A DNA stretch of 64,000 nt from the IMG/VR virus record IMGVR_UViG_2872980847_000002, positions 6,327 through 70,326 of that record, one strand, 5' to 3'. Source of the DNA: a virus. Its lineage: Duplodnaviria; Caudoviricetes. The notes under the pieces are model-generated. The model ran no database searches. It was not told the origin of the DNA and worked only from the letters and a program-made list of their open reading frames with translations. Position numbers and translations under genes: made by a program. Below are positions 1 to 64,000 of this stretch, in pieces; positions within the stretch are counted from its first letter, which is position 1; each line of letters opens with the position of its first letter.

Positions 1-5
1 TCGTC

Positions 6-449
6 ATGCCTTTGCTGGAGGAGCTGACGAAGTCCAAGCCCGAGGAGCTGGCCGACATTCTCGGCACGGACCTCGGCCGCTATGTCCGTCAGATCGACCG
101 ACTCGCCAGCCAGGTCACCCTGGCCCGCCGCATCCTCCGCCAGGCCAACGGCATCGCCGAGGCCCGTAAGGTCGCCTGGGATACCGCGGTAGCCGAAGTC
201 CAGAAGGAGAAGGCCCAGGCCGAGCCGGCTGAGACTGAGGCGAGGAAGGCCGAGCTCGAAAGCGGGAAGGCCCCGGAGGTCAAGCAGGTCGAGGAGGTCA
301 AGCCCCCGGCGAAGAAGGCCGCAGCCAAGCCGCGGCCGACCGGTACCAGGGCGCGCGTGGCGGCCAAGGGCTCCGGCAAGGTGTCTGCCCAGAAGAAGGC
401 GGAGCCCGAGAGTGAGACGACTAAGACGGCGGCCGTGACGGCGAAGTGA
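6..449 (+). CDS. Hypothetical phage protein, coiled coil with K/A/P-rich tail (start uncertain, may extend beyond window edge)
   Basis: ORF with GC3-rich codons. Confidence 0.6.
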   Translation: MPLLEELTKSKPEELADILGTDLGRYVRQIDRLASQVTLARRILRQANGIAEARKVAWDTAVAEVQKEKAQAEPAETEARKAELESGKAPEVKQVEEVKPPAKKAAAKPRPTGTRARVAAKGSGKVSAQKKAEPESETTKTAAVTAK

Positions 450-476
450 GGTCGGAGGGGCCTGGCTTGGGCTGGG

Positions 477-625
477 TCCCTCTTCACTCCTTCCCTCTCC
501 ACCCCTCCCCTCCCCTCCTCACCCCTCTCCACCCCTCTCCACCCCACTCCACTCCACCCCACTCCACTCCACCCCACTCCACCCCACTCCACTCCACTCC
601 ACTCCTCCCTCTACCTCCCCCCTCT
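477..625. repeat. G-free low-complexity tract with CCAC(C/T) pentamer tandem repeats
   Basis: No G on + strand between 476 and 626; CCACT/CCACC units over about 519-605. Confidence 0.95.
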
Positions 626-664
626 GTCTCCCCTTTTCCTTTCTTTCATTTTCTGAAATCAATT

Positions 665-768
665 AGGTAATTACCTTGAATTGGTGGGCATTTTGGATAT
701 GATGAAGATAACAAAAGGCCGGATATCCAAAATCCGGACACAGGTTTCTTAATTCAATAGAGGAAAAG
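665..768 (+). promoter_or_regulatory. AT-rich promoter/operator of moron gene
   Basis: Palindrome AGGTAATTACCT 665-676; TTGAAT(676)-N16-TATGAT(698); inverted repeat TTTTGGATAT 691-700 / ATATCCAAAA 723-732. Confidence 0.6.
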
Positions 769-777
769 GAGAGGTGG

Positions 778-1071
778 ATGTTTGACATCACCATCCCTGC
801 GGAACCGTTCCTGGATGAGATCCGGGGCATCCTCGGTCTTTCTCGGGGAACGCACCCCACCTCGGAAGAGGTCAGTGAGCACCTCCACGAGTTGGCAGGT
901 GTGGTTGACCACACCTGCATCATGAAACTGACGGAGCCCGGTGTGATCAACAGGGCCGCACTCGCCTTCCGGAACTACGACCAAGCCATGTACGGCACTC
1001 CTGAGGAGGGTCTGAAGTTCATCGAAACCGCCCGTGACCTTCTCATTGAATGGAAGGACTCGCAGAAGTAG
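778..1071 (+). CDS. Hypothetical moron protein
   Basis: SD AGGAGAGG, own promoter and terminator. Confidence 0.75.
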   Translation: MFDITIPAEPFLDEIRGILGLSRGTHPTSEEVSEHLHELAGVVDHTCIMKLTEPGVINRAALAFRNYDQAMYGTPEEGLKFIETARDLLIEWKDSQK

Positions 1072-1075
1072 AGCC

Positions 1076-1103
1076 AAAACCCTCCCCGTCCGGGGAGGGT
1101 TTT
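1076..1103 (+). terminator. Intrinsic terminator
   Basis: AAAACCCTCCCCG-TC-CGGGGAGGGTTTT directly after stop. Confidence 0.85.
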
Positions 1104-1339
1104 CGGCTGGGGTGTTCCCTTCAGGCCAGGCCGTTTGGTGACCTTCCTCTATCTATCAGGCAGGGGTGCGGCTCCTGTGGCGGCGCGCGAGCGCCAGCAT
1201 TTAATGCACTCAAGTCCACTCCGAAATTCGGGGAATTAATTCCCGGTAAATGTGTACCAGGTCTCCGAATTCCACTAAGATTATAAATGTCAAGCAAGAA
1301 AGACTTCTCAATTCAATAGTGGAAAAGAGGGTAAAGGGA

Positions 1340-1624
1340 ATGGGTAACTCTCAACTGGACTGGGGTCTGGCATCGGCTCACCCGGGCATCCGGACGTTCA
1401 CCGACTTCCTCTCGTACCTCATGTGTGAGGCTCGGGACAGGATCCCCGGACCGGCATCAGAGTTCATCACCGAGATTGAGGACACCACGGCCTCCCAATT
1501 TGCCAGTGAGTGCAACAGGGTCCTGCGCGTGACGGCCGAGTTCCCGAACAGTGAACCCCAGGTCTTCGACATCTCGATCAACCTGGCACACCCCACGGAC
1601 AGGAAGGCCGGCCCCCAGGACTAA
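1340..1624 (+). CDS. Hypothetical moron protein
   Basis: ATG after purine-rich SD, AT-rich upstream region, hairpin 1633-1663 downstream. Confidence 0.7.
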   Translation: MGNSQLDWGLASAHPGIRTFTDFLSYLMCEARDRIPGPASEFITEIEDTTASQFASECNRVLRVTAEFPNSEPQVFDISINLAHPTDRKAGPQD

Positions 1625-1762
1625 GCCTCACCGGTCGGACCGGACCTCGGGTCCGGTCCGACCCTCACTCCCTGGCAGGGGGAAGGGGTGGACCGGGCCT
1701 GCCAGCCACCATCATCACGCGCCCGCGGCAGGTCGCGGGCGCAGCACGAAAGGAACAGCTGC

Positions 1763-2173
1763 TTGCTGACTCTCTTCACCAACCGCTACCAGGCATTCCA
1801 GCCCTCGCAGGGGGTGCCGGTGCGTATCACGCTGGGCGCTCCCCGTTTCAAGCTCCCCTACTCCCTCACCCACGCAGTGAGGGAGCTCGCACCGCGTAGG
1901 GACTACTTCTCCAAGCCTCTCGCCGAGTTCACCGCGGCCTACCGCGCGGATCTGGATGCCTTCGGTGCTGCGTGGATCGCTGAGAGGCTGACCGCAATCT
2001 CCAAGGGGCAGGGAGACCATCGGCTGGTCCTCCTCTGCTTTGAGGACCTGTCCGATCCGGCGCAGTGGTGCCACAGGAGCATCTTCGCTGCCTGGTGGAA
2101 GGATGTGACCGGCGACGAAGTGCGGGAGCTGGGGCCGCGGGCCGACCGCTACGAGCAAACTACGTTGCTGTGA
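1763..2173 (+). CDS. DUF488-like protein
   Basis: ELAP, LVLLCFE and WCHR motifs; TTG start after AAAGGAA. Confidence 0.7.
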   Translation: MLTLFTNRYQAFQPSQGVPVRITLGAPRFKLPYSLTHAVRELAPRRDYFSKPLAEFTAAYRADLDAFGAAWIAERLTAISKGQGDHRLVLLCFEDLSDPAQWCHRSIFAAWWKDVTGDEVRELGPRADRYEQTTLL

Positions 2174-2433
2174 AGCGCACTTCGCGCGACGAGATGAGAG
2201 GAGCGAACAGGGTGGGGAACCTGAGCGAAGTGGAGCCCGGCACCAACATCCGGGTCCGTTTCCAAGGGCACGAGGACATCGCGGACGGCGTCTACGACGC
2301 CCAGGTGGACTTCGTCTTCGACGACCACCTCATGGTCTGGGTCGCAGCCGGCAACGAAGACGGCTTCGCCGTAGCCGTGATGAAAGTCGACGAGGAGGGT
2401 GTGTGGTGCTGGAGTAAGCGCCCCACGACCTGA
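2170..2433 (+). CDS. Hypothetical protein
   Basis: GTGA overlap with upstream stop. Confidence 0.55.
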   Translation: MKRTSRDEMRGANRVGNLSEVEPGTNIRVRFQGHEDIADGVYDAQVDFVFDDHLMVWVAAGNEDGFAVAVMKVDEEGVWCWSKRPTT

Positions 2434-2584
2434 TGCCGACCCGGTAATCACCCAAGGCGATCCACCCGCGAAAGATAGATGACATTATTTCAAGGGGCTG
2501 CGCGCTCCTTGTGTTAGGTTCCAGCGCAGCGCCCGGTCCGGCACCCGCCCGGCCGGGCGTTGTCGTGTCGGCAGGAGGCGAGAG

Positions 2585-3925
2585 ATGTTCCAGGGCACCA
2601 TCCCCGGCCCCATGCGGGCTATCGTCCGTGAGGCGGCGGGAAGTTGGCCGCGCGGTCCGGTCTACGTCCCGTGCTGCGGAAACTTCACCATCGAACGATC
2701 CCTGGCCGGCATGGGCTTCGCCCTCCACTCCTCCGACGTATCCATCTACACCACGGCCATAGGTCGTTGGCTCACAGGGCAGCTCGCCGGCATCCGGCTC
2801 AGCGAAGAGAGCGTGGGCCAACTTGGTTGGCTGGACACCTCGTTGGATGACGGCATCGGCACCGTCGCCACGCTCATGCTCGGCACGCGGTTTCTCGCCA
2901 GCGTCGGTCGCGAAGGGCTGTGGCACGAGCGGGTCGTGCGCTCCTACCGCGACCAGTGGAAGGTCAAGCACGCCGAGACCGTCGAGCGGCTGTCCCGCGC
3001 TGACGTGGCGCTGGCCTCCTACGAGGTTGAAGACGTGCGTTCCTGGCTCCAGAAGGTCCCACGCGACGCTCCGGTGTGCTCCTTTCCTCCCTTCTACGGC
3101 GGCGGGTACGAGAAGCTGTACGAGCCGCTTGAGGCTCACTTCACCTGGGACGCGCCCGAGTACGATCCGCTGTCCGACGACGACGTGGTCAGCGTGCTTG
3201 GTGCGATCACGGACCGGCCGTACTGGCTGACGGCCTCCAACCACGACGTGCCCGAACTTCAGCGGTACCTGCGCGGCGTGATCAAGGCGACGCCGAGGGC
3301 CGCCCCGTTCTACGTGTACGCCAGCGAGGCACCGACGCGGATCGTTGCTCCCCGGCAGCCGATCGAGCCGGTCAAGGCTCCTCGGCTGCGGCGCGGCGAG
3401 GAGCTGGCCGGGCCGCTGTCGCTGGCACTGCTGAAGTCGGGCCAGTTCAACGCGCTGCGCTCCCGGTACCTCAACCCGCGCATCGCACCGGGCGCGGCGA
3501 ACCTGGCCGTCGCGGTCAAGGACGGCACCGGCCGGATCCTGGGGGTGTTCGCGATGTCGCCCAGCAGCTACACGCCCGATGAGGCGTACCTGCTGTCGGA
3601 CTTCGCGGTCGCGCCGACGGACTACCCGCGGTTGTCGAAGCTGATCGTGCTCGCGGCCACGTCCAGTGAGGCACAGCTGCTGTGCCAGCGGGCGTTCTCG
3701 CGCCGGATCCGGGCGGTGTCCACCACGGCGTTCAGCAACAACGCGGTGTCGATGAAGTACCGCGGGCTGCTGCGGCTGACGAAGCGCGGCCCGTCGAACG
3801 AGGACGGCTGGAAGTTCCAGCTCCAGTACCAGGGGCCCATGGGTGAACACACGCTCGCTCAGGCCCTGGAGACGTGGGCGAAGCGGTGGGGCGCCCGAGC
3901 CACGACGACGCAGACGGGAGTCTGA
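2585..3925 (+). CDS. Putative DNA-modification protein: Dam-like methyltransferase fold plus GNAT-like C-terminus
   Basis: YVPCCGNFT (motif I-like), SFPPFY (motif IV-like), LSDFAV..RLSKL; beside ParB and terminase. Confidence 0.6.
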   Translation: MFQGTIPGPMRAIVREAAGSWPRGPVYVPCCGNFTIERSLAGMGFALHSSDVSIYTTAIGRWLTGQLAGIRLSEESVGQLGWLDTSLDDGIGTVATLMLGTRFLASVGREGLWHERVVRSYRDQWKVKHAETVERLSRADVALASYEVEDVRSWLQKVPRDAPVCSFPPFYGGGYEKLYEPLEAHFTWDAPEYDPLSDDDVVSVLGAITDRPYWLTASNHDVPELQRYLRGVIKATPRAAPFYVYASEAPTRIVAPRQPIEPVKAPRLRRGEELAGPLSLALLKSGQFNALRSRYLNPRIAPGAANLAVAVKDGTGRILGVFAMSPSSYTPDEAYLLSDFAVAPTDYPRLSKLIVLAATSSEAQLLCQRAFSRRIRAVSTTAFSNNAVSMKYRGLLRLTKRGPSNEDGWKFQLQYQGPMGEHTLAQALETWAKRWGARATTTQTGV

Positions 3926-3927
3926 CC

Positions 3928-4830
3928 ATGGAGGAGACGACGCAGCTTGCCCCGCCGCAGATGGTGGAGGGCGACCCGCGGACACTGACGCTGCTGGACG
4001 TGAACGCCAGGTTCCTGCCGCACGAGCAGTTCCGGCAGCTGGTGGCGAACATCCACCGTGACGGGTGCCTGACCTCGACGCCGCTGGTGTGGAACGACGC
4101 CGACAGTGGGCGCCTAGTTGTGCTGTCCGGCAACCACCGCACCCTCGCGGCGATCGAGGCCGGCCTGAAGACGATCTGGTGGATGCAGATCGACGAGCCG
4201 CTGCCCCGCCAGCGGCAGATCGCGCTCCAGCTCTCGCACAACGCCATCGCGGGCCAGGATGATCCGGCGATCCTCAAGGAGCTGTACGACGAGCTGGAAT
4301 CGGTGGAGTGGCGCCAGTACACGGGCCTGGACGACAAGGCCCTGGACCTGCTGGAGAAGGTAGACGTCTCCAGCCTCGGCGAAGCGAACCTCGACTTCGC
4401 CAGCGTGCAGCTGATGTTCCTGCCCGACGAGCTGGAGCGCGCCGAGGCAGCGTTCGACGCCGCGCGCTCCACCGCCGCAGCGGACCAACGGTGGCTCGCG
4501 GGCCTGGCCCAGTACGAGCCGGCGCTCGATGCGCTGGAGACCTCCCGGGCCGCATACAAGATCGGCAACAGCGCCACGGCGCTCGGCGTGATCCTCGCCG
4601 TGTTCGAGCGGCACCTGGCCGAGCTGGCCGACGGCTGGTTCGACGGCAGCACCGGTGAGGCGCACCGCGGCGGTACGGCCCCGCTGGAGACGGTGTTCGG
4701 CGCACGGGAGATACCGGTGGAGACCGCGGCGGCGGTCCGGGCCGTGATCGACCGGATGGTGAAGGACGGCAGCGTGCCGGAGAACGAGCCGTGGCGCGCC
4801 CTGGACATCCTCGCTGCCCGGCAGGACTGA
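3928..4830 (+). CDS. ParB/Srx N-terminal domain protein
   Basis: NARFL...TPLVW...VVLSGNHRTLAA...LSHNAIAG. Confidence 0.8.
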   Translation: MEETTQLAPPQMVEGDPRTLTLLDVNARFLPHEQFRQLVANIHRDGCLTSTPLVWNDADSGRLVVLSGNHRTLAAIEAGLKTIWWMQIDEPLPRQRQIALQLSHNAIAGQDDPAILKELYDELESVEWRQYTGLDDKALDLLEKVDVSSLGEANLDFASVQLMFLPDELERAEAAFDAARSTAAADQRWLAGLAQYEPALDALETSRAAYKIGNSATALGVILAVFERHLAELADGWFDGSTGEAHRGGTAPLETVFGAREIPVETAAAVRAVIDRMVKDGSVPENEPWRALDILAARQD

Positions 4831-4856
4831 CAGGGCCGTTGGCCAGGAGGTGAGCG

Positions 4857-5390
4857 GTGGCCGAGGCCCCCGTGGAGCCCTGGGAGCGGCAGAGCGGTGA
4901 GTCCCCCCAGGCGTTCGAGGCTTTCGCCGCGTACCGCGATCTTGGGCCCGCGCGGAGTATCACGAAGGTAGCCCAGGAGTTGGGCAAATCCCGTCCGCTG
5001 TTGAGCCGCTGGTCGAGGCAGTACGCGTGGGTGATGCGCGCTGCGGCCTACGACCGGGAGCAGGACCGGCTGTTCGTCGCCGAGCAGCAGCAGGCGCGGC
5101 GCGACATCGCCCGTCGGCACGCCAAGCTCGCTCAAGCGTTCCTCGGCAAGGCGGTCGCGCGGCTCCAGGGGCTGGATCCACGGGAGCTGACGCCAGGTGA
5201 GCTGCTGCGCTACTTCCAGGTCGCCGCCGACATCGAACGCCGCGCCGCCGGTGAGGGGTTGGCGGGTGCTGCTGCGCTCGATGAGGCGGAGGGGACGGAT
5301 CTTGCGGCGTTGAGTGACGAGGACCGTAAGGCCCGGATGGAGCAACTGCGTCGTGAGCTGGAGCGGCGCCTGACGGAGGAGGCTCGGTGA
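4857..5390 (+). CDS. Terminase small subunit
   Basis: WERQSGES..AFEAFAAYRDLG HTH; directly upstream of TerL. Confidence 0.75.
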   Translation: MAEAPVEPWERQSGESPQAFEAFAAYRDLGPARSITKVAQELGKSRPLLSRWSRQYAWVMRAAAYDREQDRLFVAEQQQARRDIARRHAKLAQAFLGKAVARLQGLDPRELTPGELLRYFQVAADIERRAAGEGLAGAAALDEAEGTDLAALSDEDRKARMEQLRRELERRLTEEAR

Positions 5391-6880
5391 GTGGCGGGTG
5401 GGCGAAGCGCCGGTTGGTCCAGGGCCTGGCTGACCCAGGCGTGATGAGCCTGGAGCAGCTGAAGGCCGAGGTCGCAGCCCTGGTGCGGGCTGATGATGTG
5501 TCGGCGCGGCGGTGGGCGTGTGAGCTGCCCGGCTGTGACGGGCTGCCGCATGAGGGGTGGTTGCATCATCATGCGCGGGCGGCGCAGCGGCAGCCGGCGT
5601 GGCTGTGGACGGTGTGGATGCTGCTCACCGGTCGTGGGTGGGGGAAGTCGCGGACGGCGGCGGAGGCGGTGCGGGAGTGGGCGCGGACGCCGGGGTTGCA
5701 GATCGCGGTGGTGGCGAAGAACGCGACGCTGGTGCGGGACATCTGCTTCGACTCGCCGAAGTCCGGGCTGCTGTCGGTGTTCCCGCCCGAGGAGGTGGCG
5801 AAGTACAACTCGTCGCTGGGTGAGACGACGCTGCGGCTGCGGAACGGCACGCTGATCCGTGGGTTCGGTGCGGAGACGCCGGACAACTTGCGTGGCTGGG
5901 CGTTCGACAAGGCGTGGTGCGACGAGTACGCGGCCTGGTCGCGGCACACGGCGCAGGAGGTCTACGACATGCTGTGGTTCTGCCTGCGCGAGGCGGATAC
6001 CCCGCAGGTCGTTGTCTCGACGACGCCGAAGCCGCTGCCGCATGTGAAGCGGCTGGTGGAGCGCGGCCGGGCGCAGGAGAAGGCACACCGGGAGGGCGGG
6101 GAGCCGCCGCGGGTGGTGCTGACGCGGGGGCACATGCGGGAGAACGACGCGAACCTCAGTCCGGCGGCGCGGGAGGAGCTGGAGGAGGAGTACGCCGGCA
6201 CCCGGCTCGGGCGGCAGGAGCTGTCGGGCGAGCTGCTGGAGGACGTCGAGGGCGCGTTGTGGCAGGGCTGGATGCTGGAGGTCGAAGGGTTCCGGCCGCG
6301 GCTGGAGCACCTGCCGGACTTGCAGCGCCTGGTGGTGGCGGTGGATCCGGCGACGAAGTCGCATGAGGACGCGGACATGACGGCGTTCACCGTGGCCGGG
6401 CGCGGGTACCCGGTGGAGTCGATGTTCGGTGATGACCGGCCGCGCGGTTACGTGCTGCATTGCGAGCAGGGTCGGTTCACGCCGACGCGGGCGATGAAGC
6501 GGGCCGCGGAGCTGTATCACGAGCACCGGGCGGACTGCGTGGTCATCGAGGCGAACAACGGTGGCGACTACCTGCCGGCGCTGCTGGAGCAGGTTGATCC
6601 GACGGTGAATTGGCGGATCGTTCATGCGACGCGGGGGAAGCGGGCGCGGGCTGCGCCGGTGGCGCAGCTGTATGAGCAGGTTCGGGTGCATCACGTGGGG
6701 GCTGCGCGGGGGTTCGCGGAGCTGGAGGAGCAGATGACGACGTTCGTCGGCCAGGGGGAGACGGAGGACTCGCCGGACCTGCTGGATTCGGCGGTGTGGG
6801 CGCTGTGGGATCTGTTCCTGGATCCGGCGATGCCGCCTCCACGGCGGGGCGTGGATCGGCGCTTGGGTGGGCGGCGGTAA
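5387..6880 (+). CDS. terL: Terminase large subunit
   Basis: Walker A GRGWGKSRT, LRG..FDKAWCDE Walker B, VAVDPA and SPDLLDS nuclease motifs. Confidence 0.95.
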   Translation: MSGGWAKRRLVQGLADPGVMSLEQLKAEVAALVRADDVSARRWACELPGCDGLPHEGWLHHHARAAQRQPAWLWTVWMLLTGRGWGKSRTAAEAVREWARTPGLQIAVVAKNATLVRDICFDSPKSGLLSVFPPEEVAKYNSSLGETTLRLRNGTLIRGFGAETPDNLRGWAFDKAWCDEYAAWSRHTAQEVYDMLWFCLREADTPQVVVSTTPKPLPHVKRLVERGRAQEKAHREGGEPPRVVLTRGHMRENDANLSPAAREELEEEYAGTRLGRQELSGELLEDVEGALWQGWMLEVEGFRPRLEHLPDLQRLVVAVDPATKSHEDADMTAFTVAGRGYPVESMFGDDRPRGYVLHCEQGRFTPTRAMKRAAELYHEHRADCVVIEANNGGDYLPALLEQVDPTVNWRIVHATRGKRARAAPVAQLYEQVRVHHVGAARGFAELEEQMTTFVGQGETEDSPDLLDSAVWALWDLFLDPAMPPPRRGVDRRLGGRR

Positions 6881-7048
6881 GGGCTGCTGGTTGGCGAGTT
6901 TCGGAAAAAGGGAATTCAAGGCGGGTAATTAATTCAATTTAATTTCGGGTAACCCTGGAATCTGAATTCCCGGTCCCCTAGGATTTAATTACAAGAAATC
7001 GGGAAAAATAAATCTCCCGGATCTTTCTTAAAAGAATAGGGGAATCCC

Positions 7049-7345
7049 ATGGACTTCACCACGGCCCTCAAGGTCCTGGAAGGAATCCAGGAGGAAATCA
7101 AGAGGGCGATTGAGGCCCGGGAAAAGGGCGGGCACCACGACTGGGTCAAGTACTCCAAGGTCCGGATCTACCTCGGGGAACTCACGGAAGACTCGGTCCC
7201 CCAGGTCCTGGACGGGGACGCCTCCACGGTCTGGGTCACGGCGGTGGGCGACTCGGAGCAGTTGCTTCCGGAATACGTACTGAAGGAAGACGACTCCTTG
7301 AGGTATTGCGAAGAGCAGGCGAAGCGGGAACTCGGGTTGAAGTAG
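7049..7345 (+). CDS. Hypothetical moron protein
   Basis: AT-rich upstream region about 6895-7048; hairpin 7358-7393 after stop. Confidence 0.7.
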   Translation: MDFTTALKVLEGIQEEIKRAIEAREKGGHHDWVKYSKVRIYLGELTEDSVPQVLDGDASTVWVTAVGDSEQLLPEYVLKEDDSLRYCEEQAKRELGLK

Positions 7346-7435
7346 GAGCGTGGCAGAGCCGGGCCCGGCGGCCGGAAGGTCGCCGGGCCCGGCGGCGCCA
7401 CAGCATGGGATCGGAAATCTAGGGGGTATTCAGGA

Positions 7436-7723
7436 ATGGGTAAGTACAGTCTCCCCAACCCGGAACCGGGCAACGCGTATGCCTGTCTGGAACGGTTCGC
7501 GGACGCGTTGAGGGAAATGCTAAGCGCAGAGGGAGGGGAGCTAGTGGACGGGGCAGACGTCGAGATCATCGAGCCCGACCTTCTGAACAAGCCCGGGCTC
7601 CGCTGCATCAGGTTCGTCCCCCACGGGGCCAACCGGACCAGGACCGAAGACGGTCAGGAGCAGTTCCACCACTTCAACATCTACGTGGAACTGGAGGCGT
7701 TCACCCCCAGGGCGGGTTCCTGA
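7436..7723 (+). CDS. Hypothetical moron protein
   Basis: ORF followed by hairpin 7735-7779. Confidence 0.65.
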   Translation: MGKYSLPNPEPGNAYACLERFADALREMLSAEGGELVDGADVEIIEPDLLNKPGLRCIRFVPHGANRTRTEDGQEQFHHFNIYVELEAFTPRAGS

Positions 7724-7847
7724 ACAGAGTGGCGGAAGGCCGGTCCCGGACGACGAAGAGTCGGACGGGACCGGCCTTCTTCGTGTCGAGTTGCGCAGTG
7801 GCGGCCGATAGGGTGGCGGGCGGCGTGGGGCCGAGTGCCGGGAGGGC

Positions 7848-9596
7848 ATGGTGGGCCTGCGCCAATTCGTGATCGACGCGTGGTCGTGGCTGAACTACAA
7901 GCCGGTGATGGCCGATGCCGGCCGACCGGGGAACCGGGCGTTTCCGGAGCTGGCGGCGTCGTGGTTGCCGCCGCAGGAGATGCGGCGGTTGGCGGCGTAC
8001 AAGGTGCTGGCGGCCTACGACAACAACCAGGCCGGGCAACTGGCGGACGACGCCGATTCCGCCGCAGACCGGCGGGAGTTGGGAGATGCCGCCAAGGTCG
8101 TGGACACGGCGCTGGGGTACCTCCTGGGTTCGGAGCAGAAGGTCACGGTGGAGGGTGCTGAGCACGCCGAGGGCGAGGTGCCGCGGCCGGGGGCTGCGGA
8201 GGCCGCCGCGGTGCAGGAGCGCCTTCGGCAGTGGGGCACGAAGGAGCTGCTGACGCTGCGGATCCAGCAGGCCGAACGGTCCGCTGTGCTGCTGGGAGAC
8301 AGCGTCTATGCGCTGGCGTGGGACCCGGTCAAGCAGCGGCCGACGCTGAGGGTGTACGACCCGGGCTTCTACTTCCCGCAGTGGGACGACGACCAGGACC
8401 AGGACTTTCCGACGCGGGTGCATCTGGCGTGGGAGCTGCCGGAGGATCCCGAGTTGGGGCTGAAGGCGCGGGTGCGGCGGGTGACGTACGAGCTAGGGCC
8501 GATCGCCGAGGACGACGCGAGCGTGGTGCGGGAGTACCCGTGGGAGCCGGGCCAGCCGTCGCGGATGACGTGCTTCCTGACGGACGGGGAATGGCTGCTG
8601 GAGGACCTGGGGCGGGGGCAGACGCTGGACCGGTTGCCGATGGACAAGGCCGCCTTCCGGGTACGGCCTGACGGCACGGAGCTGAACCGGCTCGACTTGT
8701 GGATCGACTTCGTGCCGGTCATCCACATCGCGAACACGATCCCGCACGGCGGGGAGCACTGGGGGCAGCCGGTCATCGCGAAGGTGCTCCAGGGCCTGGA
8801 CGAACTGGCGGCCACCGATTCGGACAGCGCGGCTGCATCGGCGACGACAGGGACGCCGATCATCGGGCTGGCGGGGGCGCGGCTGCCCGTGGACCGCGCG
8901 ACGGGCAGGCCGGTGCAGCTGACGGTGGAAGCCGGCGCGGTGTGGCAACTGGGGGATTCCGGGCGGATGGACGCCCTGGACACCTCGCCGCAGCTGGCCG
9001 AACTCCGGGCGCGGGTGGAGCACCTGCTGGACAGGATCGCCTCCAACTCGCGTATCACATCAGCAGGGTTGGGGACGCTGGACGCTTCGCAGGTGCCGTC
9101 GGGGTACGCGCTGAAGCTGGCGCTGGGGCCGCTGGATGCGCTGGTGGGGGCGATGCGGCTGGCCAGGGAGCACAAGTACCAGCTGCTGCTGAAGATGGTG
9201 CAGCGGCTCTACCAGGCCGGGCGCGCCGACGGGTGGCCAATGGGCGAGTCGCTTCCCGCGCGGTTGGTGTGGGCGCCCCATGCGCCCACCGACCGAGCGG
9301 CGGTGCTGGATGAGGTCACCCAGGCGTACGGGGCGGGGGTGCTGTCGTTGGAGACCGCGGTGGCGATGCTGGGGGAGGCGGGCTACCCGATACAGGATGC
9401 GGCCGAGGAGGTAGCGCGGATCCGCCAGAGCGCGCAGCAGGAGTCGCAGGTGCGGATGGAGGAGGCGGCAGCAGCACGAGGTGGCGGGCGCGAGGGGCAG
9501 CCGCAGGAGGCGGCAGCCGGTAGCGGGGCGGAGGCTGCTGGACAGGAGAAGGCAGGCGGGTTCGGTTTTGGTGCCGGGGCGCTGGGGCAGCGGTGA
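7848..9596 (+). CDS. Portal protein
   Basis: Size and position after TerL; FVPVIHIAN and SGYALKL SPP1-type portal motifs. Confidence 0.85.
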   Translation: MVGLRQFVIDAWSWLNYKPVMADAGRPGNRAFPELAASWLPPQEMRRLAAYKVLAAYDNNQAGQLADDADSAADRRELGDAAKVVDTALGYLLGSEQKVTVEGAEHAEGEVPRPGAAEAAAVQERLRQWGTKELLTLRIQQAERSAVLLGDSVYALAWDPVKQRPTLRVYDPGFYFPQWDDDQDQDFPTRVHLAWELPEDPELGLKARVRRVTYELGPIAEDDASVVREYPWEPGQPSRMTCFLTDGEWLLEDLGRGQTLDRLPMDKAAFRVRPDGTELNRLDLWIDFVPVIHIANTIPHGGEHWGQPVIAKVLQGLDELAATDSDSAAASATTGTPIIGLAGARLPVDRATGRPVQLTVEAGAVWQLGDSGRMDALDTSPQLAELRARVEHLLDRIASNSRITSAGLGTLDASQVPSGYALKLALGPLDALVGAMRLAREHKYQLLLKMVQRLYQAGRADGWPMGESLPARLVWAPHAPTDRAAVLDEVTQAYGAGVLSLETAVAMLGEAGYPIQDAAEEVARIRQSAQQESQVRMEEAAAARGGGREGQPQEAAAGSGAEAAGQEKAGGFGFGAGALGQR

Positions 9597-9659
9597 GTGG
9601 GCCGCATTCCGGGTTCGGCTCTGGGTGCGTGGTCGGCGGTGTGGGCGCAGGCTGGCGGT

Positions 9660-9875
9660 ATGGCTGCTCCGATCGTCGTACATGCGCCGTTGCCGACGGG
9701 AGGCCGCCGCGTGACGGCCGACGGGCAGCCCCTTGGCCTGGCACGCAACGTCGCTGACCTGCTCGAATTCCTGCGTCGCGCCGGTCTCGATCCGGAGGAT
9801 GTGCGGCTGGAGGACCCCAGCTTGATCGAATGGCGCGGCGGTGGCCCGGAGGTATGGGACGCCGGGGGGAGCTGA
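9660..9875 (+). CDS. Small hypothetical protein of a type common in Streptomyces
   Basis: IVVH..GGRRV..LRRAGL..IEWRGGGPEVW pattern. Confidence 0.7.
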   Translation: MAAPIVVHAPLPTGGRRVTADGQPLGLARNVADLLEFLRRAGLDPEDVRLEDPSLIEWRGGGPEVWDAGGS

Positions 9876-9949
9876 GGTTATCCACAGGGCTCCCGTGCCT
9901 GCGTGGCTGCGTTCTACCGTGACGGATCAGTCGATCACGGGGGGGCGCG

Positions 9950-10192
9950 GTGTACGGGATGGTGTTCGAGGAGCTGGCTGTCGAGGTCATGGCCGACCTG
10001 CCGACCGACATGGCGCGGTACGAAGTGCTGGCCCTGATCGAGCGGGTGCGTTTGGATCCGACGGCATGGCCGGACGTGCGGGATGTGGGGTCCGTTGAGG
10101 AGATCCGTGAGGCGTTCGGTCCGCTGTGCTGGGTGCAGTACACGCCGCATGCGGGCGCGATTGAGGTGCGCGAGATCGGGTGGGCTGGTTGA
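9950..10192 (+). CDS. Small hypothetical protein, possibly RelE/ParE-like
   Basis: 80 aa, LP..R..DP and terminal V..I.W.G pattern. Confidence 0.5.
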   Translation: MYGMVFEELAVEVMADLPTDMARYEVLALIERVRLDPTAWPDVRDVGSVEEIREAFGPLCWVQYTPHAGAIEVREIGWAG

Positions 10193-10287
10193 CGTGGGAG
10201 CGATGTCGCGCCTCGCGCGTGCTGGTACCTACTCCTTACCGCGATCGAGGGCGATGCTCTTGCCCCCCTCCCTGTCAGGTTCTCCGA

Positions 10288-10629
10288 TCAGGCTGCCCGG
10301 TCGGGGTCATCGATCCCCACGCGGACGAGGAGCTCCTGCATCAACGTCCGGCCGGTGGGGAGCACCCCCAGATCCGGGGTCCAGCAGTGGCCGGCAGAGC
10401 AGGTGATCTCGGCCGGGCTTTCCCAGGTGCCCCGTGCCGTCAGGTCGCGGTCAGCCCCGCACTCTGGGCACTTGATGAGCGTCGTGACGGGAGGGAGCGG
10501 GGGTTCCCCGGCCTCGAAATAAGTGCCGTCGGCTTCAACGGCGTTATCGAAGAATTGCTCCATCCTGGCGTCGGACTCGTCGCCGGTCGACATCGTGATG
10601 GGCCCGCCGACCGTCACCTCGTAGGTCAT
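10288..10629 (-). CDS. Zn-ribbon hypothetical protein
   Basis: CPEC...CSAGH; SD GAGAGGG. Confidence 0.6.
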   Translation of the reverse strand: MTYEVTVGGPITMSTGDESDARMEQFFDNAVEADGTYFEAGEPPLPPVTTLIKCPECGADRDLTARGTWESPAEITCSAGHCWTPDLGVLPTGRTLMQELLVRVGIDDPDRAA

Positions 10630-10812
10630 GATGTGTCCCTCTCCCGCCTGCGCCGACGTTCTCATGGGTGAGCCTCTCCACTCGTACACGCCGCGTCAAC
10701 TCACCTTGCCGGACGCCGACCGCAGCAGCGCCGCAGCAGGGCCCGCCGAATGCCTTGTGGGCTGCTCTTTCGGATGCCGTAGCGTCAGGCGGAACGCGGC
10801 GATGGAGGCGGG

Positions 10813-11862
10813 ATGGTCACGGGGTGGGAGCAGCAGCACAAGGAGATCCTCGGAGAGGATCCTTGGGCCCGCGTGCAACGACTGGCCTGGCAGCTCACGG
10901 AACGCCGGATCGGGTACTCCGCAGGCGACGTGGACGCCTATGAAGCCGGTGAGCACACGCCTGAAGCGGCGGCCGAACGTCGGCGCAGCTGGCTGCCAGC
11001 CTCTCGACTGCTGGCGTTGGCCCTGTGGAGGGCAGGGCGCGAGGCTGGCCTACTTGTCGACGATGTTCCCGTGCAGCGGGCGCTGTGGTGGTTGGGCGGA
11101 GCCCGCGCCGGCGACCTTTTCGCCCGACCGCTTCCTTCTTGGGATGTCGGAGTCGTCGGCAATTGGTCTCGCGTCCAGGAGCAGTACATGGTGATGGAGG
11201 ACGCCGCGCGGGACGTTGTGGCCTGGCACGCAATGGCTGAGGCCGCTGAGTCGCGGCCGTACGCGGATAGCGATAACACCATGCCTCTACCAGCGATGCT
11301 GCTCGGCACTCGCTGTCGCGCCATCGCCGCCGGGCCGTATCAGGACGGAAAGCCTCCCCGTTGGCAAACCGCAGTGAACTTCGCATCCGAACGCCTCGAC
11401 GCAGCGTTCGTCGGACTGCGGTCTGGACTCTGGCAGCCCGACCTCGATGTCCGCGAGGCCGCTGGCGCCCTCCACCTCACGCTGGCCGCGGGACCGGACC
11501 TTGAATCCCCGCCGCTGCCGGATGGCTACTCAGGCCCTCTCTGGATCCAGCGACTCATCCACGCCGAGCACGTTCACGCAACGATCCGGTCGGTGCTTAA
11601 CCACTACGGCAGCAAGGCGGGTCTGGCGGCACAAGCCCCCCTCGGCTACGCGCTGAGAGCGACGCTGGCCGCCCTCGTCGGATGTCTGCCGACCGCGCAA
11701 GAGCTGGAACGGCTGTGGGCGCATCGCGGCGGGACGGTAGGGCAGTGGGAACGTGCGCACGTGCCGCGGGCGCTGCGCCAGCACGTGATGGCGCTTGAAA
11801 AGCTCATCAGCGAGTTGTGTTCCCTCGCCGAGTTGCTCGTCGATCCCGACGCGCGGTACTGA
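10813..11862 (+). CDS. Hypothetical protein
   Basis: 349 aa ORF with GGAGG SD. Confidence 0.65.
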   Translation: MVTGWEQQHKEILGEDPWARVQRLAWQLTERRIGYSAGDVDAYEAGEHTPEAAAERRRSWLPASRLLALALWRAGREAGLLVDDVPVQRALWWLGGARAGDLFARPLPSWDVGVVGNWSRVQEQYMVMEDAARDVVAWHAMAEAAESRPYADSDNTMPLPAMLLGTRCRAIAAGPYQDGKPPRWQTAVNFASERLDAAFVGLRSGLWQPDLDVREAAGALHLTLAAGPDLESPPLPDGYSGPLWIQRLIHAEHVHATIRSVLNHYGSKAGLAAQAPLGYALRATLAALVGCLPTAQELERLWAHRGGTVGQWERAHVPRALRQHVMALEKLISELCSLAELLVDPDARY

Positions 11863-12046
11863 CCACGGAGACGGACGCAGGCGAACCGCGGCACGGGCAG
11901 GTGGCACACGAGCACGCCCGGTCGCCGATGCCGGCAACGGCTCTACTGGTGAGTGTTGTTGGCGGGTATTTGAGTGGGCGATAGTGCAGGTGTTCGTCGC
12001 TGGCTACACTGATCGCCAGCGCGGGGGCGCGCACCTGAGGAGAAAG

Positions 12047-12748
12047 ATGGTCCGGTCCCTGCCATCCCGCCGCCCTGTTGGGTATCGCCGCGATGGGCGG
12101 CCGATTTTCCCGGTTCTCGGGGCCTCGCCGGAGGACGAGACAAACGACCAGCTCGATGACGCGACGGAAGCCGCCGTCCAGGATCAGCAGGTGACGGTCA
12201 CCCAGGAGCGTCTGGGGAAGTTGCTGACGCGTGAGAAGGCGCAGGGTGAACGCGCCGCAATCAAACGGCTGTTGGCGTCACTGGGATTTGAAAGTCCGAA
12301 GGCGTTGACGGAGTTCGTTACCGTGCAGCGTGAGGCCGAGCAGGCCGCCTTGTCGGAGATTGAGCGCCGGGAACAGGCGGCTGCCGAGAGGGAGTTGCAG
12401 GCAGCTCGTCGCGAGGAGCTGGCGGCGCAGCGGGAGCAGGCGGCGCTGCGCCGGGCGGCCTTGGTCGCGTTGGGTGCCTCGGGTGAGGATCTGGTGGACG
12501 CCGAACGGCTGCTGGCCACGGACGACGAGGACGCGGACGAGGCGCAGATCCAGGCCGCGGCCGAGGCACTGCGGGCTCGGCGCCCGGAGCTGTTCGGCGA
12601 CGTGCGGGGACCGGTGGCGGCGGCTCCTGCTGGGGCTCCGGTGGGGCGCGGGCCGTCGCGGACGACGCCGGCGCAGCGGCCGGGCTCGGCGGGGCTGGAG
12701 ATGGCCCGTCGCCGCGGCCTGCTGCGTGAGTCCGGCGAGGCACGCTGA
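12047..12748 (+). CDS. Capsid scaffolding protein
   Basis: E/A/R-rich coiled coil, RPELF motif, upstream of capsid. Confidence 0.8.
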   Translation: MVRSLPSRRPVGYRRDGRPIFPVLGASPEDETNDQLDDATEAAVQDQQVTVTQERLGKLLTREKAQGERAAIKRLLASLGFESPKALTEFVTVQREAEQAALSEIERREQAAAERELQAARREELAAQREQAALRRAALVALGASGEDLVDAERLLATDDEDADEAQIQAAAEALRARRPELFGDVRGPVAAAPAGAPVGRGPSRTTPAQRPGSAGLEMARRRGLLRESGEAR

Positions 12749-12857
12749 GTGACTCGGTCGGCTGTAGCTGGTGGGGACCACGCCCCTTCGACTTCGTGGA
12801 CGGCATCGCCTCGGCGGTGCGCGGAAGGCAACCGCAATCGTCCATGGAGACACGAGT

Positions 12858-13274
12858 ATGTCCATTCAGCCCGTTTCGACGTCCGAGTACACGACCGCCA
12901 ACCGTGAATGGCTGGCGTCCCTGCACGGCACGGATTCGACCGACACGATCACCCTCGACCTGAACCTGTTCACCGAGGGCGTGCACTACCAGTGCGGTGA
13001 GTGCGACCAGCCGTACGGCCGGGTGTTCTCCGGTGTGCCGGTCGGCAAGGTGAGTGAGTCGGGCCTGTACGGCCCGTACGACCCGGAGGCGCACTGCGGC
13101 CGTCAGGTGCTGCGCGGTTTCGTGTTCGCGGAGGCGCCGTTCGCGCCGGGGCAGACGCGGGTGCCGGCGGCGCTGCTGTGGCACGGCGCGGTGAAGGCGT
13201 CGAAGGTGCCCGGCGGGATCGACGTGTCGCAGCTTGCGTGGCACCCGCGGGCCGCGCTGATCCGCTTCGTGTGA
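12858..13274 (+). CDS. Head decoration protein
   Basis: TITLD, SG.PVGK..SGLYGPYD, LWHGAV motifs; precedes capsid. Confidence 0.8.
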   Translation: MSIQPVSTSEYTTANREWLASLHGTDSTDTITLDLNLFTEGVHYQCGECDQPYGRVFSGVPVGKVSESGLYGPYDPEAHCGRQVLRGFVFAEAPFAPGQTRVPAALLWHGAVKASKVPGGIDVSQLAWHPRAALIRFV

Positions 13275-13288
13275 CGGGGTGGTGAGCT

Positions 13289-14338
13289 GTGACGATTCAG
13301 GACCTGTTGAAGGACGTCCAGGCTGTTGATCTGACGACGTTCGCCCGTGCTGTCCCCTCCCCGAAGGACTTCCTGCTCACGCAGAGCATCTTCCCGACGC
13401 TGGAGCTGAATGAGGTCAAGTGGCGGATCAAGGACTCTGGTCGCTACGTGAACGCGGCGAAGTACAGGGCATTCGACTCCTCGGTGCCGTTCGCGACCCG
13501 TGAGGCGTGGCAGACCTCCCGTGAGGGCGCGCTGCCGGCGCTCGGGCAGAAGCTGGTGGTCGGTGAGCAGGAGCAGATCTTGCTGGAAGCCTCGCGCGGC
13601 GCCGATGAGGACCGGCTGATCAACCTGCTCTACGACGACGTCGAGCGGCACGTGGAAGCCATCCGTTCCCGGCTGGAGCTGGCGGCCGGTGATGTGCTGG
13701 TGGACGGGAAGTTCTCGCTGGTGCAGGAGAACGGGCTGACGCTGGAGGTGGACTGGAACGTCCCCGCGGCGAACATGCCGGTCGCCGCCCGCCCCTGGTC
13801 GGACCCGGCCTCGGACCCGATTGCCGATGAGCTGCGGTGGATCCAGCACCTGGACGACATCGGCGCGCCGGAGCCGGAGATGGTGCTCACCAGCCGGAAG
13901 GCGTTCAGCTTCCTGGCCGCGAACAACGCCTACCGCGCGGCGTACTACGGCTCGGTGAACCCCTCGACGACGCCCACGGCGACGCTCACACCGCAGCAGA
14001 TCAACGTGGTGCGCGGCAACTACAGCCTGCCGCCGGTGACGTTCTACAAGGCGCAGGTGCGGGTGGATGGCACGCCGCGCAAGGTGCTGCCGGAGGACCG
14101 GTGGGTGTTGGTGCCGCCGGATCGGGAGAAGTGGGCGCAGACGATGTTCGGCGTGACCGCGGAGGGCCTGGTGCTCTCCCGCGGCTCCAATCCGGAGATC
14201 GTGCGGGAGGACGCACCGGGGATCATCATCACCCGCGGGGTGCAGGATGACCCGGTGCAGATCTGGACCAAGGGCGCCGCCGTCGGCATGCCGGTGATGC
14301 ACACCCCGGACGCGCACGTCGTGGCGAAGGTGCTGTGA
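13289..14338 (+). CDS. Major capsid protein (lambda E-like)
   Basis: AAKYRAFD, RLELAAG, DPIADE, DPVQIWTK motifs. Confidence 0.92.
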   Translation: MTIQDLLKDVQAVDLTTFARAVPSPKDFLLTQSIFPTLELNEVKWRIKDSGRYVNAAKYRAFDSSVPFATREAWQTSREGALPALGQKLVVGEQEQILLEASRGADEDRLINLLYDDVERHVEAIRSRLELAAGDVLVDGKFSLVQENGLTLEVDWNVPAANMPVAARPWSDPASDPIADELRWIQHLDDIGAPEPEMVLTSRKAFSFLAANNAYRAAYYGSVNPSTTPTATLTPQQINVVRGNYSLPPVTFYKAQVRVDGTPRKVLPEDRWVLVPPDREKWAQTMFGVTAEGLVLSRGSNPEIVREDAPGIIITRGVQDDPVQIWTKGAAVGMPVMHTPDAHVVAKVL

Positions 14339-14634
14339 TGCCGGTGCGCCATCTGATCGCTGCCGTGTATGTCCAGGACCCGACGAGCCGGGAGGTGCTG
14401 ATCCTGCTGCCGGGCGAGAGTCCGGCACCGGAGATCGCCGCGCTGATCACGAACCCGGACGCCTGGGATGAGCCTCCGCCGCCAGTTGAGACGGAGGTGG
14501 TCGAAGTCCACGAAGTGGAGGCCACCATCAGCCGGTCGGAGGCGGAGACCACCGTGGAGGAGCTGACGGCGGCCGACGGGGGCGGGACGAAGAAGGCGCC
14601 GCCGCGGCGGCCCCGGTCATCCGGATCGTCGTGA
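14335..14634 (+). CDS. Head-associated small protein
   Basis: Coupled to capsid stop; ITNPDAW. Confidence 0.65.
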   Translation: MMPVRHLIAAVYVQDPTSREVLILLPGESPAPEIAALITNPDAWDEPPPPVETEVVEVHEVEATISRSEAETTVEELTAADGGGTKKAPPRRPRSSGSS

Positions 14635-14706
14635 TCGCTCGTACGGCCCGACACCCAGGCGCGCCTGCGGTGCCGGGCCGTCCTCGTCGTGGTGAAGGAG
14701 GTACCG

Positions 14707-15036
14707 GTGGACGAGTTCCAGCGGGCCTGGCTGATCGCCCAGCTCGGCCCGGATGCCGACCCGGCTGACTTGGAGCGCAGGTTCTTCCGCCTGGGGTCGG
14801 TGCGGGCGGTCGCCCTGGAGGTGCTGGGCGAGCGGCGCGCCAAGCTCCTCGCGGACCCGCTGAGGGTCACCGTCGATGGGGTGGTGACCATGGACCTGGC
14901 GGAGAACCTGCGCGGTATCGAGCGGCAGATCGACCAGGTTCGCCAGGCTCCCGCCCCCGACGATCCCGATGGGGAGGACGAGGGCGGCAACGTGTTGGGC
15001 GTGACGTGGATGACACCCGCCCGCCACTACCGGTAG
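14707..15036 (+). CDS. Putative head-tail adaptor
   Basis: AAGGAGG SD; size and position. Confidence 0.6.
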   Translation: MDEFQRAWLIAQLGPDADPADLERRFFRLGSVRAVALEVLGERRAKLLADPLRVTVDGVVTMDLAENLRGIERQIDQVRQAPAPDDPDGEDEGGNVLGVTWMTPARHYR

Positions 15037-15040
15037 GCGA

Positions 15041-15424
15041 TCAGGCGGCGCGTGCTGGGAGCCGGTCTCGCCATTGCTCCAAGTCGGTGGTTGCCTGCCG
15101 GAGGTCCTGGATCAGCTGGTCCAGGACCTCGATGGTGGGGACCGGGATGTAGTCGCGCTCGGGCTGGCCCTGCTCGTTTTCCAGGCCCAGTTCAATGCGG
15201 GAGGGACTGCGCCCTTCGTCGGGGAGGTTGTAGTCCTCGCTGCAGACGGTGGTGAACGCGAACTGGAATCGTCCTCCGTCGACCATCGGGGGCAGCTTGA
15301 CGGTGAGGGGGGCGGACTCGTGGATGATCGAGTCGGTCTCGGGGTTCTCGTCGGCGTGGTTCCCTGCACACCATTGCGGGCAGTTGCCACCGGTTACCGA
15401 TAGTTTCCAGTCTTGCGCGTTCAT
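15041..15424 (-). CDS. DUF6907-like hypothetical protein (alternative start 15445)
   Basis: CPQWC..H...H motif. Confidence 0.55.
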   Translation of the reverse strand: MNAQDWKLSVTGGNCPQWCAGNHADENPETDSIIHESAPLTVKLPPMVDGGRFQFAFTTVCSEDYNLPDEGRSPSRIELGLENEQGQPERDYIPVPTIEVLDQLIQDLRQATTDLEQWRDRLPARAA

Positions 15425-15575
15425 AGTCCGAATTCTGCCACTCATCTGGAATGATCTATTCCGGGTGGGTGGCTGTCTTGAGGGGCGGTCGGCGTGGACG
15501 GCCGTTCGACTTGGTCGTCGAGACACTGCTCGGTGCGTTTTGCTTGTGGCACCTGGCTTCCGGGACTATGGCGGC

Positions 15576-16904
15576 ATGGCCTCGTTGAAGCAGTTTGAGC
15601 CCGCGTCCGGCACCCGCGATTTCCTCGCCGTCGAGCATGAGAGGCGGGAACGCGCGTTCGCGACGATCCGGGAAGTGTTCGGCCGCTACGGCTTTCAGCC
15701 CCTCCAGACGCCGGCGTTCGAAAGGTTGGACGTCCTCACCGGCAAGTACGGCGATGAGGGCGACCAGCTGATCTTCAAAATCCTGAGGCGCGGCGAGCAT
15801 GAGGCGACCGGCGAGGCCGACCTTGCTCTGCGCTACGACCTCACGGTCCCGCTGGCCCGCGCGGCGGCGGCCTACGGCAGTCAGCTGCCCTCCCCGTACA
15901 AGAGGTTCGCGATCGCGCCGGTGTGGAGGGCAGACCGTCCGGGCAAGGGACGCTTCCGCGAGTTCGTGCAGTGCGACCTGGACATCGTCGGGTCGTCCTC
16001 GCCGCTGTCCGACGCCGAGGTCGTCCTCGCCCTGCACGACGCGCTCGAAGCTCTGGGGGTGCCGGAGTTCCGGTTCCTGCTGAACTCCCGGCACGTCCTG
16101 TTCGGCCTGCTGGAGGCGTACGCGGTTCCCGAGGACCTGGGCTCCGGCGTGCTGATCACGCTCGACAAATTGGACAAGCTCTCCCCGGAGGCTGTCGTCG
16201 GCGAGCTGGTGACCAAGCGCGGGCTGGCGCAGGACGTGGCGCAGGGCCTGGTGGATGACCTGACCTCGCCGGACGCGGTCGAGCGGATCCGGGGTGAGCT
16301 GGCGTCCAGCGAGATGGGACAGGCAGGTCTGGCGGAGGTGGACCGGCTGCTGGAGCTGACCAAGGACGCGATCCCCGCCGAGCGGATCGCGTTCACGCCA
16401 AACCTGGTGCGCGGACTCGACTACTACACGGGGCTGATCTTCGAGGTCTCGGCGCCGGGCATGCCGGGATCGATCGCCTCCGGCGGCCGGTATGACGGGC
16501 TCATCGCCCGGCTCGGCGGCAAGGACTCCCCGGCCTGCGGCGGCTCGCTCGGCGTTGAGCGGATCCTTCCGCTGCTGGAGCAGGCCGACCAGGACGCCTA
16601 CTCGCAGATCGACGTGGCTGTCACGGTCATGGGCGAGGACCTGTCGGCGGACAGCTTCCGGCTGGCGGCTGAAATCCGCCGGGCCGGGGTTCGAACCGGT
16701 GTTTACCTCGGGTCCAGTGGGAAGTTCGCCAAGCAGATGAAGTGGGCCAACGACCAGGGTGCCCGCTTCTGCGTGATCTACGGCCAGAGTGAGCGCGACG
16801 CCGGCACGGTCACGCTGCGGGACATGAACAGCGGCGAGCAGGTCCACGTCCCGCTCGATGAGGCTGCCGCGGAACTCGCGCGGCGGTGCGCACCATCCAG
16901 TTGA
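15576..16904 (+). CDS. hisS: Histidyl-tRNA synthetase, full length
   Basis: GTRDF, LRYDLTVP, WRADRP..GRFREF.QCD, LVRGLDYY, GGRYDGL, SLGVERI, C-terminal anticodon-binding domain. Confidence 0.97.
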   Translation: MASLKQFEPASGTRDFLAVEHERRERAFATIREVFGRYGFQPLQTPAFERLDVLTGKYGDEGDQLIFKILRRGEHEATGEADLALRYDLTVPLARAAAAYGSQLPSPYKRFAIAPVWRADRPGKGRFREFVQCDLDIVGSSSPLSDAEVVLALHDALEALGVPEFRFLLNSRHVLFGLLEAYAVPEDLGSGVLITLDKLDKLSPEAVVGELVTKRGLAQDVAQGLVDDLTSPDAVERIRGELASSEMGQAGLAEVDRLLELTKDAIPAERIAFTPNLVRGLDYYTGLIFEVSAPGMPGSIASGGRYDGLIARLGGKDSPACGGSLGVERILPLLEQADQDAYSQIDVAVTVMGEDLSADSFRLAAEIRRAGVRTGVYLGSSGKFAKQMKWANDQGARFCVIYGQSERDAGTVTLRDMNSGEQVHVPLDEAAAELARRCAPSS

Positions 16905-16949
16905 CGCGCAGCGGGCCCTGTCCGCTGCCGACTTTCTTAGGAGGAGCGG

Positions 16950-17561
16950 ATGGGAACGCAAGGCGACAAGATTTTCGCGGTGACGGCTGAGCGCGGGTTC
17001 CCCGACCCGTGGCTCAGCTTCGGCGACTCACTGTGTGACGAGGCCGCGCTGAGCACGGAGTTAACCCGCGCGATCAGCAGGGCCCGCAAGGAACCGTCGG
17101 CCGAGGCGCGTGCCGAGGTCGCGCGGGTCTTCGAGGCGAAGAAGGCAAACCTGCGGCGCTGCGCCGGGATCCTCGACCAGGTCCTGGGCGACTACGACGA
17201 CTCGGGCATGTGGACGGTCCTGGATGAGCGGGCCGGAAGGCTCGATGTCGCGGACGTGCTGGAGACGTGGGCGCGCACGCAGGCGCTGCACCCGTTCCCT
17301 GTCGTGCTCAAGAGCCTGGAGTTCAACTGGGGCTACATGAAGGAGCACGGCGTCCGGGCGTTCTACGAGATGACCCGCGGCTATATCGCGCGGTTGAAGG
17401 AGAACACTGACCGCTGGCACGACGCCTGGGATGGCGAGGTCGAGACCGGGGTGGTGGACCGCATCACGTCCATCGAGTGCGACCTGGCGAGCATCGAGGC
17501 GCCGATGCACTGCGACGTGTGCAAGAAGACGATCAGCGCGTTGCTGTACCTCGACGAGTAG
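16950..17561 (+). CDS. Hypothetical protein downstream of hisS, C-terminal Cys cluster
   Basis: AGGAGG SD; ECD...HCDVC; in-frame TTA at 17061. Confidence 0.8.
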   Translation: MGTQGDKIFAVTAERGFPDPWLSFGDSLCDEAALSTELTRAISRARKEPSAEARAEVARVFEAKKANLRRCAGILDQVLGDYDDSGMWTVLDERAGRLDVADVLETWARTQALHPFPVVLKSLEFNWGYMKEHGVRAFYEMTRGYIARLKENTDRWHDAWDGEVETGVVDRITSIECDLASIEAPMHCDVCKKTISALLYLDE

Positions 17562-17596
17562 CTAGCGGCGGCCCGGCGGGCTGCCGTGGCCCTGAA

Positions 17597-17641
17597 GCGT
17601 TGCGCCCCCGCATCCGAGTGATCGGAGCGGGGGCGCAACGC
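17597..17641. terminator. Hairpin between convergent genes
   Basis: GCGTTGCGCCCCCG ... CGGGGGCGCAACGC. Confidence 0.75.
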
Positions 17642-17648
17642 TTGGCGA

Positions 17649-17897
17649 CTACTTGAGGTCGAACTCGCCGTCGCGGGCGCCGAGGATGAACGCCTCCCAC
17701 TCGGCTGCCGTGTAGCGGAGCGGCGGGTCGTCCGGGCAAGCGGAGTTCCGCATGGCTACTGCGCCTTCCGGCAGGCGTGCGATCTCCACACGGTTGCGTG
17801 GGTCGCTGCCGGGCGCCCCTATCCACTCCAAGCCACTCAGGTCGAGGTCATAGAGGTCGTCCTGCGCTCGGCCCTCGCTCACGTCAGACAGTGCCAT
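17649..17897 (-). CDS. DUF397 protein
   Basis: VEIA..GAVAMRNS..LRYT.AEW.AF..G.RDGEFD. Confidence 0.9.
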   Translation of the reverse strand: MALSDVSEGRAQDDLYDLDLSGLEWIGAPGSDPRNRVEIARLPEGAVAMRNSACPDDPPLRYTAAEWEAFILGARDGEFDLK

Positions 17898-18096
17898 TCC
17901 GTACAGCCGTGACGAACTCCTGCCACACGGCTGGGGCAAAGGTGTGGGCTCCCAGAAGGCGGTTCTTGCTGTCGCCGCAGGCGATGTCACCCTCGGCGGT
18001 CGTCTGCTTCTCGAAGCATTGCCCCCCGTTATCGGTGCTGTAGGAGGACTTGGACCACTTGTCCTCGGGGAGGTCGTGCCGCATCATCTGGTGCAC
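17884..18096 (-). CDS. DUF397 protein
   Basis: W.KSSYS..GGQC.E..DSK..W..FV. Confidence 0.88.
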   Translation of the reverse strand: MHQMMRHDLPEDKWSKSSYSTDNGGQCFEKQTTAEGDIACGDSKNRLLGAHTFAPAVWQEFVTAVRNGTV

Positions 18097-18197
18097 CTGC
18101 CTCTAACTGATCAGTTCCATCGATTGCCGTGATGGCGGGTGTTCTTCTTCTGCACGGCGAGGAGGAACACCCGCGTTCTACTTGTGGCTGATGTTGG

Positions 18198-18425
18198 TTA
18201 TGCGCCGACGTAACCGACGAAGGACGACCATGCTGACTTCGGTACGACGATGGCTGGTCCTTGCTTGTCTTTGGAGTCGCGGATGCCGACGTGGCCGGTG
18301 TAGGCCAGGTCGGCGACCTCGACGCAATTGCCGTTGTTCTGCGAGCTGTACGAGGACTTCGTCCATGCACTCTCAGGGGCCAGGTCTGTGGAGGTGGGGA
18401 ACCGCTGATGCTGAGTCATGTCCAT
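18198..18425 (-). CDS. DUF397 protein
   Basis: WTKSSYS..GNCVEVA..IRDSK..W..FV. Confidence 0.92.
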   Translation of the reverse strand: MDMTQHQRFPTSTDLAPESAWTKSSYSSQNNGNCVEVADLAYTGHVGIRDSKDKQGPAIVVPKSAWSSFVGYVGA

Positions 18426-19276
18426 AGTTTCTTTTCGAGGGCTTGCAGGATTTGCGGCGTCTGAGCAGGGCCGGGAGCTGCCTTGACCATGGCATCGAAC
18501 TGCCGCTGGTACTGCCCGACATCCGCCTCCTTGGACCACATGGTTGTGGCCTTGGCACTGTCACTCTGAACCACCGGTCCGAGGTCGGCGAACTCTAGGA
18601 CTGTGAAGTTGAACCCAGCTCGATAGGTAGGCAGGTCTTCAGGGATGATCTGCACCTCAACGTTGTCCAGGCTATTGAGGCGGATGATCTCTGCGTACTG
18701 GGCGCGCATGACCTCGGGGGAGCCGACAACCGTACGCAGGGTGTTCTCCGTCAGGATTATGTGCACCTCGGCGCTGCCTGACGACAAAGTATTTTTGCGG
18801 TCCATCCGCAGCTCGACTCCGCGATCAACGAACTCCGTAGTTCGTTCTTCGACGATCTTCGCGGAGCCGCCCAGGGCCTGCGCATAGGCCTCATCTTGCA
18901 GCAGGCCGTGGACGACGTTGTTCTCATACCCGCGGATCTTGATCGCATCGCGCTCCAGACCGAGATAAAGCGGCAGCCCAGAGGGCAGCAAGTTTCGGTA
19001 CGAAGTGAACGGCTCCTTGCTGAGTGAGTCCCGCTGCATCTTCAGCAGCTCGGCGCGATCGTCCAGGTCTGTCACCCTGTAGCGGTCCATCATCTTTTCG
19101 AGATCCGCAAGCTTGGGAAGCGGAATATCCCCCGCCTCGACCCGACTGATCTTCGAACGCGAGAAGCCCAAGGCAACGGACACCGCCTCCGCTGTCTCGC
19201 CAGTGCGCTCGCGGAGGGTCCGCAGCTCCTTCCCGAGCGCCACTCGTAGGTAGGTCGGTCCTCGTCGTGCGGCCAC
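18416..19276 (-). CDS. XRE HTH + DUF5753 regulator (Scr1/WhiJ-like)
   Basis: LGKELRTLRE HTH; HGLLQDEAYA; EVQIIP. Confidence 0.92.
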   Translation of the reverse strand: MAARRGPTYLRVALGKELRTLRERTGETAEAVSVALGFSRSKISRVEAGDIPLPKLADLEKMMDRYRVTDLDDRAELLKMQRDSLSKEPFTSYRNLLPSGLPLYLGLERDAIKIRGYENNVVHGLLQDEAYAQALGGSAKIVEERTTEFVDRGVELRMDRKNTLSSGSAEVHIILTENTLRTVVGSPEVMRAQYAEIIRLNSLDNVEVQIIPEDLPTYRAGFNFTVLEFADLGPVVQSDSAKATTMWSKEADVGQYQRQFDAMVKAAPGPAQTPQILQALEKKLWT

Positions 19277-19775
19277 CTGTCCCCTCACTTCGGTTCGCTG
19301 TCCGTCAGATCGAGGCCCCTGTCCAGCTGTACAGAGTTTCTGTCCACTGGGCCCGGGGTTCAGTCCGGAGTCTGGCATGCCCTGCCCTCTCTGCAACACC
19401 CTCTGTCGGTTACTTGGCAATTGCCAATACGGACTAGACGGCACTTTCGTCAGAGCTTTCCCTTGAATGTTAATTGGGGTGTGCGCAACGCTTGTTGGGC
19501 CGCGCAGGCGTCGCTTCATCACGGGGCGGGACTATCGCGCGGTGCAGTCGAGTGCACCTGCTGCGCGGTCCGGCGGCCGACCTCGTCGAGACCTGCGAGC
19601 GCAGCGGTGCCTCGCTCAAAGGCTCCCGTACTGCCTACTGTGACAGGTGCCCGACGATGACGAAGTCAACCGACCGAGCAAGCCGCAAACTTTGCGCTGG
19701 TAGCTTCGAGACCTGCTGTGCCCGGATGGTGTGGGTAGCGATCTGTGATTGCCCCGAAGCTGCGGGCGGCGACAC

Positions 19776-20297
19776 ATGAGGGCGCCCAGCACCTCATGTT
19801 CAGCCAGCCGCATCGCTGAGGCCAGCACGCAGCACTACCGGCAGCAACTCACCGCTGACCCAGAGCAGATCCGGCGCGTACGCCGGATCGTCACCGCCTT
19901 CCTGCGGTACTGGGGTTGGGGACAGTTCATCGACCCGGCGGTCCTGTGCGTCACGGAGATGCTGTCCAACGTGCGGAGCCACGCGGACTCCGACGACTGC
20001 GTTCTTCTCCTCCAGGCGTCACCGGCCGGCGTGCGCATCGTGGTTAGCGACGGCAGTCAAGCTCTCCCCGTCGTGCGTGAGCCTGAATGGCTCGCGGAGC
20101 GCGGACGCGGAATGTTCCTGCTGAGCAGCAGCGCCGATGCCTGGGGAGCTGACATCACCCGCGAGGGCAAGGACGTCTGGATCGAGTTCTGGAGTGGTGC
20201 TGCGGAATCGCGGGATGGCGTCGCCGTCCCTGCACGGCCCGAAACCGACTGCCCTGTCGGCGGTTCGTCGCTCGCAACCAGCAGGCGGTCAGCGTGA
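19776..20297 (+). CDS. ATP-binding anti-sigma-like protein (HATPase_c_2)
   Basis: TEMLSNV..H, VSD, ERGRGMFL, WG, GKDVW. Confidence 0.9.
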   Translation: MRAPSTSCSASRIAEASTQHYRQQLTADPEQIRRVRRIVTAFLRYWGWGQFIDPAVLCVTEMLSNVRSHADSDDCVLLLQASPAGVRIVVSDGSQALPVVREPEWLAERGRGMFLLSSSADAWGADITREGKDVWIEFWSGAAESRDGVAVPARPETDCPVGGSSLATSRRSA

Positions 20298-20674
20298 GTC
20301 AGCCGATTCCCCAGAGCTACTGGTGCTACATGGCTTGTTTCAGGCCCGGCAGTGACCGCATGACGATGAGCACCGACATCGTCCTCCCGTACCCCGGCCG
20401 CGCCATCAGCTGGATACGCCAAGAAGTGCGGCTGGTGGCCGCTGGGTTGGCCGACGAAGCGGACCGCGCCAAAGCGACGACCTGGCTCGACGACCTCATA
20501 ACCGCAGGAGTCGCCGTTCGCGAACTGCGGTCCGGCTCCGGTTCGTACGCGTTCCAGCTGATCACTGCGCGGGGCGCCCGGTGGATATGGGCCGGTCACG
20601 ACGCCGCCCGGCTGTCTGCTCTCACGGCACCCGAACCCCACCCGGCCCTCGCCGGCCGGACACCCACCCACTGA
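20294..20674 (+). CDS. Hypothetical protein
   Basis: GTGA-coupled ORF. Confidence 0.6.
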   Translation: MSQPIPQSYWCYMACFRPGSDRMTMSTDIVLPYPGRAISWIRQEVRLVAAGLADEADRAKATTWLDDLITAGVAVRELRSGSGSYAFQLITARGARWIWAGHDAARLSALTAPEPHPALAGRTPTH

Positions 20675-20707
20675 ACTCGCGCCATCTCAACGCCTCTTGG
20701 AGAGATC

Positions 20708-20878
20708 ATGGCTCGCTCCACCCAAGCTCCCTTTCCCCGTCTCCGGTGGGCGGTACGGCACCCGATCAAGATCTTGGACCGCGCAGGATTCGGCCCGGTG
20801 CAAGCGGCCGTCGTCGGGATCTTCTTCGTCGGCGTGCTCGTCTGGCTCGCAATGACCTACCTCTCCCTGCGCCGCTAG
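20708..20878 (+). CDS. Small single-TM protein (56 aa, absent from ORF track)
   Basis: TTGGAGAG SD; MARSTQAPFPRLRW...VVGIFFVGVLVWLAMTYLSLRR. Confidence 0.6.
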   Translation: MARSTQAPFPRLRWAVRHPIKILDRAGFGPVQAAVVGIFFVGVLVWLAMTYLSLRR

Positions 20879-21104
20879 CGGCTCCCAGACCGGTCCTCCC
20901 GCGCTTGGCCTTTCGCGGGAGGACCGCCCGGGCCTCGTTGCTCCCGCCGGTTCCCAGCCCGGCAGGTCGTAGCGACGAGCGACGCACACCGCCCGGTCAT
21001 GCGGATGTGCGTCCCGGCCGCCGCGTTCAGGGGTGCGCGCGGCGGCCGGCCCACCCACCTACCCGTCCCCCTTCCGAACCTCCCGACCGTCCCCGGAGAC
21101 CCGC

Positions 21105-21749
21105 ATGACCCGCAAGGCCCCGCCCCTGCCACACCTCAGCCTTACTGCGCCTCAGCCCGCCCGGCAGGAGACAGCCAACGCGGCATACGCCCTTGACCGA
21201 GAGCTACGTGCGGCTGGCCTGAACAGCCTCATGCCCAGGCTCGACACCAACGGCGCAGTGCCGTACGTCAGGCTGAACGGGATCAACACCGCGGCGGCAG
21301 ATGAACTGACGCAGTTGCTTCGCAAGGCGATGCGCGGCACCTACAAGGTGGCCGCCCAACTGCGCGCCGCGGTGCGGGCCCACGGCCTGGACGACTTCCC
21401 CGAACCGACCGTCTACGACTCAAAGATCCATCTCGGCGACGTCTCGATCGCCACGGCGGACAAGCTGGCCTGCGTCCTTGGCGCCCCACCCCAGGCCGAG
21501 CTGGCAGAGACCCCTGACTGGCCCGAGGCCCAGCAGGTCGCGAACCGGCTCGACGTCGCGTTCAAGAAGGCCACCGGCGGCGGATTCATGGATCAGTACC
21601 TCCACCCCTACTGCCGGCGATGCGACTGCGACCCGGCCATCGAGCTGGGAGACCTCACCAAGGGCACCGCTCGACGACTGGTGAAGGCACTCCACGAGGC
21701 TCACGACGCCGCCCCGGCGCCCGCCGCACTGAGGGAGAGGTCGGCATGA
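21105..21749 (+). CDS. Hypothetical protein with CxxC
   Basis: GGAGA SD; coupled to next gene. Confidence 0.7.
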   Translation: MTRKAPPLPHLSLTAPQPARQETANAAYALDRELRAAGLNSLMPRLDTNGAVPYVRLNGINTAAADELTQLLRKAMRGTYKVAAQLRAAVRAHGLDDFPEPTVYDSKIHLGDVSIATADKLACVLGAPPQAELAETPDWPEAQQVANRLDVAFKKATGGGFMDQYLHPYCRRCDCDPAIELGDLTKGTARRLVKALHEAHDAAPAPAALRERSA

Positions 21750-22651
21750 CGGCATTCGAACTGCCCAAGGACCACGATGCCCGACGCCGGTACCTGAACA
21801 GCCCCCGGGTCCCGCACATCTACGACTTCCTGATCGGTGGCAACGAGTCCTATCACCAGGACCGCGAGGCCGCCATCGCCCTCTACCAGGTGGCCGACTG
21901 GATCAAGACCGCCGCTCTCATCAACCGCGAGTTCGGCCGCTTGTCGGTCCAGATGTCCTTGGAGTTGGGCGTCAGGCAGTTCCTCGACCTGGGATGCGGC
22001 CTGCCCGCCAAGCCCACCAAGCCGGTGGCAGCCGACCTCCACGAAACCGTCGCCAAGGTCGAGCGCGGTTGCCCCGTCGTCTACGTGGACCGCGACCCCG
22101 CCGTGTACGGCCACGCGAAGTGCGAGCTGGACGACAATCCTCCGCACAACACCACCGCGGTGCATGCCGACCTGCTCGACATGTACCAACTCCTAGGCAG
22201 CGACGAGGTGACCGACGCCTTCGACCTCTCCCAGCCGGTCGCCGTCACCATCCACGACACCCTGCCCTGGACTGAAGACGACGCAGCCGTAGAGCACGCC
22301 TTGAAGGTGCTGCGGCAATGGATGCCGCCGGGCAGCACCCTGTCGATCACCCATCTGACCGACCATTGGCACCCCGTCACGATGCCCGATTTGGTCGCGG
22401 CCTATGACCGGCTCGGCATCGGTGTACGGCCCCGCACCCAGGCACAGATCGCCGACCTCTTCGGGGACTTCGTCCACCAGGGGCCGGGACTGGTCGCCAC
22501 GGGGCGGTGGTTCGACAACGGCCCGTACTTCCTGCACCCGCCCGAGCACTCGGCCGCCTTCGCTGGCATCGCCCGCAAGGCCGGGCCGGTAGCCAAGCTG
22601 CCCCACGAAGACGCCCGCGAGGCGGCCACCGTACGGGGAGAGGCGGCATGA
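21746..22651 (+). CDS. SAM-dependent methyltransferase (actinobacterial Methyltransf_19-type)
   Basis: IYDFLIGG..DREAA, RQFLDLGCGLP, VVYVDRDP. Confidence 0.9.
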   Translation: MTAFELPKDHDARRRYLNSPRVPHIYDFLIGGNESYHQDREAAIALYQVADWIKTAALINREFGRLSVQMSLELGVRQFLDLGCGLPAKPTKPVAADLHETVAKVERGCPVVYVDRDPAVYGHAKCELDDNPPHNTTAVHADLLDMYQLLGSDEVTDAFDLSQPVAVTIHDTLPWTEDDAAVEHALKVLRQWMPPGSTLSITHLTDHWHPVTMPDLVAAYDRLGIGVRPRTQAQIADLFGDFVHQGPGLVATGRWFDNGPYFLHPPEHSAAFAGIARKAGPVAKLPHEDAREAATVRGEAA

Positions 22652-23220
22652 CCACAGCGAGGAACCCGTCTCCTACGACGTGGGACCACTGGGAGCACAA
22701 CGGCCACACCTTCCGGGTGATCACCGACACCGAACTCGACCGCTTCACGCGCTACTGCCTGGGGCGCCGCGGCCGGATCGCCATCGACGCCGGCTGCGGA
22801 AATGGCGCCTTCTCCCGCCAACTGCACCGCTTCGGCTTCGACGTCACCGGCCTCGACTTCGCACACGTACCGCTGACTGCCGCCCGCCGGACACCGCTGC
22901 CCGATGTGCGTTACGTACACCACGATCTCGATCAGGGCGACCCGCCTGGACTGCCGCCGCGCGGCATAGACCTCGTGGTGTGCCGCATGGTGCTCCCCTT
23001 CCTCTCCCAGCCGTACGCGTGGGTCCGGCGTGTACGCGACCACTGGCTGCGCGATAACGGACGGCTCTACCTCGTCATCCCCCGGGCGGACGCACACACA
23101 GCCCAGCCCGGCGGCATGACCGAGCAAGAGATCGCCGACCTCACCACCGGATGGGGCAGCGTCGTCCGCTACGACCTGCGCGGCCCCCTGGCCTGCCTTG
23201 TGCTCGGCACAGGCACATAG
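22648..23220 (+). CDS. Class I SAM-dependent methyltransferase
   Basis: IDAGCGNG, VTGLDF, DLVVCRMVL. Confidence 0.85.
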   Translation: MTTARNPSPTTWDHWEHNGHTFRVITDTELDRFTRYCLGRRGRIAIDAGCGNGAFSRQLHRFGFDVTGLDFAHVPLTAARRTPLPDVRYVHHDLDQGDPPGLPPRGIDLVVCRMVLPFLSQPYAWVRRVRDHWLRDNGRLYLVIPRADAHTAQPGGMTEQEIADLTTGWGSVVRYDLRGPLACLVLGTGT

Positions 23221-23319
23221 ACCGCCGCTCGGTGGTCCGGAGCCACTAGCCCGCACCATCGAGCGGCCTTCCAACGCCCCGCTCCGGGGCTCCCGACAAC
23301 CCAGATCAAGGGGGACCTG

Positions 23320-24252
23320 TTGACCGCTCTCGAAAGCGATGACTTCCGTGTGGTGTCGTGGAACGTCGAGCACAACGGCATCGGCCGCGACGGCTCCGAT
23401 GACCGCTGGCACCTGGCCATGGACGTGCTCGCCGCACTCCAGCCGCACGTGGTGCTCCGCCAGGAGCTGACCCGCGCGGACATGTACGGCCGGCGCGCAG
23501 TCTGGGCCGAGGCCGCCCGACTGGGAGGCCACGTGCCGTTCCTCGCGAGCGCCACACCGGAATCCGCCAACCCCACCGGCGTGTATGTCGATCCGAATCT
23601 GTGCGAACCGACGGAGTACTACGAGCACACCACCGGCATGTGGCATCCGGTCTGCAACCCGGTCGTGCGGATCAAGGGAGCCCCGGCCAAGCTGAGCCTG
23701 GCCTCGGTTCACCTCTGCTCCTTCGACCCCGACCGTCGCGTCAACGAAGCAAGGCGACTGACCACCCTGGGCAAGCCGGGGATGGCAGCGATCATCGGCG
23801 GCGACTTCAACTCCTACCCGCACGACGAGTCGGAGGCGGCATCTCTGCCCGACTGGGAGGAGGTCGAGGACCGCTCGCACTTCGAGCACCGCACGATCGA
23901 CTCAGGCGGCGTGCGCGTCTCCGACACCCGCCCCGACCGCATCCTCGCCGGGACCCATCACGGCCGCCCACCGGTGTTCGTCGAACTGGGGCAGTACGCG
24001 ACGACGCAGCGGCACGTCCCCGGCGCACTCGCGCCTACTTCCTCGCTGTGGCGCACGGACCAGGGCCCGATGCGGCGCATCGACCGGATCTACGCCACAC
24101 CGCAGGTGGCCGAAGCCCTGACGGACCTGGAGGTCATCGTCAACGACGAAGTCCGTGAGGCATCCGACCACCTCCCGGTCCTCGCCACCTTCAGCCTGTC
24201 CCGTCTGCGTCAGGCACTGTCCCCGTCCACGACCGCGGCCACGGCCGCCTGA
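23320..24252 (+). CDS. Endonuclease/exonuclease/phosphatase (EEP) protein
   Basis: SWNV, LRQE, GGDFN, RIDRIY, SDHLPV. Confidence 0.92.
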   Translation: MTALESDDFRVVSWNVEHNGIGRDGSDDRWHLAMDVLAALQPHVVLRQELTRADMYGRRAVWAEAARLGGHVPFLASATPESANPTGVYVDPNLCEPTEYYEHTTGMWHPVCNPVVRIKGAPAKLSLASVHLCSFDPDRRVNEARRLTTLGKPGMAAIIGGDFNSYPHDESEAASLPDWEEVEDRSHFEHRTIDSGGVRVSDTRPDRILAGTHHGRPPVFVELGQYATTQRHVPGALAPTSSLWRTDQGPMRRIDRIYATPQVAEALTDLEVIVNDEVREASDHLPVLATFSLSRLRQALSPSTTAATAA

Positions 24253-24269
24253 TCAGGAGACGATCAGCG

Positions 24270-25190
24270 ATGCGCGCACTGATCAAGGGCAACGGTCGCC
24301 CCGTCACCGTGCTGTCCTGGAACTTCGAGCGCAACGGCGCCGAGGACGCAGCCAAACGCACCCAGGCCCATGAGCTGCTGGTGTCCCTCAACCCACACCT
24401 TGTGCTCCGGCAGGAGATGTGGGGTGCGGACGCCAACGGCAACACGATCATGTACCAGCTGGAGGACGTCCTCGGCATGCGCGGCTGGCTCGGGCCCCAG
24501 TCGTCCACCGCCGTGTTCGCCGACCCGCGGGTCTTTCGCACGCTGCGGGAGTGGCCGAACACCGGTCCCATGTGGGTGCAGCCACCGACCGCGCTGACCA
24601 TGGGATACGTACCCGCGGGGACCGACGCCACGCCGCTGCTGGTGGCGTCCTACCACCTCAACTACGCCTCGCCCACCAACCGGCTCGCCGAGGTCGAATG
24701 GCTCTCGACCTGGGCTGACAAGAAATGGACCACCCCGGGCGGCGAGAGCGTGAGCGCGCCCGCCCTGCTCGGCGGGGACAACAACGCCTACCCGGCCCCG
24801 GGCCTCGACGGCGACCCGGCGTTGCCCGAACTCGCGGAGATCAACGACCGGCCCCACCGGCTGCACCGCTCCTACGTCGGCCCGGAGGGTTCCCGGCAGA
24901 TGGACACCCGCCCGGACGAGGCGCTGCGCACCGCCGGCATGCAGGACGTCGCCCGCTACTGGGCCACCGCGCGCGGTGGAGACAAGACCGCGGTCTCCCG
25001 CACGGTCAACGCCTGCCAGACCCACGGGCCTGACTCGCGCATCGACAGGATCTACGCCACAACCGACCTGTTGGACGCGGTGACCGGCGTGGACGTCATC
25101 GAGGTCCCGCTCGAACTGTCAGACCACCACATCGTCCGCTTGACGCTGGACGGCGACTGCCTGTCCGACATCCTCCACCGCCGCCCCTAG
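24270..25190 (+). CDS. EEP protein (paralog)
   Basis: SWNF, LRQE, GGDNN, RIDRIY, SDHHIV. Confidence 0.92.
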   Translation: MRALIKGNGRPVTVLSWNFERNGAEDAAKRTQAHELLVSLNPHLVLRQEMWGADANGNTIMYQLEDVLGMRGWLGPQSSTAVFADPRVFRTLREWPNTGPMWVQPPTALTMGYVPAGTDATPLLVASYHLNYASPTNRLAEVEWLSTWADKKWTTPGGESVSAPALLGGDNNAYPAPGLDGDPALPELAEINDRPHRLHRSYVGPEGSRQMDTRPDEALRTAGMQDVARYWATARGGDKTAVSRTVNACQTHGPDSRIDRIYATTDLLDAVTGVDVIEVPLELSDHHIVRLTLDGDCLSDILHRRP

Positions 25191-25349
25191 CCGACCGGCA
25201 CCGTGCCCTCGAACCGGCCGCCCTGACGCTCGCGGCCCCGAGGGCTCACCAATTCCCGGTGTGGAGGGTCAGGCGGCCCTATCCATTCCCCAACGGCAAG
25301 GCATGGCAGCCCTCCACACCGGGTCACCCAACATCACCAGGAGGACCAA

Positions 25350-26333
25350 ATGAGCACCCACCTCGGACTGCCCACCGTCCCGGAGCAGACCCGCCGAGAC
25401 CTGGGCAACGGCGTGGCCTTCGCCTTCAACGCCCACCACTTCGACGCCGAGCCGAACCTCGACGTCGAGGCCGCCGCCAACGCGGCCACCGTCCCGCTGT
25501 CCGTGATCGTCCAGGTGACCAAACGCTGCGACTTCGGCTGCTCGTTCTGCAGCGAGACCTTGCAGAAGCCGGACCCGACCCTCGAACAGCTCGACACGAT
25601 CCGCAAGCACCTCGCCGGCGTCGGCCGCGTGTTCCTCTCCGGCGGCGAGCCGCTGATCCGCAAGGACTTCAGCGAGATCGTAGACATGTACCACCGCGAC
25701 CACATCGTCGCCGTCCCGACGAACGCAACCCACGGCCTGGACCACGCCCGCAACATCGCCGGGAAGATCGCGTTCGCCAACATCGGCCTGGAAGGCCCCC
25801 GCGCCACCACCAGGCGCGTGCGCGGCGACTACGACAAGCAGATGGCTGGCGTCCGGGCCCTCCAGGAGGAAGGCATCCCCCTGGCCCTGTCCTCCGTCGT
25901 CTACCGCTCGACCCTGTCGGCACTACCGTTCACCGTCCAGATCGCCGACGTACTCGGCGCCGGCAAGGTCAAGTTCATCCTCCCCCTGCGCAAGGGCAAC
26001 GCGCTGGGCCTGCCCGACCACGAGTTCATCACCCAGGACGAAGCCGAAACCACCTTCGCCCGCCTGAAGGAAGCTCGCGCGGAGCACCAGTGGTCACCTG
26101 CCCTGCGGCTGACGACCTGGACCCCGCAGAACGAGGGCCACATGATCGTCATCGAACCCGACGGCATCGCACGGGCCTGGCCGGTCTACGACGCCACGGA
26201 CCTGTGGGAGCCGCTGGGCAACGTGCTGGAGGAGCCGATCACCGAGATCTGGAAGCGGTACCGCTTCAAGGTCAACCACTACTCCAAGTACCTGGGGCGC
26301 TCGATCCACACCGTCTCCCAAGGGGTGGCGTGA
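25350..26333 (+). CDS. Radical SAM protein without SPASM cysteines
   Basis: CDFGCSFC (CxxxCxxC), SGGEPL, PTNA. Confidence 0.93.
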   Translation: MSTHLGLPTVPEQTRRDLGNGVAFAFNAHHFDAEPNLDVEAAANAATVPLSVIVQVTKRCDFGCSFCSETLQKPDPTLEQLDTIRKHLAGVGRVFLSGGEPLIRKDFSEIVDMYHRDHIVAVPTNATHGLDHARNIAGKIAFANIGLEGPRATTRRVRGDYDKQMAGVRALQEEGIPLALSSVVYRSTLSALPFTVQIADVLGAGKVKFILPLRKGNALGLPDHEFITQDEAETTFARLKEARAEHQWSPALRLTTWTPQNEGHMIVIEPDGIARAWPVYDATDLWEPLGNVLEEPITEIWKRYRFKVNHYSKYLGRSIHTVSQGVA

Positions 26334-26334
26334 C

Positions 26335-27123
26335 ATGAAGGACCTGTCGAACCTCGGATGGCCAGAAGCACCGTTCGGCTCGGTGACCCGACCCGTGCAG
26401 AAGCCGGGTTCGTGGCTGACCGCCGTGTCCATGATCTGGGCTGACGCGGGCGAAGAGCCCATCATCATGGGCGCTGCCGCGGTATTCCTGCAGATCCACC
26501 GCACCCGCTCCCTGCCCGTCACGCCGTCACTGGCGCACTTCGGATACCGAGTCCTGGTGCCCGAGACGTTAGACGAGAACATCGCCATCCTCACCCGGCT
26601 CGACACCATCCTGGTGCAGGCCCGGCGCGAGGCACAGGTCATCGCCTGGCACCACGCGGTCGACGACCTCCATCTCCTGTGTCGCCAAGCCGAGGCGGTC
26701 ACTGACTCCCGCTACCCGGGGGTCAGCGCGATCGCCGAGGCGTGGCAGGACCGCGGGCACCGGGAGCCGAGTACGGCCCGCTGCGTGGACACGGCCCTGG
26801 ACCTCGGACCGAACGGGCTGGTCAGCGATACCGCGGTCGCGAACGACCTGACGCCGATGCCGCAGTTCGCCGGCATGCAGCAGCAGACGCGGGCCCAGCA
26901 CGCCTGTGAGGCGCTGGTCGAGGACCGATACGCCGACTACGCCCCCGAGATGATGGCGGTCAACGTGCTCTCCTCCGCCCTCATGACCGGCCTGCTCGGT
27001 GGGTTGCAAGCCGAACGACTCCACTGGGACGCGCCGTTGGTCGCGTCCGACCTGCTGGAGAACGTGGCGTGGGACATCGCACCGTCGGTGCTCGGCGGCG
27101 TGGTGACCCCGCAGACCCAGTAA
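26335..27123 (+). CDS. Degenerate DEDD-exonuclease-like protein
   Basis: VIAWHHAVDDL and VDT parallel the next gene; lacks DxE; in-frame TTA at 26569. Confidence 0.5.
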   Translation: MKDLSNLGWPEAPFGSVTRPVQKPGSWLTAVSMIWADAGEEPIIMGAAAVFLQIHRTRSLPVTPSLAHFGYRVLVPETLDENIAILTRLDTILVQARREAQVIAWHHAVDDLHLLCRQAEAVTDSRYPGVSAIAEAWQDRGHREPSTARCVDTALDLGPNGLVSDTAVANDLTPMPQFAGMQQQTRAQHACEALVEDRYADYAPEMMAVNVLSSALMTGLLGGLQAERLHWDAPLVASDLLENVAWDIAPSVLGGVVTPQTQ

Positions 27124-27185
27124 CGTCCGGCGGGGCCGCACGCAACCAGAGTGCGGCCCCTGTCACCGCTCAGGGGAACATCCCA

Positions 27186-28046
27186 ATGATCATCAAGAGC
27201 ACCCGGCCGGCTACGCCTTTTCAGCCGCCGCGGCGGCAGTCGGGCATCACCCGCCTCGCCGCGATCGACGTCGAGTGGACGAAGAACTACCACATCAAAA
27301 ACGGGCAACGCCCCTTCTGCTACAGCATCGTCTGGCTCGACCTGCCCAGCTCCGGTACCGCAGACCTGACCGCGGTCCCGTTCGAATGGACCAGCGTCTA
27401 CGTCGAGGAGCCCGACGAGATGGACGCGCTCGTACGCCACGCCGCGAACACCGTCGCCACCGCGGCCGACTCGGCAGACATCATCACCGGTCACCAGTTC
27501 TGCGCCGACCTGTCCGTCCTGGAAGCCACCGCGCCCCACGACGCCATCACCCCCCTACAGAAGGCCCGCGAGCAGTGGCGGCAGCGCCGCAAGGCCGACC
27601 CCACCACAAGCCACTACCTCGACACCCGCTACGACGCCGGACACCTCCTCGCAGGTGCATCCCGCCGTCTGGTCGACGTCTGCACCGAACTCGGCCTTGA
27701 CGTCACGCAGCCCGAGCTGCGCACTGTGTCCATGCCCGCGTGGCACCGGCGCTGGATCGAGGACAGCCACGCCGAAGGCCGCGAACGCGTCTCCGTGTTG
27801 AACCTGCGCCACTCCGTCTCGACCGCGTACGTCGCCGCCCGAACAGCCGACCTCGGCCAGTGGCCGGCCGCGGGCCTGAACGTCAACCGAGTCCTTGCCG
27901 ACGGCGCTCAAGGCGCCTGGGCCTGGCTGACCAACCCCACCTTCACCGCCCTCCTGGAGGACACCACGTGCCCATCCGCGAATGCCGGGTTATCGCCGTC
28001 GAAGGCACCCAGGCGGCAGGCAAAACCACCCTCGTCCACGCACTGA
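27186..28046 (+). CDS. DEDD/DnaQ-like 3'-5' exonuclease
   Basis: AIDVEW (ExoI), ITGHQFCADL (ExoII), LDT. Confidence 0.65.
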   Translation: MIIKSTRPATPFQPPRRQSGITRLAAIDVEWTKNYHIKNGQRPFCYSIVWLDLPSSGTADLTAVPFEWTSVYVEEPDEMDALVRHAANTVATAADSADIITGHQFCADLSVLEATAPHDAITPLQKAREQWRQRRKADPTTSHYLDTRYDAGHLLAGASRRLVDVCTELGLDVTQPELRTVSMPAWHRRWIEDSHAEGRERVSVLNLRHSVSTAYVAARTADLGQWPAAGLNVNRVLADGAQGAWAWLTNPTFTALLEDTTCPSANAGLSPSKAPRRQAKPPSSTH

Positions 28047-28579
28047 CCGCGCACCTCCGCGAGCAAGGCGTCGGAGTCGCCTGCACCGGCGAGCCCGCCC
28101 GCACCAGCCCGTTCATGGAGGAGATCGTCCTGCACGGCAAGGGCCACTTCGACCTGCCCGCCGAGATCGACCTCTTCGGCCAGCAACTCTCCATTCCCCT
28201 GCGCGCCGCCCGCCACCACCAGGTGCTGATCACCGACAAGACCCCGGCCAACGTGACCGCCCTCGCCCGCATGGTCCTCGACGCCAGCGAGCCCGGCACC
28301 GGAGCCGTCCTGGCCGCCGCCGAAGCGTTCTGCCGGGCCTGGATGCCCCTCACCTACGACGCCATCGTCTACTGCCGCGACCGCTACGACCAGAAGTCCG
28401 GCGGGGACCGCATGCGCGAAAAAGTCCTCGCCCTCCAGGACGAGGCCGACGAAGTGATCTACCAAGCGTGCCGCGCCACGGGAGTGCCGATCCTGGAGAT
28501 GCCCACCGGCCTCACCGTCGCCGAACGTGTCCAGTGGACGACCCGGCACGTTGAGCACATGGGACTCTCCGCGACCTGA
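27968..28579 (+). CDS. P-loop NMP/thymidylate-kinase-like protein
   Basis: IAVEGTQAAGKTT, GEPAR, LITDK; GGAGG SD. Confidence 0.8.
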   Translation: MPIRECRVIAVEGTQAAGKTTLVHALTAHLREQGVGVACTGEPARTSPFMEEIVLHGKGHFDLPAEIDLFGQQLSIPLRAARHHQVLITDKTPANVTALARMVLDASEPGTGAVLAAAEAFCRAWMPLTYDAIVYCRDRYDQKSGGDRMREKVLALQDEADEVIYQACRATGVPILEMPTGLTVAERVQWTTRHVEHMGLSAT

Positions 28580-28627
28580 CCCCGCTACAGTCCCCTCCGG
28601 CAAAGCTCTACCGGTTGGAGGACGCCC

Positions 28628-29083
28628 GTGCCGCAGCTCCCCGTGAACGACGTCATGCTCATCCTGGAGCGGCCCGACGGCGCCGTGTGCCTTGCTGAGA
28701 GGCAGGGCACCGGCTACGCCGACGGCCAACTAAACCTTCCCTCCGGGAAAGTCGAGCCGGACGAAGACGTCTTCGCCGCCGTGATCCGCGAAGCCCGCGA
28801 AGAGATCGGCATCGACGTCGAACGCGATGCCCTGCGCATCGTCCACACCATGTACTTCCGCAACCCCGAGGGCGAAACCCGCGTCGGGTGGTTCTTCACC
28901 GCCACCCACTGGTCCGGCACCCCCACCAACCGCGAGCCCCACAAATGCGCCGGGCTCAGTTGGCACCTGCCCGATCAACTGCCGCACAACACCGTCCGAT
29001 ACAACGCCCTCGGCATCGCCCACCACCTCAAGGGCGAGCCGTTCTCCAGCCACTGGTACGACTGGAAAGACCAACTGAGCTGA
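28628..29083 (+). CDS. NUDIX hydrolase
   Basis: GKVEPDE...REAREEIG; NREPHKC. Confidence 0.93.
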   Translation: MPQLPVNDVMLILERPDGAVCLAERQGTGYADGQLNLPSGKVEPDEDVFAAVIREAREEIGIDVERDALRIVHTMYFRNPEGETRVGWFFTATHWSGTPTNREPHKCAGLSWHLPDQLPHNTVRYNALGIAHHLKGEPFSSHWYDWKDQLS

Positions 29084-29184
29084 AGGTTCTCCGGTAGGGC
29101 CCAGGGCCCACGCCGAGAGAGCCCCGTGGAGCGCCCTGTGCTGTCCGAGAACCCTCTTACCGCCTGTTGACTGGAGGAGCACCA

Positions 29185-29598
29185 ATGACGGATCTGACCG
29201 GAGCAGAGGGCCCCGGCGTCTCGGCCGCAGTCATCGTCCATGAGGGGCGCGTCCTTATGGTCCGACGGCGGGTGAGCGAAGGCGAGTTGTCGTGGCAGTT
29301 CCCCGCAGGGAAGATCGAGCCGGGAGAGACAGCGGAGGAAGCAGCCGTCCGTGAGACAAGCGAGGAAACGGGCCTGACAGTTTCCGCCGTCAAGTTGCTC
29401 GGCGAACGCGTGCACCCCAAGACACAGCGCCTCATGTCGTACACGGCATGCGATGTCGTGTCCGGAACCGCATACGTCGCAGCTCCCGAGGAACTCGCCG
29501 AACTCGTATGGTGCCGGCACTCTGAAATCCCAGAGTATGTGCCTTACGGACTCTATGAACCGGTTCAGGAGTACCTCGATCAGGTGCTGCCGCGATAG
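29185..29598 (+). CDS. NUDIX hydrolase
   Basis: GKIEPGE...RETSEETG. Confidence 0.93.
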   Translation: MTDLTGAEGPGVSAAVIVHEGRVLMVRRRVSEGELSWQFPAGKIEPGETAEEAAVRETSEETGLTVSAVKLLGERVHPKTQRLMSYTACDVVSGTAYVAAPEELAELVWCRHSEIPEYVPYGLYEPVQEYLDQVLPR

Positions 29599-29715
29599 TG
29601 GGGTGCCTGTGCAGGAACTCCTTAACGGACTGTTGCCACGGCAGGAGGCTGGCGAGGAACCTGCTGTAGCGCGGGGCGCCCCGTTCTGTCCGACAGCTGT
29701 CCTAGCGTCGTGGGA

Positions 29716-30090
29716 ATGGATCACCACAACGACGAGGATCTGCACCGAGTGAAGATCACCGCTCGCGGCGCGAAGGCTGCGATCGAGATCGACGGGCAGC
29801 GCATAGACCCGGGCGCCCTCAGCGGCTACACCGTCAGCCACCGCGAGGGAGAGCCGCCGCAGGTCGTTCTCCTTTCCAGCCAGGACGCGGAGACGGTCTT
29901 CAAGGGCCTGGCCCGGGTAGCGGTTGCTGACATGCCCGACCCTGGCCCGGCCGCCGCGATGTTCCTGGCGTCGATCGACCCTGAGGAACTGGAGCGGACC
30001 GCGCTGTGCCGACCCGACCTTGGCACCGGCCCGCACTCCCTGACCCAGGCGATGCTCACCCAGCTGCGGGAGTGGGCCAGTGGCGCTTGA
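29716..30090 (+). CDS. Hypothetical phage protein
   Basis: Overlaps next structural gene. Confidence 0.65.
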   Translation: MDHHNDEDLHRVKITARGAKAAIEIDGQRIDPGALSGYTVSHREGEPPQVVLLSSQDAETVFKGLARVAVADMPDPGPAAAMFLASIDPEELERTALCRPDLGTGPHSLTQAMLTQLREWASGA

Positions 30091-30511
30091 CGTGGAGGGG
30101 GCGCGGCGGGTGGTCGGCCGAATCCTGGACGACAAGCTGGAGGTGTGGCGCGACAGTGGCGGCCACGCCGACGACCTCCTGGACGAGACCACAGGGGCAC
30201 TGGTGCGTCCGACACCGGACGAGGTGCTGGTGTGGGACGGGCTCGGGGCGGTCATGTCGCTGGGGCGCCCAGCGATCACCAAGCCGGTGGACGGCGCGGT
30301 CTCCGTCGAGCCGCCGACGACCGACTACCAGGCCGTGCTGCCTGTCGGGGCTCCCGTGCTGCGGCCGGATGACGTGATCCGCGTCGCCGGTTCCGTACGG
30401 CCGGGCGGCCCGCGGGACCCGCAGCTTGTCGGCCGCCGCTTCCGGGTGTCGGACGAGTCCGTGGGTACGTTCAGCGTGGTGCGGATCGTGCGCGTGCAGG
30501 TGATCAACTGA
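30080..30511 (+). CDS. Head-closure protein (DUF6093-like)
   Basis: DETTG...VWDG...DPQLVGRRFRV. Confidence 0.75.
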   Translation: MALDVEGARRVVGRILDDKLEVWRDSGGHADDLLDETTGALVRPTPDEVLVWDGLGAVMSLGRPAITKPVDGAVSVEPPTTDYQAVLPVGAPVLRPDDVIRVAGSVRPGGPRDPQLVGRRFRVSDESVGTFSVVRIVRVQVIN

Positions 30512-30939
30512 TGGCCGCCGTGGATCCGCACCCCAACGCCCACCCGGACGCCGCAGAGTTCCGGGACCCGATCGCGCTGGCCGCCGCGCTGGCCGGACTG
30601 GGGCCAGCTGTGCGCGCCCGCACGCGGACCATCACCCAGCACCACGCGATGCTGCTGCGGGTCAGGATCCAGCGCAACGCCTCCGGACGGCCCGGTCCGA
30701 ACGTGATCACCGGCCAGTACCGGGCCTCGTGGGGCGTGCGGGTCAGCACCGGTGGCGGCGAGGTGACGGCGGAGGTGTACTCAGACGCGCCGCAGGCCAG
30801 GCGGCTGGAGTACGGCTTCGTCGGCGTCGATGCGCTCGGCCGGCACTACCGTCAGCCGCCGTTCCCGCACATCGAGCCCGCCTTCCGGCAGACCGAGCCC
30901 GGCTACATCCAGGCGCTGGCGGACGGAGTGCTGCCGTGA
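30511..30939 (+). CDS. Neck protein (HK97 gp10-like)
   Basis: TGQYRASW, RRLEYG, PPFPH..PA. Confidence 0.8.
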   Translation: MAAVDPHPNAHPDAAEFRDPIALAAALAGLGPAVRARTRTITQHHAMLLRVRIQRNASGRPGPNVITGQYRASWGVRVSTGGGEVTAEVYSDAPQARRLEYGFVGVDALGRHYRQPPFPHIEPAFRQTEPGYIQALADGVLP

Positions 30940-31385
30940 CCGCTGCCCGCCTGCCGGTGACCCGGGCCCTGGTCGCGCTGGTCGAGCAGGCGACCGGGCG
31001 GCCATGCGGCCTCGGCGAGCTGCCGCGGGTGCAGGACGACGCTGGCGAGTGGCAGCCCGCGCAGGTGCCGTACGCCATCGTGGACTCGCTGCCAGGGACG
31101 TTCTCCGGGCCGCCGCTGTGGGATTGGCAGGCCGATGCCGCCTGGTCCTACCAGGTCACGTCGGTTGGCGAGCGGGAGGACCAGGTGCAGTGGCTCGCCG
31201 ACCGCGTACGCCACGGCATCGTCGGCCGCACCTCCGGCCGGTGGGCCTACGAACTGGACGTTGCTCAAGCGCGCGTCATCGACAGGCAGTTGGAGCACGA
31301 CGCCGCAGGGCAGACCTCGGTGTCGGCGGCAGGCGCTATCGTTTCCTACGTGCAGCGGTTCACCATCACCGTGACCCCTGCCTGA
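30936..31385 (+). CDS. Tail terminator
   Basis: PYAIV, YQVTSVG..Q..WLADRVR; position. Confidence 0.75.
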   Translation: MTAARLPVTRALVALVEQATGRPCGLGELPRVQDDAGEWQPAQVPYAIVDSLPGTFSGPPLWDWQADAAWSYQVTSVGEREDQVQWLADRVRHGIVGRTSGRWAYELDVAQARVIDRQLEHDAAGQTSVSAAGAIVSYVQRFTITVTPA

Positions 31386-31514
31386 AAGAGCTTCTGATCC
31401 TCACCGCGGAGGCCCGCGCGGACGCTCGGCCACAAGGCCCATGCGAACCCCCTTTGGACATCCAGGGGCAGGGCCTCAAGCACGGGACGCTGCCCCACAG
31501 ATGGGAGCGGACCT

Positions 31515-32123
31515 GTGTCCTCGAACAATCCGTCGTCCACCCAGACTCGATTCCTCCGGCGCGGCATCTCCAAGATCTACTGGCTGAAGACGATCAACGA
31601 CCCGAAGTGGCCGACCCGCACGGAGATCAGCCAGCCGAACCGGTTCGACCTGACGCACGCGGTCTCCGACATGTCGGGATGGGCGCTGGCGAACGAGCCG
31701 ATCGAGACCCCCGACATGGGCTCGACGTTCAACTCCTCGATCCCCGGCGCCGACAAGGCGGACAAGAGCGACCTGACGTTCTACGAGGACCAGCACTCCG
31801 ACGCGATCGAGCAGCACCTGAACAAGGGCGCCAAGGGCTGGATCGTGCTGCTACGCAAGGGCGACATTCCCGGCTCGCGCTCTATGGACGTCTTCCCCGT
31901 CCAGGTCGCCTCGCGTGCCGCGACCTACGCGACCGGCAACGAAGCGGCGAAGTTCAAGGTGGAGTTCACCATCACCGACGAGCCGTCGCTCGATGTCGTG
32001 GTGCCCGAGGCGTTCCACACCCTTCCCAAGCCGAACAAGGACCGTGACGACGATGGCGAGACCGTCGATGTCACCGTGGTGAGTGCCACCGCAGCCACCG
32101 TCCACGAGCACATCGAGGACTGA
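31515..32123 (+). CDS. Major tail (tube) protein
   Basis: PTRTEI, IETPD, SIPG, LTFYED, DVFPV. Confidence 0.85.
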   Translation: MSSNNPSSTQTRFLRRGISKIYWLKTINDPKWPTRTEISQPNRFDLTHAVSDMSGWALANEPIETPDMGSTFNSSIPGADKADKSDLTFYEDQHSDAIEQHLNKGAKGWIVLLRKGDIPGSRSMDVFPVQVASRAATYATGNEAAKFKVEFTITDEPSLDVVVPEAFHTLPKPNKDRDDDGETVDVTVVSATAATVHEHIED

Positions 32124-32125
32124 CG

Positions 32126-32686
32126 GTGTCGCAACCCGCACCCACCAAGCGCCCGTCCCCTCCGCGTAGTCAAACGCCGGCGGAGGGGGCGTGGGCGGCG
32201 AAGATGGACCGCCTTCGCCGCCGCGCACGACCGCAGAACAAGCTGCGCATCTGCGATGACGAGCAGCTACGGAACCGGGTCGATGAAGCCGAACAGGCAG
32301 CACTGCGTGCCCGGCTCCTCGCCGAGGCGAGCCCCGAGGACGAAGGCGCCCTCAAGCGGGCCGCCGAAGCCGAAGCCGCCCTTGCGGAAGCCCGCGTCGC
32401 GCTGGACGACGCCTCCGACTTCCTGACCTTCCGCGCACTGGCGCGCCCGATCCTCGAAGAGCTGATCGCCGGGCATCCCCCGACCGAGCAACAAGCCGGT
32501 GAAGGAGCGGTGTTCAACCCCGATACCTTCCCGGCGGCGCTGATCTCAGCCGCGTCCTTCGAGGGGATGAGCCAGCAGGAGGCGGCCGAGCTGCTGTCCA
32601 CGTGGTCGGCGCCGGACGCCAACATGCTGTGGGAGGCCGCCTGGTCGGTGCAGCAGGAAGGCCGGGTGGACCTGGGAAAAGGCTGA
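32126..32686 (+). CDS. Tail assembly chaperone (G)
   Basis: HPPT..FNPDTF; ends at slippery GGGAAAA. Confidence 0.85.
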   Translation: MSQPAPTKRPSPPRSQTPAEGAWAAKMDRLRRRARPQNKLRICDDEQLRNRVDEAEQAALRARLLAEASPEDEGALKRAAEAEAALAEARVALDDASDFLTFRALARPILEELIAGHPPTEQQAGEGAVFNPDTFPAALISAASFEGMSQQEAAELLSTWSAPDANMLWEAAWSVQQEGRVDLGKG

Positions 32687-33051
32687 GCCGTGATCCGCAG
32701 TTGCGTGCCGAGCTGGAGCTGTGCGCGAAATTCCGCATTCCACACTCGCAGCTGCTCGGCGGCGACGGCCGGTGGACGGAGCTGGACCGGGCCAAGGCGT
32801 TGGCATGGGAGGAGTGGCAGCGGTCGGTGTGCCCCGAGTGCCACACCCGCCTGTCCGAATGGGACCCCCAGCGCGGCGGCGACCGTCACGCGTACGTCAC
32901 TGACACCCTGCGTTGCCCCGGCTGCGAGTTGATCGAGCAGGAACGCGACCACGTGCCCACGGACCGCTCCGGTTACGGCGTGAAGATCCAGCTCCTGCCC
33001 CGCCACCACCAACACCAGGCGAAAACACCTGATCAACCCAGCAGGACGTAG
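32674..33051 (+). CDS. Tail assembly chaperone extension (GT) via -1 frameshift
   Basis: G GGA AAA at 32674-32680; -1 frame open to 33051; CPEC..CPGC. Confidence 0.8.
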   Translation, partial: GKRLSRDPQLRAELELCAKFRIPHSQLLGGDGRWTELDRAKALAWEEWQRSVCPECHTRLSEWDPQRGGDRHAYVTDTLRCPGCELIEQERDHVPTDRSGYGVKIQLLPRHHQHQAKTPDQPSRT

Positions 33052-33069
33052 TGAAGGAGGAGTGCGGCG

Positions 33070-36000
33070 GTGTCCGGGTTCACCCTGACCGTGGCGATGC
33101 GCGCCGAGGTCCGCGACCTGATCGCGGGCACTCGCGCTGCCTCCGGCGAGATGCGGTCCATGGCCGACCGCACCGAGGCCGCGAACCGATCCTTGGCTCG
33201 GCTGGATACCGGCGGCGCCCGGCTTGCTTCCCAGTTCTCCGCACTGAACCGATCGGCCCGCGCCGCCGTCGGGGAACTGGACAGGATCTCTACCCGTGCG
33301 GCGGCCGCACGCGCGAGCCTGCGGGCAGTCGGGGACGATGGTGGTCGGTCGATGTCCCGGGTACACGGCGCCGTGGCCGGGGCGAGCCGGCGAGGGCTGT
33401 CGGCCACCAACATGCTTGCGGGTGGCGCGCTGCTGCTTGGCGCCGGGGACATCATTGCTGAGGGCAATCGCTACCAGCAGGAGATGAACCAGTTCCAAGC
33501 GGTCACCGGCGCCACCGCGGGACAGATGAAACGTGCCTCCCAGATGGCGCAGCAGCTGGGCAGTGACCTGAGCCTGCCCGGTGCGTCGGCTTCGGGAGCT
33601 GCCGAAGCCATGGTCGAGCTGAGCAAGGCTGGCTTCCGCGCCGATCAGAGCATCGATGCCGTCCGCGCTTCGCTCCAGCTCGCCTCTGCCGCCGACGTCG
33701 ACGCCGCCACTTCGGCGAAATACCTGGGCGACACGATGGATCAGTTCGGCCTCGGCGCCGACCAGGCATCCAAAGCGGCGGACACTCTTGCAGCCACAGC
33801 GAAATCCGCGTCGGGATCGGTCACGGACATCTACTACGCGATGCGGTACGCGGGACCGGTGGCGCACGGTCTGGGCATCTCGCTCCAGGACACGGCCGCA
33901 GCGGTCGGCATGCTCGGCAAGTCGGGCATCCTCGGGTCCACCGCGGGAACTTCGCTGCGCGGCCTGTTTACCAACTTGGCCGCGCCGACGCCTCAGATGC
34001 GTGGCGCCCTGAACGACTTGGGTATCCAGGCATTCGACGCCACGGGAAAGTTCCGGGGCCTGCGGGTGGTCATCGACGGGCTGGCCAAGGCCCAGCGCAC
34101 CATGTCCGAGCAGGACTTCACCGCCGCGGCAACCAAGGCGTTCGGCAAGCCCGCGCTGTCCGGCGTGGTGGCCCTGGCCCACCAAGGCACCGAATCCTTC
34201 GACGCCTTGTCCATGGCCGTCCGCCAGACGGGGACGGCTGCCTCCCTGACCGCCTCGCGCGGCCAGGGCCTGACCGGCGCGATGACGCAGCTGCGTACTC
34301 AGGCACGGCAGACCGGGCTGGCGCTCTACAACGGCATGGCACCCGGACTTGAGTACGTCACTCGGCTGCTGACCCGCGGCATGGCCGAAGCCACCCCGCA
34401 CCTGAGCGCCGCGCTGGAGTACGGGCGCAACCTGGCGGTGTTGTTCGGGCCGGAGCTGAAGCAGAAGACCACCTCGGGGATGGGCGGGCTGATCGACGAT
34501 GCCCGCCGGCTGCTGGGGCCGCTGAAGGATCTGGGCGAGCACTCCCTGGCCACGGGGCTGAACCTGCTGATCAACGCCGGTGAGACCCTGGGAGAGGTCC
34601 TTGACCACCTCGTGCGGGGCGCGGAGCCCGTCGGTGACGCCCTGGCCGGGCTGGGTAAAGACGGCGGGGCCGCGGCCGGCACCCTCGACATCATCGCCAC
34701 CGTCGGCAACACGGCTATGGACGCCGTCTCCGGACTGTCCGTCGTCCTGATCCCCATTGGGCACATCGTCGGCGGCCTGGTCACCGCTTTCGGCGCGCTG
34801 CCCGCCCCCATCCAGTCCGCGGCGCTGGCCATGCTCCTCTTCCGCCGCTACCAGGGCGGGCTGACCAGCTTGGCCACCAGCATCTCCGGCCCGGTCCGTG
34901 GGGCGATCAGGGGCTTCAACGACGAGATGGTGTTGCAGCGCAACCTCGCCGCGACCGCGGGGGTCTCGCTGTCCCGATACGGGGCCGCCTGGGCCGCAGT
35001 CCAGGCCCGGGTCGGGTTCCTCGGCAACATGACGGCGGCGTTCCGCAGCGCCAACGGCGCAGGGACAACCTTCACGGGAACCCTCAACGGCATCGGCCGC
35101 GCCGCCGGTTCCGGCCTGCGCTCCGCGCTCGGCGGCGTCACCAGCGCGCTCGGCGGTCCCTTCGGCGTGGTCATGGCCGGGGTCTCCATCGGCCTTGGGC
35201 TACTGGCCGCCCGCCAGCAGAAGGCCGCGCAGGCGGCGGCCGAGCATCAGCAGCGCATCTCCTCCCTGACCTCGGCCCTGCGGGAGTCCGGCGGCCAGAT
35301 CAACGCCGACGTACGTGGGCAGGCAGCCCAGGCCCTGTTGGACACCAAGACCGACCAGGGCCAGCTCACCAAGGTCATGTCCGAAGCCGGAGTGCCGCTG
35401 TCGGCCCTTACCGACGCCTACCTTGGCCAGGGAACTTCCCTGGATGCGCTGCAAAAGCAGCTCATGGCCACCGCCGACGCACACCGAATGAACAAGGAGG
35501 TCATGGGCGGGAAAGGGGTCACCCTGGACTACTCCGACGTGGGCAAGCGGTACAAGGACGCCGCCGACGCGCTCGGCAGCGTCAAGGGCGAGATGGCCGA
35601 TGCGGTGAAGAACGCCAAGGAGCTGGCCACCGCCACGAAGGGCGCGGGGGACGGCAGGTCTGCGTACGACCGGCTGAAAACAGCCGTCGGCGGACTGGCC
35701 GATGAGACGGCCGACGCCGATACCCGCACCCGGTCGCTGAAGTCGGCCCTGGACCTGCTCTCGGGCGGGCAGATCTCCCTCCAGGCCGCGAAAGCCAAGG
35801 TCAACTCCGCCGCGCTCGACCTGAAGGAGGGCAGCCAGAACGTCAACCGGGGCCAGGGGTACGGCGGCGGGCAGCTGGTCAACGCGGATAAGACCCTCAA
35901 CACCACCACCCGCAATGGCCAGCAGCTCTACAACCAGCTCACCGCGCTCTCCGATGCGGCGGCCGACGCCACCGTGGCCACGTACGCGCTGGCACGGCAG

Positions 36001-37326
36001 AACAACGAGTCGCTGCCGGCCGCCCTGGCGAAGTCCACCGCCGAGATGAGCCGGGCCCGCGCCGAAGCCATCAAGGCCGCGCAAGGCTACGGACTGACCA
36101 AGACCGAAGCCGAAGGCGTCGCCGACAGACTCGGCCTGCTGCCATCGAAAGTGTCGTTGCTGCTCCAAACCAAGGGCATGGACAGCACGCTCGCCAACCT
36201 GATCGCCGTCCAGGCCGAGTTTCACCGGCTGCCGAACCAGAAGACAATCAAGGTGGACAGCCTCAGCGACGGGGCGCAGCAAAAACTGCGCAGCCTCGGC
36301 TTCACCGTGAAGACCGTTCCCGGCACGCGACAGATCACGATCACCGCGCCGACAACGGCGGCGCGCAAGAGCCTGGACGCGCTGATCGACCAGCTCGGTC
36401 GGACCCCGAGCGGCAAGAACGTCCGCGTCTCCGCGCAGACCGCTGCCGCGATCAACAGCCTCCAGCAGGTGCAGGCCAAGATCAGGGCCACCCCCGGAGC
36501 GAAGTCGGTCATTGTGCGCGCCCCCACCGCCCAGGCCCGCCAGGAGCTGGAGGCGCTGGGGTTCCGCATCCAGAAGGTGCCGGGATCCAAGAACGTGCGG
36601 GTCACCGTGCCGACGGGCGGGCCGATCTCGGCCGCCAACGCCATCCAGAACCGCATCAATGCGCTGCGTGGCAAGCAGGTGACCGTCACCCTGTTCCGGC
36701 AGGTGAAAGGGCCATCGTGGGACCCGGGCCTCACCGGGATCCCCGACGACATTCGAAACCCCAACTTCCACGGGTTCGGCCAGGCCACCGGCGGCGTCGT
36801 CGACTACTTCGCCGACGGCGGCCTGGCCCGCCCTCAGCGCCGCGAGCAGCACGTCGCGCAGGTCGCCCCCGCGGGCGCGTGGAGGGTCTGGGCGGAGCCC
36901 GAGACCGGCGGAGAAGCGTACGTTCCGCTCGCTGCGTCGAAGCGGGAGCGCAGCAAGGCCGTGGTGGAGGACGTCGTCGGCCGCTTCGGCGGCGAGATCC
37001 AGTGGTTTGCCAGCGGCGGCGTGCGCGGCCTGGCCAGCGGTGACTACAGCCCCATGCTGGCCAGTTCGTTCAAGCAGGCCCAAAGCGCACAGGTCATGGC
37101 CGGAGTCGTCCGCGCCTTCGACATCAGCACCGGCAGCGACCGAGCCCGCACCCGCGTGGTCGACGCCCGCGCCGGCGGACGCGTCCAGGTCGTCGTCGTG
37201 CGCGAGCAGCAGCCACTGATCGGCACCATGCCGGTCACCGTCACCGACAGCGCCGCAACCCCCGAACAGATCGGCAACGAAATGATGCGCAACCTGCGCA
37301 ACGCCCAACGGGGCGGGAGGGTTTGA
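33070..37326 (+). CDS. Tape measure protein
   Basis: 1418 aa Ala-rich; TP901-type core AGTSLRG; WAEPETGGEAYVPL. Confidence 0.95.
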   Translation: MSGFTLTVAMRAEVRDLIAGTRAASGEMRSMADRTEAANRSLARLDTGGARLASQFSALNRSARAAVGELDRISTRAAAARASLRAVGDDGGRSMSRVHGAVAGASRRGLSATNMLAGGALLLGAGDIIAEGNRYQQEMNQFQAVTGATAGQMKRASQMAQQLGSDLSLPGASASGAAEAMVELSKAGFRADQSIDAVRASLQLASAADVDAATSAKYLGDTMDQFGLGADQASKAADTLAATAKSASGSVTDIYYAMRYAGPVAHGLGISLQDTAAAVGMLGKSGILGSTAGTSLRGLFTNLAAPTPQMRGALNDLGIQAFDATGKFRGLRVVIDGLAKAQRTMSEQDFTAAATKAFGKPALSGVVALAHQGTESFDALSMAVRQTGTAASLTASRGQGLTGAMTQLRTQARQTGLALYNGMAPGLEYVTRLLTRGMAEATPHLSAALEYGRNLAVLFGPELKQKTTSGMGGLIDDARRLLGPLKDLGEHSLATGLNLLINAGETLGEVLDHLVRGAEPVGDALAGLGKDGGAAAGTLDIIATVGNTAMDAVSGLSVVLIPIGHIVGGLVTAFGALPAPIQSAALAMLLFRRYQGGLTSLATSISGPVRGAIRGFNDEMVLQRNLAATAGVSLSRYGAAWAAVQARVGFLGNMTAAFRSANGAGTTFTGTLNGIGRAAGSGLRSALGGVTSALGGPFGVVMAGVSIGLGLLAARQQKAAQAAAEHQQRISSLTSALRESGGQINADVRGQAAQALLDTKTDQGQLTKVMSEAGVPLSALTDAYLGQGTSLDALQKQLMATADAHRMNKEVMGGKGVTLDYSDVGKRYKDAADALGSVKGEMADAVKNAKELATATKGAGDGRSAYDRLKTAVGGLADETADADTRTRSLKSALDLLSGGQISLQAAKAKVNSAALDLKEGSQNVNRGQGYGGGQLVNADKTLNTTTRNGQQLYNQLTALSDAAADATVATYALARQNNESLPAALAKSTAEMSRARAEAIKAAQGYGLTKTEAEGVADRLGLLPSKVSLLLQTKGMDSTLANLIAVQAEFHRLPNQKTIKVDSLSDGAQQKLRSLGFTVKTVPGTRQITITAPTTAARKSLDALIDQLGRTPSGKNVRVSAQTAAAINSLQQVQAKIRATPGAKSVIVRAPTAQARQELEALGFRIQKVPGSKNVRVTVPTGGPISAANAIQNRINALRGKQVTVTLFRQVKGPSWDPGLTGIPDDIRNPNFHGFGQATGGVVDYFADGGLARPQRREQHVAQVAPAGAWRVWAEPETGGEAYVPLAASKRERSKAVVEDVVGRFGGEIQWFASGGVRGLASGDYSPMLASSFKQAQSAQVMAGVVRAFDISTGSDRARTRVVDARAGGRVQVVVVREQQPLIGTMPVTVTDSAATPEQIGNEMMRNLRNAQRGGRV

Positions 37327-38261
37327 TGACCACACCAGCCACACAGCCCCCGCCCATCGAACTGGCCCCCTGGCAGGTCGAGATCGGCGGCGTCGTTCTC
37401 GGCAAGGGGACGCAGATACCCATCGGCGACATCGAAGGGCTCGGCTCACCAACGGTGCGCGCGCAGGACGTGGACAATCCCGTCGGTGACGGCACCAACC
37501 CGGGTCAGGATCTCTATGGCCCGCGCACCCTCCGCATCGAGGCCGGCATCAAGACGCCCGGCGACCCGGCCGCGGCCGCCGATCTCCTTGCCCGCCTCCA
37601 GCGCGCCCTGGACGACCCCGCAGCCCGCACCCGTCCCGAGGGCCGCCATGTGCTGCGGGGCCGCTGGCCCGGTCACCGCACGCGCCGTCTGTACGGGCGG
37701 CTGCGGCGCGTGGAGCCCACCAGCACCGCCACCGCTATCCACGGCTGGATCCCGCTCGACATCGAGTTCGCCGGGCTGGACCCACGCTTCTATGAGGACG
37801 AGGCATCGCAGCTGACCCTCGGCCTCGACCAGGCCGCGCTCCACAAGCCCGGCGCCCGCGCCGTCGGCGCACCGCTGCGCGTACCTGCGCAAGGCGACGG
37901 AGCAGACCCAGAGGACCGGCCCGGATGGGTCACCAACCACGGCAACACCTCCGCTTGGCCCGCCCTTCGCATCCACGGCCCCGTCGCGCATCCCCGCATC
38001 TGGAACAGCGTCACGGGCCGAGTGCTCGAACTCGACCTGTCGCTGCGTACCGGGGAGTGGGTGGAGATGGAGACCCGCCCCACCACGTGCTGGGCCCTGC
38101 GCAACGGCACGGACAACGTCGCGAACGACCTGACCCCCGGATCCCGCCTCGACCTGTTCGCCATACCGCCGGGTCGCTCGGAGATCGGCTGGAGCGGCGA
38201 CGACCCCACCGGTACCGCTCGCCTGGACGTGTCGTGGCGGTCGGCCTACACCGGCCTGTGA
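37323..38261 (+). CDS. Distal tail protein
   Basis: DPRFY, N.G..AWP..IHGP, IPPG..WRSAY. Confidence 0.8.
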   Translation: MMTTPATQPPPIELAPWQVEIGGVVLGKGTQIPIGDIEGLGSPTVRAQDVDNPVGDGTNPGQDLYGPRTLRIEAGIKTPGDPAAAADLLARLQRALDDPAARTRPEGRHVLRGRWPGHRTRRLYGRLRRVEPTSTATAIHGWIPLDIEFAGLDPRFYEDEASQLTLGLDQAALHKPGARAVGAPLRVPAQGDGADPEDRPGWVTNHGNTSAWPALRIHGPVAHPRIWNSVTGRVLELDLSLRTGEWVEMETRPTTCWALRNGTDNVANDLTPGSRLDLFAIPPGRSEIGWSGDDPTGTARLDVSWRSAYTGL

Positions 38262-38272
38262 ACGGAGCAGCG

Positions 38273-39202
38273 ATGACCCTTGTCCAACCCCCGATGATGG
38301 TGCACGGCGGCAACCACCCGGCCCGCGCGATGCGCCTGATGATCCGCGACCTGGCCCGCGGCCGCCAGGGCATCACCGAAGCCGGCGACCTCAAGGCCCG
38401 CCCCCTGGAGACACCAGGCCCCGCCGTCCGCGTCGGCGACGGCTCCGCCCTCATCCACGGCGCCCGCCCCTGGCAAGGCGCCTACACCCAGACCAACATC
38501 GGCGACGCGACGGTGCACGTCCCACCGACCGGGCCGTTCGCCCGCACTGACCTGCTCGTCCTTCGCGTCGAAGACCCCGAATTCGAGGGCGCACGCGACC
38601 CGCGCAAGGAGGAAATCGGCTACTTCCACCTCATCCAGGGCGTAGAGGCGGACACGGCCTTTGTGCCGGAGGGAATGACGGGGATACCGCTTGCCCGCAT
38701 CACGTTGCCCCGCAACACCGCTGCGATCACTGCCGACATGATCACCGACCTGCGTCAGGTCGCCAACCCGCGCACCGAACGGACCCTGCGCGTCCTCCAC
38801 CCGACAGACACCGAGAAGGTGCCCACCCCGCACGGCTCGTGGGCGGCGTGGCCGAAGGAAGCCGCCTGGGACGTGGACGTCCCCGCCTGGGCGACGAAGG
38901 CCGCCCTCGTGGTCACCCTGGCCGGGCTGCGAGCCGAAGCCGGCAACATCTACGCCGAGTTGCGCACCCGCCTGGGCGAGCACAACGCGCCCCCGACCGT
39001 CTTCGACGACGACGGCACCACCACCCGCCGCGCCACCGTGATCCTCGCCGACACCTTCGCCGTCCCGCCCGCCTACCGCGGTACCCGACAGCACCTGGCC
39101 GTGCAGATCAACCAGCTCGACAAGTACGGCGACGGCGACCTGACGGTGACCGCAGGCACCACGGTGACCGCCGACATCGAGTTCACCGAAGGTCCCGTGT
39201 GA
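38273..39202 (+). CDS. Minor tail protein
   Basis: RTDLLVLRV.D, LARITLP, ITDLR. Confidence 0.75.
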   Translation: MTLVQPPMMVHGGNHPARAMRLMIRDLARGRQGITEAGDLKARPLETPGPAVRVGDGSALIHGARPWQGAYTQTNIGDATVHVPPTGPFARTDLLVLRVEDPEFEGARDPRKEEIGYFHLIQGVEADTAFVPEGMTGIPLARITLPRNTAAITADMITDLRQVANPRTERTLRVLHPTDTEKVPTPHGSWAAWPKEAAWDVDVPAWATKAALVVTLAGLRAEAGNIYAELRTRLGEHNAPPTVFDDDGTTTRRATVILADTFAVPPAYRGTRQHLAVQINQLDKYGDGDLTVTAGTTVTADIEFTEGPV

Positions 39203-40308
39203 TGCCCGACTACCGCTACATCGCCGCCCACGCCGCCACCGGCGAAGTCATCCACTGGAACCTGCCGTTGACCGATGTGGAGTTCGGGCCGGAGAAGTCC
39301 GGACCGGGCTCGCTCAGCGCGACCCTGAACCCCACCTTCACCCACACGCTAAGCGACATGCTGGGCGACGCCGGGAACATCGTGGTCCTGGTCGAACGGA
39401 ATGCGCGGCTGCTGTGGGGCGGCGTGATCTGGCGGGCCGAACCGCAGGGCCCCAAACTCACGGTCGAGGCAGCCGGCTTCACCAGCTACCTGCACCGCCG
39501 CTTCGACCTCCACGGCGACCTCGGCGGCCGCGGCCCCTACATCGGAGCCGACCCCTGCCAGGTGATCCGCGACGCATGGGCCTACGCACAAGAGCAGCCG
39601 GACGGCGACCTCCAGGTCGTCGTGGACGACACGAAGTCGCGGGCGAAGACTGGCACCGCGAAGGACCCGTACACCACCCACAAATGGGACCCCCGCAACC
39701 TGGGGGAGATCGTGGACGAGATGGCCGACATCGGCGACGGACTGGAATGGTCCGAGACCGTCACCTGGCGCGGAAACCACGCCGAGCGGCGCATCATCCT
39801 CGGCGCACCGCGGCTCGGCCGGCGCCGCGAGGACCTGACCTTCACCACCGGCGCCAACGTCAGCGGCGAACCGCACGTCATCAACGACGCCGACGAGTAC
39901 GCCCAGTGGGTCATCGGCCTGGGCGCCGGCGAAGGCAAGAAACGCCCCGTCGCCATCGACGGGATACGCAACGGGCGGCTGCGCCTGGAACACAAACTGG
40001 AGACCAACGAGAAGGACGCGACCAAGCTGGCGCAGCGGGCCCGGCGAGAACGCCTGGCCCGGCAGATCCTGCCGACCCTCACCGAGCTGGAGATCACCGA
40101 CCACCCGGCCGCCCCCATCGAGGCGCTGCGCATCGGCGACGACGTACGCATCCGGCTGCACGAGCCCCACACCGAGTACGACGGCTGGAACCGCATCGTC
40201 GGCTGGACGGTACGACCCGGCCAGGGCGAGACCCCCGAGCGCGTCACGCTCAAGCTGGAGCGCACCGTGAAACCGGAGCAGAGCGGCGACACGAAGGGGG
40301 AGAAGTAG
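39202..40308 (+). CDS. Minor tail/baseplate hub protein
   Basis: LWGGVIW, GLGAGEG, IGDDVRI. Confidence 0.75.
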   Translation: MPDYRYIAAHAATGEVIHWNLPLTDVEFGPEKSGPGSLSATLNPTFTHTLSDMLGDAGNIVVLVERNARLLWGGVIWRAEPQGPKLTVEAAGFTSYLHRRFDLHGDLGGRGPYIGADPCQVIRDAWAYAQEQPDGDLQVVVDDTKSRAKTGTAKDPYTTHKWDPRNLGEIVDEMADIGDGLEWSETVTWRGNHAERRIILGAPRLGRRREDLTFTTGANVSGEPHVINDADEYAQWVIGLGAGEGKKRPVAIDGIRNGRLRLEHKLETNEKDATKLAQRARRERLARQILPTLTELEITDHPAAPIEALRIGDDVRIRLHEPHTEYDGWNRIVGWTVRPGQGETPERVTLKLERTVKPEQSGDTKGEK

Positions 40309-40749
40309 ATGCCGGACACGATCGCCGATCTCGCACGCCGCCTCGCCGGCCTCGAACGACGGGTCACCGCCCTGGAACGGGCCCAACGCGCCCCCTACCC
40401 GCCATGGCGTCACCTACCGCTCACGGGCCACACCGCGGTGCCCGACCCCGCACAGCGGCCACAGCTCCGCGCCAACCCGTGGAACACCCTGGAGTTCAGC
40501 GGCCGCATCGGACTTCCCGAAGGCCGGGCCGTGGACGGGTCCATCGTGGCCCTGCTGCCAGACGGTTACCGGCCCGCCGCGCCCCGCACCGTCCCTGTGG
40601 CCTCCGACGCCGCACGTCGTGAACTTCACCTCGACCTCGATCTCAAGGGCCAGGTGACCTTGCGGGTTCAAGACGGCGGGACGGTGAAGGCCACCTGGCT
40701 CAGCCTCGATGGAGCCTCCTGCCGTCTCGACGGTGACGACGAGGAATGA
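40309..40749 (+). CDS. Minor tail protein
   Basis: Coiled N-terminus, LPDGYRP, WLSLDG. Confidence 0.6.
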   Translation: MPDTIADLARRLAGLERRVTALERAQRAPYPPWRHLPLTGHTAVPDPAQRPQLRANPWNTLEFSGRIGLPEGRAVDGSIVALLPDGYRPAAPRTVPVASDAARRELHLDLDLKGQVTLRVQDGGTVKATWLSLDGASCRLDGDDEE

Positions 40750-40892
40750 GAGTCCCACCAGCGAAATCGCCGCTGGGTACGATGGCCACTGGGTGACCCT
40801 CCGCCCATGAGACACCTTCCCGAGGGACCGACCGCGGCGACCGCCCGGTCCGGCCAACTGCCTTACGGGCACGGGGAGAAGGCTCGATCCAC

Positions 40893-42134
40893 GTGGCAAC
40901 ACCACTGAGTGCGGACCAGTTCCTCGCCGCGCTGAAGCACGCCGGCCTCGGCGTCGTCGAAGTCGGCAACTGGCGCACCCATAACCGCAACACTCACGGC
41001 AACTGGGGCCCCGTGAACGGCGTGATGATCCACCACACCGGCCCCTACTCCTCCGAAGCGGACATGGCCGAGCTGTGCCGCGTCGGCTACCAAGACCTTC
41101 CGGGCCCCCTGTGCCACGGCGTCATCGACCGGTCCGGGGCGGTGCACCTGGTCGGCTACGGCCGGACCAACCACGCCGGCATGGGTGACACCAACGTCCT
41201 GCTGGCCGTCATCGAGCAGGCGACCAACCTGCCCCACAACGCAAAGGACGACACCGACGGCAACCGGCACTTCTACGGCTTCGAGTGCATCAACACCGGC
41301 GACCAGCCCTGGCCCTCCGCACAGCTGGATGCGATGGCTCGCGCCGCCGCGGCCGTGTGCCGCGCCCACGGCTGGAACGAGCACTCGGTCATCGGCCACA
41401 AGGAATGGCAGCTGGGCAAGTGGGACCCGGGCGGCCTCGACATGGACGACTTCCGCGCCCGCGTCGCCCAGCACCTCAAGGACGACGGCAGGACACCCGA
41501 CAAGCCCAAGCCTCGACCGAAGCCGGAACCAGCCCCGAAGCCGAAGGTCACCTCAAAGCCGATGCCCACGCCGCAGCCCAAGCCTGTGCCGAAGTACGCC
41601 GCCTATCCGGGCAAGCAGTTCTTCCACAACGGGCGTTCCTCGCCCGTGATCGCGGCCATGGCGAAGCGACTGATCGCCGAGGGCTGCGACGCCTACGACA
41701 CTCCACCAGGCCCGGCCTGGAGCGACGCACACCGCCGCAGCTACGCCGCCTGGCAGCTCAAGTGTGGCCACCACGGCGCCGACGCTGACGGCATTCCCGG
41801 AGAGCAGACCTGGACCCGCCTGCGCGTCCCGCACCAGGCTGGCCACGCCGAACCGACTTCGACCCCGCCCACGCAGGAGACCGACACCATGCCCAAGGCT
41901 CTGGCCGATGTCGCCGAACGCACCCTCGCGACCTACGCCCAATCCGTCCTGGGCCTGATGGCCGCCTCACACACCACCGACATGGTCTCCCTCTCCGCGT
42001 GGCAGGCTGCCGCCGTCTCCGCGATACCCGCTGCCCTGGCGGCGCTCAAATCGACCCTCGGCAGCGTGATCGGGCGGCCGGGCACCGCCTCGTGGCTGCC
42101 GCTCAAGCACGACCCGGCCACACCCAGCCGCTGA
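40893..42134 (+). CDS. Endolysin (Amidase_2 + peptidoglycan-binding) in frame with C-terminal holin
   Basis: IHHT, NHAG, GFECIN, IGHKEW..K.DP; ADGIPG..TW; no stop before holin. Confidence 0.9.
   Translation: MATPLSADQFLAALKHAGLGVVEVGNWRTHNRNTHGNWGPVNGVMIHHTGPYSSEADMAELCRVGYQDLPGPLCHGVIDRSGAVHLVGYGRTNHAGMGDTNVLLAVIEQATNLPHNAKDDTDGNRHFYGFECINTGDQPWPSAQLDAMARAAAAVCRAHGWNEHSVIGHKEWQLGKWDPGGLDMDDFRARVAQHLKDDGRTPDKPKPRPKPEPAPKPKVTSKPMPTPQPKPVPKYAAYPGKQFFHNGRSSPVIAAMAKRLIAEGCDAYDTPPGPAWSDAHRRSYAAWQLKCGHHGADADGIPGEQTWTRLRVPHQAGHAEPTSTPPTQETDTMPKALADVAERTLATYAQSVLGLMAASHTTDMVSLSAWQAAAVSAIPAALAALKSTLGSVIGRPGTASWLPLKHDPATPSR
41889..42134 (+). CDS. r1t-type holin from internal start
   Basis: AGGAGA-N8-ATG; AERTLATYAQ...AALAALKS. 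Confidence 0.75.
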   Translation: MPKALADVAERTLATYAQSVLGLMAASHTTDMVSLSAWQAAAVSAIPAALAALKSTLGSVIGRPGTASWLPLKHDPATPSR

Positions 42135-42163
42135 CCTGCACCACGAGGGGAGGGAGGAACTTC

Positions 42164-42409
42164 GTGCCCGAGGAAGAGATCGCACTGGCTCTTGCCGAGT
42201 TGCGTAGCGCGCTGGAAGTTGGGCTGGCCAGGATCGACGGGCAGCTTGCGCTGCTGGTACAGCGGTCTGACCAGACCGACAAGGCGGTGGATGACCTGGA
42301 GGCGAGGGTGACGTCACTGGAGAAGGGCCGGTGGCCGCTGCCGACCATCGCCGTCCTGGCCAGCATCACCGCGGTGGCGCTGACGTTGTTCCGTGTCACC
42401 CAGTGGTGA
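42164..42409 (+). CDS. Lysis-cassette membrane protein (coiled coil + C-terminal TM)
   Basis: GGAGG SD; LEARV.SLEKGRWPLP + TM. Confidence 0.75.
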   Translation: MPEEEIALALAELRSALEVGLARIDGQLALLVQRSDQTDKAVDDLEARVTSLEKGRWPLPTIAVLASITAVALTLFRVTQW

Positions 42410-42481
42410 AGCTGAAATCCTGGTGTCCGACCAGGCGGCTAGCGTTTTTCACCACGTGTCTTCTACGGCCTGGGGGTCTTC

Positions 42482-42940
42482 ATGGGTATCGAGCATCTGA
42501 TCATGACCGACCTGGAGTTGGACACCGCGTTGGCGGATCAGTCGATCCCGCTGGCCTTCCGCGCCGTCTGGCGGCTGCTGGCCGAATCCGATGTGCGGCT
42601 GAGGGAGGCTGTCGCGCTGAACGTGTCAGATGTCGAACTGGCCGACCACCTCGTCGTTCTCCACGACACCAAGGAAGGCGGCACGTTCGAGGCGCAGATC
42701 ACCGCCGGTACCGCCGCTGTGCTGGCTGAGTTGATCGGTTCGCGGCCGAACGGCCCGGTGTTCACCGTGGACTCCCGCCGGCTGCGCGGCCAAGAGGCGG
42801 CCGCACGGTTCCGCGCGGTGGTGGGCAAGAGCGTGCACGCCCTCCGCTTCACCCGGCAGACGCGCTGGTACCGCCTCGCCGACCAGCCCAAGGTCGTGGA
42901 ACGTGCGCAGCCTGGAGAGGACGAGGCCGCGCCCGCGTAA
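42482..42940 (+). CDS. Truncated tyrosine-recombinase-like protein
   Basis: RLREAVALNVSDV, TK, HALR; no N-terminal domain or box-II Tyr region. Confidence 0.65.
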   Translation: MGIEHLIMTDLELDTALADQSIPLAFRAVWRLLAESDVRLREAVALNVSDVELADHLVVLHDTKEGGTFEAQITAGTAAVLAELIGSRPNGPVFTVDSRRLRGQEAAARFRAVVGKSVHALRFTRQTRWYRLADQPKVVERAQPGEDEAAPA

Positions 42941-43122
42941 CGGGTGCGAAGGAGGCGATCCTCCAGGCGCATACGAACGGCCCCCGCCGGAGCGGGGGCC
43001 GTTCAGGGCCTCTTGGAGAAGACCGTGGCTCACGATAGCAGTGCCTTCACCCGGACGCCGTACCCAGTACGCGGCTACCCTGCCGGTGCACGCGCGACGC
43101 TAGACGGTGAGGGACGGGGACG

Positions 43123-43692
43123 ATGCACGGGCGCAAGCCATATCTGGTCGGGCACCAGGAGTTCGCCGCTCTGTATGGGGTGGAACCTCAGATGGTGGGG
43201 CAGTGGCTGGCTCCCAGCCGCGGCGTTTTGGACCCGGCGACCGCCATCGTCGTCTCCGGCGTCAGGTACTGGCCGCTGGGCTTCGCGTGCCGCTTCGGGA
43301 AGACCACCGCTCGCCCGAAGCTGCTCAACGTCCGCTTGAGGGAGCGGCTGATCGCCGAGCAGGGGGAGGGGTGGGAGCCCGATCTTGGCGAGGAGTTGCC
43401 GCCGATCGTCGGCCAGCACGAGATCATCGAGCTGTTCCACCTACCCTCGCAGGGCACGCTCGCCACGCGGATCGCCCAGGGGGGCTTCCCGGAGCAGGAC
43501 TGGCTGCTGTCGGGCTCGCGGCTGTGGTTGCTGGACACCGTCATTGCGGCGGTGCCCGAGCTTCGCGCGAGCGCCCGCACTGTGTCGTGGGAGGTGGACC
43601 AGAAGGTGGAGGCGGCGTTGCGGGCGGGCACGTACGACGGCCCCGGCTCGGTAGTGCTCACGCGCGGACGCCATGCCCGAAAGGGCGTCTGA
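43123..43692 (+). CDS. Tandem HTH-like protein, candidate regulator
   Basis: Duplicated LVGHQEFAALY..SGVRYW / IVGQHEIIELF..SGSRLW. Confidence 0.65.
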   Translation: MHGRKPYLVGHQEFAALYGVEPQMVGQWLAPSRGVLDPATAIVVSGVRYWPLGFACRFGKTTARPKLLNVRLRERLIAEQGEGWEPDLGEELPPIVGQHEIIELFHLPSQGTLATRIAQGGFPEQDWLLSGSRLWLLDTVIAAVPELRASARTVSWEVDQKVEAALRAGTYDGPGSVVLTRGRHARKGV

Positions 43693-43784
43693 CCTGCGAA
43701 AACACTGTACTTAGACCTTGTTTGCGAATAAGATATAGGTATGCCCTTCGGGGTGATTCCCCTTACTCGCGCAAGGAGGTAGTA

Positions 43785-43985
43785 GTGCACGTCATCTATC
43801 CATCCAGTGGCGGCGCCGTAGCCGTCATGGAGATCAAGGAGGCCGTCATGATCGAGGCGTCCCTGATGTACTACGTCGCCGCAAATCCCGACTCCAGTCT
43901 GGCCGTCCGGATGTTGCGCGACGTCGTCGACGCAAGCGAGCGGGTCGAAGGGGCCGTCAGCGCGCCCTCGGCCGCCTCGGAGTGA
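43785..43985 (+). CDS. Small hypothetical protein
   Basis: AAGGAGG SD; TAAGAT box upstream. Confidence 0.55.
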   Translation: MHVIYPSSGGAVAVMEIKEAVMIEASLMYYVAANPDSSLAVRMLRDVVDASERVEGAVSAPSAASE

Positions 43986-44091
43986 CGGCGTCGGCGTGAA
44001 GTAGCGCCTGCCGCAAGTGGGGTTGATCAATCGGGCACCATTCCCTCAAGATAGGAGACCTTGTTGATACCGGCTTCAGGGGGTGGGGTGT

Positions 44092-44436
44092 ATGACGGTC
44101 ATCCAGGACGAGATTCCCGGCCTGGTGATCCACACCGTGCGGCAACCCGACGGCAAGGCGGCAACGATCCAGGCGCAGTTCGAGACGTTCCATCAGCTCA
44201 ACCCATGGGTCCTGCGAGCCCTGGAGGAGCTGACCGCCGACTACCTGAGGCGCGGAGCCCAGCGCGTCGGCATCGGGATGCTCTTCGAGGTCCTGCGCTG
44301 GCGCTACGCCCTCGCCACGGAAGGCGACGAGTTCCGCCTCAACAACAACTTTCGCTCCCGGTATGTCCGGCTTCTTATCGACCGGCACCCGGAGTGGCAG
44401 TCCGCGTTCGAGGTCCGCGCTCTGCGGGCCGACTGA
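44092..44436 (+). CDS. Phage hypothetical protein
   Basis: FH..NPWV, FEVLRW, LNNNFRSRYVR. Confidence 0.75.
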   Translation: MTVIQDEIPGLVIHTVRQPDGKAATIQAQFETFHQLNPWVLRALEELTADYLRRGAQRVGIGMLFEVLRWRYALATEGDEFRLNNNFRSRYVRLLIDRHPEWQSAFEVRALRAD

Positions 44437-44461
44437 ACCGAACCCCTTGGAGCAACCACCC

Positions 44462-45418
44462 GTGAAACAGCAGGACGAACAGCCACCCGGCGACGCCGAG
44501 GCAACGGCGCCCGCCGTCCCTGCCGCTGAAGCCCCCTTGCCCCGCTCAGCCGCTGCGAGCGCCATCGTGCTCCGCGCCGACCAGGATGAATTCGACGCGC
44601 GGCAGGTGGCCGCACTGGCTCTGATCAGCCCCGGACTCCAGAGCGCCCCCCGAGCCCAGTTGGCCGTGTTCTTCCACTACTGCGTGCGCAGCGGCCTGGA
44701 TCCCTTCGCCCGGCAGATCTACATGATCGGCCGCAAGAACCGGGGGGAGGACAGGGAAGACAACCCGGTCAACTGGACCATCCAGACCGGCATCGATGGT
44801 TTCCGTACCATCGCGCACCGGGCAGCCGAGCGGACCGGCGAACGCATCAGCTACGAGGAGACCGTCTACTACGACGCCGAGGGCACCGCGCACGAGGTCT
44901 GGCTGGCTCCCAGCTTTCCCGCCGCCGTGAAGGTCACCGTGCTGCGGGGCACGAGCCGCTTCCCGTTCATCGCCCGCTGGGGCGAGTTCGCCCCGACCTA
45001 TTGGGACGCGAAGACCAGCCAGTACGTCGTGGCGAAGATGTGGCGCACCATGCCCGCCCACATGTTACGTAAATGCGCAGAGGCAGGCTCGTTGAGGATG
45101 GCCGCCCCGCAAGACCTGTCCGGCATGTACGTCGAAGAGGAGATGGCGCAGGCCGACGCCGAGGTCGTGGCAGGAGCCGCCGAGGATGCCGCGCAGCGTC
45201 TGCGGGCCGCCGCAGGACTGGACAACGACGGCGAGGACAACGGCAGCGAGACGCCTGAGGGCCAGGGGCCCCAGGGCGAGGAGAAGCCTGCGCCGCAGCG
45301 GGCCGCCAAGTCCTCGAAGCCGAAGCCGGAGGCGGAGGCCGACGGGCCGCCGGCGGCGCGCGAGCGTTCTACGCCCCGCAAGCGCGCTTCCTCGGCCAAA
45401 CCGCGCGCCGCTTCCTGA
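44462..45418 (+). CDS. bet: Bet/RecT-family ssDNA annealing protein
   Basis: GLDPFARQIY, IQTGIDGFR, MW..MP..MLRKCAE. Confidence 0.92.
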   Translation: MKQQDEQPPGDAEATAPAVPAAEAPLPRSAAASAIVLRADQDEFDARQVAALALISPGLQSAPRAQLAVFFHYCVRSGLDPFARQIYMIGRKNRGEDREDNPVNWTIQTGIDGFRTIAHRAAERTGERISYEETVYYDAEGTAHEVWLAPSFPAAVKVTVLRGTSRFPFIARWGEFAPTYWDAKTSQYVVAKMWRTMPAHMLRKCAEAGSLRMAAPQDLSGMYVEEEMAQADAEVVAGAAEDAAQRLRAAAGLDNDGEDNGSETPEGQGPQGEEKPAPQRAAKSSKPKPEAEADGPPAARERSTPRKRASSAKPRAAS

Positions 45419-45477
45419 CCGCCCATCCGCACTGGTGCCGCCCGCCCGGCGGGCGGCACCGCCTTCTTGGAGACGAC

Positions 45478-46611
45478 ATGACTCTCATAGATGAGCGCCC
45501 CGTCAGCTTGTGGCCCGCGGCCCACGCGGCCGACGCGCGGCGCCCCCGCTCGTTGCAAACGAAGATCGGCGCGTCCGACACCGTATGCGCACGCCGAGCC
45601 GGATACCTCCTGCACGGCATCACGCCCACCGACGGCGGCGAGAAACGCCGGGCGATCCTGGGCACCTGGCTCCACGCCGGGCTCCTGACCGCCGCTCACG
45701 AGGAGTTCGGCTGGATCATCGAGCGTCGCGTGGAGGACGCGACGATCCGCGGTCACATCGACGCGGTCCAGCTGGACAGCCACACCGCCGCGAAGCTGCC
45801 CAAACGCCTGCGCCCGAGCCTCCCGGCCGAGGAGACCACTGTGGAGGACGTAAAGACCAAGTCCACCTACCAGTGGGACAGCGTGTTGCGCTACGGCGCC
45901 AGCGACGCGGAGATCCGCCAGGTGTTCTTGTACGCAGACCTGCTGCGGACCGAGGGCTTCGCGGACATCGACGGACAGCGCCAGCTCGCCCGCATCGGCC
46001 CGGTACCGGTCGGCCGCATCCGCTTCCGGTTCATCAACCGCGACTCGGGTGACGATCACGTTCAGGAGATGCCCTATACCTCCCAGCGGGCCCGTGCGGC
46101 GCGGTGGTGGGTCGAGCAGGTGCGCTCCGCCGCCACTGCGGAGGACCTGCCCCGCACCTTCCAGGGGCCGGGCCTGTCCGTCATCTGCGACAACTGCCCG
46201 TTCAAGTCGGCCTGCTGGGGCCCGGTGGTCGCCGGCCGCCGCCCGCAGAGCATCCTGATCCGCGACGACGCCGAGCGTGAGGAGGCGCTGGCGGAGTACG
46301 TGGAGATCGGCGAGCAGATGAAGCCGCTCAAGGAGCGGCAGAGGTTTCTGCGGGCTCAGCTCGACGGCTCCGAGCCGGGTGTGTACGGCGACAACGCGCT
46401 GACCTGGAGCGGCGGCAATCCGACGAAGACCGATGACGTGGAGGGCATGGTCGCTCTGTACGAGCGGGCTGGTCTTCAGGTGCCGATGGCTCCCGACGCG
46501 GCGGCGATGAAGGCGCAGTTGAAGGCCGCCGGCGTCCCCGTGCCCGTGCGGCTCGACGCTGAGCGGCGCACCTCGGTGAGCATCAACGTCACCGCACGCA
46601 AGAAGTCCTGA
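45478..46611 (+). CDS. PD-(D/E)XK (RecB/Cas4-like) exonuclease
   Basis: IGAS..C.RR, LGTWLH, GHID, EDVKTK, Q..LY, C..CPF...C. Confidence 0.88.
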   Translation: MTLIDERPVSLWPAAHAADARRPRSLQTKIGASDTVCARRAGYLLHGITPTDGGEKRRAILGTWLHAGLLTAAHEEFGWIIERRVEDATIRGHIDAVQLDSHTAAKLPKRLRPSLPAEETTVEDVKTKSTYQWDSVLRYGASDAEIRQVFLYADLLRTEGFADIDGQRQLARIGPVPVGRIRFRFINRDSGDDHVQEMPYTSQRARAARWWVEQVRSAATAEDLPRTFQGPGLSVICDNCPFKSACWGPVVAGRRPQSILIRDDAEREEALAEYVEIGEQMKPLKERQRFLRAQLDGSEPGVYGDNALTWSGGNPTKTDDVEGMVALYERAGLQVPMAPDAAAMKAQLKAAGVPVPVRLDAERRTSVSINVTARKKS

Positions 46612-46693
46612 AACGCACGCTCCGGGAGGGGCAGAGCCGCTGCTGGCCCTGCCCCTACCCCAGTGCGGCCGGAATTGGATGTGACATGGAGAG

Positions 46694-47614
46694 GTGCGGG
46701 TGAGCATTCACCTGATGTTGGCGGCGGCCTATCTGCCCAAGGAGGTGATCAACAAGACGCAGAAGATGGTCCTGATGAAGATCGCGGATTCCGCCGACGA
46801 CCAGACGCTGCTGGCCCGTCCGGGACTGGAGCGCATGATGGCCTGGGCCGGCGTGGGGGAGAAGCAGTGCATCACCGTCGTGACCGAGCTTGTCGGCCTT
46901 GGCTTCGTCGAACGGGTGGAAGTGGGCCGCGTGGGTCGTCGTGCCGAGTACAAGGTCTTCCCGCACGGAGTGCCTCCCATCCCCACCACCGAGGAGCTGA
47001 TCGAACGGCGGCGCATCGCCCAGCGTGCGCCGAAGAATCCCCGGCTGGCCCGGCAGGCCCAGCGTCGTAAGCCGTCAGCGGCGGCACGCACGCAGCAGGA
47101 CGTTGCCGCCCGTGAGGAGGCGCGCGCCGCAATGGAGGCAGCGAACGAGGGTGGGTTGCCGCAGGGGAACCCTGGAAGCGGAGGGGAGAGGGTTTCCGGA
47201 GGGGAACCTGGCAGGTTCCCCCAGGGAAACCGAGAGGGTTCCCGTGCGGAAACCCCTTCTTTTCCTTCTCCTTCCTCATTCCTTCCTTACCCCCCTACCC
47301 CCACAGCTGGCGCTGCGAGGGAGTCTGGCGGGGCTGTTGATCGCGATCCGCCGAGCGGCTGCGTGAAGCACTCGAAGCCGGTCGGCAACTGCCGGGGGTG
47401 TGGAACGAACCCGCGTGCCGGTCGTGAGCAGGCGCGGCGTGAGGCTGCGGCAGGTCAGCACGTCTCGCAGCAGCAGTGGTTGAGGGAGTTCTTCGCCGAA
47501 CAGGCACGTCGCGTGGCTGACACGGACTCCGAAGCCCTTGAGATGGCCCGTCAGCGCACAAAGGAACTGGCCCGCTTGGGGCGCATGGAGTCGTCCAACT
47601 CGGGTTCGCTGTAG
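46694..47614 (+). CDS. Replication initiator (wHTH) with internal iterons
   Basis: KMVLMKIADSA..PGLERM wHTH; iteron block; C-terminal C..H..C..C. Confidence 0.75.
   Translation: MRVSIHLMLAAAYLPKEVINKTQKMVLMKIADSADDQTLLARPGLERMMAWAGVGEKQCITVVTELVGLGFVERVEVGRVGRRAEYKVFPHGVPPIPTTEELIERRRIAQRAPKNPRLARQAQRRKPSAAARTQQDVAAREEARAAMEAANEGGLPQGNPGSGGERVSGGEPGRFPQGNREGSRAETPSFPSPSSFLPYPPTPTAGAARESGGAVDRDPPSGCVKHSKPVGNCRGCGTNPRAGREQARREAAAGQHVSQQQWLREFFAEQARRVADTDSEALEMARQRTKELARLGRMESSNSGSL
47154..47300. repeat. Four 18-bp palindromic iterons plus pyrimidine tract (putative ori)
   Basis: GGTTNCC-N4-GGNAACC at 47154, 47191, 47214, 47237. Confidence 0.8.
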
Positions 47615-47636
47615 GCGATTTAGAAGATCGCAAACA

Positions 47637-47667
47637 TTGACGCCCCAGTGTATGCGATTAAGATATA
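47637..47667 (+). promoter_or_regulatory. Promoter TTGACG-N16-TAAGAT
   Basis: Near-consensus hexamers in AT-rich intergenic DNA. Confidence 0.7.
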
Positions 47668-47715
47668 ACTACAAGTTCGAAGCCTCTTCGAACTCCAATC
47701 CTCTTGGAGAATTCA

Positions 47716-47994
47716 GTGAAGATCCTGACCCTCGACCCCGTCGCCTACGTCGTTGTGGCCGAAGTTCTCATCGGCCCGGTGGCCGAACCCGTCTTCGGTG
47801 GCGGGCCGTTCTGCTCCATCGATTGCGCCATCGAGGGAGTGCGTGAACTTGCTGTGGGCCTCGGCATCCAGGAGGAGGGTGCGAGCTTCCTGGTTCAGGA
47901 CCTGGATCGCCCCGTCGGCTTCGTGGTCGGTCGTGGCGGGCGTATGTGGGCGGTGCAGATCCTCTCCTCCGCCGAGCTGGTCAGCCGCAACTAA
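47716..47994 (+). CDS. Hypothetical protein
   Basis: CTCTTGGAGA SD then GTG. Confidence 0.6.
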   Translation: MKILTLDPVAYVVVAEVLIGPVAEPVFGGGPFCSIDCAIEGVRELAVGLGIQEEGASFLVQDLDRPVGFVVGRGGRMWAVQILSSAELVSRN

Positions 47995-48080
47995 CAACAC
48001 CCTCAAGATAGGCGACATGGTTGAAAGGCGGGCACCCGTCGGGTGCCCGCCCCCGCAACACCCCTCTTGGAGAACACCAC

Positions 48081-48716
48081 ATGAGCCTCGCAGCACTGCC
48101 CAACCACAACCGCGTGAATGACCCGCTGTGGCGGACGCTCTTTCACCGCTACCGCCACGTCATCACCCCCCTGCGCTACAACGGCTGGACCACCGATGTA
48201 GAACTCGGCGGCGGCGAGTACGTCATCCGCGCCGACCTCGGCGACGGCACCGAACTGGTCATCGCCTCCGCCCACGCTCTGCCCGCCAACTCGGCCGACG
48301 TGGACGGCTGGACCGCGGTGCGACAGGGGATCGACAAGCCCGAGGTGCACACCGCCGTCTACGACTCCACGCCCGACGGCACCCAACGCCACCATGGCGC
48401 CAGCCTGGTCCCGCTGTTCATGCGCATCAGTGAGCTGGACGCGCCCACTGCGCCCACGCAGCTGGTCGTCTCCGCCACCCACACATCCTCCTTCGGCGTG
48501 AACCACAACCAGACCGCCGGCATCGAGGCGGCTGCGGTCGCCGCAGCCCGCTTCTTCGACTGGTCCGAGCGCCTGGTCACCGTCGAGGGCTACCAGCCGG
48601 TGTGGGAGCGCCCCGGGCGCGAAGGACACCTGCTGGCGCTGTTCGAGAACAGCGGCGACATCACCACCGTGCGCGTCACGCCCTGGCACGGTGACCCGCC
48701 GCACCCCCGGCCGTGA
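48081..48716 (+). CDS. Hypothetical protein
   Basis: CTCTTGGAGA SD then ATG. Confidence 0.75.
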   Translation: MSLAALPNHNRVNDPLWRTLFHRYRHVITPLRYNGWTTDVELGGGEYVIRADLGDGTELVIASAHALPANSADVDGWTAVRQGIDKPEVHTAVYDSTPDGTQRHHGASLVPLFMRISELDAPTAPTQLVVSATHTSSFGVNHNQTAGIEAAAVAAARFFDWSERLVTVEGYQPVWERPGREGHLLALFENSGDITTVRVTPWHGDPPHPRP

Positions 48717-48823
48717 TCTGGCTCATCGGCGCGTGCCTCCTCGGCCTGGTGGCGTTCATCGCCCTCGCCATCGAGGACACCCGCTACCACCGCGCACTGC
48801 GCGACCACGACATCACGTCCTGA
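48713..48823 (+). CDS. 36-aa membrane peptide (absent from ORF track)
   Basis: GTGA overlap; MIWLIGACLLGLVAFIALAIEDTRYHRALRDHDITS. Confidence 0.5.
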   Translation: MIWLIGACLLGLVAFIALAIEDTRYHRALRDHDITS

Positions 48824-48897
48824 CCTCCGGCCGCCCGGCCCACGCCGGGCGGCCCCTATCAACGACCCACCCGCCCAAGACGAAAGGAATATGCACC

Positions 48898-49632
48898 ATG
48901 GCCCCCGAGGCGACCGACCGCCTGGCTCAGCTGGTCAGGCAGCGCGACGAGCTCGCCACCCACCACCGGCGGATCGAGAAGGCGTACGCCCTGGCCGTGC
49001 TGGACCACCTCGCCGAGCAGGTGCGCCAGCTGTGCCCCGAGGCCGCGTACATCAACTTCGCCTACCACGGCAAAACCCGAGAGCCGGACCTGTACGGCGT
49101 GCTCGGCGTCGCGTCCAGCCCGATCTCGCCCCTGCCGTGGCTGTGGGACGCGTGCGAGAGCGATGGCGAGCACCCGCTGGACGACTACAGCGACAAGCTG
49201 GAAGTCGACCTGCAACAGGCCCTGGAGCCCTACGACTCGCCAGCCTGGGCGACGGTGAGCCGCAACATGGCATCTGAGGGCAACAGTTGGCTGCTTCAGT
49301 TGCCCCCGGCCGACCGCGCCGCGCACATCGCCGGCCTGGTCCGCCAGTACCACCCGGAGGCGACCGCGATCATCGTGGACGGGCGCAGCGCAGGCGGCCG
49401 GGTCATCGAGATCATCGAAGGCATCGCCGAAGACGGCACCGACAACCACACCACCCACCGCCGATGGCCGCGCGCCGCGGACGATGCGATCACCGCGCTG
49501 GTCGCCCAGATGTTCGCCCTGCCCGACCTCGCCAACCGGCACCTGCTGCCCGCGGGGCCCGCCTATCGGCACCCCTACGGCGCCGGCACCAGCGCCCTGG
49601 TGTGCCTGATGCCGCTGCCGCCGACCGCGTAA
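48898..49632 (+). CDS. Hypothetical protein
   Basis: AAAGGAA SD, GC3-rich frame. Confidence 0.7.
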   Translation: MAPEATDRLAQLVRQRDELATHHRRIEKAYALAVLDHLAEQVRQLCPEAAYINFAYHGKTREPDLYGVLGVASSPISPLPWLWDACESDGEHPLDDYSDKLEVDLQQALEPYDSPAWATVSRNMASEGNSWLLQLPPADRAAHIAGLVRQYHPEATAIIVDGRSAGGRVIEIIEGIAEDGTDNHTTHRRWPRAADDAITALVAQMFALPDLANRHLLPAGPAYRHPYGAGTSALVCLMPLPPTA

Positions 49633-49650
49633 CCGCCAGGAGAGCAACTG

Positions 49651-50058
49651 ATGAGCGGCACCTGGTGGATCAGCGATGCGCCGTGCGCCGGGGACCTGCG
49701 CTTCACCCCCGCTGACGCCTCCGCCGACGCACTCAGGACGCCGATGACCCGGCAGCTCCTGAAGGTCTGCCAGGGCTGCCCCTACCGGTCGCGGTGCATC
49801 GACCTCGTCCTGCCGCGGGCCTCGAAATTCGACGGCATCTGCGGCGGCCGTCTGTGGATCGACGGCACCGTGCGGGACGAGTGCGAGGCCGCACACCCCG
49901 ACGATCTCGCCGAAGACGGCCGCTACATCCCCCACGGCACCGAGGCTGGCGCCCGCGCCCACAACCGGCGGGGGGAGCGGGCCTGTTCGCTGTGCCGGGA
50001 GGCCGGACGGCTGGCCCAAGCCCGCCGCCGCGCCAAGAAGCGGACGGCTTCCAATTAG
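49651..50058 (+). CDS. WhiB-like protein with second Cys/His domain
   Basis: C..C..CP....C, GICGG; HGT..AH.RRGE..C..CR. Confidence 0.8.
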   Translation: MSGTWWISDAPCAGDLRFTPADASADALRTPMTRQLLKVCQGCPYRSRCIDLVLPRASKFDGICGGRLWIDGTVRDECEAAHPDDLAEDGRYIPHGTEAGARAHNRRGERACSLCREAGRLAQARRRAKKRTASN

Positions 50059-50238
50059 CTCAAGATAGGAGACATTTTTGAAATACGTCGCAATGATCGG
50101 TGTGGCGCGGTGCAGCCCACCTGCCAGCGGTCCGGACGAGAGCACCGGCCTGAACCCCCTGCCCGCCGCATGGCGGGCCCCCGCACCGGCCCACCGACAG
50201 CAACAACCGACCCCGAACTCGAACCGGAGGATCACGCA

Positions 50239-50574
50239 GTGAACAAGGCCCAGCTCGTCGAAGCCGTCAAAGACCAGATCGGCGGCAGCCGGAAAACCGC
50301 CACCACCGCGGTGGAAGCCGTCCTGGACACCATCGTGCGAGCCGTAGTCGAGGGGGAGGCCGTCTCGGTCACCGGCTTCGGCAGCATCGCCGCCCACGAC
50401 CGCGCCGCACGCATCAGCCGCAACCCGCAAACCGGCGCCGAGATGCACGTGCCCGCCACCCGTGTCCTGCGCTTCGCCCCGGGCCGGAAATTCAAGGACC
50501 TCGCCTCCGGCCGAGCCCCGCTCCCAGCCTCCGGCAACGCCATCCGCAAGGCCCCCAAGTCCCCCCGCCCGTAA
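50239..50574 (+). CDS. hup: HU family DNA-binding protein
   Basis: NKAQLV, VTGFGS, RNPQTG, RFAPG. Confidence 0.93.
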   Translation: MNKAQLVEAVKDQIGGSRKTATTAVEAVLDTIVRAVVEGEAVSVTGFGSIAAHDRAARISRNPQTGAEMHVPATRVLRFAPGRKFKDLASGRAPLPASGNAIRKAPKSPRP

Positions 50575-50636
50575 CCCAACCTGCCCCGGTGCCGCCCCTT
50601 GCAGGGCGGCACCGGGGGCGAAGGGAACCGCACACC

Positions 50637-51224
50637 ATGAACGATCTGGGAACCGAAGTCGAGGCCACCGCCACCTGGTTGGAGCAGCACAACGCATCCG
50701 GCGCCGCCACCCTGCTGCGCCGCGTCGCCAGCCAACGGGAGCGGGCTCGCCGTGAACTGGACGCCCACCGCACTCCGAACCGCTACCGGCTGGCCTGGCG
50801 CTCCGCCCGCCGGCGCGCCCGCACCGAACACGCGAAGTTCACCAGCATCAGCGAGCAACTCGACGACTTCCACAGCAAATGGGGCGAGGACTGCCGCCGC
50901 TTCAATGAGCACTCCGAGGCGCAGACTCGCGCCTGCGCCCAACTGCGCACCGACCTGGCCCAGTTCCAGGTGCACGCGGAACGAGCCGGCTGGATACCCG
51001 ACCCCGCGGAACGCCGCCTGTGGCGCTGGCGCGAGGACTGGTGGGAGCTGGCCCACCGCAAGAAGAACCCCGAGGACGGCTACCCCGACACCGGCTGGTA
51101 CCTGTGGGGGCCCACCGAGAGCGGGCACTTCGGCCAGTGGACCGGCCGTCTGACGAAAGAGGCGACCACCGAAGCCGACCGACTGATCACCAAGTACCTC
51201 ACCACCAAGGCGGCGACCTCATGA
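50637..51224 (+). CDS. Hypothetical protein
   Basis: ORF coupled to next gene. Confidence 0.7.
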   Translation: MNDLGTEVEATATWLEQHNASGAATLLRRVASQRERARRELDAHRTPNRYRLAWRSARRRARTEHAKFTSISEQLDDFHSKWGEDCRRFNEHSEAQTRACAQLRTDLAQFQVHAERAGWIPDPAERRLWRWREDWWELAHRKKNPEDGYPDTGWYLWGPTESGHFGQWTGRLTKEATTEADRLITKYLTTKAATS

Positions 51225-52048
51225 CCGCCCAGCTCGAACTCCTCTCCGCCCGCGACGCGCTCGGCCCCGACCCGATGCCCGACCTGACGGCCGCCGACCG
51301 AATCGTCTTCTCCAGCAGCGGCGGCAAAGATTCCCAGGTGGCGCTGGATGAGACGGTGCGCCTGGCCGACGCCGCCGGCGTACGCGACCGCATCGTGGTG
51401 CTCCACTGCGACCTGGGCGTCACCCCCCGCGGACACACCATCGAATGGCCCGGCACCATCGACCTCGCCCGGCGCCAGGCCGAGCACTACGGGCTGCGAT
51501 TCGAGGTGCGGCGCTCGGCGAAGTGGGCCTCACTGCTGCACCGCATCCGCGACCGCGGCCAGTTCCCGAACCTGTTCAACCGGTACTGCACCGCGATCAA
51601 GCGGGACCTGTCGCGGAAGTTCATCACCGAGCAGGTCACAGCACTCGGGATCACCGGCCGCCCGGCGAAGGTCGTCCTGGTCCTGGGGCTGCGCGCCGAG
51701 GAGTCCCGTTCCCGCGCGACGAAGCCCGCGGTGGAGATCGACCGGCGTGCAAGCAGCGGACGCCGCACCATCACGCTGTGGTACCCCGTCCTGCGCTGGA
51801 GCACCACCGAGGTCTGGGAACGCATCCGCGCCTCCGGCGTCCCGTACCACTGGGCCTACGACCAGGGCATGTCCCGGCTCTCGTGCAGCCTGTGCGTCCT
51901 GGCATCGGCCCCGGACCTGACCTGCGCCGCGCGCCTGCGCCCAGAGCTGGCACAGGAGTACGCGGACCAGGAGGCGGAGATGGGCGCCCCGTTCCGGCGC
52001 GACCTGTCGATGGCCGAGATCATCCAGCGGGCAAAGGCGGCGGCATGA
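51221..52048 (+). CDS. PAPS-reductase-family (PP-loop) protein
   Basis: SSGGKDS, RYCT..K, GLRAEES..R, RLSCSLC. Confidence 0.9.
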   Translation: MTAQLELLSARDALGPDPMPDLTAADRIVFSSSGGKDSQVALDETVRLADAAGVRDRIVVLHCDLGVTPRGHTIEWPGTIDLARRQAEHYGLRFEVRRSAKWASLLHRIRDRGQFPNLFNRYCTAIKRDLSRKFITEQVTALGITGRPAKVVLVLGLRAEESRSRATKPAVEIDRRASSGRRTITLWYPVLRWSTTEVWERIRASGVPYHWAYDQGMSRLSCSLCVLASAPDLTCAARLRPELAQEYADQEAEMGAPFRRDLSMAEIIQRAKAAA

Positions 52049-52671
52049 CGGCGCTGCTGCAAAGTGCCCCCGTCACCCTGCCCAGCGCCCAGGGGCAGGG
52101 GGAGTGGCAGCCGCGCGTGATCGGGTTGGACCTCTCCTTGACCTCCACCGGCGTGGCGGGCACCGACTGGGCCAAGGCTCTCCGGCCGGGCAGGCGCCGC
52201 AGCCATGAGCGGATGGACTGGCTGTGCGGGCACATCCACGTCGGTGTGCAGGAGGCCGACCTGGTCGTCGTTGAAGGCGCGGCCTACGCCCAAGGCGGGC
52301 AGGCCGGACACCACGAACTGGCCGGACTGTGGTGGCTGGTGACCCAGGACCTGTGGCGCCACCGCATTCCCTACGCCGTGGCCAACCCGCACCACCGCAC
52401 GATCTACGCCACCGGCCGCGCCAACCCGGCCCAGGACCGGCCGCGCAAGGAGCGGTCGAAGGTAGCCAAGGGGATGGTGCGCTCCGTCGCCGTGGAGCGG
52501 TACGGCGTGGAGTGCGAGGGGCCGGGCCGCTACGACCAGGCCGACGCCACCGTGCTGGCGGCCATGGGCCTGGACTGGCTCGGCTACCCGACGGTGCCGG
52601 TGCCCGACACCCATCGCCGAGCCCTGGAAGCAGTTCATTGGCCCGAGCTCATTCCGACCGCAGCAAATTAA
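52045..52671 (+). CDS. RuvC-like Holliday junction resolvase
   Basis: IGLDLSLTSTGVA, VVVEG, DQADA. Confidence 0.8.
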   Translation: MTALLQSAPVTLPSAQGQGEWQPRVIGLDLSLTSTGVAGTDWAKALRPGRRRSHERMDWLCGHIHVGVQEADLVVVEGAAYAQGGQAGHHELAGLWWLVTQDLWRHRIPYAVANPHHRTIYATGRANPAQDRPRKERSKVAKGMVRSVAVERYGVECEGPGRYDQADATVLAAMGLDWLGYPTVPVPDTHRRALEAVHWPELIPTAAN

Positions 52672-52689
52672 GTCCGGAATTCTGAATTT

Positions 52690-52746
52690 AAATCTCGCTA
52701 GAGATTTGCCGTAACTTGAATTAGGTGGATTTGCCACTAAGATATA
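52690..52746 (+). promoter_or_regulatory. AT-rich promoter with palindrome
   Basis: AAATCTC-N4-GAGATTT 52690-52707; TTGAAT(52716)-N16-TAAGAT(52738). Confidence 0.65.
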
Positions 52747-52800
52747 AGTAAGGAATTCAGGGAAAACGCCCGCAGGAATTACCGCTCTTAGGGAGAAGTT

Positions 52801-53055
52801 GTGGCCGTCAAGCCTGATTGGGAAATCGTAATCGCCTACATCAAGAAGGACGAGACCCCAGGGCAGGTCATGGCTCGCATCATGAGCGGACACGGAAAGG
52901 TCGAGGATGTGGCCGCACTGGTCAACTTCCTGGGCGACACCTCCTCGCTCCGCGCCATCAAAAAGGTGGCGGCCCGACACCAGCTCCCCGGCGTGAACCA
53001 CCTGATCACCGAGTACGAGCAGCTGGCGGCCCGGTACTGGGGCCCGACACGCTGA
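52801..53055 (+). CDS. Hypothetical protein
   Basis: GGGAGA SD. Confidence 0.65.
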   Translation: MAVKPDWEIVIAYIKKDETPGQVMARIMSGHGKVEDVAALVNFLGDTSSLRAIKKVAARHQLPGVNHLITEYEQLAARYWGPTR

Positions 53056-53211
53056 CCGCCTAACTGCGGAGCCGGCACGCATCCGATGCCGGATCCGCAG
53101 AAATCAGCAGTTCAAAACCGGCTCTCAAAGCCGCACAACACCCTCTCGCGGCCCCGGCTCACCGCCGGGGCCGCACCCATACGCGCAAGCGTGCCTCTTG
53201 GAGACAACACC

Positions 53212-53841
53212 ATGAACTACACCCGTGGAATTTACGTCCTCGCCGAACAGATAGGAGTGGACCCCTCCCACGTCGCCCACGCCCTGCGCTACGCGGCCAA
53301 AACCCACGCAACTATCCGCGCCGAGCACTACAGCCACCTCAGCGACGAGCAGTTCAGGCGCCTCCTCGGCGCCGACCGCTACGTCGTGGCCGTCGTCGCC
53401 AACTACGCGATGCGCTTCGCCGGACGCATCGAGGACGCTCAGCTCCTCATGGACATCTACAAAGCCAGCGCAGGCACCACCGCCCACCGCTCGATCACCC
53501 GGCAGGGCGTAGGCACGCTGCCCGAGCACCACGACCACGCCCGCGTCCAGCAGGCCATCCGCATACTCCAGGCCGCGGGCCTGCCCCCCATCCACACCGA
53601 CGGCACCCACGAACTCAAGCCCGGCTTCGAGGTCATGCCCGGCTGCGAAGACCAACTGCCCGGCTGGGTGTTCATCGCACCCGATCCCCACGCCGACGAC
53701 CGAGGCGGATTTGCCGGCGGCCGACTCGGCTACCTCGCCGTCATGCGCTGGGCCGGATGGGGCGTCATCACCGAACCGCTTCCCGGCGACCTGTGGGCCG
53801 CCTGCCACCCCGACTTCCGGCACAACCCCTTCCCCTCCTGA
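53212..53841 (+). CDS. Hypothetical protein
   Basis: CTCTTGGAGA SD. Confidence 0.7.
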   Translation: MNYTRGIYVLAEQIGVDPSHVAHALRYAAKTHATIRAEHYSHLSDEQFRRLLGADRYVVAVVANYAMRFAGRIEDAQLLMDIYKASAGTTAHRSITRQGVGTLPEHHDHARVQQAIRILQAAGLPPIHTDGTHELKPGFEVMPGCEDQLPGWVFIAPDPHADDRGGFAGGRLGYLAVMRWAGWGVITEPLPGDLWAACHPDFRHNPFPS

Positions 53842-53907
53842 CCACCCCGCTCCCGGCCCGTACGCCAACGGGCCGGGAACGGCCACCCCAGAAAGGCCCC
53901 AACCACC

Positions 53908-54210
53908 GTGAAATTCCCGGCAGACAACACCACACTGACCGCCTGGTCGGCCCTCCTCGGCCTCACCAAGGAGCAGGCCACCGCCACCCTCGCCGACATA
54001 GAAGCCGTGCTGCGCACCGGCTACGCCCACCGCCCGCCCACACTGCGCCACCGGACCTTCGAGCAGCTGACGAACGACATGGACATCGACGAGTTCGCCT
54101 TGATGTTCCTGACCTCCGGACTGCGACGCGCCGGATACCCCGAAGCCGCCCACTCAGTCCAACTGCGCGGATTACTCGCCCGCCTCCAAGGCGCCCAACA
54201 GCGCCACTGA
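53908..54210 (+). CDS. Hypothetical protein
   Basis: AGAAAGG SD; in-frame TTA at 54172. Confidence 0.65.
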   Translation: MKFPADNTTLTAWSALLGLTKEQATATLADIEAVLRTGYAHRPPTLRHRTFEQLTNDMDIDEFALMFLTSGLRRAGYPEAAHSVQLRGLLARLQGAQQRH

Positions 54211-54292
54211 CACCGCCCACCACAGCACCACCCAGCCGCCCCGGCCGCGCACCGCGCACCGGGGCGGCTCCATGCGCGCAGAAAGGAAGCCC

Positions 54293-55309
54293 GTGCCCGA
54301 CGACACCCCGTTCCTGCCACGAACCGCCGCACCCACCACCCCACGCCCGGTCCCGTCCTGGGCGAAGAAGAAGCCCCCCAAGTCAAAAGCCGCCACGCGC
54401 ACCAAGGTCACCGCACGCAAATACCTCGCACCACGCGACCCGCACGAGCACGCACGCAAGATCGCCGAGAACGTCATCGACGCCTGGCACCAGAGCTTCG
54501 GCGGCAGCAGCATAGACGTCCCCCTAGGCACCGTTGCCGCGCTCGCGCTCCTGCGCAACCGCCCCGGCCTGGCCGACTGGATACTCAACCTCCAGCCGCA
54601 CCAACTCCCGCAGTTCTTCAAGGAGATATACCTCGGCTACTGGGTCAAACGGCCCGACCTGATCGCACGCGCCATACGCCTGCACGACTGGGCCTGGAAC
54701 CCCGACCCCGACACCCAGCAACTCCGCGCCGTCCACGCCATCACCCACCGCGCCATCAACACCGGCCTGCTGGACCTCACCGGCCACGACGACCCGTGGC
54801 GCCGCTCCGAGGCCGACGTCCTCAGCCCCCTGCTCACCGGCCTGCGGCACAAGAGCGACAAGAAGTGGCGCGGCGAGTACCACACGCCGGCGTGCGTCAG
54901 CGACCTCATGGCCAACATGACCGTGGACAAGAAGTTCATCAAGCCAGGCATGTCCTTCCGTGAACCCGCCGTCGGCTCCGGCGGCATGCTCCGCTCCATC
55001 GCCCAACGCCTACGCGACCTCGGCCTCAACCCGCACGACTTCCACTGGTACGGCAACGACGTCGACGCCCTCGCCGCAGCCTGCGCCGCCGTCAACACGA
55101 TCATTTGGGACCTCGGCCCCAACTGCTTCATCGGCTGCGCCGACTCCCTGGCCCCCGAGGACGACTACGGCATAACCCTCGCCGAAGCCCAGGACGCCTT
55201 CACCGAGCGCGACAAAGCCGTGGACGCGGCCACCTTCATCGCCGCGACTGAGGGCGCACTCCGCCTCCTCAACCAGATCACCACCCCCAAGGAGAAAGCC
55301 TCCGTATGA
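54293..55309 (+). CDS. N6-methyltransferase-like protein lacking NPPY
   Basis: GEYHTP, EPAVGSGGML, GNDVD, CADSL, then ends. Confidence 0.75.
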   Translation: MPDDTPFLPRTAAPTTPRPVPSWAKKKPPKSKAATRTKVTARKYLAPRDPHEHARKIAENVIDAWHQSFGGSSIDVPLGTVAALALLRNRPGLADWILNLQPHQLPQFFKEIYLGYWVKRPDLIARAIRLHDWAWNPDPDTQQLRAVHAITHRAINTGLLDLTGHDDPWRRSEADVLSPLLTGLRHKSDKKWRGEYHTPACVSDLMANMTVDKKFIKPGMSFREPAVGSGGMLRSIAQRLRDLGLNPHDFHWYGNDVDALAAACAAVNTIIWDLGPNCFIGCADSLAPEDDYGITLAEAQDAFTERDKAVDAATFIAATEGALRLLNQITTPKEKASV

Positions 55310-55890
55310 CCGAAGAACAACCCCTCATCCCCCGCACACAACCCCCACCCCGACGTGCTGGCCGCTTTCGGAAGCCTCCGCGCAGCAACGGGGCCGAGAC
55401 ATCCAAACGAGACGAACAGCACCGTCTCGAACAGCCCCTGAACCACATCGCTCCCCACCTCGAACCGCCCTGGGCCAAGGAGGACACCGACACCCCCGAG
55501 CGCACCACCAACTACACCCGGCCCGAAGGCCACCACATCGGACTACGGCTCCAACCCGGCGAGCTCATCATCCAGACCTGGATCACCGCAGGCCCCGACC
55601 TGCCACCGATCCCCGCCGGCACCGCCGAGGAAAAAGCCGACACCAAAGCCGCCAACGACGCCCGACTCCGTCCCGGTCGCTCCTGGCACGCCACCGTCAC
55701 CACCCGCCACCCCCAGCACACCCGCGGGCTCCTCGACGCAGTCGTGCGCAACCAGCTGATTCCCGCGCTCACCAACAAGCCCAAGCGCGTGCCCACCCCC
55801 ACCGTCCGACCCGAGCCCGAGCCCGAGCCCGAGAAGACAGCCTCAGCCAACCCACGCCGCGCCACCACCGAGAAGGAAACCGAGAAATGA
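55306..55890 (+). CDS. Hypothetical protein
   Basis: ATGA-coupled on both sides. Confidence 0.65.
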   Translation: MTEEQPLIPRTQPPPRRAGRFRKPPRSNGAETSKRDEQHRLEQPLNHIAPHLEPPWAKEDTDTPERTTNYTRPEGHHIGLRLQPGELIIQTWITAGPDLPPIPAGTAEEKADTKAANDARLRPGRSWHATVTTRHPQHTRGLLDAVVRNQLIPALTNKPKRVPTPTVRPEPEPEPEKTASANPRRATTEKETEK

Positions 55891-57542
55891 GCAGCACACC
55901 CGACAACGCGATCAAAGTCACCAGCCTGGGCAACCTCGCCGAGATCCTGCCGTACCTCCTCGGCCACTACCCCGACGACAGCATCGCCCTCCACGCCCCC
56001 GGCCCCAACTTCAGCGACGGCCCGACCATGACGTGCCCCCTGCCCGACGACCCCGCCGAGTGGAAGGACACCGCCGAACTCGCCGCCCGCCGGTTCGTGG
56101 CGTACGCCCACGACCGCGGGCACGACCCCGGCGAGGGCGTCATCGTCTACCTCTGCCGCGAGCCGCGCCCCGACGAGACCCCGTGGGACACCGCCGCGCT
56201 CCTCGCCCCCGTCGCCGACTGGCTCACGACAGCCCTTGGCCAGCAGCGCGCCGACGTACTCCAGACCATCGGTCTCGTCGCGAACCGGTGGTGGGCGTTC
56301 GAGTGCACCACCGAAGGGTGCTGCGAGGGCCAGCCGCTCCCAACTGCCGACGACCCCACCAGCGTTGCGGCACAGATGGCCCGCCTCGACCGCACCTCCG
56401 GCCCCCGCACCCGCGACATCGTCAAGGAGTTCCGGGCGGCGGCCTCCGCCGACACCGACTTCCTCAAGGCCCTGGACACGGCCATCGACCAGTTCAACAC
56501 CCGGTGCGCGACCAGCGCAGGACGCGACGCCACCCTCACCTCGACCTGCGCCCAGATCGACGCGGCCGTCAGCCAGTTCCGGGCCGGAGCGACTACCCTC
56601 AACCGCACCCTGGCCACGCAGCTCCTCGTCGGTCTGCACGACGACGGCGCCGTGGAGGCCGGCATGGCGCACACGGACGACGACGACCTTCCCCACGCCC
56701 GACGCCTGTGGGCCTACCTCGCCCGGCACTGCGCCGACCCGTTCACCCAAGAGGCCGTCCCCGCACTGACGCTGTACGCCTTCGTCACCTGGCGGCAAGA
56801 CGACCTCATCGCCGCCCGGCTCGCCCTCCGCGACGCGCTCACCGCCGACCCCGAATACGACCTGGCCGTCGGCATACACCTCGGCACCATCGACGGCGAG
56901 GACCCCCGAGACTTCCGTACCGCCGCCCGAGAGAACTGCGACCACCGCATGGCGCACGTCCAGCACGCCGTCCAGGTCGCCAGCGAGTACCGCCCCGTCA
57001 CCGACAGCACGGCGGAACGCCACCGCGAAGCCCTCGACGCCGCCACCGAGTACGACGACGCGCAGGCCAGCACCTACCGCGGGCAGCTCCTCGCCCGCTA
57101 CGGGACGATCGACATCATCGGCGGAGCCCTGGCCGACTTCCGCAACGGCCCCCCGCAGCTCATGGACGAGATCGCCGCCCGCATCATCCTCGGCCTCCAG
57201 GACCCCGAGACCCGAGACGCCGCACTGTCCACCGGCGACGAGAACGACCTCCCCGCCGAACGGCAACTGTGGGGCTACCTCGCACGAAGCTGCGTACCCC
57301 CGCACACCGACAAGGCACCGCCGCTCCTCGCCCTCCTCGGCTGGGTCGCCTGGCGGCAGAACGACACCGTCACCGCCAGCCATGCCTTCTCGGACGCCCT
57401 CGACATCGACCCCCACTACAGGCTCGCCAAGCACATGCTCGAAGGCATCCGCACCGAGTGCGACCCTGCCGCGTTCCTGGCGATCTTCCGCGAGGCAGAC
57501 CGGCGATTCGCCGCGGGCCGCGCCGACCTCGACAACCTCTGA
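55887..57542 (+). CDS. DUF4192 protein with duplicated C-terminal module
   Basis: LPYLLGHYPDDS; LWAYLAR...DPEY / LWGYLAR...DPHY. Confidence 0.85.
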   Translation: MSSTPDNAIKVTSLGNLAEILPYLLGHYPDDSIALHAPGPNFSDGPTMTCPLPDDPAEWKDTAELAARRFVAYAHDRGHDPGEGVIVYLCREPRPDETPWDTAALLAPVADWLTTALGQQRADVLQTIGLVANRWWAFECTTEGCCEGQPLPTADDPTSVAAQMARLDRTSGPRTRDIVKEFRAAASADTDFLKALDTAIDQFNTRCATSAGRDATLTSTCAQIDAAVSQFRAGATTLNRTLATQLLVGLHDDGAVEAGMAHTDDDDLPHARRLWAYLARHCADPFTQEAVPALTLYAFVTWRQDDLIAARLALRDALTADPEYDLAVGIHLGTIDGEDPRDFRTAARENCDHRMAHVQHAVQVASEYRPVTDSTAERHREALDAATEYDDAQASTYRGQLLARYGTIDIIGGALADFRNGPPQLMDEIAARIILGLQDPETRDAALSTGDENDLPAERQLWGYLARSCVPPHTDKAPPLLALLGWVAWRQNDTVTASHAFSDALDIDPHYRLAKHMLEGIRTECDPAAFLAIFREADRRFAAGRADLDNL

Positions 57543-57596
57543 CCCCCACGGCGGCCCCGGCAGCTTCGCAGGGGCCGCCCCTAACCCGGAGACCTC

Positions 57597-58184
57597 ATGC
57601 CCACCCCTTCAGACGAACCGCGCGGCGCAGTCGCCCGGCACACTGCCTACCTGCCCCACTTCTGGGACAAGGCCACGAACTCCCGCCCGATCTGGCGTAT
57701 CGACTGGGGACAGCCCGGCTTCACCCAGCGCACACCGCCCGACCTCACCGCCGACCACCGGCCCACGGTCCTCGCCCGCTCCTGGGACCGACCGGCCCCC
57801 GACGGCACCGGCGAGACCTGGCCCTACCTCCACCGCGGGGCCTGCCTCGGCTGCACCTGGGAGGGCCCCGACCGGCGCCGTACGGACGAGGCCGTCGAGG
57901 ACGCCCACGACCACACCCACCCCGGCTGGCGCGACCTCCCGGCCGTACCCGAACACCAAGGACGCCGCTGGCTCACGCACGTCCAGCACCTCTACCCAGA
58001 CGGGTGGTTCGACCGAGGCGGACCCGTTCGTACCGTCCGGACCGGGATTGAGAAGCGGCACAGGCCCGGAGCAGCGCCGGGCGGCGGCTACGACCTCGGC
58101 GTGCAGCCGCCCAGGAGGAACGATCCGGTCACGGCGATCCCCGATGTGCTGCCGCTCGATTTCAGCGGCGCGGAGGCAGCGTGA
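57597..58184 (+). CDS. DUF6349-like hypothetical protein
   Basis: CLGCTWEG, AVEDAHDH..PGWRDLP, GGYDL. Confidence 0.7.
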   Translation: MPTPSDEPRGAVARHTAYLPHFWDKATNSRPIWRIDWGQPGFTQRTPPDLTADHRPTVLARSWDRPAPDGTGETWPYLHRGACLGCTWEGPDRRRTDEAVEDAHDHTHPGWRDLPAVPEHQGRRWLTHVQHLYPDGWFDRGGPVRTVRTGIEKRHRPGAAPGGGYDLGVQPPRRNDPVTAIPDVLPLDFSGAEAA

Positions 58185-58531
58185 ACGGGGTGCCGCGCGC
58201 TACGCTGGAAAAGGACGGCTGACCTGCGAAGAACCGCTCCGCTCCACCCCCGGGCACAGGGGGCAGGAGCCCGCTTCGCCGGTAAGGCACTCCGCTGCGC
58301 ACGAGTTCGAGGCTTCAACTCACTCATTGATCAACCTGCGTTGATGCAGCCCGGCGTTCCCACAGTGCTCCCCCGCGAACTCCCTCGGAGGGCCGCCAGT
58401 GGACACGCAGTGGACGGAAGGACCCGTACAGATCAGGAACGTCGACGCGGAGTCAGAACGGCAGAGTGCCTTTGACCTGCGGATATAGGAAGATCAAGGC
58501 AAGATTGCGTGTTGATCGGAAGATCCGAAAA

Positions 58532-58579
58532 GGACTCATAATCCGTCGGCCGTGGGTTCGAGTCCCACCCGCCCCACCA
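58532..58579 (+). other. attR: 3' half of tRNA(CAT) (Ile2/Met)
   Basis: GGACTCATAATCC anticodon arm, GGTTCGAGTCC T-arm, CCA end; no 5' acceptor/D arm upstream. Confidence 0.88.
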
Positions 58580-58624
58580 CGGCAGGCCAGTGCAAGATCG
58601 TCTGACCAGCCACATCACGGCAGC

Positions 58625-58652
58625 AGGGCCGCCACCTCCGGGTGGCGGCCCT
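58625..58652 (+). terminator. Hairpin terminator downstream of tRNA fragment
   Basis: AGGGCCGCCACC-TCCG-GGTGGCGGCCCT. Confidence 0.75.
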
Positions 58653-58953
58653 CGTCGTTTCGGCCCCGAAAACGGTCCACGGGCCGCACAGGGCCATACG
58701 GGGGACACACGCGGGGCCGCACCGGGGCGCGGAGCCCACGGGGCGGTCGCGGAGCGTGTGCGGCGACGCCGGGGCCGGCCGACGGGCCCGGAAACCTCGT
58801 GCGTGGCGTCGTCCCGCGAGGAGCCGCCGGCGCCGGCGCGGGAACTGGTCGCCGGGGGCCCGGAGTTGCACGGCTCGTCGGCCTGCCGCGCGGGAACTGG
58901 GGTCCGGGGGCGGGCCGATGGCCGTCCCCGGCCGACCCGTGGGGCGGGTGCGA

Positions 58954-60744
58954 TCAGTTCCAGAGGCGGTCGAGGGCGAGTTGCAGGGTATGCAGGCCGT
59001 CGGGGCCGCTGAGGGTCAGACGGCCGGTGGGGGAGAGTGTCAGGGCGTTGCAGCGGTACAGCAGCGGCAGGGTGCGGACGGCCCCGCTGGTGAGGTGCCA
59101 GAGGTGCAGCTCGGCGTCGTTCCAGGCGGCGGCCAGGAGCGGGCCGGCGGGGGTGTCGGCGGCGGCGAGGGCCGTGACGAGGGCCGGGCGCTGCTCCACG
59201 GGGCCCGCCATCGGTTCCCCGGAGGTCTCCCACAGACGGATCGAGCCGTCGAGCGCGGCGCTGAAGACGAGGGTGAGGTCGTCGTCGGGCAGCCGCAGGC
59301 AGGTGACGGCGGTGACGGGGACGCTGTGCAGACGGCGGGAGTGCGGCAGAGGCCGGTAGGAGGTCAGGGACCACACGTGGACGGCTCCGCCGGCGTCGCC
59401 GACGACGGCCGTCGGCGACTGGCCGTCGGCGCCGAGCGCGGTGGGCCGGGAGGGCGCGGAGCCGAGCGCCGCGGTGCCGTGGTGGGCGGCGATGTGCCCC
59501 AGTACGGTGCCGGCCGGGCCCTCCTCGTCGGGGGTGAGGGGGAAGAGCGGCCCGCTGCGGTCGAACAGCAGCACCGCCTCCGGGTCGGCGGCGGCCAGGC
59601 CGAAGGGACGGAGCCCCGCGGGGGTGGGCACCACGCCGGTGCGTTCGCCGGTGCCCGCGTCGTGGCGGTGCAGCCGGCCCAGGGCGTCCGCGACGAGCAG
59701 GGTGCCGTCCTGGTGCGGGAGGTGGCAGTGGGCGGCCGCCGGCACGTCGTGGTGCGCCCGGACCGCGGTCCACAGGTGCCGTTCGGCCAGCGGGCGCAGG
59801 TATTCGGTGAGGGTGGCGCTGGTGGTCAGGGCGGCGGCGTGCAGGACGGCGGCGCGGGCCAGGTCGTCGTCCGCGGAACCGGACAGGTGGGGCGCGGCGC
59901 GGTCCCAGATGGCACGTAGGCCCGCGGGGGCGACGGTGGCCGGATCGCGGAGTGCCGCGGTGATGGCCGTGGCGGAGCCGTGGAGGAGGAAGCCAGGGTC
60001 GGCGAGCAGGGAGCCCGCCGCGGTGCCGCCGTCCTCGGTGCCGAGAACGGCGTCGAGGACGTGCTCGCGGGCGGCCGGCGGCGCCTCGTCCCACCGCGCC
60101 CTGCCGTCGGCGGTGCGCGGGACGGCGGCGAGCAGGGCCGCGGCGTCCGCGTCCGGGGCCTCCTCGGACGGGGCGGGCGGGGGCGCGGCGTCGGGCCAGG
60201 GGGCCTCGCCGAGGTCGATGACGTGGGGCTCCGTGTCGTCGAGGAGGGCGGTCGTGCCGGTCTCCGCGACGGCGCGCACGTGCGGCAGCCCCAGGAGCGG
60301 GACGAGGAGCTCGTCGACGAGCGTGCCGGGGTCCGCCGGGGCGTGGTCGGCCGGTCCGCGGCCGGCGAGGTGCAGATCGGGCAGGAGGAGCAGCAGCGGC
60401 CGGGCGTCGGCGGCGACGCGGGCCAGGAGGCGGTGCGGGGGCAGCGGGCCGTAGCCGAGCTGGCGGCCCAGCTCCCAGGCGACGGAGTCGGCGATGAGCC
60501 CGGCGGCGGGGACCGTGGCGTGGACGGTGGTCCACTGGTCGGCGCCCGCCCCGGCGAGGAACCAGGCGAGCAGATGGCTCTTGCCGCTGGCCCGGCCGCC
60601 GCGGACCAGGCAGAGCCGCGACAGCTCGCCGTCGGCCGCGGCGGCCCAGTCGAGCAGGGCCCGACCGGCCGCCGCGTGGCGGTCGTCCAGCGCCGGCCAG
60701 GCCGCCGTCCCGGGCGCCTTCTCAGGGTGTGCGGTGGTCGTCAT
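58954..60744 (-). CDS. P-loop + WD40-like protein of toxin locus
   Basis: GGRASGKSHLL; LDGSIRLWE, VHVWS. Confidence 0.75.
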   Translation of the reverse strand: MTTTAHPEKAPGTAAWPALDDRHAAAGRALLDWAAAADGELSRLCLVRGGRASGKSHLLAWFLAGAGADQWTTVHATVPAAGLIADSVAWELGRQLGYGPLPPHRLLARVAADARPLLLLLPDLHLAGRGPADHAPADPGTLVDELLVPLLGLPHVRAVAETGTTALLDDTEPHVIDLGEAPWPDAAPPPAPSEEAPDADAAALLAAVPRTADGRARWDEAPPAAREHVLDAVLGTEDGGTAAGSLLADPGFLLHGSATAITAALRDPATVAPAGLRAIWDRAAPHLSGSADDDLARAAVLHAAALTTSATLTEYLRPLAERHLWTAVRAHHDVPAAAHCHLPHQDGTLLVADALGRLHRHDAGTGERTGVVPTPAGLRPFGLAAADPEAVLLFDRSGPLFPLTPDEEGPAGTVLGHIAAHHGTAALGSAPSRPTALGADGQSPTAVVGDAGGAVHVWSLTSYRPLPHSRRLHSVPVTAVTCLRLPDDDLTLVFSAALDGSIRLWETSGEPMAGPVEQRPALVTALAAADTPAGPLLAAAWNDAELHLWHLTSGAVRTLPLLYRCNALTLSPTGRLTLSGPDGLHTLQLALDRLWN

Positions 60745-60767
60745 CGGCGGTTCTCCCCCTGCCGCTG

Positions 60768-61598
60768 TCACTGCTGGGCGGCCGCCTCGCGAAGGAGGCG
60801 GATCCCCTCTGCCCGGGATTCGGCGCTCTCGCCGTAGGGGAAGTTGTGGGTCAACTCGGCGTCCGGGAACATCTGGGCCAGCCACAGCGAGCAGTAGTGG
60901 CCGGGCAGGAAGCACGCCTCCAACTCCGTGTGGATCCGCGTCACCTGGGCCGGCTCGACGCCCGCGCCGCGCAGCGCGGACCACAGGCTCTCCTCGGGGT
61001 GCAGGGCGATGCCCCCGGCGCGGGTCACCACCTGCTTCTCGCCGTCGTCGCCGACGTACTCGAAGGCTGCGTACCACTCCGTGCCGGCGGTGTCCCGGAT
61101 GTCGTCGAGGACCAGCGGCCACCAGTTCTCCCGGTCGGCGAAGGCGGCCGGGTCCGTGGCGCGCAGCTGCCGCTCCGCCGCGGCGAACGCCTCCGCGGCG
61201 GCCTCCGGCCGGTCGGTGCCGAGGATGACGCGCAGCGCCCGGTCCAGTTCGCGCAGGGACTGGGCGAACTGCTCGGGCGAGGAGCTCACGAACCGGGACG
61301 GCTCCTGGTATCCGAGCAGTACCGCCCGCACCTCGCCCCCGGGGGCGGCGCAGAGCTCGTAGCCGCGGTCGGTGCCCAGGCGCGCCCACTGCCGCTGCTC
61401 CTCGCGGGCCACCTCCGTCCCGACGGACTCCGCATAGGCGTCCAGCACGACGGGGTCGTCGGGGGAGGTGGAGAAATAGGGGCCGACCGTCCAGGGGACG
61501 GCGACCTGCGCCAGCCGGCGGACGCTCTCCGGGACCGCGAACGGCTCGCCCGCCGCCTCCGGTCCGAACTTCCGCAGTTCACCCTCGGGCACTGTCAT
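60768..61598 (-). CDS. SUKH-4 + nucleic-acid deaminase-like domain
   Basis: RLGTDRG, FVSSS, WW..VLD; HPEE..HTELEAC...YC. Confidence 0.85.
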   Translation of the reverse strand: MTVPEGELRKFGPEAAGEPFAVPESVRRLAQVAVPWTVGPYFSTSPDDPVVLDAYAESVGTEVAREEQRQWARLGTDRGYELCAAPGGEVRAVLLGYQEPSRFVSSSPEQFAQSLRELDRALRVILGTDRPEAAAEAFAAAERQLRATDPAAFADRENWWPLVLDDIRDTAGTEWYAAFEYVGDDGEKQVVTRAGGIALHPEESLWSALRGAGVEPAQVTRIHTELEACFLPGHYCSLWLAQMFPDAELTHNFPYGESAESRAEGIRLLREAAAQQ

Positions 61599-61610
61599 GG
61601 ACGACTCCGC

Positions 61611-62240
61611 CTAACCCACCGTCTCGTACACGTCTGAGAGGACACCGTCCCACGTCGGAACGGGCGCGGCGTCCTCGCCCTCCCAGTCGGCCTCCTCCGA
61701 CCAGACGGGCTCCACCCCTTCGAACGGCAGCGGATCGGCGTTGCGCATGCGCTCCCGGAGGGACTCCGCCAGCGCCTCGGGGTCGGGCAGGTCCTCCGAC
61801 ACCGTGGCGTCGTAGCCGGGGCGTTCCAGTTCGAGGAGGTAGAGGAAATAGAGGAAGGAGTCCAGGCTCTGATTCAGCGGACGGGCCGTGAACTCCCCGT
61901 CCGGCAGGGCGTGGACGGCACCGGAGACCGGGTCCAGCACCACCACGTCGTAGTGGATCTCGCCCAGTACCAGCCACTCCGCCCAGCCCTCCGGCATGTC
62001 GTGGTACTCGGAGAAATGGCTGAGTTGCGCGCACCGGCGGAACCGGTCGGGAGTTTCCCCGACGAAGAGACCGCCGTCGAGCACGAAAAAGGAACTCCGG
62101 TCGTCCGGCAGGCCCGTGGCGGTCAGTAGCGCACATGTCGCCGCATCGATTTCCGCCGGCAGCTTCGCTTCCTCCAGCGTGACGAGCTTTTCCGGAGGGA
62201 ATACCGACTCCATCATCGACCGGTCGGTGAGCTGGGGCAT
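61611..62240 (-). CDS. SUKH-4 immunity protein
   Basis: L..TGLP, VVLDPVSGAV, LNQSLDSFLYFL. Confidence 0.88.
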   Translation of the reverse strand: MPQLTDRSMMESVFPPEKLVTLEEAKLPAEIDAATCALLTATGLPDDRSSFFVLDGGLFVGETPDRFRRCAQLSHFSEYHDMPEGWAEWLVLGEIHYDVVVLDPVSGAVHALPDGEFTARPLNQSLDSFLYFLYLLELERPGYDATVSEDLPDPEALAESLRERMRNADPLPFEGVEPVWSEEADWEGEDAAPVPTWDGVLSDVYETVG

Positions 62241-62308
62241 CTTCTGTCCTGTCGGTAAGGTGCGGGAATCCGATGATCTTATCGGAGGCGACTTCTTCGC
62301 GTCAATCG

Positions 62309-64000
62309 CTACTTCTTGCGCCGATTAATGCCGTTGAGATACTTCTCCATTTCGTCGTTTCCCTTCTTCTTGGACTCCGCGGTGTCGCCGTACTCGACGG
62401 TGTGCGAAACCTTGACGTCGCCCGGGAGATGGTGCGACATCCAGGCGCTGCAGTCCCTGGTGCCGGGCCCGGTCGTGCAGGGCTCACGCTCGGTATAGAG
62501 CTCGGACATGCCCTTCGATTTTCCGGAGTCCAGGAACGGGATGCCGACCTGACGTTCGGAGTGCATTCCCGGCCATTTACTGCGGCCGACGAGCACGAAT
62601 TCATCATCGGCGCCGCGTTCGCCATACCGTGCCGCGGCGTAGTTCCGACTGGAGAATTTCCCCTTGCTGACCCGCCCGTAATCTCCCTGCTTGCTGCCCG
62701 CGCCGGTGTTGGCGTGCCGCGCCAGCTGGGTGGCCTGTGACAGGTCCGTACTCCCGAACGCAACCTGCTGGGAGGGTTTCCGCTTGCGCTCGTCCGCCGG
62801 TGGCAGCGGATATTTGCCGGCCTCCCGCCGCGGGACGTGGTCGTCGCTCAGAAGTCCTATCGGCGTGAGCCGCTTCCGGTCCTCGGCGGTGAGGTCCTTG
62901 TGTCCTTCGGTGGTGAGACGGGTGACCTTCCCCTGGTCACTGACGTTGTACATCGGCGCATTGCCGTGCGAATTCTTGCCGATGTTCTTGAGGTCGGACG
63001 CGATACCTTCGTCGTTCTCACGATGGTTCAGCTTCATCTTCTTGACGCCGTTGACCATCTTGTCGTCGAGATGGTCCGCCGTCCGCTTGACGCCGGTCTC
63101 CAGCCCCTCCAGCGCCTTGTCGATCATCGGGGCGGCGGCGTTGGCGATGGCGTCCTTGCCGCGGGTCCGACCGTGATGGCTCTTGGCCCGCCCGAGCTTG
63201 CCGCCGGCCCCGCTGCGGAAGGTGCCGCCGGCGCTCTGCAGGCCGGTGACCACACTGTCGTGGGCGTCCGGATCAAAGGTGAAGCCACCGCCCCCACCGC
63301 CCCCGCCGCCTCCGCTGCCGCCCTCCCCGCCGGCGCTGAGCAACTGCATCGCACCGGCCGCGGACTTCCCCGCCTCCTTGCCGGCCTGGGCCGCATGGCC
63401 GACGTCGATGCCCTTCTGCACCCCGAGGGCATTGGCCCCCACCTGGACCACCAGGTCGCCGACCATCGCCCCGAGCGCCTCCTCGATCGGCGACAGCGCG
63501 ACGCTGACGACCTGCTCGACGACCTGCTCGCAGACCTCCTTGATGATCTTTTTCACGGCGATCCGGGTCGCCTGCGTACCCGCCAGCGCCCCCACTTCGG
63601 ACAGGCCGAAGGTGAACGGCGCCGCCGCCTGGGCCGCGATCACCTCCGCGGCCAGGATGGCGAGTTGGGCGATGGCCGCGATCTTGGCGCCCTCGACGAG
63701 GCCGGCGACGACGTCCATGGCGGTCCCCGCCATGCGCCCGCACTCCGCGAGCCCCTTCAGGTGCTTGCCGTTGACCTTGCCCCAGTGGGCGTTGAGGGCC
63801 GCCACCCCCAGCGAACCCCCCGCCGTGCCCACCAGGCTCTCGATCACCTGATGCGCCTGGTTCGCCCCGTGTTCGATGTCGTCCGCGAATCCCCTCAAGG
63901 AATCCGCCATCGCGCGATAGTCGTCCTCGTCCACATTCGGCCACGAGACGCCGATGATGTCGAGGATCTCGTCGGCCCAACCCGGAAGTACCACGCCCAC
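62309..64000 (-). CDS. Polymorphic toxin: WXG100-like N-terminus, C-terminal Zn-deaminase
   Basis: G..WP.VDED..R..A N-terminus; HSE..ELYTEREPC..C. Confidence 0.88.
   Translation of the reverse strand: MGVVLPGWADEILDIIGVSWPNVDEDDYRAMADSLRGFADDIEHGANQAHQVIESLVGTAGGSLGVAALNAHWGKVNGKHLKGLAECGRMAGTAMDVVAGLVEGAKIAAIAQLAILAAEVIAAQAAAPFTFGLSEVGALAGTQATRIAVKKIIKEVCEQVVEQVVSVALSPIEEALGAMVGDLVVQVGANALGVQKGIDVGHAAQAGKEAGKSAAGAMQLLSAGGEGGSGGGGGGGGGGFTFDPDAHDSVVTGLQSAGGTFRSGAGGKLGRAKSHHGRTRGKDAIANAAAPMIDKALEGLETGVKRTADHLDDKMVNGVKKMKLNHRENDEGIASDLKNIGKNSHGNAPMYNVSDQGKVTRLTTEGHKDLTAEDRKRLTPIGLLSDDHVPRREAGKYPLPPADERKRKPSQQVAFGSTDLSQATQLARHANTGAGSKQGDYGRVSKGKFSSRNYAAARYGERGADDEFVLVGRSKWPGMHSERQVGIPFLDSGKSKGMSELYTEREPCTTGPGTRDCSAWMSHHLPGDVKVSHTVEYGDTAESKKKGNDEMEKYLNGINRRKK

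Follow-up and report, generated by a model that had tools for sequence, protein, structure and literature searches.

Gene content and limits of the island

The window, a 64,000-nt stretch of a Streptomyces prophage (IMGVR_UViG_2872980847_000002), carries an island of about 15 kb between its head and tail genes. Searches against Pfam, NCBIfam and PHROGs recovered nearly every gene that the original prediction had placed between 15041 and 29600, and the nucleotide-chemistry flavour ascribed to the island is borne out by this content:

14689-15036, + strand: last conserved head-side gene, called 'adaptor' from its position only
15041-15424, - strand: DUF6907 cargo gene (PF21848, 40.7 bits, cut-off 26)
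15576-16904, + strand: auxiliary histidyl-tRNA synthetase gene hisS, second-copy type (TIGR00442, 358.6 bits, cut-off 286.75)
16950-17561, + strand: 203-aa partner of the auxiliary hisS, no family match in Pfam, NCBIfam, PHROGs or PADLOC
17649-18539, - strand: three BldB-like DUF397 genes (17649-17990, 17884-18096 and 18198-18539; PF04149, 45.2, 48.3 and 71.8 bits; starts uncertain)
18416-19522, - strand: WhiJ-like XRE regulator with HTH_31 and DUF5753 (PF19054, 132.6 bits; PF13560, 62.2 bits)
19749-20297, + strand: AbaA-like HATPase_c_2 protein, divergent from the XRE gene (PF13581, 41.3 bits)
20294-21749, + strand: three ORFs (20294-20674; 20708-20878, small and hydrophobic; 21105-21749), no family match in Pfam, NCBIfam or PHROGs
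21743-22651, + strand: Methyltransf_19 SAM methyltransferase, MT19 (PF04672, 168.4 bits)
22648-23220, + strand: class I SAM methyltransferase, MT2 (PF13489, PF08242 and PF08241, about 42 bits each)
23320-25190, + strand: two endonuclease/exonuclease/phosphatase (EEP) paralogues (23320-24252 and 24270-25190; PF03372, 31.5 and 25.9 bits, barely above the 24.5-bit cut-off)
25350-29083, + strand: cassette of five genes in conserved order (radical SAM enzyme, predicted pseudo-exonuclease, its intact paralogue, TMK-like kinase, MutT-like NUDIX hydrolase)
29167-29598, + strand: second NUDIX hydrolase, NUDIX2, outside the cassette (PF00293, 83.2 bits)
29710-30511, + strand: first conserved tail-side genes (29710-30090 without assignment; 30080-30511 DUF6093, PF19586, 78 bits)

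The co-orientation and the overlaps that had been described are present at 20294/20297, 21743/21749, 22648/22651, 26333/26335 and about 27968/28046. The gene previously labelled an ATPase exists and is more exactly an AbaA-like anti-sigma-type HATPase_c_2 gene, while the true start of the XRE gene is probably internal, near 19270. The DUF6907 gene did not figure in the earlier gene list; a segment of about 450 nt containing it is missing in the related prophage G056. Both EEP proteins group in one blastp cluster.

The flanks consist of morphogenesis genes, with terminase, portal, scaffold, decoration and major head genes on one side and neck1, major tail and tape measure genes on the other. 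On the head side, the gene 14689-15036 has a homologue about 1.4 kb past the start of the capsid gene in 36 of 37 related proviruses and has no match in Pfam or PHROGs, so that the predicted head adaptor holds as a conserved head-side gene but its name does not rest on a family. On the tail side, homologues of 29710-30090 directly precede neck1 both in the island-free relatives L115, L116, L118 and L120 and in the island-bearing G056. This gene accompanies the neck genes in relatives, which places the end of the island near 29600, in agreement with the original proposal.

A hotspot probably filled with separate modules

The site was compared across the 37 proviruses related by capsid. In four distant relatives, the capsid gene, the adaptor, the 29710 homologue, neck1 and the major tail gene lie within about 5 kb and there is no island; the capsid identity of the island-free relatives is 48-50%, and their arrangement agrees with the view that cargo has split the morphogenesis operon. 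Close relatives (80-93% capsid identity) carry different cargo behind the adaptor, namely the XRE/DUF397 genes in five cases, the EEP pair in two, 20294 with MT2 and NUDIX2 in one, and HATPase with NUDIX2 in one, and neither the cassette nor hisS is found in any of these close relatives among the proviruses compared. In the G056 prophage this site is occupied by an island of 15.5 kb, of which the left half, from hisS to 20294, matches the window, whereas the right half differs and encodes two NUDIX proteins, an NDK fusion, a CYTH protein, a methyltransferase and an ABC ATPase. Within the morphogenesis operon of this Streptomyces-type siphovirus prophage, the site between 15036 and 29710-30090 is thus a hotspot for variable cargo.

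The hotspot has probably been filled piecemeal by at least six independent modules, with the cassette as the sole conserved multi-gene system. These modules would be DUF6907; HisRS with the 203-aa protein; the WhiJ/BldB/AbaA-type trio with the small ORFs; the two methyltransferases with the two EEP genes; the radical SAM cassette; and a lineage-typical NUDIX gene. The last of these, NUDIX2, has homologues (69-75%) in the cassette-free relatives L089, L095 and G056 and is part of the island of this prophage lineage. The EEP pair occurs in the cassette-free proviruses L107 and L114 (83% and 74% identity), and a 20294 homologue is present in L089 and G056. As to the hisS pair, the island HisRS shares 84-92% identity with 442-aa Streptomyces HisRS proteins, and seven of the 401 Streptomyces genomes searched have the 203-aa partner, in each case adjoining the 442-aa hisS; a housekeeping hisS (434-441 bits) is also present in each of the five genomes with the pair that were examined.

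The original prediction had taken the whole 15 kb for one prophage pathway whose product is a modified nucleotide or mimics an aminoacyl-adenylate, and in which the variant HisRS and the hydrolases confer self-immunity. It is consistent with such a pathway that all genes lie within one island and are mostly co-oriented, that the HisRS is of second-copy type and scores below the housekeeping copies with the hisS model (358 versus 434-441 bits), and that G056 likewise joins the hisS module with nucleotide-type cargo. However, hisS, its partner, MT2 and homologues of 20294 and 21105 occur in none of 84 loci with the radical SAM gene, and EEP genes adjoin the cassette in only three. Moreover, phage or cassette genes were not detected within about 10 kb of the hisS pair in the six other genomes, and subsets of the modules occur separately in prophage relatives. 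A single pathway is therefore highly improbable and largely refuted by the co-occurrence results: the five-gene core does recur elsewhere, but HisRS and most of the island do not recur with it, which leaves the proposed immunity role of HisRS unsupported. The modules could still cooperate within this one prophage, despite their separate occurrence elsewhere.

The regulatory trio and one of the methyltransferases are more closely tied to the cassette. With five Streptomyces genomes as the only background and related loci counted as independent, 17 of 79 loci have a co-oriented HATPase homologue at most 5 kb upstream of the cassette (about 2% expected) and 13 of 84 have MT19 at most 10 kb away (background about 1.7%), and the XRE/DUF397/HATPase trio and Methyltransf_19 are found near radical SAM genes above background frequency. 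A cluster of HTH regulators lies upstream of the cassette in 39/79 loci.

The radical SAM cassette

The five genes of the cassette are all on the + strand:

25350-26333: gene 1, radical SAM enzyme (PF04055, 56.3 bits)
26335-27123: gene 2, PolB-exonuclease-fold protein lacking DxE, from its predicted structure (pseudo-exonuclease)
27186-28046: gene 3, paralogous PolB-exonuclease-fold protein, from its predicted structure
about 27968-28579: gene 4, P-loop kinase, start taken from homologues (PF13521, 37.6 bits)
28628-29083: gene 5, MutT/NUDT1-like NUDIX hydrolase (PF00293, 63.8 bits)

The longest ORF at the first position (25259-26338) is in the wrong frame and was rejected as the radical SAM gene. 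The protein encoded by gene 1 has just three cysteines, all in CDFGCSFC, and hence a single 4Fe-4S motif without auxiliary-cluster cysteines; C60, C64, C67 and the GGEP motif are invariant in an alignment of 13 sequences. SkfB, PqqE and MoaA-type enzymes are its nearest relatives in sequence; peptides or cofactors, not nucleotides, are the substrates of many of them, a point that speaks against a nucleotide substrate. There is also weak similarity to BlsE of nucleoside-antibiotic synthesis. Genes 2 and 3, which match no family in Pfam, NCBIfam or PHROGs, are related to each other (hhalign probability 99.5%) and belong to a small family with 221 representatives among 1.84 billion proteins. That both are 'exonuclease-like' agrees with their predicted structures (pLDDT 92.1 and 92.4), which have the 3'-5' exonuclease fold of family-B polymerases. 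In gene 2 only M1, P13, R97 and G129 are invariant, and judging by the model the protein is catalytically dead, its DxE motif having been lost, while in gene 3 D28, E30, H103, D108, D146, D150 and D164 are all invariant. By its profile, which gives only weak dNK/TMK matches in the PDB (E 1e-3 to 1e-2), gene 4 appears to encode a distant relative of dTMP and deoxynucleoside kinases; its counterpart in phage Gilgamesh, gp42, is annotated 'thymidylate kinase'. The best PDB matches of gene 5 are MutT/NUDIX, Nudix hydrolase 1 and NUDT15.

Radical SAM homologues (57-80% identity) define the 84 loci, in which the other genes follow at fixed offsets: gene 2 in 79, gene 3 in 63, the kinase in 73 and NUDIX in 62. 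Among the 71 testable loci, which have at least 4.5 kb downstream of the radical SAM gene, the corresponding counts are 68, 57, 68 and 54, and 46 loci spread across Actinomycetota have all five genes in this order. The NUDIX gene is not at its canonical place in 17/71 loci, and eight Frankia-type loci have no catalytically intact exonuclease (gene 3), which indicates that the cassette core does not require exonuclease activity. Median gene spacings are -2.5 nt (radical SAM stop to gene 2) and -79 nt. The original prediction did not recognise the gene combination as a described one, and likewise no paper was found that describes the five-gene set, which is apparently an undescribed system. Among the PADLOC defence models, there was only a partial, generic radical SAM match to the prokaryotic viperin pVip (35 bits, profile positions 2-116 of 257) besides a NUDIX candidate family, and viperin was rejected as the identity of the enzyme.

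Mobility and possible function of the cassette

The sole megablast match of the window to phage Gilgamesh covers 25356-29047 (gp39-43, 77.4% DNA identity). Elsewhere, the cassette lies in Gilgamesh-like prophages (a portal-MuF gene in seven loci, an integrase in seven), in Replic_Relax elements (five loci) and on a Lentzea plasmid, and the flanking genes fall for the most part into singleton clusters. Among Actinomycetota, the cassette is passed on horizontally as one unit between phages, a plasmid, integrative elements and chromosomes.

We tentatively suggest that the cassette is a nucleotide-modifying conflict module on mobile elements. The radical SAM enzyme would alter a nucleotide or, on a nucleic acid gripped by the translationally coupled pseudo-exonuclease, the nucleotide at its 3' end; the active paralogue might free or strip such modified nucleotides, and the TMK-like kinase and MutT-like NUDIX hydrolase would determine how far the product is phosphorylated. 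This product could serve as a weapon in conflicts of mobile elements with phages or hosts, by a logic like that of viperin with an NMP kinase, and at many loci a WhiJ-like repressor or activator may switch the operon, beginning with the AbaA-like gene.

In temperate phage Gilgamesh and three IMG/VR elements of 125-128 kb, the cassette lies just upstream of the portal gene, and in this prophage it lies among late genes. Such positions would suit a reprogramming of the nucleotide pool for phage DNA, a logic known from hydroxymethyl-dC in T4 and from Z-genome phages. Here a dNTP would be cut to a dNMP by NUDIX, modified by the radical SAM enzyme and re-phosphorylated by the kinase for incorporation, and DNA without the modification would be degraded or edited by the exonucleases; NUDIX, the kinase and the modifying enzyme together fit this scheme. 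However, the clustering shows no phage hallmark at most of the 80 genomic loci, a plasmid or neighbouring Replic_Relax genes form the setting of some loci, only four occur among 2.9 million viral contigs of IMG/VR, and the cassette is not linked to a dedicated polymerase, which makes this role unlikely. The pair of PolB/DnaQ-fold proteins, one of them coupled to the radical SAM gene, together with the adjoining EEP nucleases in three loci, would also fit the processing or repair of RNA or DNA ends through exonuclease-fold binding or trimming, a 5'-kinase, a NUDIX pyrophosphohydrolase and a radical SAM step. We regard this as quite unlikely, given that the kinase weakly matches nucleotide and deoxynucleoside kinases rather than polynucleotide kinases, that the cassette NUDIX is nearest to NTP-sanitising enzymes, and that neither a ligase nor a helicase is linked to the cassette. 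Finally, confinement to Actinomycetota, the occasional neighbouring methyltransferase and the resemblance to BlsE could point to a diffusible nucleoside-type secondary metabolite, an antibiotic, instead of an intracellular conflict system; yet no conserved transporter, glycosyltransferase or other tailoring gene lies among the mainly singleton flanks, and the small, fixed size and the presence on phages and other mobile elements render it very improbable.

Comparison with known systems

Kinases are reported within three genes of 12% of bacterial viperin genes (bioRxiv 10.1101/2023.09.13.557418). The proposed conflict module resembles pVip with its NMP kinase in that mobile or variable DNA carries a radical SAM gene beside a nucleotide-kinase-like one, and in the suggested logic of a modified nucleotide as weapon. 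It differs in that viperins in the PDB match just some 60-80 N-terminal residues (E 1e-4 to 1e-2) and SkfB and PqqE match better, and we know of no viperin system with two exonuclease-fold proteins and a NUDIX hydrolase. Genes 2 and 3 share the predicted fold of DnaQ-like and family-B polymerase 3'-5' exonuclease domains (gene 2, Z 13.9, rmsd 2.9 and 170 residues aligned to 5mdn_B; gene 3, Z 14.7, rmsd 2.8 and 183 residues aligned to 4b08_A), and gene 3 retains DxE and further invariant acidic residues. In contrast to those domains, each makes up a separate protein of about 260-290 aa whose C-terminal part is helical, and gene 2 is without the DxE motif.

Like the auxiliary aminoacyl-tRNA synthetases of actinomycetes, the island hisS encodes an intact enzyme above the equivalog cut-off beside a housekeeping copy, but the island type has a constant 203-aa partner and no biosynthetic cluster was seen adjoining it. 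The combination of an XRE-HTH regulator, small DUF397 protein(s) and a divergent HATPase_c-type AbaA paralogue is arranged exactly as outlined in PMC10294661, where a WhiJ paralogue is described as controlling its divergent neighbour, and XRE-DUF397 pairs are presented as regulators in PMC6262351 and PMC10364602. In contrast to these Streptomyces loci, the island trio is carried by a prophage and has DUF397 in three copies, the AbaA-like gene stands at the head of a cargo operon, and the link of the trio to the cassette is statistical.

The island as a whole recalls morons and the cargo hotspots of phage late operons, in that foreign genes lie between conserved head and tail genes and vary among close relatives. 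It differs from them in its size, which at 15 kb and about 20 genes is unusually large inside a head-tail operon, and in the nucleotide-enzyme flavour of the cargo, which recurs in two relatives.

The prophage and the gene content of its island

The DNA of the window is an integrated prophage of a Streptomyces-like host, because a 10.1-Mb contig encodes a protein identical to its radical SAM enzyme; it is high-GC DNA (~69%), and the IMG/VR provirus record to which it belongs is 70,326 bases long. Genes were chosen by third-position GC and then scanned against Pfam, NCBIfam, PHROGs and PADLOC, which places the morphogenesis genes as follows.

Prophage structural genes (PHROGs assignments)
5387-6880, terminase
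7848-9596, portal
11795-12748, scaffold
12771-13274, decoration
13289-14338, major head
30511-30939, neck1, beyond the island
31515-32123, major tail, beyond the island
33070-37326, tape measure, beyond the island

Between a gene called adaptor from its position only (ending at 15036) and the gene at 29710-30090 lies a cargo island of ~15 kb.

Genes of the island
15041-15424, minus strand, DUF6907 gene
15576-16904, hisS (histidyl-tRNA synthetase, HisRS)
16950-17561, 203-aa protein, here called the partner of hisS
XRE-DUF5753 regulator and three DUF397 genes
19749-20297, AbaA-like HATPase
20294 and 21105, unknown ORFs
21743-22651, Methyltransf_19 protein (MT19)
22648-23220, class I methyltransferase (MT2)
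23320-24252 and 24270-25190, EEP pair
25350-26333, cassette gene 1, radical SAM enzyme
26335-27123, cassette gene 2
27186-28046, cassette gene 3
~27968-28579, cassette gene 4, kinase
28628-29083, cassette gene 5, NUDIX1
29167-29598, NUDIX2

Gene picking and family scans uphold the gene inventory of the original prediction, with the minus-strand DUF6907 gene as an addition and several corrections. The radical SAM gene is present in the frame 25350-26333, the longer ORF 25259-26338 being a wrong frame; the gene listed as an ATPase exists and encodes a HATPase_c_2 protein; and the two proteins listed as exonuclease-like are there, with no sequence-family matches and a fold seen only through structure prediction. 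An Rfam scan of 14500-30600 (E up to 0.1) gave no match and no leader upstream of hisS, and a tRNA scan of the whole window found none. One promoter-like site (1.0 expected) and 11 terminator-like sites (5.7 expected) were scored. A repeat search yielded no flanking direct repeats marking module boundaries, its sole long repeat family being the EEP paralogy. A perfect 17-nt inverted repeat with a 15-nt loop (17595-17643) lies just 3' of the partner gene and a 16-pair hairpin (18135-18174) between two DUF397 genes; both are possible terminators or operator sites at module boundaries.

Outside the island, a phage DAM-like domain fused to a phage GNAT-like domain (PF22555, 271 bits; PF22559, 160 bits) is encoded at 2585-3925, upstream of the terminase, and an amidase_2 lysin (40893-42134) and a PD-(D/E)XK nuclease (45478-46611) were also found, as were an N6_Mtase-domain protein (54272-55309) and a DUF4192 protein (55887-57542) in the right arm. 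GC climbs to 0.77-0.78 at 59-61 kb. A polymorphic-toxin style locus occupies the minus strand at 60768-64000, with a SUKH-4 and deaminase fusion (60768-61598), a SUKH-4 immunity gene (61611-62240) and a WXG100-like protein with a C-terminal XOO_2897-type deaminase domain (62309-64000, continuing past the window end); it is probably host DNA past the prophage end.

The island as a cargo hotspot

The island was compared across 37 proviruses related through their capsid protein, which were searched with all island proteins. In L115, L116, L118 and L120 (capsid 48-50% identical), the capsid, adaptor, 29710-30090 homologue, neck1 and major tail genes lie within ~5 kb with no island. Close relatives (capsid 80-93% identical) all carry different cargo 3' of the adaptor, and the radical SAM cassette and hisS are absent from all those searched. 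XRE/DUF397 genes follow the adaptor in L088, L103, L107, L108 and L114, the EEP pair recurs in L107 and L114 (83% and 74% identity), L089 has homologues of 20294, MT2 and NUDIX2, and L095 has the HATPase and NUDIX2. Many related provirus records stop a few hundred bases past the adaptor, which is where a virus caller would be expected to stop if non-viral cargo followed.

A related prophage in genome G056 carries an island of ~15.5 kb at the same site, readable end to end. Its left half resembles the window, with hisS (93%), partner (91%), DUF397 genes, XRE, HATPase (66%) and a 20294 homologue, while its right half is unlike it, with DUF6624, two NUDIX, a 447-aa NDK-ended protein, CYTH, a methyltransferase and an ABC-type ATPase; beyond the island follow the 29710 homologue, neck genes, major tail and tape measure. 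The window and G056, set against their relatives, therefore indicate fixed boundaries with content swapped module by module: the island is a hotspot and not a unit. As a whole it is of an ordinary kind (moron or cargo hotspot), though large, and it shows that a common Streptomyces prophage lineage keeps, at a single place in its head-tail operon, a large cargo slot whose content changes fast. The cargo of the window and of G056 both lean towards nucleotide enzymes, so that nucleotide-handling enzymes are gathered at this slot in two relatives. The alternative cargo of G056 (contig 3, ~42400-52700; locus L141, 2425-12596), in which one NUDIX comes with an HTH, the ABC-type ATPase has 663 aa and two unknown genes are also found, may be a system of its own.

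A second histidyl-tRNA synthetase with a constant partner

The island HisRS scores 358.6 bits against TIGR00442, above the hisS equivalog threshold of 286.75, and has both the catalytic and the anticodon-binding domain (PF13393 and PF03129). It is 84-92% identical to a 442-aa HisRS of some Streptomyces and 65-70% identical to Actinomadura HisRS. The 203-aa partner occurs in seven of 401 sampled Streptomyces genomes and adjoins the 442-aa HisRS type in all seven, co-oriented in six and convergent in one. Five pair-bearing genomes were checked, and in each the cut-off is passed by two hisS genes, the housekeeping one scoring 434-441 bits and the paired one 353-363 bits. G056 is the only one of the seven with the pair inside a prophage, and in the other six no homologues of the structural genes of the window's prophage were detected within ~10 kb. 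A close HisRS is absent among 50,697 phage records (best 40% identity), and a pattern scan of IMG/VR found no relative of the partner. Neither hisS nor partner was detected at any of 84 loci carrying the radical SAM cassette. Since the pair is housed apart from the cassette loci and, in six genomes, apart from homologues of those structural genes, hisS and its partner are a two-gene module of their own. The original prediction had drawn HisRS into a nucleotide pathway, a role that finds no support, as nothing ties the pair to the nucleotide genes. A second HisRS invariably beside a 203-aa protein is a separate small puzzle. Between the two genes (16908-16928) lies a hairpin followed by a T-run; the pair is also found at L133-L139.

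Distribution and neighbours of a five-gene radical SAM cassette

When the whole island was compared by megablast with the 50,697 phage records, the sole match was Streptomyces phage Gilgamesh, confined to window positions 25356-29047 (77.4% identity) and corresponding to gp39-43, which have HTH genes on one side and the portal gene on the other. A search of the protein collection found 718 relatives of the radical SAM protein (E 1e-5 or better); the best 120 of these are 64-87% identical, and the named ones among them belong to Streptomyces, Kitasatospora, Micromonospora, Carbonactinospora, Planosporangium and others. A profile scan in which each species was represented by a single genome confirmed 99 stretches, 80 of them being retained, and the viral collection gave four loci. 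Searches by tblastn with 22 island proteins against 85 loci found matches in 84; L140, a locus found later, is not among the 85.

Cassette loci matched by island proteins (tblastn, 84 loci)
Radical SAM, 84
Gene 2, 79
Kinase, 73
Gene 3, 63
NUDIX1, 62
HATPase, 22
MT19, 13
XRE, 13
Each EEP, 3
hisS, partner, 20294, 21105, MT2, 29710, adaptor and neck, 0

Across loci the cassette genes stand on one strand at fixed offsets. For 71 loci the downstream sequence extends 4.5 kb or more; 68 of these have gene 2 in place, 57 gene 3, 68 the kinase and 54 the NUDIX gene, and 46 have all five. Eight loci, mostly from Frankia and relatives, have genes 1, 2, 4 and 5 without gene 3. The gap between the radical SAM gene and gene 2 has a median of -2.5 nt (77 of 78 within 100 nt), and gene 3 and the kinase gene overlap by a median of 79 nt. 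These are five co-transcribable genes, inherited and transferred as a block.

When all neighbouring genes were clustered all against all, most of those flanking the cassette remained singletons. Recurrent neighbours are the AbaA-like HATPase (23 loci), a protein of ~500 aa with an HTH, read by eye, plus helical repeats and no Pfam match (21 loci), XRE-DUF5753 (16 loci) and MT19 (13 loci). Integrase and portal-MuF of Gilgamesh-like prophages adjoin the cassette at seven loci each and Replic_Relax at five, and one locus is on a Lentzea plasmid. The radical SAM gene occurs in seven of the 401 sampled Streptomyces genomes, three of which were reached through the cassette loci. The cassette is rare, strongly conserved across orders and clearly mobile, which makes it a well-defined experimental target. 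The HTH-like protein (L061, L062, L015 and 18 more loci) has ~450-640 aa, starts with an HTH-like segment and has a long helical part towards its C-terminus. Its gene often diverges from that of the radical SAM enzyme, and it is found in hosts from Streptomyces to Solirubrobacterales; it is possibly the cassette regulator where a WhiJ-like gene is absent.

The background was taken from five cassette-bearing genomes, with 64-94 PF13581 and 2-15 PF04672 matches each. From it, a co-oriented HATPase within 5 kb upstream would be expected by chance at ~2.2% of loci and MT19 within 21 kb at ~1.7%; observed were 17 of 79 and 13 of 84, with binomial p-values of ~1e-12 and ~2e-9 that are overstated, as many of the loci share ancestry and only five genomes supplied the background. 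Some HTH regulator cluster lies upstream of the cassette at 39 of 79 loci. Even so, the AbaA-like gene, XRE-type regulators and MT19 seem to be genuinely associated with the cassette, and the wider grouping of island genes with the nucleotide enzymes in the original prediction is in this respect partly vindicated, namely for the regulatory "switch" and one methyltransferase, MT19.

In that switch an XRE gene (HTH_31 and DUF5753) is followed by three DUF397 genes, and a HATPase_c_2 gene (PF13581) diverges from it, a layout that is the same as that of the WhiJ/BldB/AbaA paralogous loci (PMC10294661), and the switch is a member of this known kind; the NUDIX and methyltransferase genes, too, belong to known families. 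In those loci a WhiJ paralogue controls its divergent neighbour and BldB-type proteins modulate this control (PMC10294661), and XRE-DUF397 pairs are described as working regulators in two further papers (PMC6262351, PMC10364602). The recurrence of such genes upstream of the cassette hints at possible targets of some of the dozens of such paralogous loci in each Streptomyces genome.

Proteins of the cassette

Gene 1 encodes a member of the radical SAM superfamily (PF04055, 56.3 bits against a cut-off of 29.5) with a CX3CX2C motif, of which C60, C64 and C67, like a GGEP motif, are invariant in 13 sequences. Some sources label homologues radical SAM/SPASM; the auxiliary-cluster cysteines of SPASM/twitch domains are absent, the protein having three cysteines only, all in CX3CX2C, and no SPASM Pfam match. 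By sequence the nearest solved relatives are SkfB, PqqE, BlsE and MoaA. Prokaryotic viperins produce 3'-deoxy-3',4'-didehydro nucleotides. A viperin assignment was rejected, the PADLOC pVip profile giving no full-length match (35.2 bits, profile positions 2-116 of 257), PDB viperins matching over ~60-80 residues only in the N-terminal cluster region (E 1e-4 to 5e-2), and no viperin model being among the best 25 of 45 NCBIfam matches. Every NCBIfam match is far below its cut-off, and the ranking gives no support to QueE/7-deazaguanine synthesis, spore photoproduct lyase, RNR activase or MoaA. Look-alikes in the ESM Atlas gave "radical SAM" and RNase_H/PolB-exo leads only.

Genes 2 and 3 are paralogues (hhalign 99.5%, E 8e-23). 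Their predicted models (pLDDT 92.1 and 92.4) were also compared with known structures independently of Foldseek; for both, the best matches are family B polymerases, in their 3'-5' exonuclease domains, which gives gene 3 an RNase-H-like exonuclease fold (Z 14.7, rmsd 2.8, 183 residues aligned to 4b08_A) and gene 2 a similar one (Z 13.9, rmsd 2.9, 170 residues aligned). RNase T, WRN and ISG20 reach Z 9.9-10.6 with the gene 3 model, and these together with the DnaQ epsilon subunit Z ~9-10 with the two models. Foldseek matches are weak (TM 0.3-0.45; gene 3 E 1e-4 with TM 0.31-0.45), as are the matches in BFVD, all RNase-H-like or PolB (TM 0.4 or less). Gene 3 retains D28-x-E30 and five further invariant Asp/His residues (H103, D108, D146, D150 and D164; 29 sequences), a putative catalytic set. 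Gene 2 has no DxE, with a variable AVSMIW where its paralogue has IDVEW, and across 35 sequences only M1, P13, R97 and G129 never vary. Both proteins belong to a small family of stand-alone proteins: a search of 1.84 billion proteins found 221 representatives (E 1e-3 or better), almost all of them 240-290 aa long. A 539-aa protein, P0300, considered as a gene 2-gene 3 fusion, matches parts of each only and is probably a miscalled frame. With this fold, the cassette might serve end-processing or repair, a reading we regard as improbable. The Frankia-type loci without gene 3 count against a strict need for exonuclease chemistry.

The kinase of gene 4 does not qualify as a thymidylate kinase (TIGR00041, 22.3 bits against a cut-off of 83.25, P-loop only); its profile reaches PDB thymidylate kinases at E ~0.01, matches to deoxynucleoside and thymidylate kinases are weak, and where the Gilgamesh record says "thymidylate kinase", this is annotation only. 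NUDIX1 and NUDIX2 are NUDIX proteins by PF00293 (63.8 and 83.2 bits, cut-off 21.1) and by their Nudix box. In the cassette NUDIX, G40, E46, R54, E55, E58 and E59 are invariant, and gene 5 is nearest to MutT, Nudix hydrolase 1 and NUDT15-type NTP pyrophosphohydrolases. That the cassette would yield a diffusible nucleoside product is very unlikely. Of 71 loci, 17 lack a NUDIX gene at the usual place, which counts against a strict need for NUDIX chemistry.

Possible function and relation to known systems

The recognisable members of the cassette all handle nucleotides or nucleic-acid ends. The radical SAM enzyme may act on a nucleotide or a 3'-terminal nucleotide, and gene 2, a dead exonuclease that is translationally coupled to it and is its most constant partner (68 of 71 loci), could be the substrate-binding subunit; gene spacing suggests a complex of the two. 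Gene 3, the predicted active paralogue, would then excise or release modified nucleotides, and the kinase and NUDIX protein would shuttle the product between mono- and triphosphate states. The same enzymes might constitute a phage DNA-modification pathway, which we consider rather unlikely. We tentatively lean towards a conflict role (defence or exclusion), doubtful as it still is, because the cassette has been found on temperate phages, on a plasmid and on integrative elements, in surroundings that vary greatly.

Taken in all its parts together, a more specific proposal is unlikely, namely that the five genes are a new kind of mobile-element conflict system. A radical SAM enzyme other than viperin would make a toxic or chain-terminating nucleotide; the dead exonuclease, docked to it, would present the nucleotide or 3' end; the active proofreading-type exonuclease, the NMP-type kinase and the MutT-like NUDIX would provide supply and self-protection; and in Streptomycetaceae a WhiJ/BldB/AbaA-type switch would fire the cassette. 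If true, enigmatic paralogues of developmental regulators would gain a role in defence against phages or mobile elements.

Beyond the partial pVip match and NUDIX matches to the candidate family PDC-S07, PADLOC 2.0 (2023 library) gave no defence model for the cassette. No description of the cassette was found in the openly searchable full-text literature, and a prior one may exist elsewhere; the one paper found there on Streptomyces phages and radical SAM concerns an attB site in an unrelated gene. The cassette is made of known superfamilies in an arrangement for which we found no description, and if it makes a modified nucleotide, it would be a second radical-SAM route to antiviral or DNA-modifying nucleotides, beside the viperin and 7-deazapurine pathways.

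Follow-up and report, generated by a model that had tools for sequence, protein, structure and literature searches.

A mobile two-gene cassette of actinomycetes and their phages pairs a predicted second histidyl-tRNA synthetase with a novel helical protein

The 64,000 nucleotides of viral DNA analysed here (the window) belong to a 70,326-bp virus record and carry, from 15504 to ~17645, a self-contained 'moron' cassette of ~2.05 kb that consists of two genes, upstream DNA and a terminator. Its first gene, hisS2 (15576..16904, + strand), encodes HisRS2, which from its sequence is predicted to be a catalytically intact second histidyl-tRNA synthetase (HisRS), full-length with 442 aa, of class IIa and of a Bacteroidota/eukaryote-like sequence type. 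The second gene (16950..17561, + strand) encodes a 203-aa all-helical partner that defines a new protein family, the presence of which depends on a synthetase. The cassette is mobile and rare, occurring in ~2% of Streptomyces, and both genes are under purifying selection with dN/dS about 0.1. That the pair forms a discrete mobile cassette, which is also found on conjugative elements and islands, had been missed in the original prediction, as had its recurrent whiJ/bldB/abaA-type neighbours.

The open reading frame at hisS2 in the program-made list starts with GTG at 15249, but as the 442-aa homologues begin with MASLKQFEP and upstream conservation is lost, we place the start at the ATG at 15576 and the stop at 16904. 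The coordinates and content originally predicted thus hold overall, with small refinements such as these limits of the HisRS gene. Pfam assigns HisRS2 a full tRNA-synt_His domain (profile positions 1-308 of 308) and a C-terminal HGTP_anticodon domain (PF03129, residues 346-435, E 3.4e-16), while the NCBIfam hisS model TIGR00442, which matches 14/14 control genomes, scores it with 359.7 bits and thereby above its cut-off of 286.75. The HisZ models of NCBIfam all stayed under their own cut-offs, the best being TIGR00443 with 182.9 bits against 271.65, and HisRS2, although it has the HisRS catalytic-core fold in common with HisZ, differs from it in carrying an anticodon-binding domain and in exceeding the hisS cut-off, so that an identity as HisZ was rejected. 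The top solved relative is chain 6nhi_A (E 3.9e-80), a HisRS that we take to come from a Bacteroidota organism; 3net_A and the cytoplasmic HisRS of humans rank next. HisRS2 equals 6nhi_A residue for residue in LRYDLTVP, VWRADRP.KGRFREF.QCD, GLDYYTG.IFEV, GGRY and the G.S.G..R block, which presumably represent motifs 1-3 of class II enzymes and the HisA/HisB motifs of HisRS, and the residues of these catalytic blocks are invariant across 35 clade members. The intact class II and histidine-binding motifs claimed beforehand were hence confirmed, and both peptides quoted in that claim were found, LTGKYGDEGDQLIFKIL as residues 54-70 and LRYDLTVP as residues 85-92. Compared with five other carriers, HisRS2 shows dN/dS values of 0.09-0.13, indicating purifying selection.

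HisRS2 shares only 28-32% identity with the canonical hisS products of Streptomyces hosts. In the phylogenetic tree it falls into an actinobacterial clade with an SH-aLRT support of 100, from which canonical hisS is separated by very long branches, and the enzymes closest to this clade come from Bradymonadales, Caldilineaceae and Myxococcota, then from Bacteroidota. HisRS2 belongs to an old actinobacterial lineage and is no recent import from Bacteroidota, a further point that the original prediction had missed. The foreign sequence type that had been predicted is in line with these identities and with the solved relatives named above, and as HisRS2 does not cluster with the housekeeping enzymes, a recent capture of host hisS was ruled out. 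Canonical hisS was also present, with 431-445 bits, in all ten HisRS2 carriers checked (9/9 Streptomyces and one Embleya), a set of genomes that does not include the host of the window itself. For these ten carriers it was thereby ruled out that HisRS2 is the only hisS of the genome. Like a clustering with housekeeping hisS, this had been named in advance as a finding that would speak against the original prediction.

The partner gene is preceded by a strong Shine-Dalgarno sequence, AGGAGG at 16939-16944, and by an intergenic hairpin at 16908-16928 (+ strand) that was listed as terminator-like in the scan, yet folds no better than shuffled sequences (z -1.5). The cysteine-containing partner of 203 aa had been recognized before, and indeed the protein holds five cysteines, of which C188 and C191, both in an HCDxC motif, are invariant in 37 homologues together with H114, E183 and H187. 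With dN/dS values of 0.10-0.12 it is under purifying selection on par with HisRS2. Pfam and NCBIfam gave no match, even when 37 family members were searched at E up to 1, the ESM Atlas gave no usable match, and Foldseek gave none against PDB and BFVD at E up to 0.001. A wide search with VIA-align returned generic and de novo four-helix bundles alone and no enzyme-like match, at Z up to 12.6, a range that is common for helical bundles according to the tool. Two UniRef entries carry the automatic names 'Thiaminase-2/PQQC domain-containing' and 'Tetratricopeptide repeat protein', neither of which was supported by any search. All intact partner genes found (10/10) adjoin HisRS2, and the partner remnants found without HisRS2 are broken, one by a stop (G603) and one by truncation (G594). 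HisRS2 occurs without the partner in three of the eleven Streptomyces loci at >=80% identity (L006, L007 and L014) and in all of L009-L032; the open reading frame 3' of HisRS2 in L007 showed no partner homology (hhalign probability 0.7%). The partner therefore depends on HisRS2 for its presence, while the reverse is not the case.

Upstream of hisS2, a conserved segment with a candidate leaderless-mRNA promoter covers 15504..15575 (+ strand), with homology to other carriers setting in at 15504-15520. TTGCTT at 15540-15545 is followed after 18 nt by GACTAT at 15564-15569, which lies 6 nt before the ATG at 15576, exactly at the positions claimed earlier, and as had also been claimed, no Shine-Dalgarno sequence is visible before this ATG. 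About 60 nt of upstream DNA are conserved as part of the cassette, and the ~45 nt before the ATG, GCTTCCGGGACTAT included, are nearly invariant in nine of ten loci with unrelated flanks. A sigma-70 consensus scan of 15000-18000 found 0 promoter-like sites; TTGCTT and GACTAT each match the consensus in 3/6 positions, which explains why none was reported upstream of hisS2. Rfam detected no family in the window at gathering score and no T-box in 15000-18000 at E up to 1, so a T-box or other RNA leader for hisS2 was ruled out. For a ~90%-identical relative, RNA-seq contigs from four runs span 2.2-2.5 kb and comprise both genes only, from 15534/15589 to 17560 in window coordinates, beginning at 15589 in two runs and reaching further upstream in two others, whereby all runs come from one study, DNA carry-over is possible and contig ends are no start sites. 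The conserved short upstream element is a candidate promoter that probably drives a leaderless mRNA.

At its other end, the cassette is closed by a double hairpin (17562..17655), a likely bidirectional terminator separating the partner gene from the DUF397 gene that converges on it, with a minimum free energy of -70.9 kcal/mol (z -7.9; 0/200 shuffles were equally stable) and a perfect 17-nt inverted repeat at 17595-17611 and 17627-17643. Nucleotide homology, which amounts to 88% for prophage copies and 83% for copies on conjugative elements, extends only from 15504-15520 to 17562-17637. Three related Streptomyces prophages (the window, L008 and L111) and three conjugative elements of the pSAM2 type carry the cassette, as do several islands on chromosomes, and its flanks are unrelated between prophage, conjugative-element and chromosomal contexts. 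Genes for RepSA, DUF2637, FtsK-like and GntR proteins mark the elements of L002 and L005, and a RepSA gene that of L004. The partner was detected in 8/401 and HisRS2 in 10/401 Streptomyces genomes, and the partner furthermore in 6/201 genomes of a second family and in 0/400 other genomes sampled across the phylum. An 87%-identical homologue exists in S. clavuligerus. The cassette edges show a single weak 15-nt inverted match of 80% (15515-15529 and 17543-17557), which we treat as chance, so that terminal repeats were discarded as the basis of cassette mobility. Searches of PADLOC-DB gave 0 defence families for HisRS2 and the partner at E up to 0.001, and a known anti-phage defence system was rejected on these grounds.

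The prediction that HisRS2 is prophage-encoded is confirmed by the gene order of the window, in which the cassette has terminase, portal, scaffold, decoration and major capsid genes on its left and tail genes on its right. The major capsid gene (13289..14338, + strand; Phage_cap_E, E 1.1e-38) is 89% identical in L008 and L111. A DUF6907 gene identified by Pfam (15041..15526, - strand) has its probable start at 15424 and lies between the head genes and the cassette, to which it does not belong; it is missing here in L008 and L111, both of which have the cassette directly after the homologue of 14689-15036. The cassette opens a 9-15-kb cargo island within the structural operon, which resumes past the island with head-tail and tail genes (DUF6093, HK97 gp10-like and tail tube; 29710..33051, + strand). 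As all three related prophages hold the cassette at the same place, the empty site was not seen. Phage records contained no near-identical DNA to the head-gene region, and in a search of sequencing runs, which gave only relatives, no run contained more than 7% of the sampled words. Among 50,697 INPHARED records, 24 match HisRS2, all at <60% identity and 0 from phages of Streptomyces or other actinomycete hosts. IMG/VR yielded five HisRS2 matches with 33-41% identity and 0 for the partner, while PHROGs matched HisRS2 weakly (E 1.6e-5) and the partner not at all. The window contains no tRNA genes, so that a phage tRNA-His accompanying HisRS2 was also dismissed. A moron is a promoter-gene-terminator unit inserted between phage genes, and the cassette resembles such units in its upstream element and terminator, in its place between head and tail genes and in its sharing with non-phage contexts; unlike them, it sits in all three related prophages at the same place and opens a cargo island.

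Next to the terminator, a bldB-like DUF397 gene (17649..17990, - strand; Pfam E 1.1e-11), 66-69% identical in L008 and L111, runs convergent with the cassette. It is followed by a second bldB-like DUF397 gene (program-made frame 18198..18539, - strand; Pfam E 5.4e-20), the true start of which is probably later as it overlaps a whiJ-like frame, and by this whiJ-like regulator itself (program-made frame 18416..19522, - strand), in which Pfam finds HTH_31 and DUF5753. The regulator is 81% identical in L001, and its true start may be internal as the HTH begins at residue 95. Divergent from it lies an abaA-like gene with an anti-sigma-factor-like HATPase_c_2 domain assigned by Pfam (19749..20297, + strand), homologues of which adjoin the cassette in L001, L008, L111 and L135. 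A whiJ-like gene occurs within about 4 kb in 13/16 cassette loci and a DUF397 gene in 11/16, although these loci are not independent, three belonging to one phage lineage and three to related conjugative elements. The whiJ-like neighbours are just 24-38% identical between contexts, so the link to the cassette is one of families, and insertion hot spots that both have in common could account for part of it. Excerpts of a study on S. clavuligerus describe gene pairs that converge with XRE-DUF397 operons across bidirectional terminators and include resistance-type genes, an architecture given there for 10/24 XRE-DUF397 pairs (PMC8269248). Part of another report describes the locus iosA-whiJ9-bldB9, in which the WhiJ9 paralogue activates the adjacent cargo gene iosA (PMC10294661). 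The cassette resembles whiJ-bldB-abaA loci and XRE-DUF397 operons in being flanked by HTH_31/DUF5753, DUF397 and HATPase_c_2 genes, and the latter also in being convergent with DUF397 genes across a strong hairpin. In contrast to iosA-whiJ9-bldB9, its cargo is an aminoacyl-tRNA synthetase (aaRS) pair, and the WhiJ-like proteins differ between contexts as stated above. In the reading favoured below, expression of the cassette is probably conditional and governed by the adjacent WhiJ-like regulator.

As possible functions, the original prediction had put forward resistance to a HisRS inhibitor, resistance to a host defence that targets translation, and a supply of His-AMP or His-tRNA for the partner. 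Extra synthetases with a protective role are established in several systems. mupA/ileS2 is a second IleRS on staphylococcal plasmids, and second TrpRS, SerRS and ThrRS occur in antibiotic-producing or resistant actinomycetes. By analogy with mupA for IleRS, we tentatively favour the reading that the cassette supplies a replacement enzyme, which would sustain the charging of tRNA-His in cells with a blocked housekeeping HisRS. The housekeeping HisRS would be hit by a small molecule or a protein toxin of a competitor, the divergent HisRS2 would maintain the supply of His-tRNA(His) by charging tRNA-His as target replacement or bypass, and the partner would be an accessory that works only jointly with HisRS2; it may be a modulator that depends on a metal or on redox state and acts via its His/Cys cluster. 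A divergent copy beside housekeeping hisS, found in 10/10 carriers at the identities given above, and the carriage by mobile elements are what is expected of such duplicate aaRS, and in both respects, as in its completeness, HisRS2 is like the mupA type. It differs from this type in that a HisRS with neither a cognate inhibitor found nor a linked biosynthetic cluster is concerned, that it has a dependent partner, and that the carriers are a prophage and pSAM2-type elements and no plasmid. To our knowledge, HisRS is without any known natural inhibitor, and the literature yielded none, be it a HisRS-directed natural compound or toxin; nor is a biosynthetic cluster conserved beside the cassette in the 16 loci examined. 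Resistance cannot be read from the HisRS2 sequence, as its active-site blocks show no visible difference from housekeeping relatives like 6nhi. Among duplicate synthetases, the sections consulted of one review name IleRS2 as well as a second TrpRS in S. coelicolor and a pair of SerRS in the albomycin producer (PMC9437257).

A conditional HisRS2 might alternatively serve as a back-up under starvation or stress, charging tRNA-His if histidine runs short or the housekeeping enzyme is weak, with no inhibitor involved. Heat-inducible LysU is one model for such a synthetase and the extra hisS on histidine decarboxylase (HDC) islands of lactic acid bacteria another, and the cassette adjoins regulator triads linked to development and stress. 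One Nitriliruptoraceae metagenome-assembled genome apparently has HisRS2 as its sole hisS, which suggests that the lineage can serve translation alone, although this genome of 2.8 Mb may be incomplete. A second mobile hisS is also found on the HDC island of Lactobacillus parabuchneri and as hisRS2 in L. reuteri, for which the authors propose, in the parts of their reports drawn on here, that the extra hisS secures charging under histidine depletion (PMC5313534, PMC4122935). The hdc-island gene (hdcP-hdcA-hdcB-hisS) is likewise an extra, catalytically intact HisRS on a mobile island in the presence of core hisS, and according to the same excerpts it comes with a histidine T-box and with decarboxylase and antiporter genes (PMC5313534, PMC4122935). 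HisRS2, in contrast, has a leaderless-type start, no T-box, as the null Rfam and T-box searches indicate, and another partner; neither a decarboxylase nor an antiporter was found among the cassette neighbours in the window. As homology stops at the two genes, the cassette contains no histidine-consuming enzyme or transporter, and its ~2% occurrence on mobile elements suits episodic, antagonist-driven selection more than general physiology, so that we regard a stress back-up as unlikely.

The invariant His/Cys/Glu cluster of the partner suggests a metal site, and together with the fact that the intact partner never occurs without HisRS2 it would fit a chemistry outside translation, in which HisRS2 yields His-AMP, His-tRNA(His) or dinucleoside polyphosphates that the partner uses or senses. 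Such a chemistry could give rise to a small molecule, a modified macromolecule or a signal. For aaRS paralogues feeding biosynthesis there is precedent in the consulted portion of the literature (PMC9437257), and the window, L111, L115 and L009 each have NUDIX genes at a distance of less than 10 kb. However, such genes are frequent across these genomes and show no conserved linkage to the edge of the cassette, nothing enzyme-like matches the fold of the partner, a plain helical bundle, and HisRS2 has a complete anticodon-binding domain and often occurs without the partner, which makes this reading improbable.

Only a slim chance is likewise given to a poison with its replacement, where the partner would disable the canonical HisRS or the tRNA-His supply and an insensitive HisRS2 would substitute, resulting in addiction or exclusion. 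Mobile elements of three kinds harbour the cassette, and the intact partner always comes with HisRS2 while its orphan remnants are broken and HisRS2 alone is common, as in the decay pattern of a poison and its antidote; a harmless accessory factor would, however, give the same asymmetry. Neither protein resembles any toxin, antitoxin or PADLOC family, and the 'antidote' gene precedes the 'poison', which has the strong Shine-Dalgarno sequence, on one transcript. If true, this would be a selfish-element strategy that swaps an essential translation enzyme, by which the host is made dependent or rivals are excluded, and the partner would be the first protein in nature seen to inhibit a HisRS.

Very large phages and giant viruses carry aaRS genes that are believed to boost translation during infection. 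That HisRS2 is the phage's own means to raise translation capacity in the lytic cycle is hardly credible despite the location of the cassette inside the late structural operon region, as the identical cassette is found on conjugative elements and chromosomes and has its own upstream element and terminator, the phage is without tRNA genes, and closely related HisRS or partner proteins are absent from INPHARED and IMG/VR.

To return to the favoured target replacement, the extra aaRS known from mobile DNA to date have been signs of antagonists such as mupirocin, indolmycin, albomycin and agrocin 84. With the cassette, a temperate Streptomyces phage carries a translation enzyme as lysogenic cargo and not for lytic growth, and the large and poorly understood whiJ/bldB/abaA regulator families gain cargo of a new kind in their neighbourhood. 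A HisRS cassette that is rare, strongly conserved and moves among phages, conjugative elements and islands of antibiotic-producing actinomycetes is a concrete lead towards a HisRS-directed compound or toxin still to be discovered, and it hints at some pressure that acts on the charging of histidine in actinomycetes of the soil.

The extra histidyl-tRNA synthetase gene (HisRS2) and the partner gene following it lie in a cargo island of ~14.6 kb (15041–29100) that interrupts the structural operon of the prophage between capsid-side and tail genes, the window covering the last 64 kb on the right of a virus record of 70,326 bp. To the left of the cassette, the ~2.05-kb unit of upstream element, HisRS2, partner and terminator, are found the genes for large terminase (5387–6880), portal (7848–9596), scaffold, head decoration and major capsid protein (13289–14338), while the genes to its right, from 29710, encode head-tail connector, tail tube, tape measure, minor tail and lysin proteins, with those for recombination and replication coming next. 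Outside the window, the left end of the record (L137, G000 1–6800) carries a tyrosine integrase gene that reaches the contig edge, together with part of a serine recombinase and a ParB-like gene. A DUF6907 gene and HisRS2/partner come first in the island; next are a pair of DUF397 genes, one HTH_31/DUF5753 and one HATPase_c_2 gene, and the island further holds two methyltransferase, two EEP-family, one radical SAM and one NUDIX gene. One methyltransferase belongs to Methyltransf_19 and the second gives a weak PADLOC mad2 match; the radical SAM gene has weak pVip-like PADLOC matches (E 2e-9) and the NUDIX gene a PADLOC PDC-S07 match (E 7e-11). In prophage L111 the island is shorter (~9 kb), with the same first genes and other content after them. 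Neither tRNA genes nor Rfam families were found within the 64-kb window.

Just upstream of the terminase gene, a 446-aa protein (2585–3925) combines the Pfam domains 'Phage DNA adenine methylase-like domain 1' and 'Phage GNAT-like domain' and is possibly a DNA-modification enzyme. The early/replication region (51020–52048, 54272–55309, 55887–58184) contains PAPS-reductase-like, N6 DNA methylase-like, DUF4192 and DUF6349 genes. The right end of the record (58954–64000, minus strand) looks like host or polymorphic-toxin DNA, featuring a WXG100-like N-terminus with an XOO_2897-type deaminase domain (62309–64000), a SUKH-4 immunity gene (61611–62240) and a large, weakly WD40-like ORF (58954–61389) in a stretch of 72–78 % GC.

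Two co-oriented genes occupy the span that the original prediction had assigned to a HisRS with a Cys-containing partner. HisRS2 extends from an ATG at 15576 to 16904 (+) and encodes 442 aa, its start being set by homologues and upstream conservation; the longer mechanical ORF from a GTG at 15249 was rejected, since the homologues are 442 aa long and begin with MASLKQFEP, and upstream conservation also speaks against it. The protein has a complete tRNA-synt_His core and HGTP anticodon-binding domain (Pfam) and scores 359.7 bits against the NCBIfam hisS equivalog (cut-off 286.75). An identity as HisZ was rejected, as every NCBIfam HisZ model stayed under its own cut-off. The nearest solved structure is the HisRS 6nhi_A (E 3.9e-80), followed by 3net_A and human cytoplasmic HisRS, with far lower scores for the E. 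coli and Thermus enzymes. In its catalytic blocks the protein aligns identically with 6nhi, and 35 clade members show no variation there.

A minority of Streptomyces have homologues of HisRS2 at 80–93 % identity. At 57–71 % the homologues come from Embleya, Kitasatospora, Actinomadura, Thermomonospora, Nocardiopsis, Amycolatopsis and other genera, at 42–44 % from Bradymonadales, Caldilineaceae and Myxococcota, and at 37–41 % from Bacteroidota. A maximum likelihood tree of 62 sequences (quick search, SH-aLRT support only) was computed after leaving out same-locus duplicates, two truncated sequences and 28 of the 48 distant loci L033–L080. All actinobacterial HisRS2 sequences form a single clade in it (support 100), which groups with support 96 with a Bradymonadales/Caldilineaceae/Myxococcota/Verrucomicrobiota/Riflebacteria group and a long-branch third Nocardiopsis copy in a three-way fork of unsettled order. 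Bacteroidota HisRS fall outside this grouping, in an unsettled fork. The nine sequences taken as canonical outgroup do not share one side of any single branch, the second copies of Nocardiopsis and Lipingzhangella grouping elsewhere. HisRS2 is indeed foreign to the Streptomyces hisS type, as had been proposed: the window protein is only 28–32 % identical to the canonical, housekeeping hisS product, and very long branches separate the two. Neither of the two outcomes named as refuting the prediction was seen: HisRS2 is no recent capture of host hisS and, in the carriers tested, not the sole hisS of the genome; both canonical hisS (431–445 bits) and the HisRS2 type (340–363 bits) were present in all nine Streptomyces carriers and the one Embleya carrier tested. 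Two or more hisS copies are also carried by four other actinomycete isolates, and in a 2.8-Mb Nitriliruptoraceae MAG only the HisRS2 type was detected. Nocardiopsis metallicus (G406; L120, L123, L127) harbours three hisS-like genes that pass the NCBIfam cut-off. One of them represents a third type, whose product shares 41 % identity with the HisRS2 of the window and ends a very long branch; a fourth, weaker match lies 2 kb away.

The partner (16950–17561, +) encodes 203 aa and had no match in Pfam, NCBIfam, PHROGs or PADLOC. Its AlphaFold2 model, built with 37 homologues, is all-helical and confident (mean pLDDT 93.4, pTM 0.87); Foldseek found no match in PDB or BFVD at E up to 0.001, and a wide VIA-align search yielded nothing but four-helix bundles, generic or designed, at Z≤12.6, values that the tool rates as common for helical bundles. 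Among the invariant positions are H114 (in HPFP), E183, H187, C188 and C191 (in MHCDxC) and many aromatics, from which we infer a putative metal-binding or redox-active site. Model confidence is at its lowest (79 and 81) in the two blocks where these residues lie.

By nucleotide comparison, the DNA shared between the window and other carriers is confined to 15504–15520 through 17562–17637, with 88 % identity to L001, L008 and L111 and 83 % to L002 and L004, and the DNA on either side is unrelated between carriers save within the same phage lineage. The first kind of carrier is the related prophages L008 and L111, in which terminase, portal, capsid, two small genes and cassette follow one another as in the window. 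The second comprises the pSAM2-type integrative conjugative elements L002 and L005 with RepSA, DUF2637 and GntR-type genes, L005 additionally carrying an FtsK/SpoIIIE-like gene and a serine recombinase; L004 also has a RepSA homologue, and the RepSA proteins of the conjugative carriers are only 59–60 % identical to one another. Chromosomal sites of varied content are the third (L003, L112, L113, L115, L116, L117): L003 lies near an IS605-family transposase, L113 adjoins an N6 methylase, L115 neighbours a group II intron reverse transcriptase, a four-NUDIX protein and an nSTAND1-WD40 gene, and L117 (G262) an IS110-family transposase and a type I restriction R subunit. At L117 (9028–11041), in a Streptomyces genome, the partner is downstream of HisRS2 on the opposite strand, a local inversion within the cassette. 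A 15-nt inverted match, 80 % complementary (15515–15529/17543–17557), sits almost exactly at the edges of the shared DNA; it is probably due to chance in GC-rich DNA, though it could mark recombination ends.

The cassette brings putative expression signals of its own. A block GTTTTGC...GGCTTCCGGGACTATGG(C)CGCATG within the shared DNA is nearly invariant in nine of ten loci whose upstream DNA is otherwise unrelated. Both predicted promoter hexamers were found before the HisRS2 ATG at the claimed spacing; a sigma-70 consensus scan reported no promoter, and both are weak against that consensus. As the start lacks an SD and only 6–7 nt separate the -10-like hexamer from the ATG, the mRNA may plausibly be leaderless. 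The 45-nt spacer to the partner contains AGGAGG, and two hairpins (17562–17655; -70.9 kcal/mol, z -7.9) lie where the partner and the DUF397 gene converge. Contigs from RNA-seq that cover just HisRS2 and partner were found in four runs of one study on an organism with a ~90 %-identical copy (15534 or 15589 to 17560; 2.2–2.5 kb, beyond which 237 nt do not resemble the window; word depth 70–125). They are compatible with a two-gene transcription unit in this relative, while showing no start, end or single transcript and allowing for DNA carry-over.

The cassette is rare: the partner was detected in 8 and the HisRS2 type in 10 of 401 sampled Streptomyces species genomes, the latter including all eight partner carriers and two genomes with a ~61 %-identical subtype. 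The partner was further present in 6 of 201 genomes of a second family and in none of 400 further genomes across the phylum. Its profile hit only 53 clusters among 1.84 billion representative proteins, and the phage collections searched held no close relative of either protein. Compared with five other carriers, dN/dS is 0.09–0.13 for HisRS2 and 0.10–0.12 for the partner at similar dS, so that both are, judged from these substitution patterns, functional genes under purifying selection. All ten intact partner genes found (seven from the Streptomyces sample, three from the second family) adjoin HisRS2. The eighth Streptomyces partner (L112, G112 10969–11573) has an in-frame TGA beside a still intact HisRS2. 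Of three genomes with partner remnants (G603, G594 and G546), the first two, which this check covered, have the gene broken by a stop or truncation and are without HisRS2. Around HisRS2 in L006, L007, L014 and L009–L032, tblastn gave no partner match (flanks of up to 10 kb each side, contig permitting), and the ORF following HisRS2 in L007 was rejected as a homologue, being unrelated. No intact partner was thus found without HisRS2, yet HisRS2 is often alone, and therefore the partner's presence depends on HisRS2, not the reverse.

In the window, two DUF397 (bldB-like) genes and one HTH_31/DUF5753 (whiJ-like) gene are oriented towards the cassette, the whiJ-like gene being divergent from a HATPase_c_2 (abaA-like) gene. 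Within ~4 kb of the cassette, a whiJ-like gene was found in 13 and DUF397 in 11 of 16 loci examined, and L003, L115 and L117 have neither. L134 repeats the window arrangement at 58–68 % protein identity; at L136 (Thermomonospora-like G549, 8683–12200) whiJ-like, DUF397, HisRS2, partner and DUF397 genes share one strand, as if the cassette had inserted into an XRE-DUF397 operon. Since the 16 loci are not independent of one another and the whiJ-like proteins are only 24–38 % identical across contexts (81 % for L001), the link holds at family level. By rough estimate, chance adjacency to such regulators would amount to a few percent; according to Avramova et al. (PMC10294661), bldB-containing actinobacterial genomes have a median of 19 bldB paralogues, and iosA is activated by its neighbour WhiJ9. 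In S. clavuligerus, 10 of 24 XRE-DUF397 pairs end in bidirectional terminators opposite convergent genes, including an aminoglycoside phosphotransferase, an endonuclease and a HAD phosphatase, for which resistance or cleansing roles are suggested by Hwang et al. (PMC8269248). The same species carries an 87 %-identical HisRS2.

Extra synthetases on mobile DNA are an already known kind, with mupA as a plasmid-borne example. Those documented in actinomycetes and on plasmids mostly substitute for a blocked enzyme, according to a review (PMC9437257). By this analogy we tentatively favour, at somewhat less than even confidence, that HisRS2 would charge tRNA-His and stand in for the housekeeping HisRS when the latter is blocked. 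The mobile, patchy and decay-prone distribution fits episodic selection driven by an antagonist. Against substitution counts that the literature searched yielded no natural inhibitor directed at HisRS, and a weakness is that no sign of insensitivity to an inhibitor was seen in the HisRS2 sequence.

It is less probable that HisRS2 serves as a back-up under histidine limitation or stress, modelled on the hdc-island hisS of lactobacilli as described in PMC5313534 and PMC4122935; unlike there, the cassette has neither a T-box nor histidine-consuming neighbours. Non-translational chemistry carried out by HisRS2 and partner together appears doubtful, and we are equally sceptical of an addiction or exclusion module pairing a poison with its replacement. 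A translation booster for the lytic cycle is very improbable, and hitch-hiking with no current role, which falls within the small remaining probability, is argued against by the dN/dS values.

The literature searched, which included few subscription journals, describes neither a second actinomycete HisRS nor the partner family, nor an aminoacyl-tRNA synthetase as cargo of Streptomyces prophages or pSAM2-type elements. The HisRS2/partner observation is real and has been sharpened by the analysis: a complete, conserved and divergent HisRS together with a dependent partner constitutes a small, rare unit that has putative expression signals of its own and moves among mobile elements.
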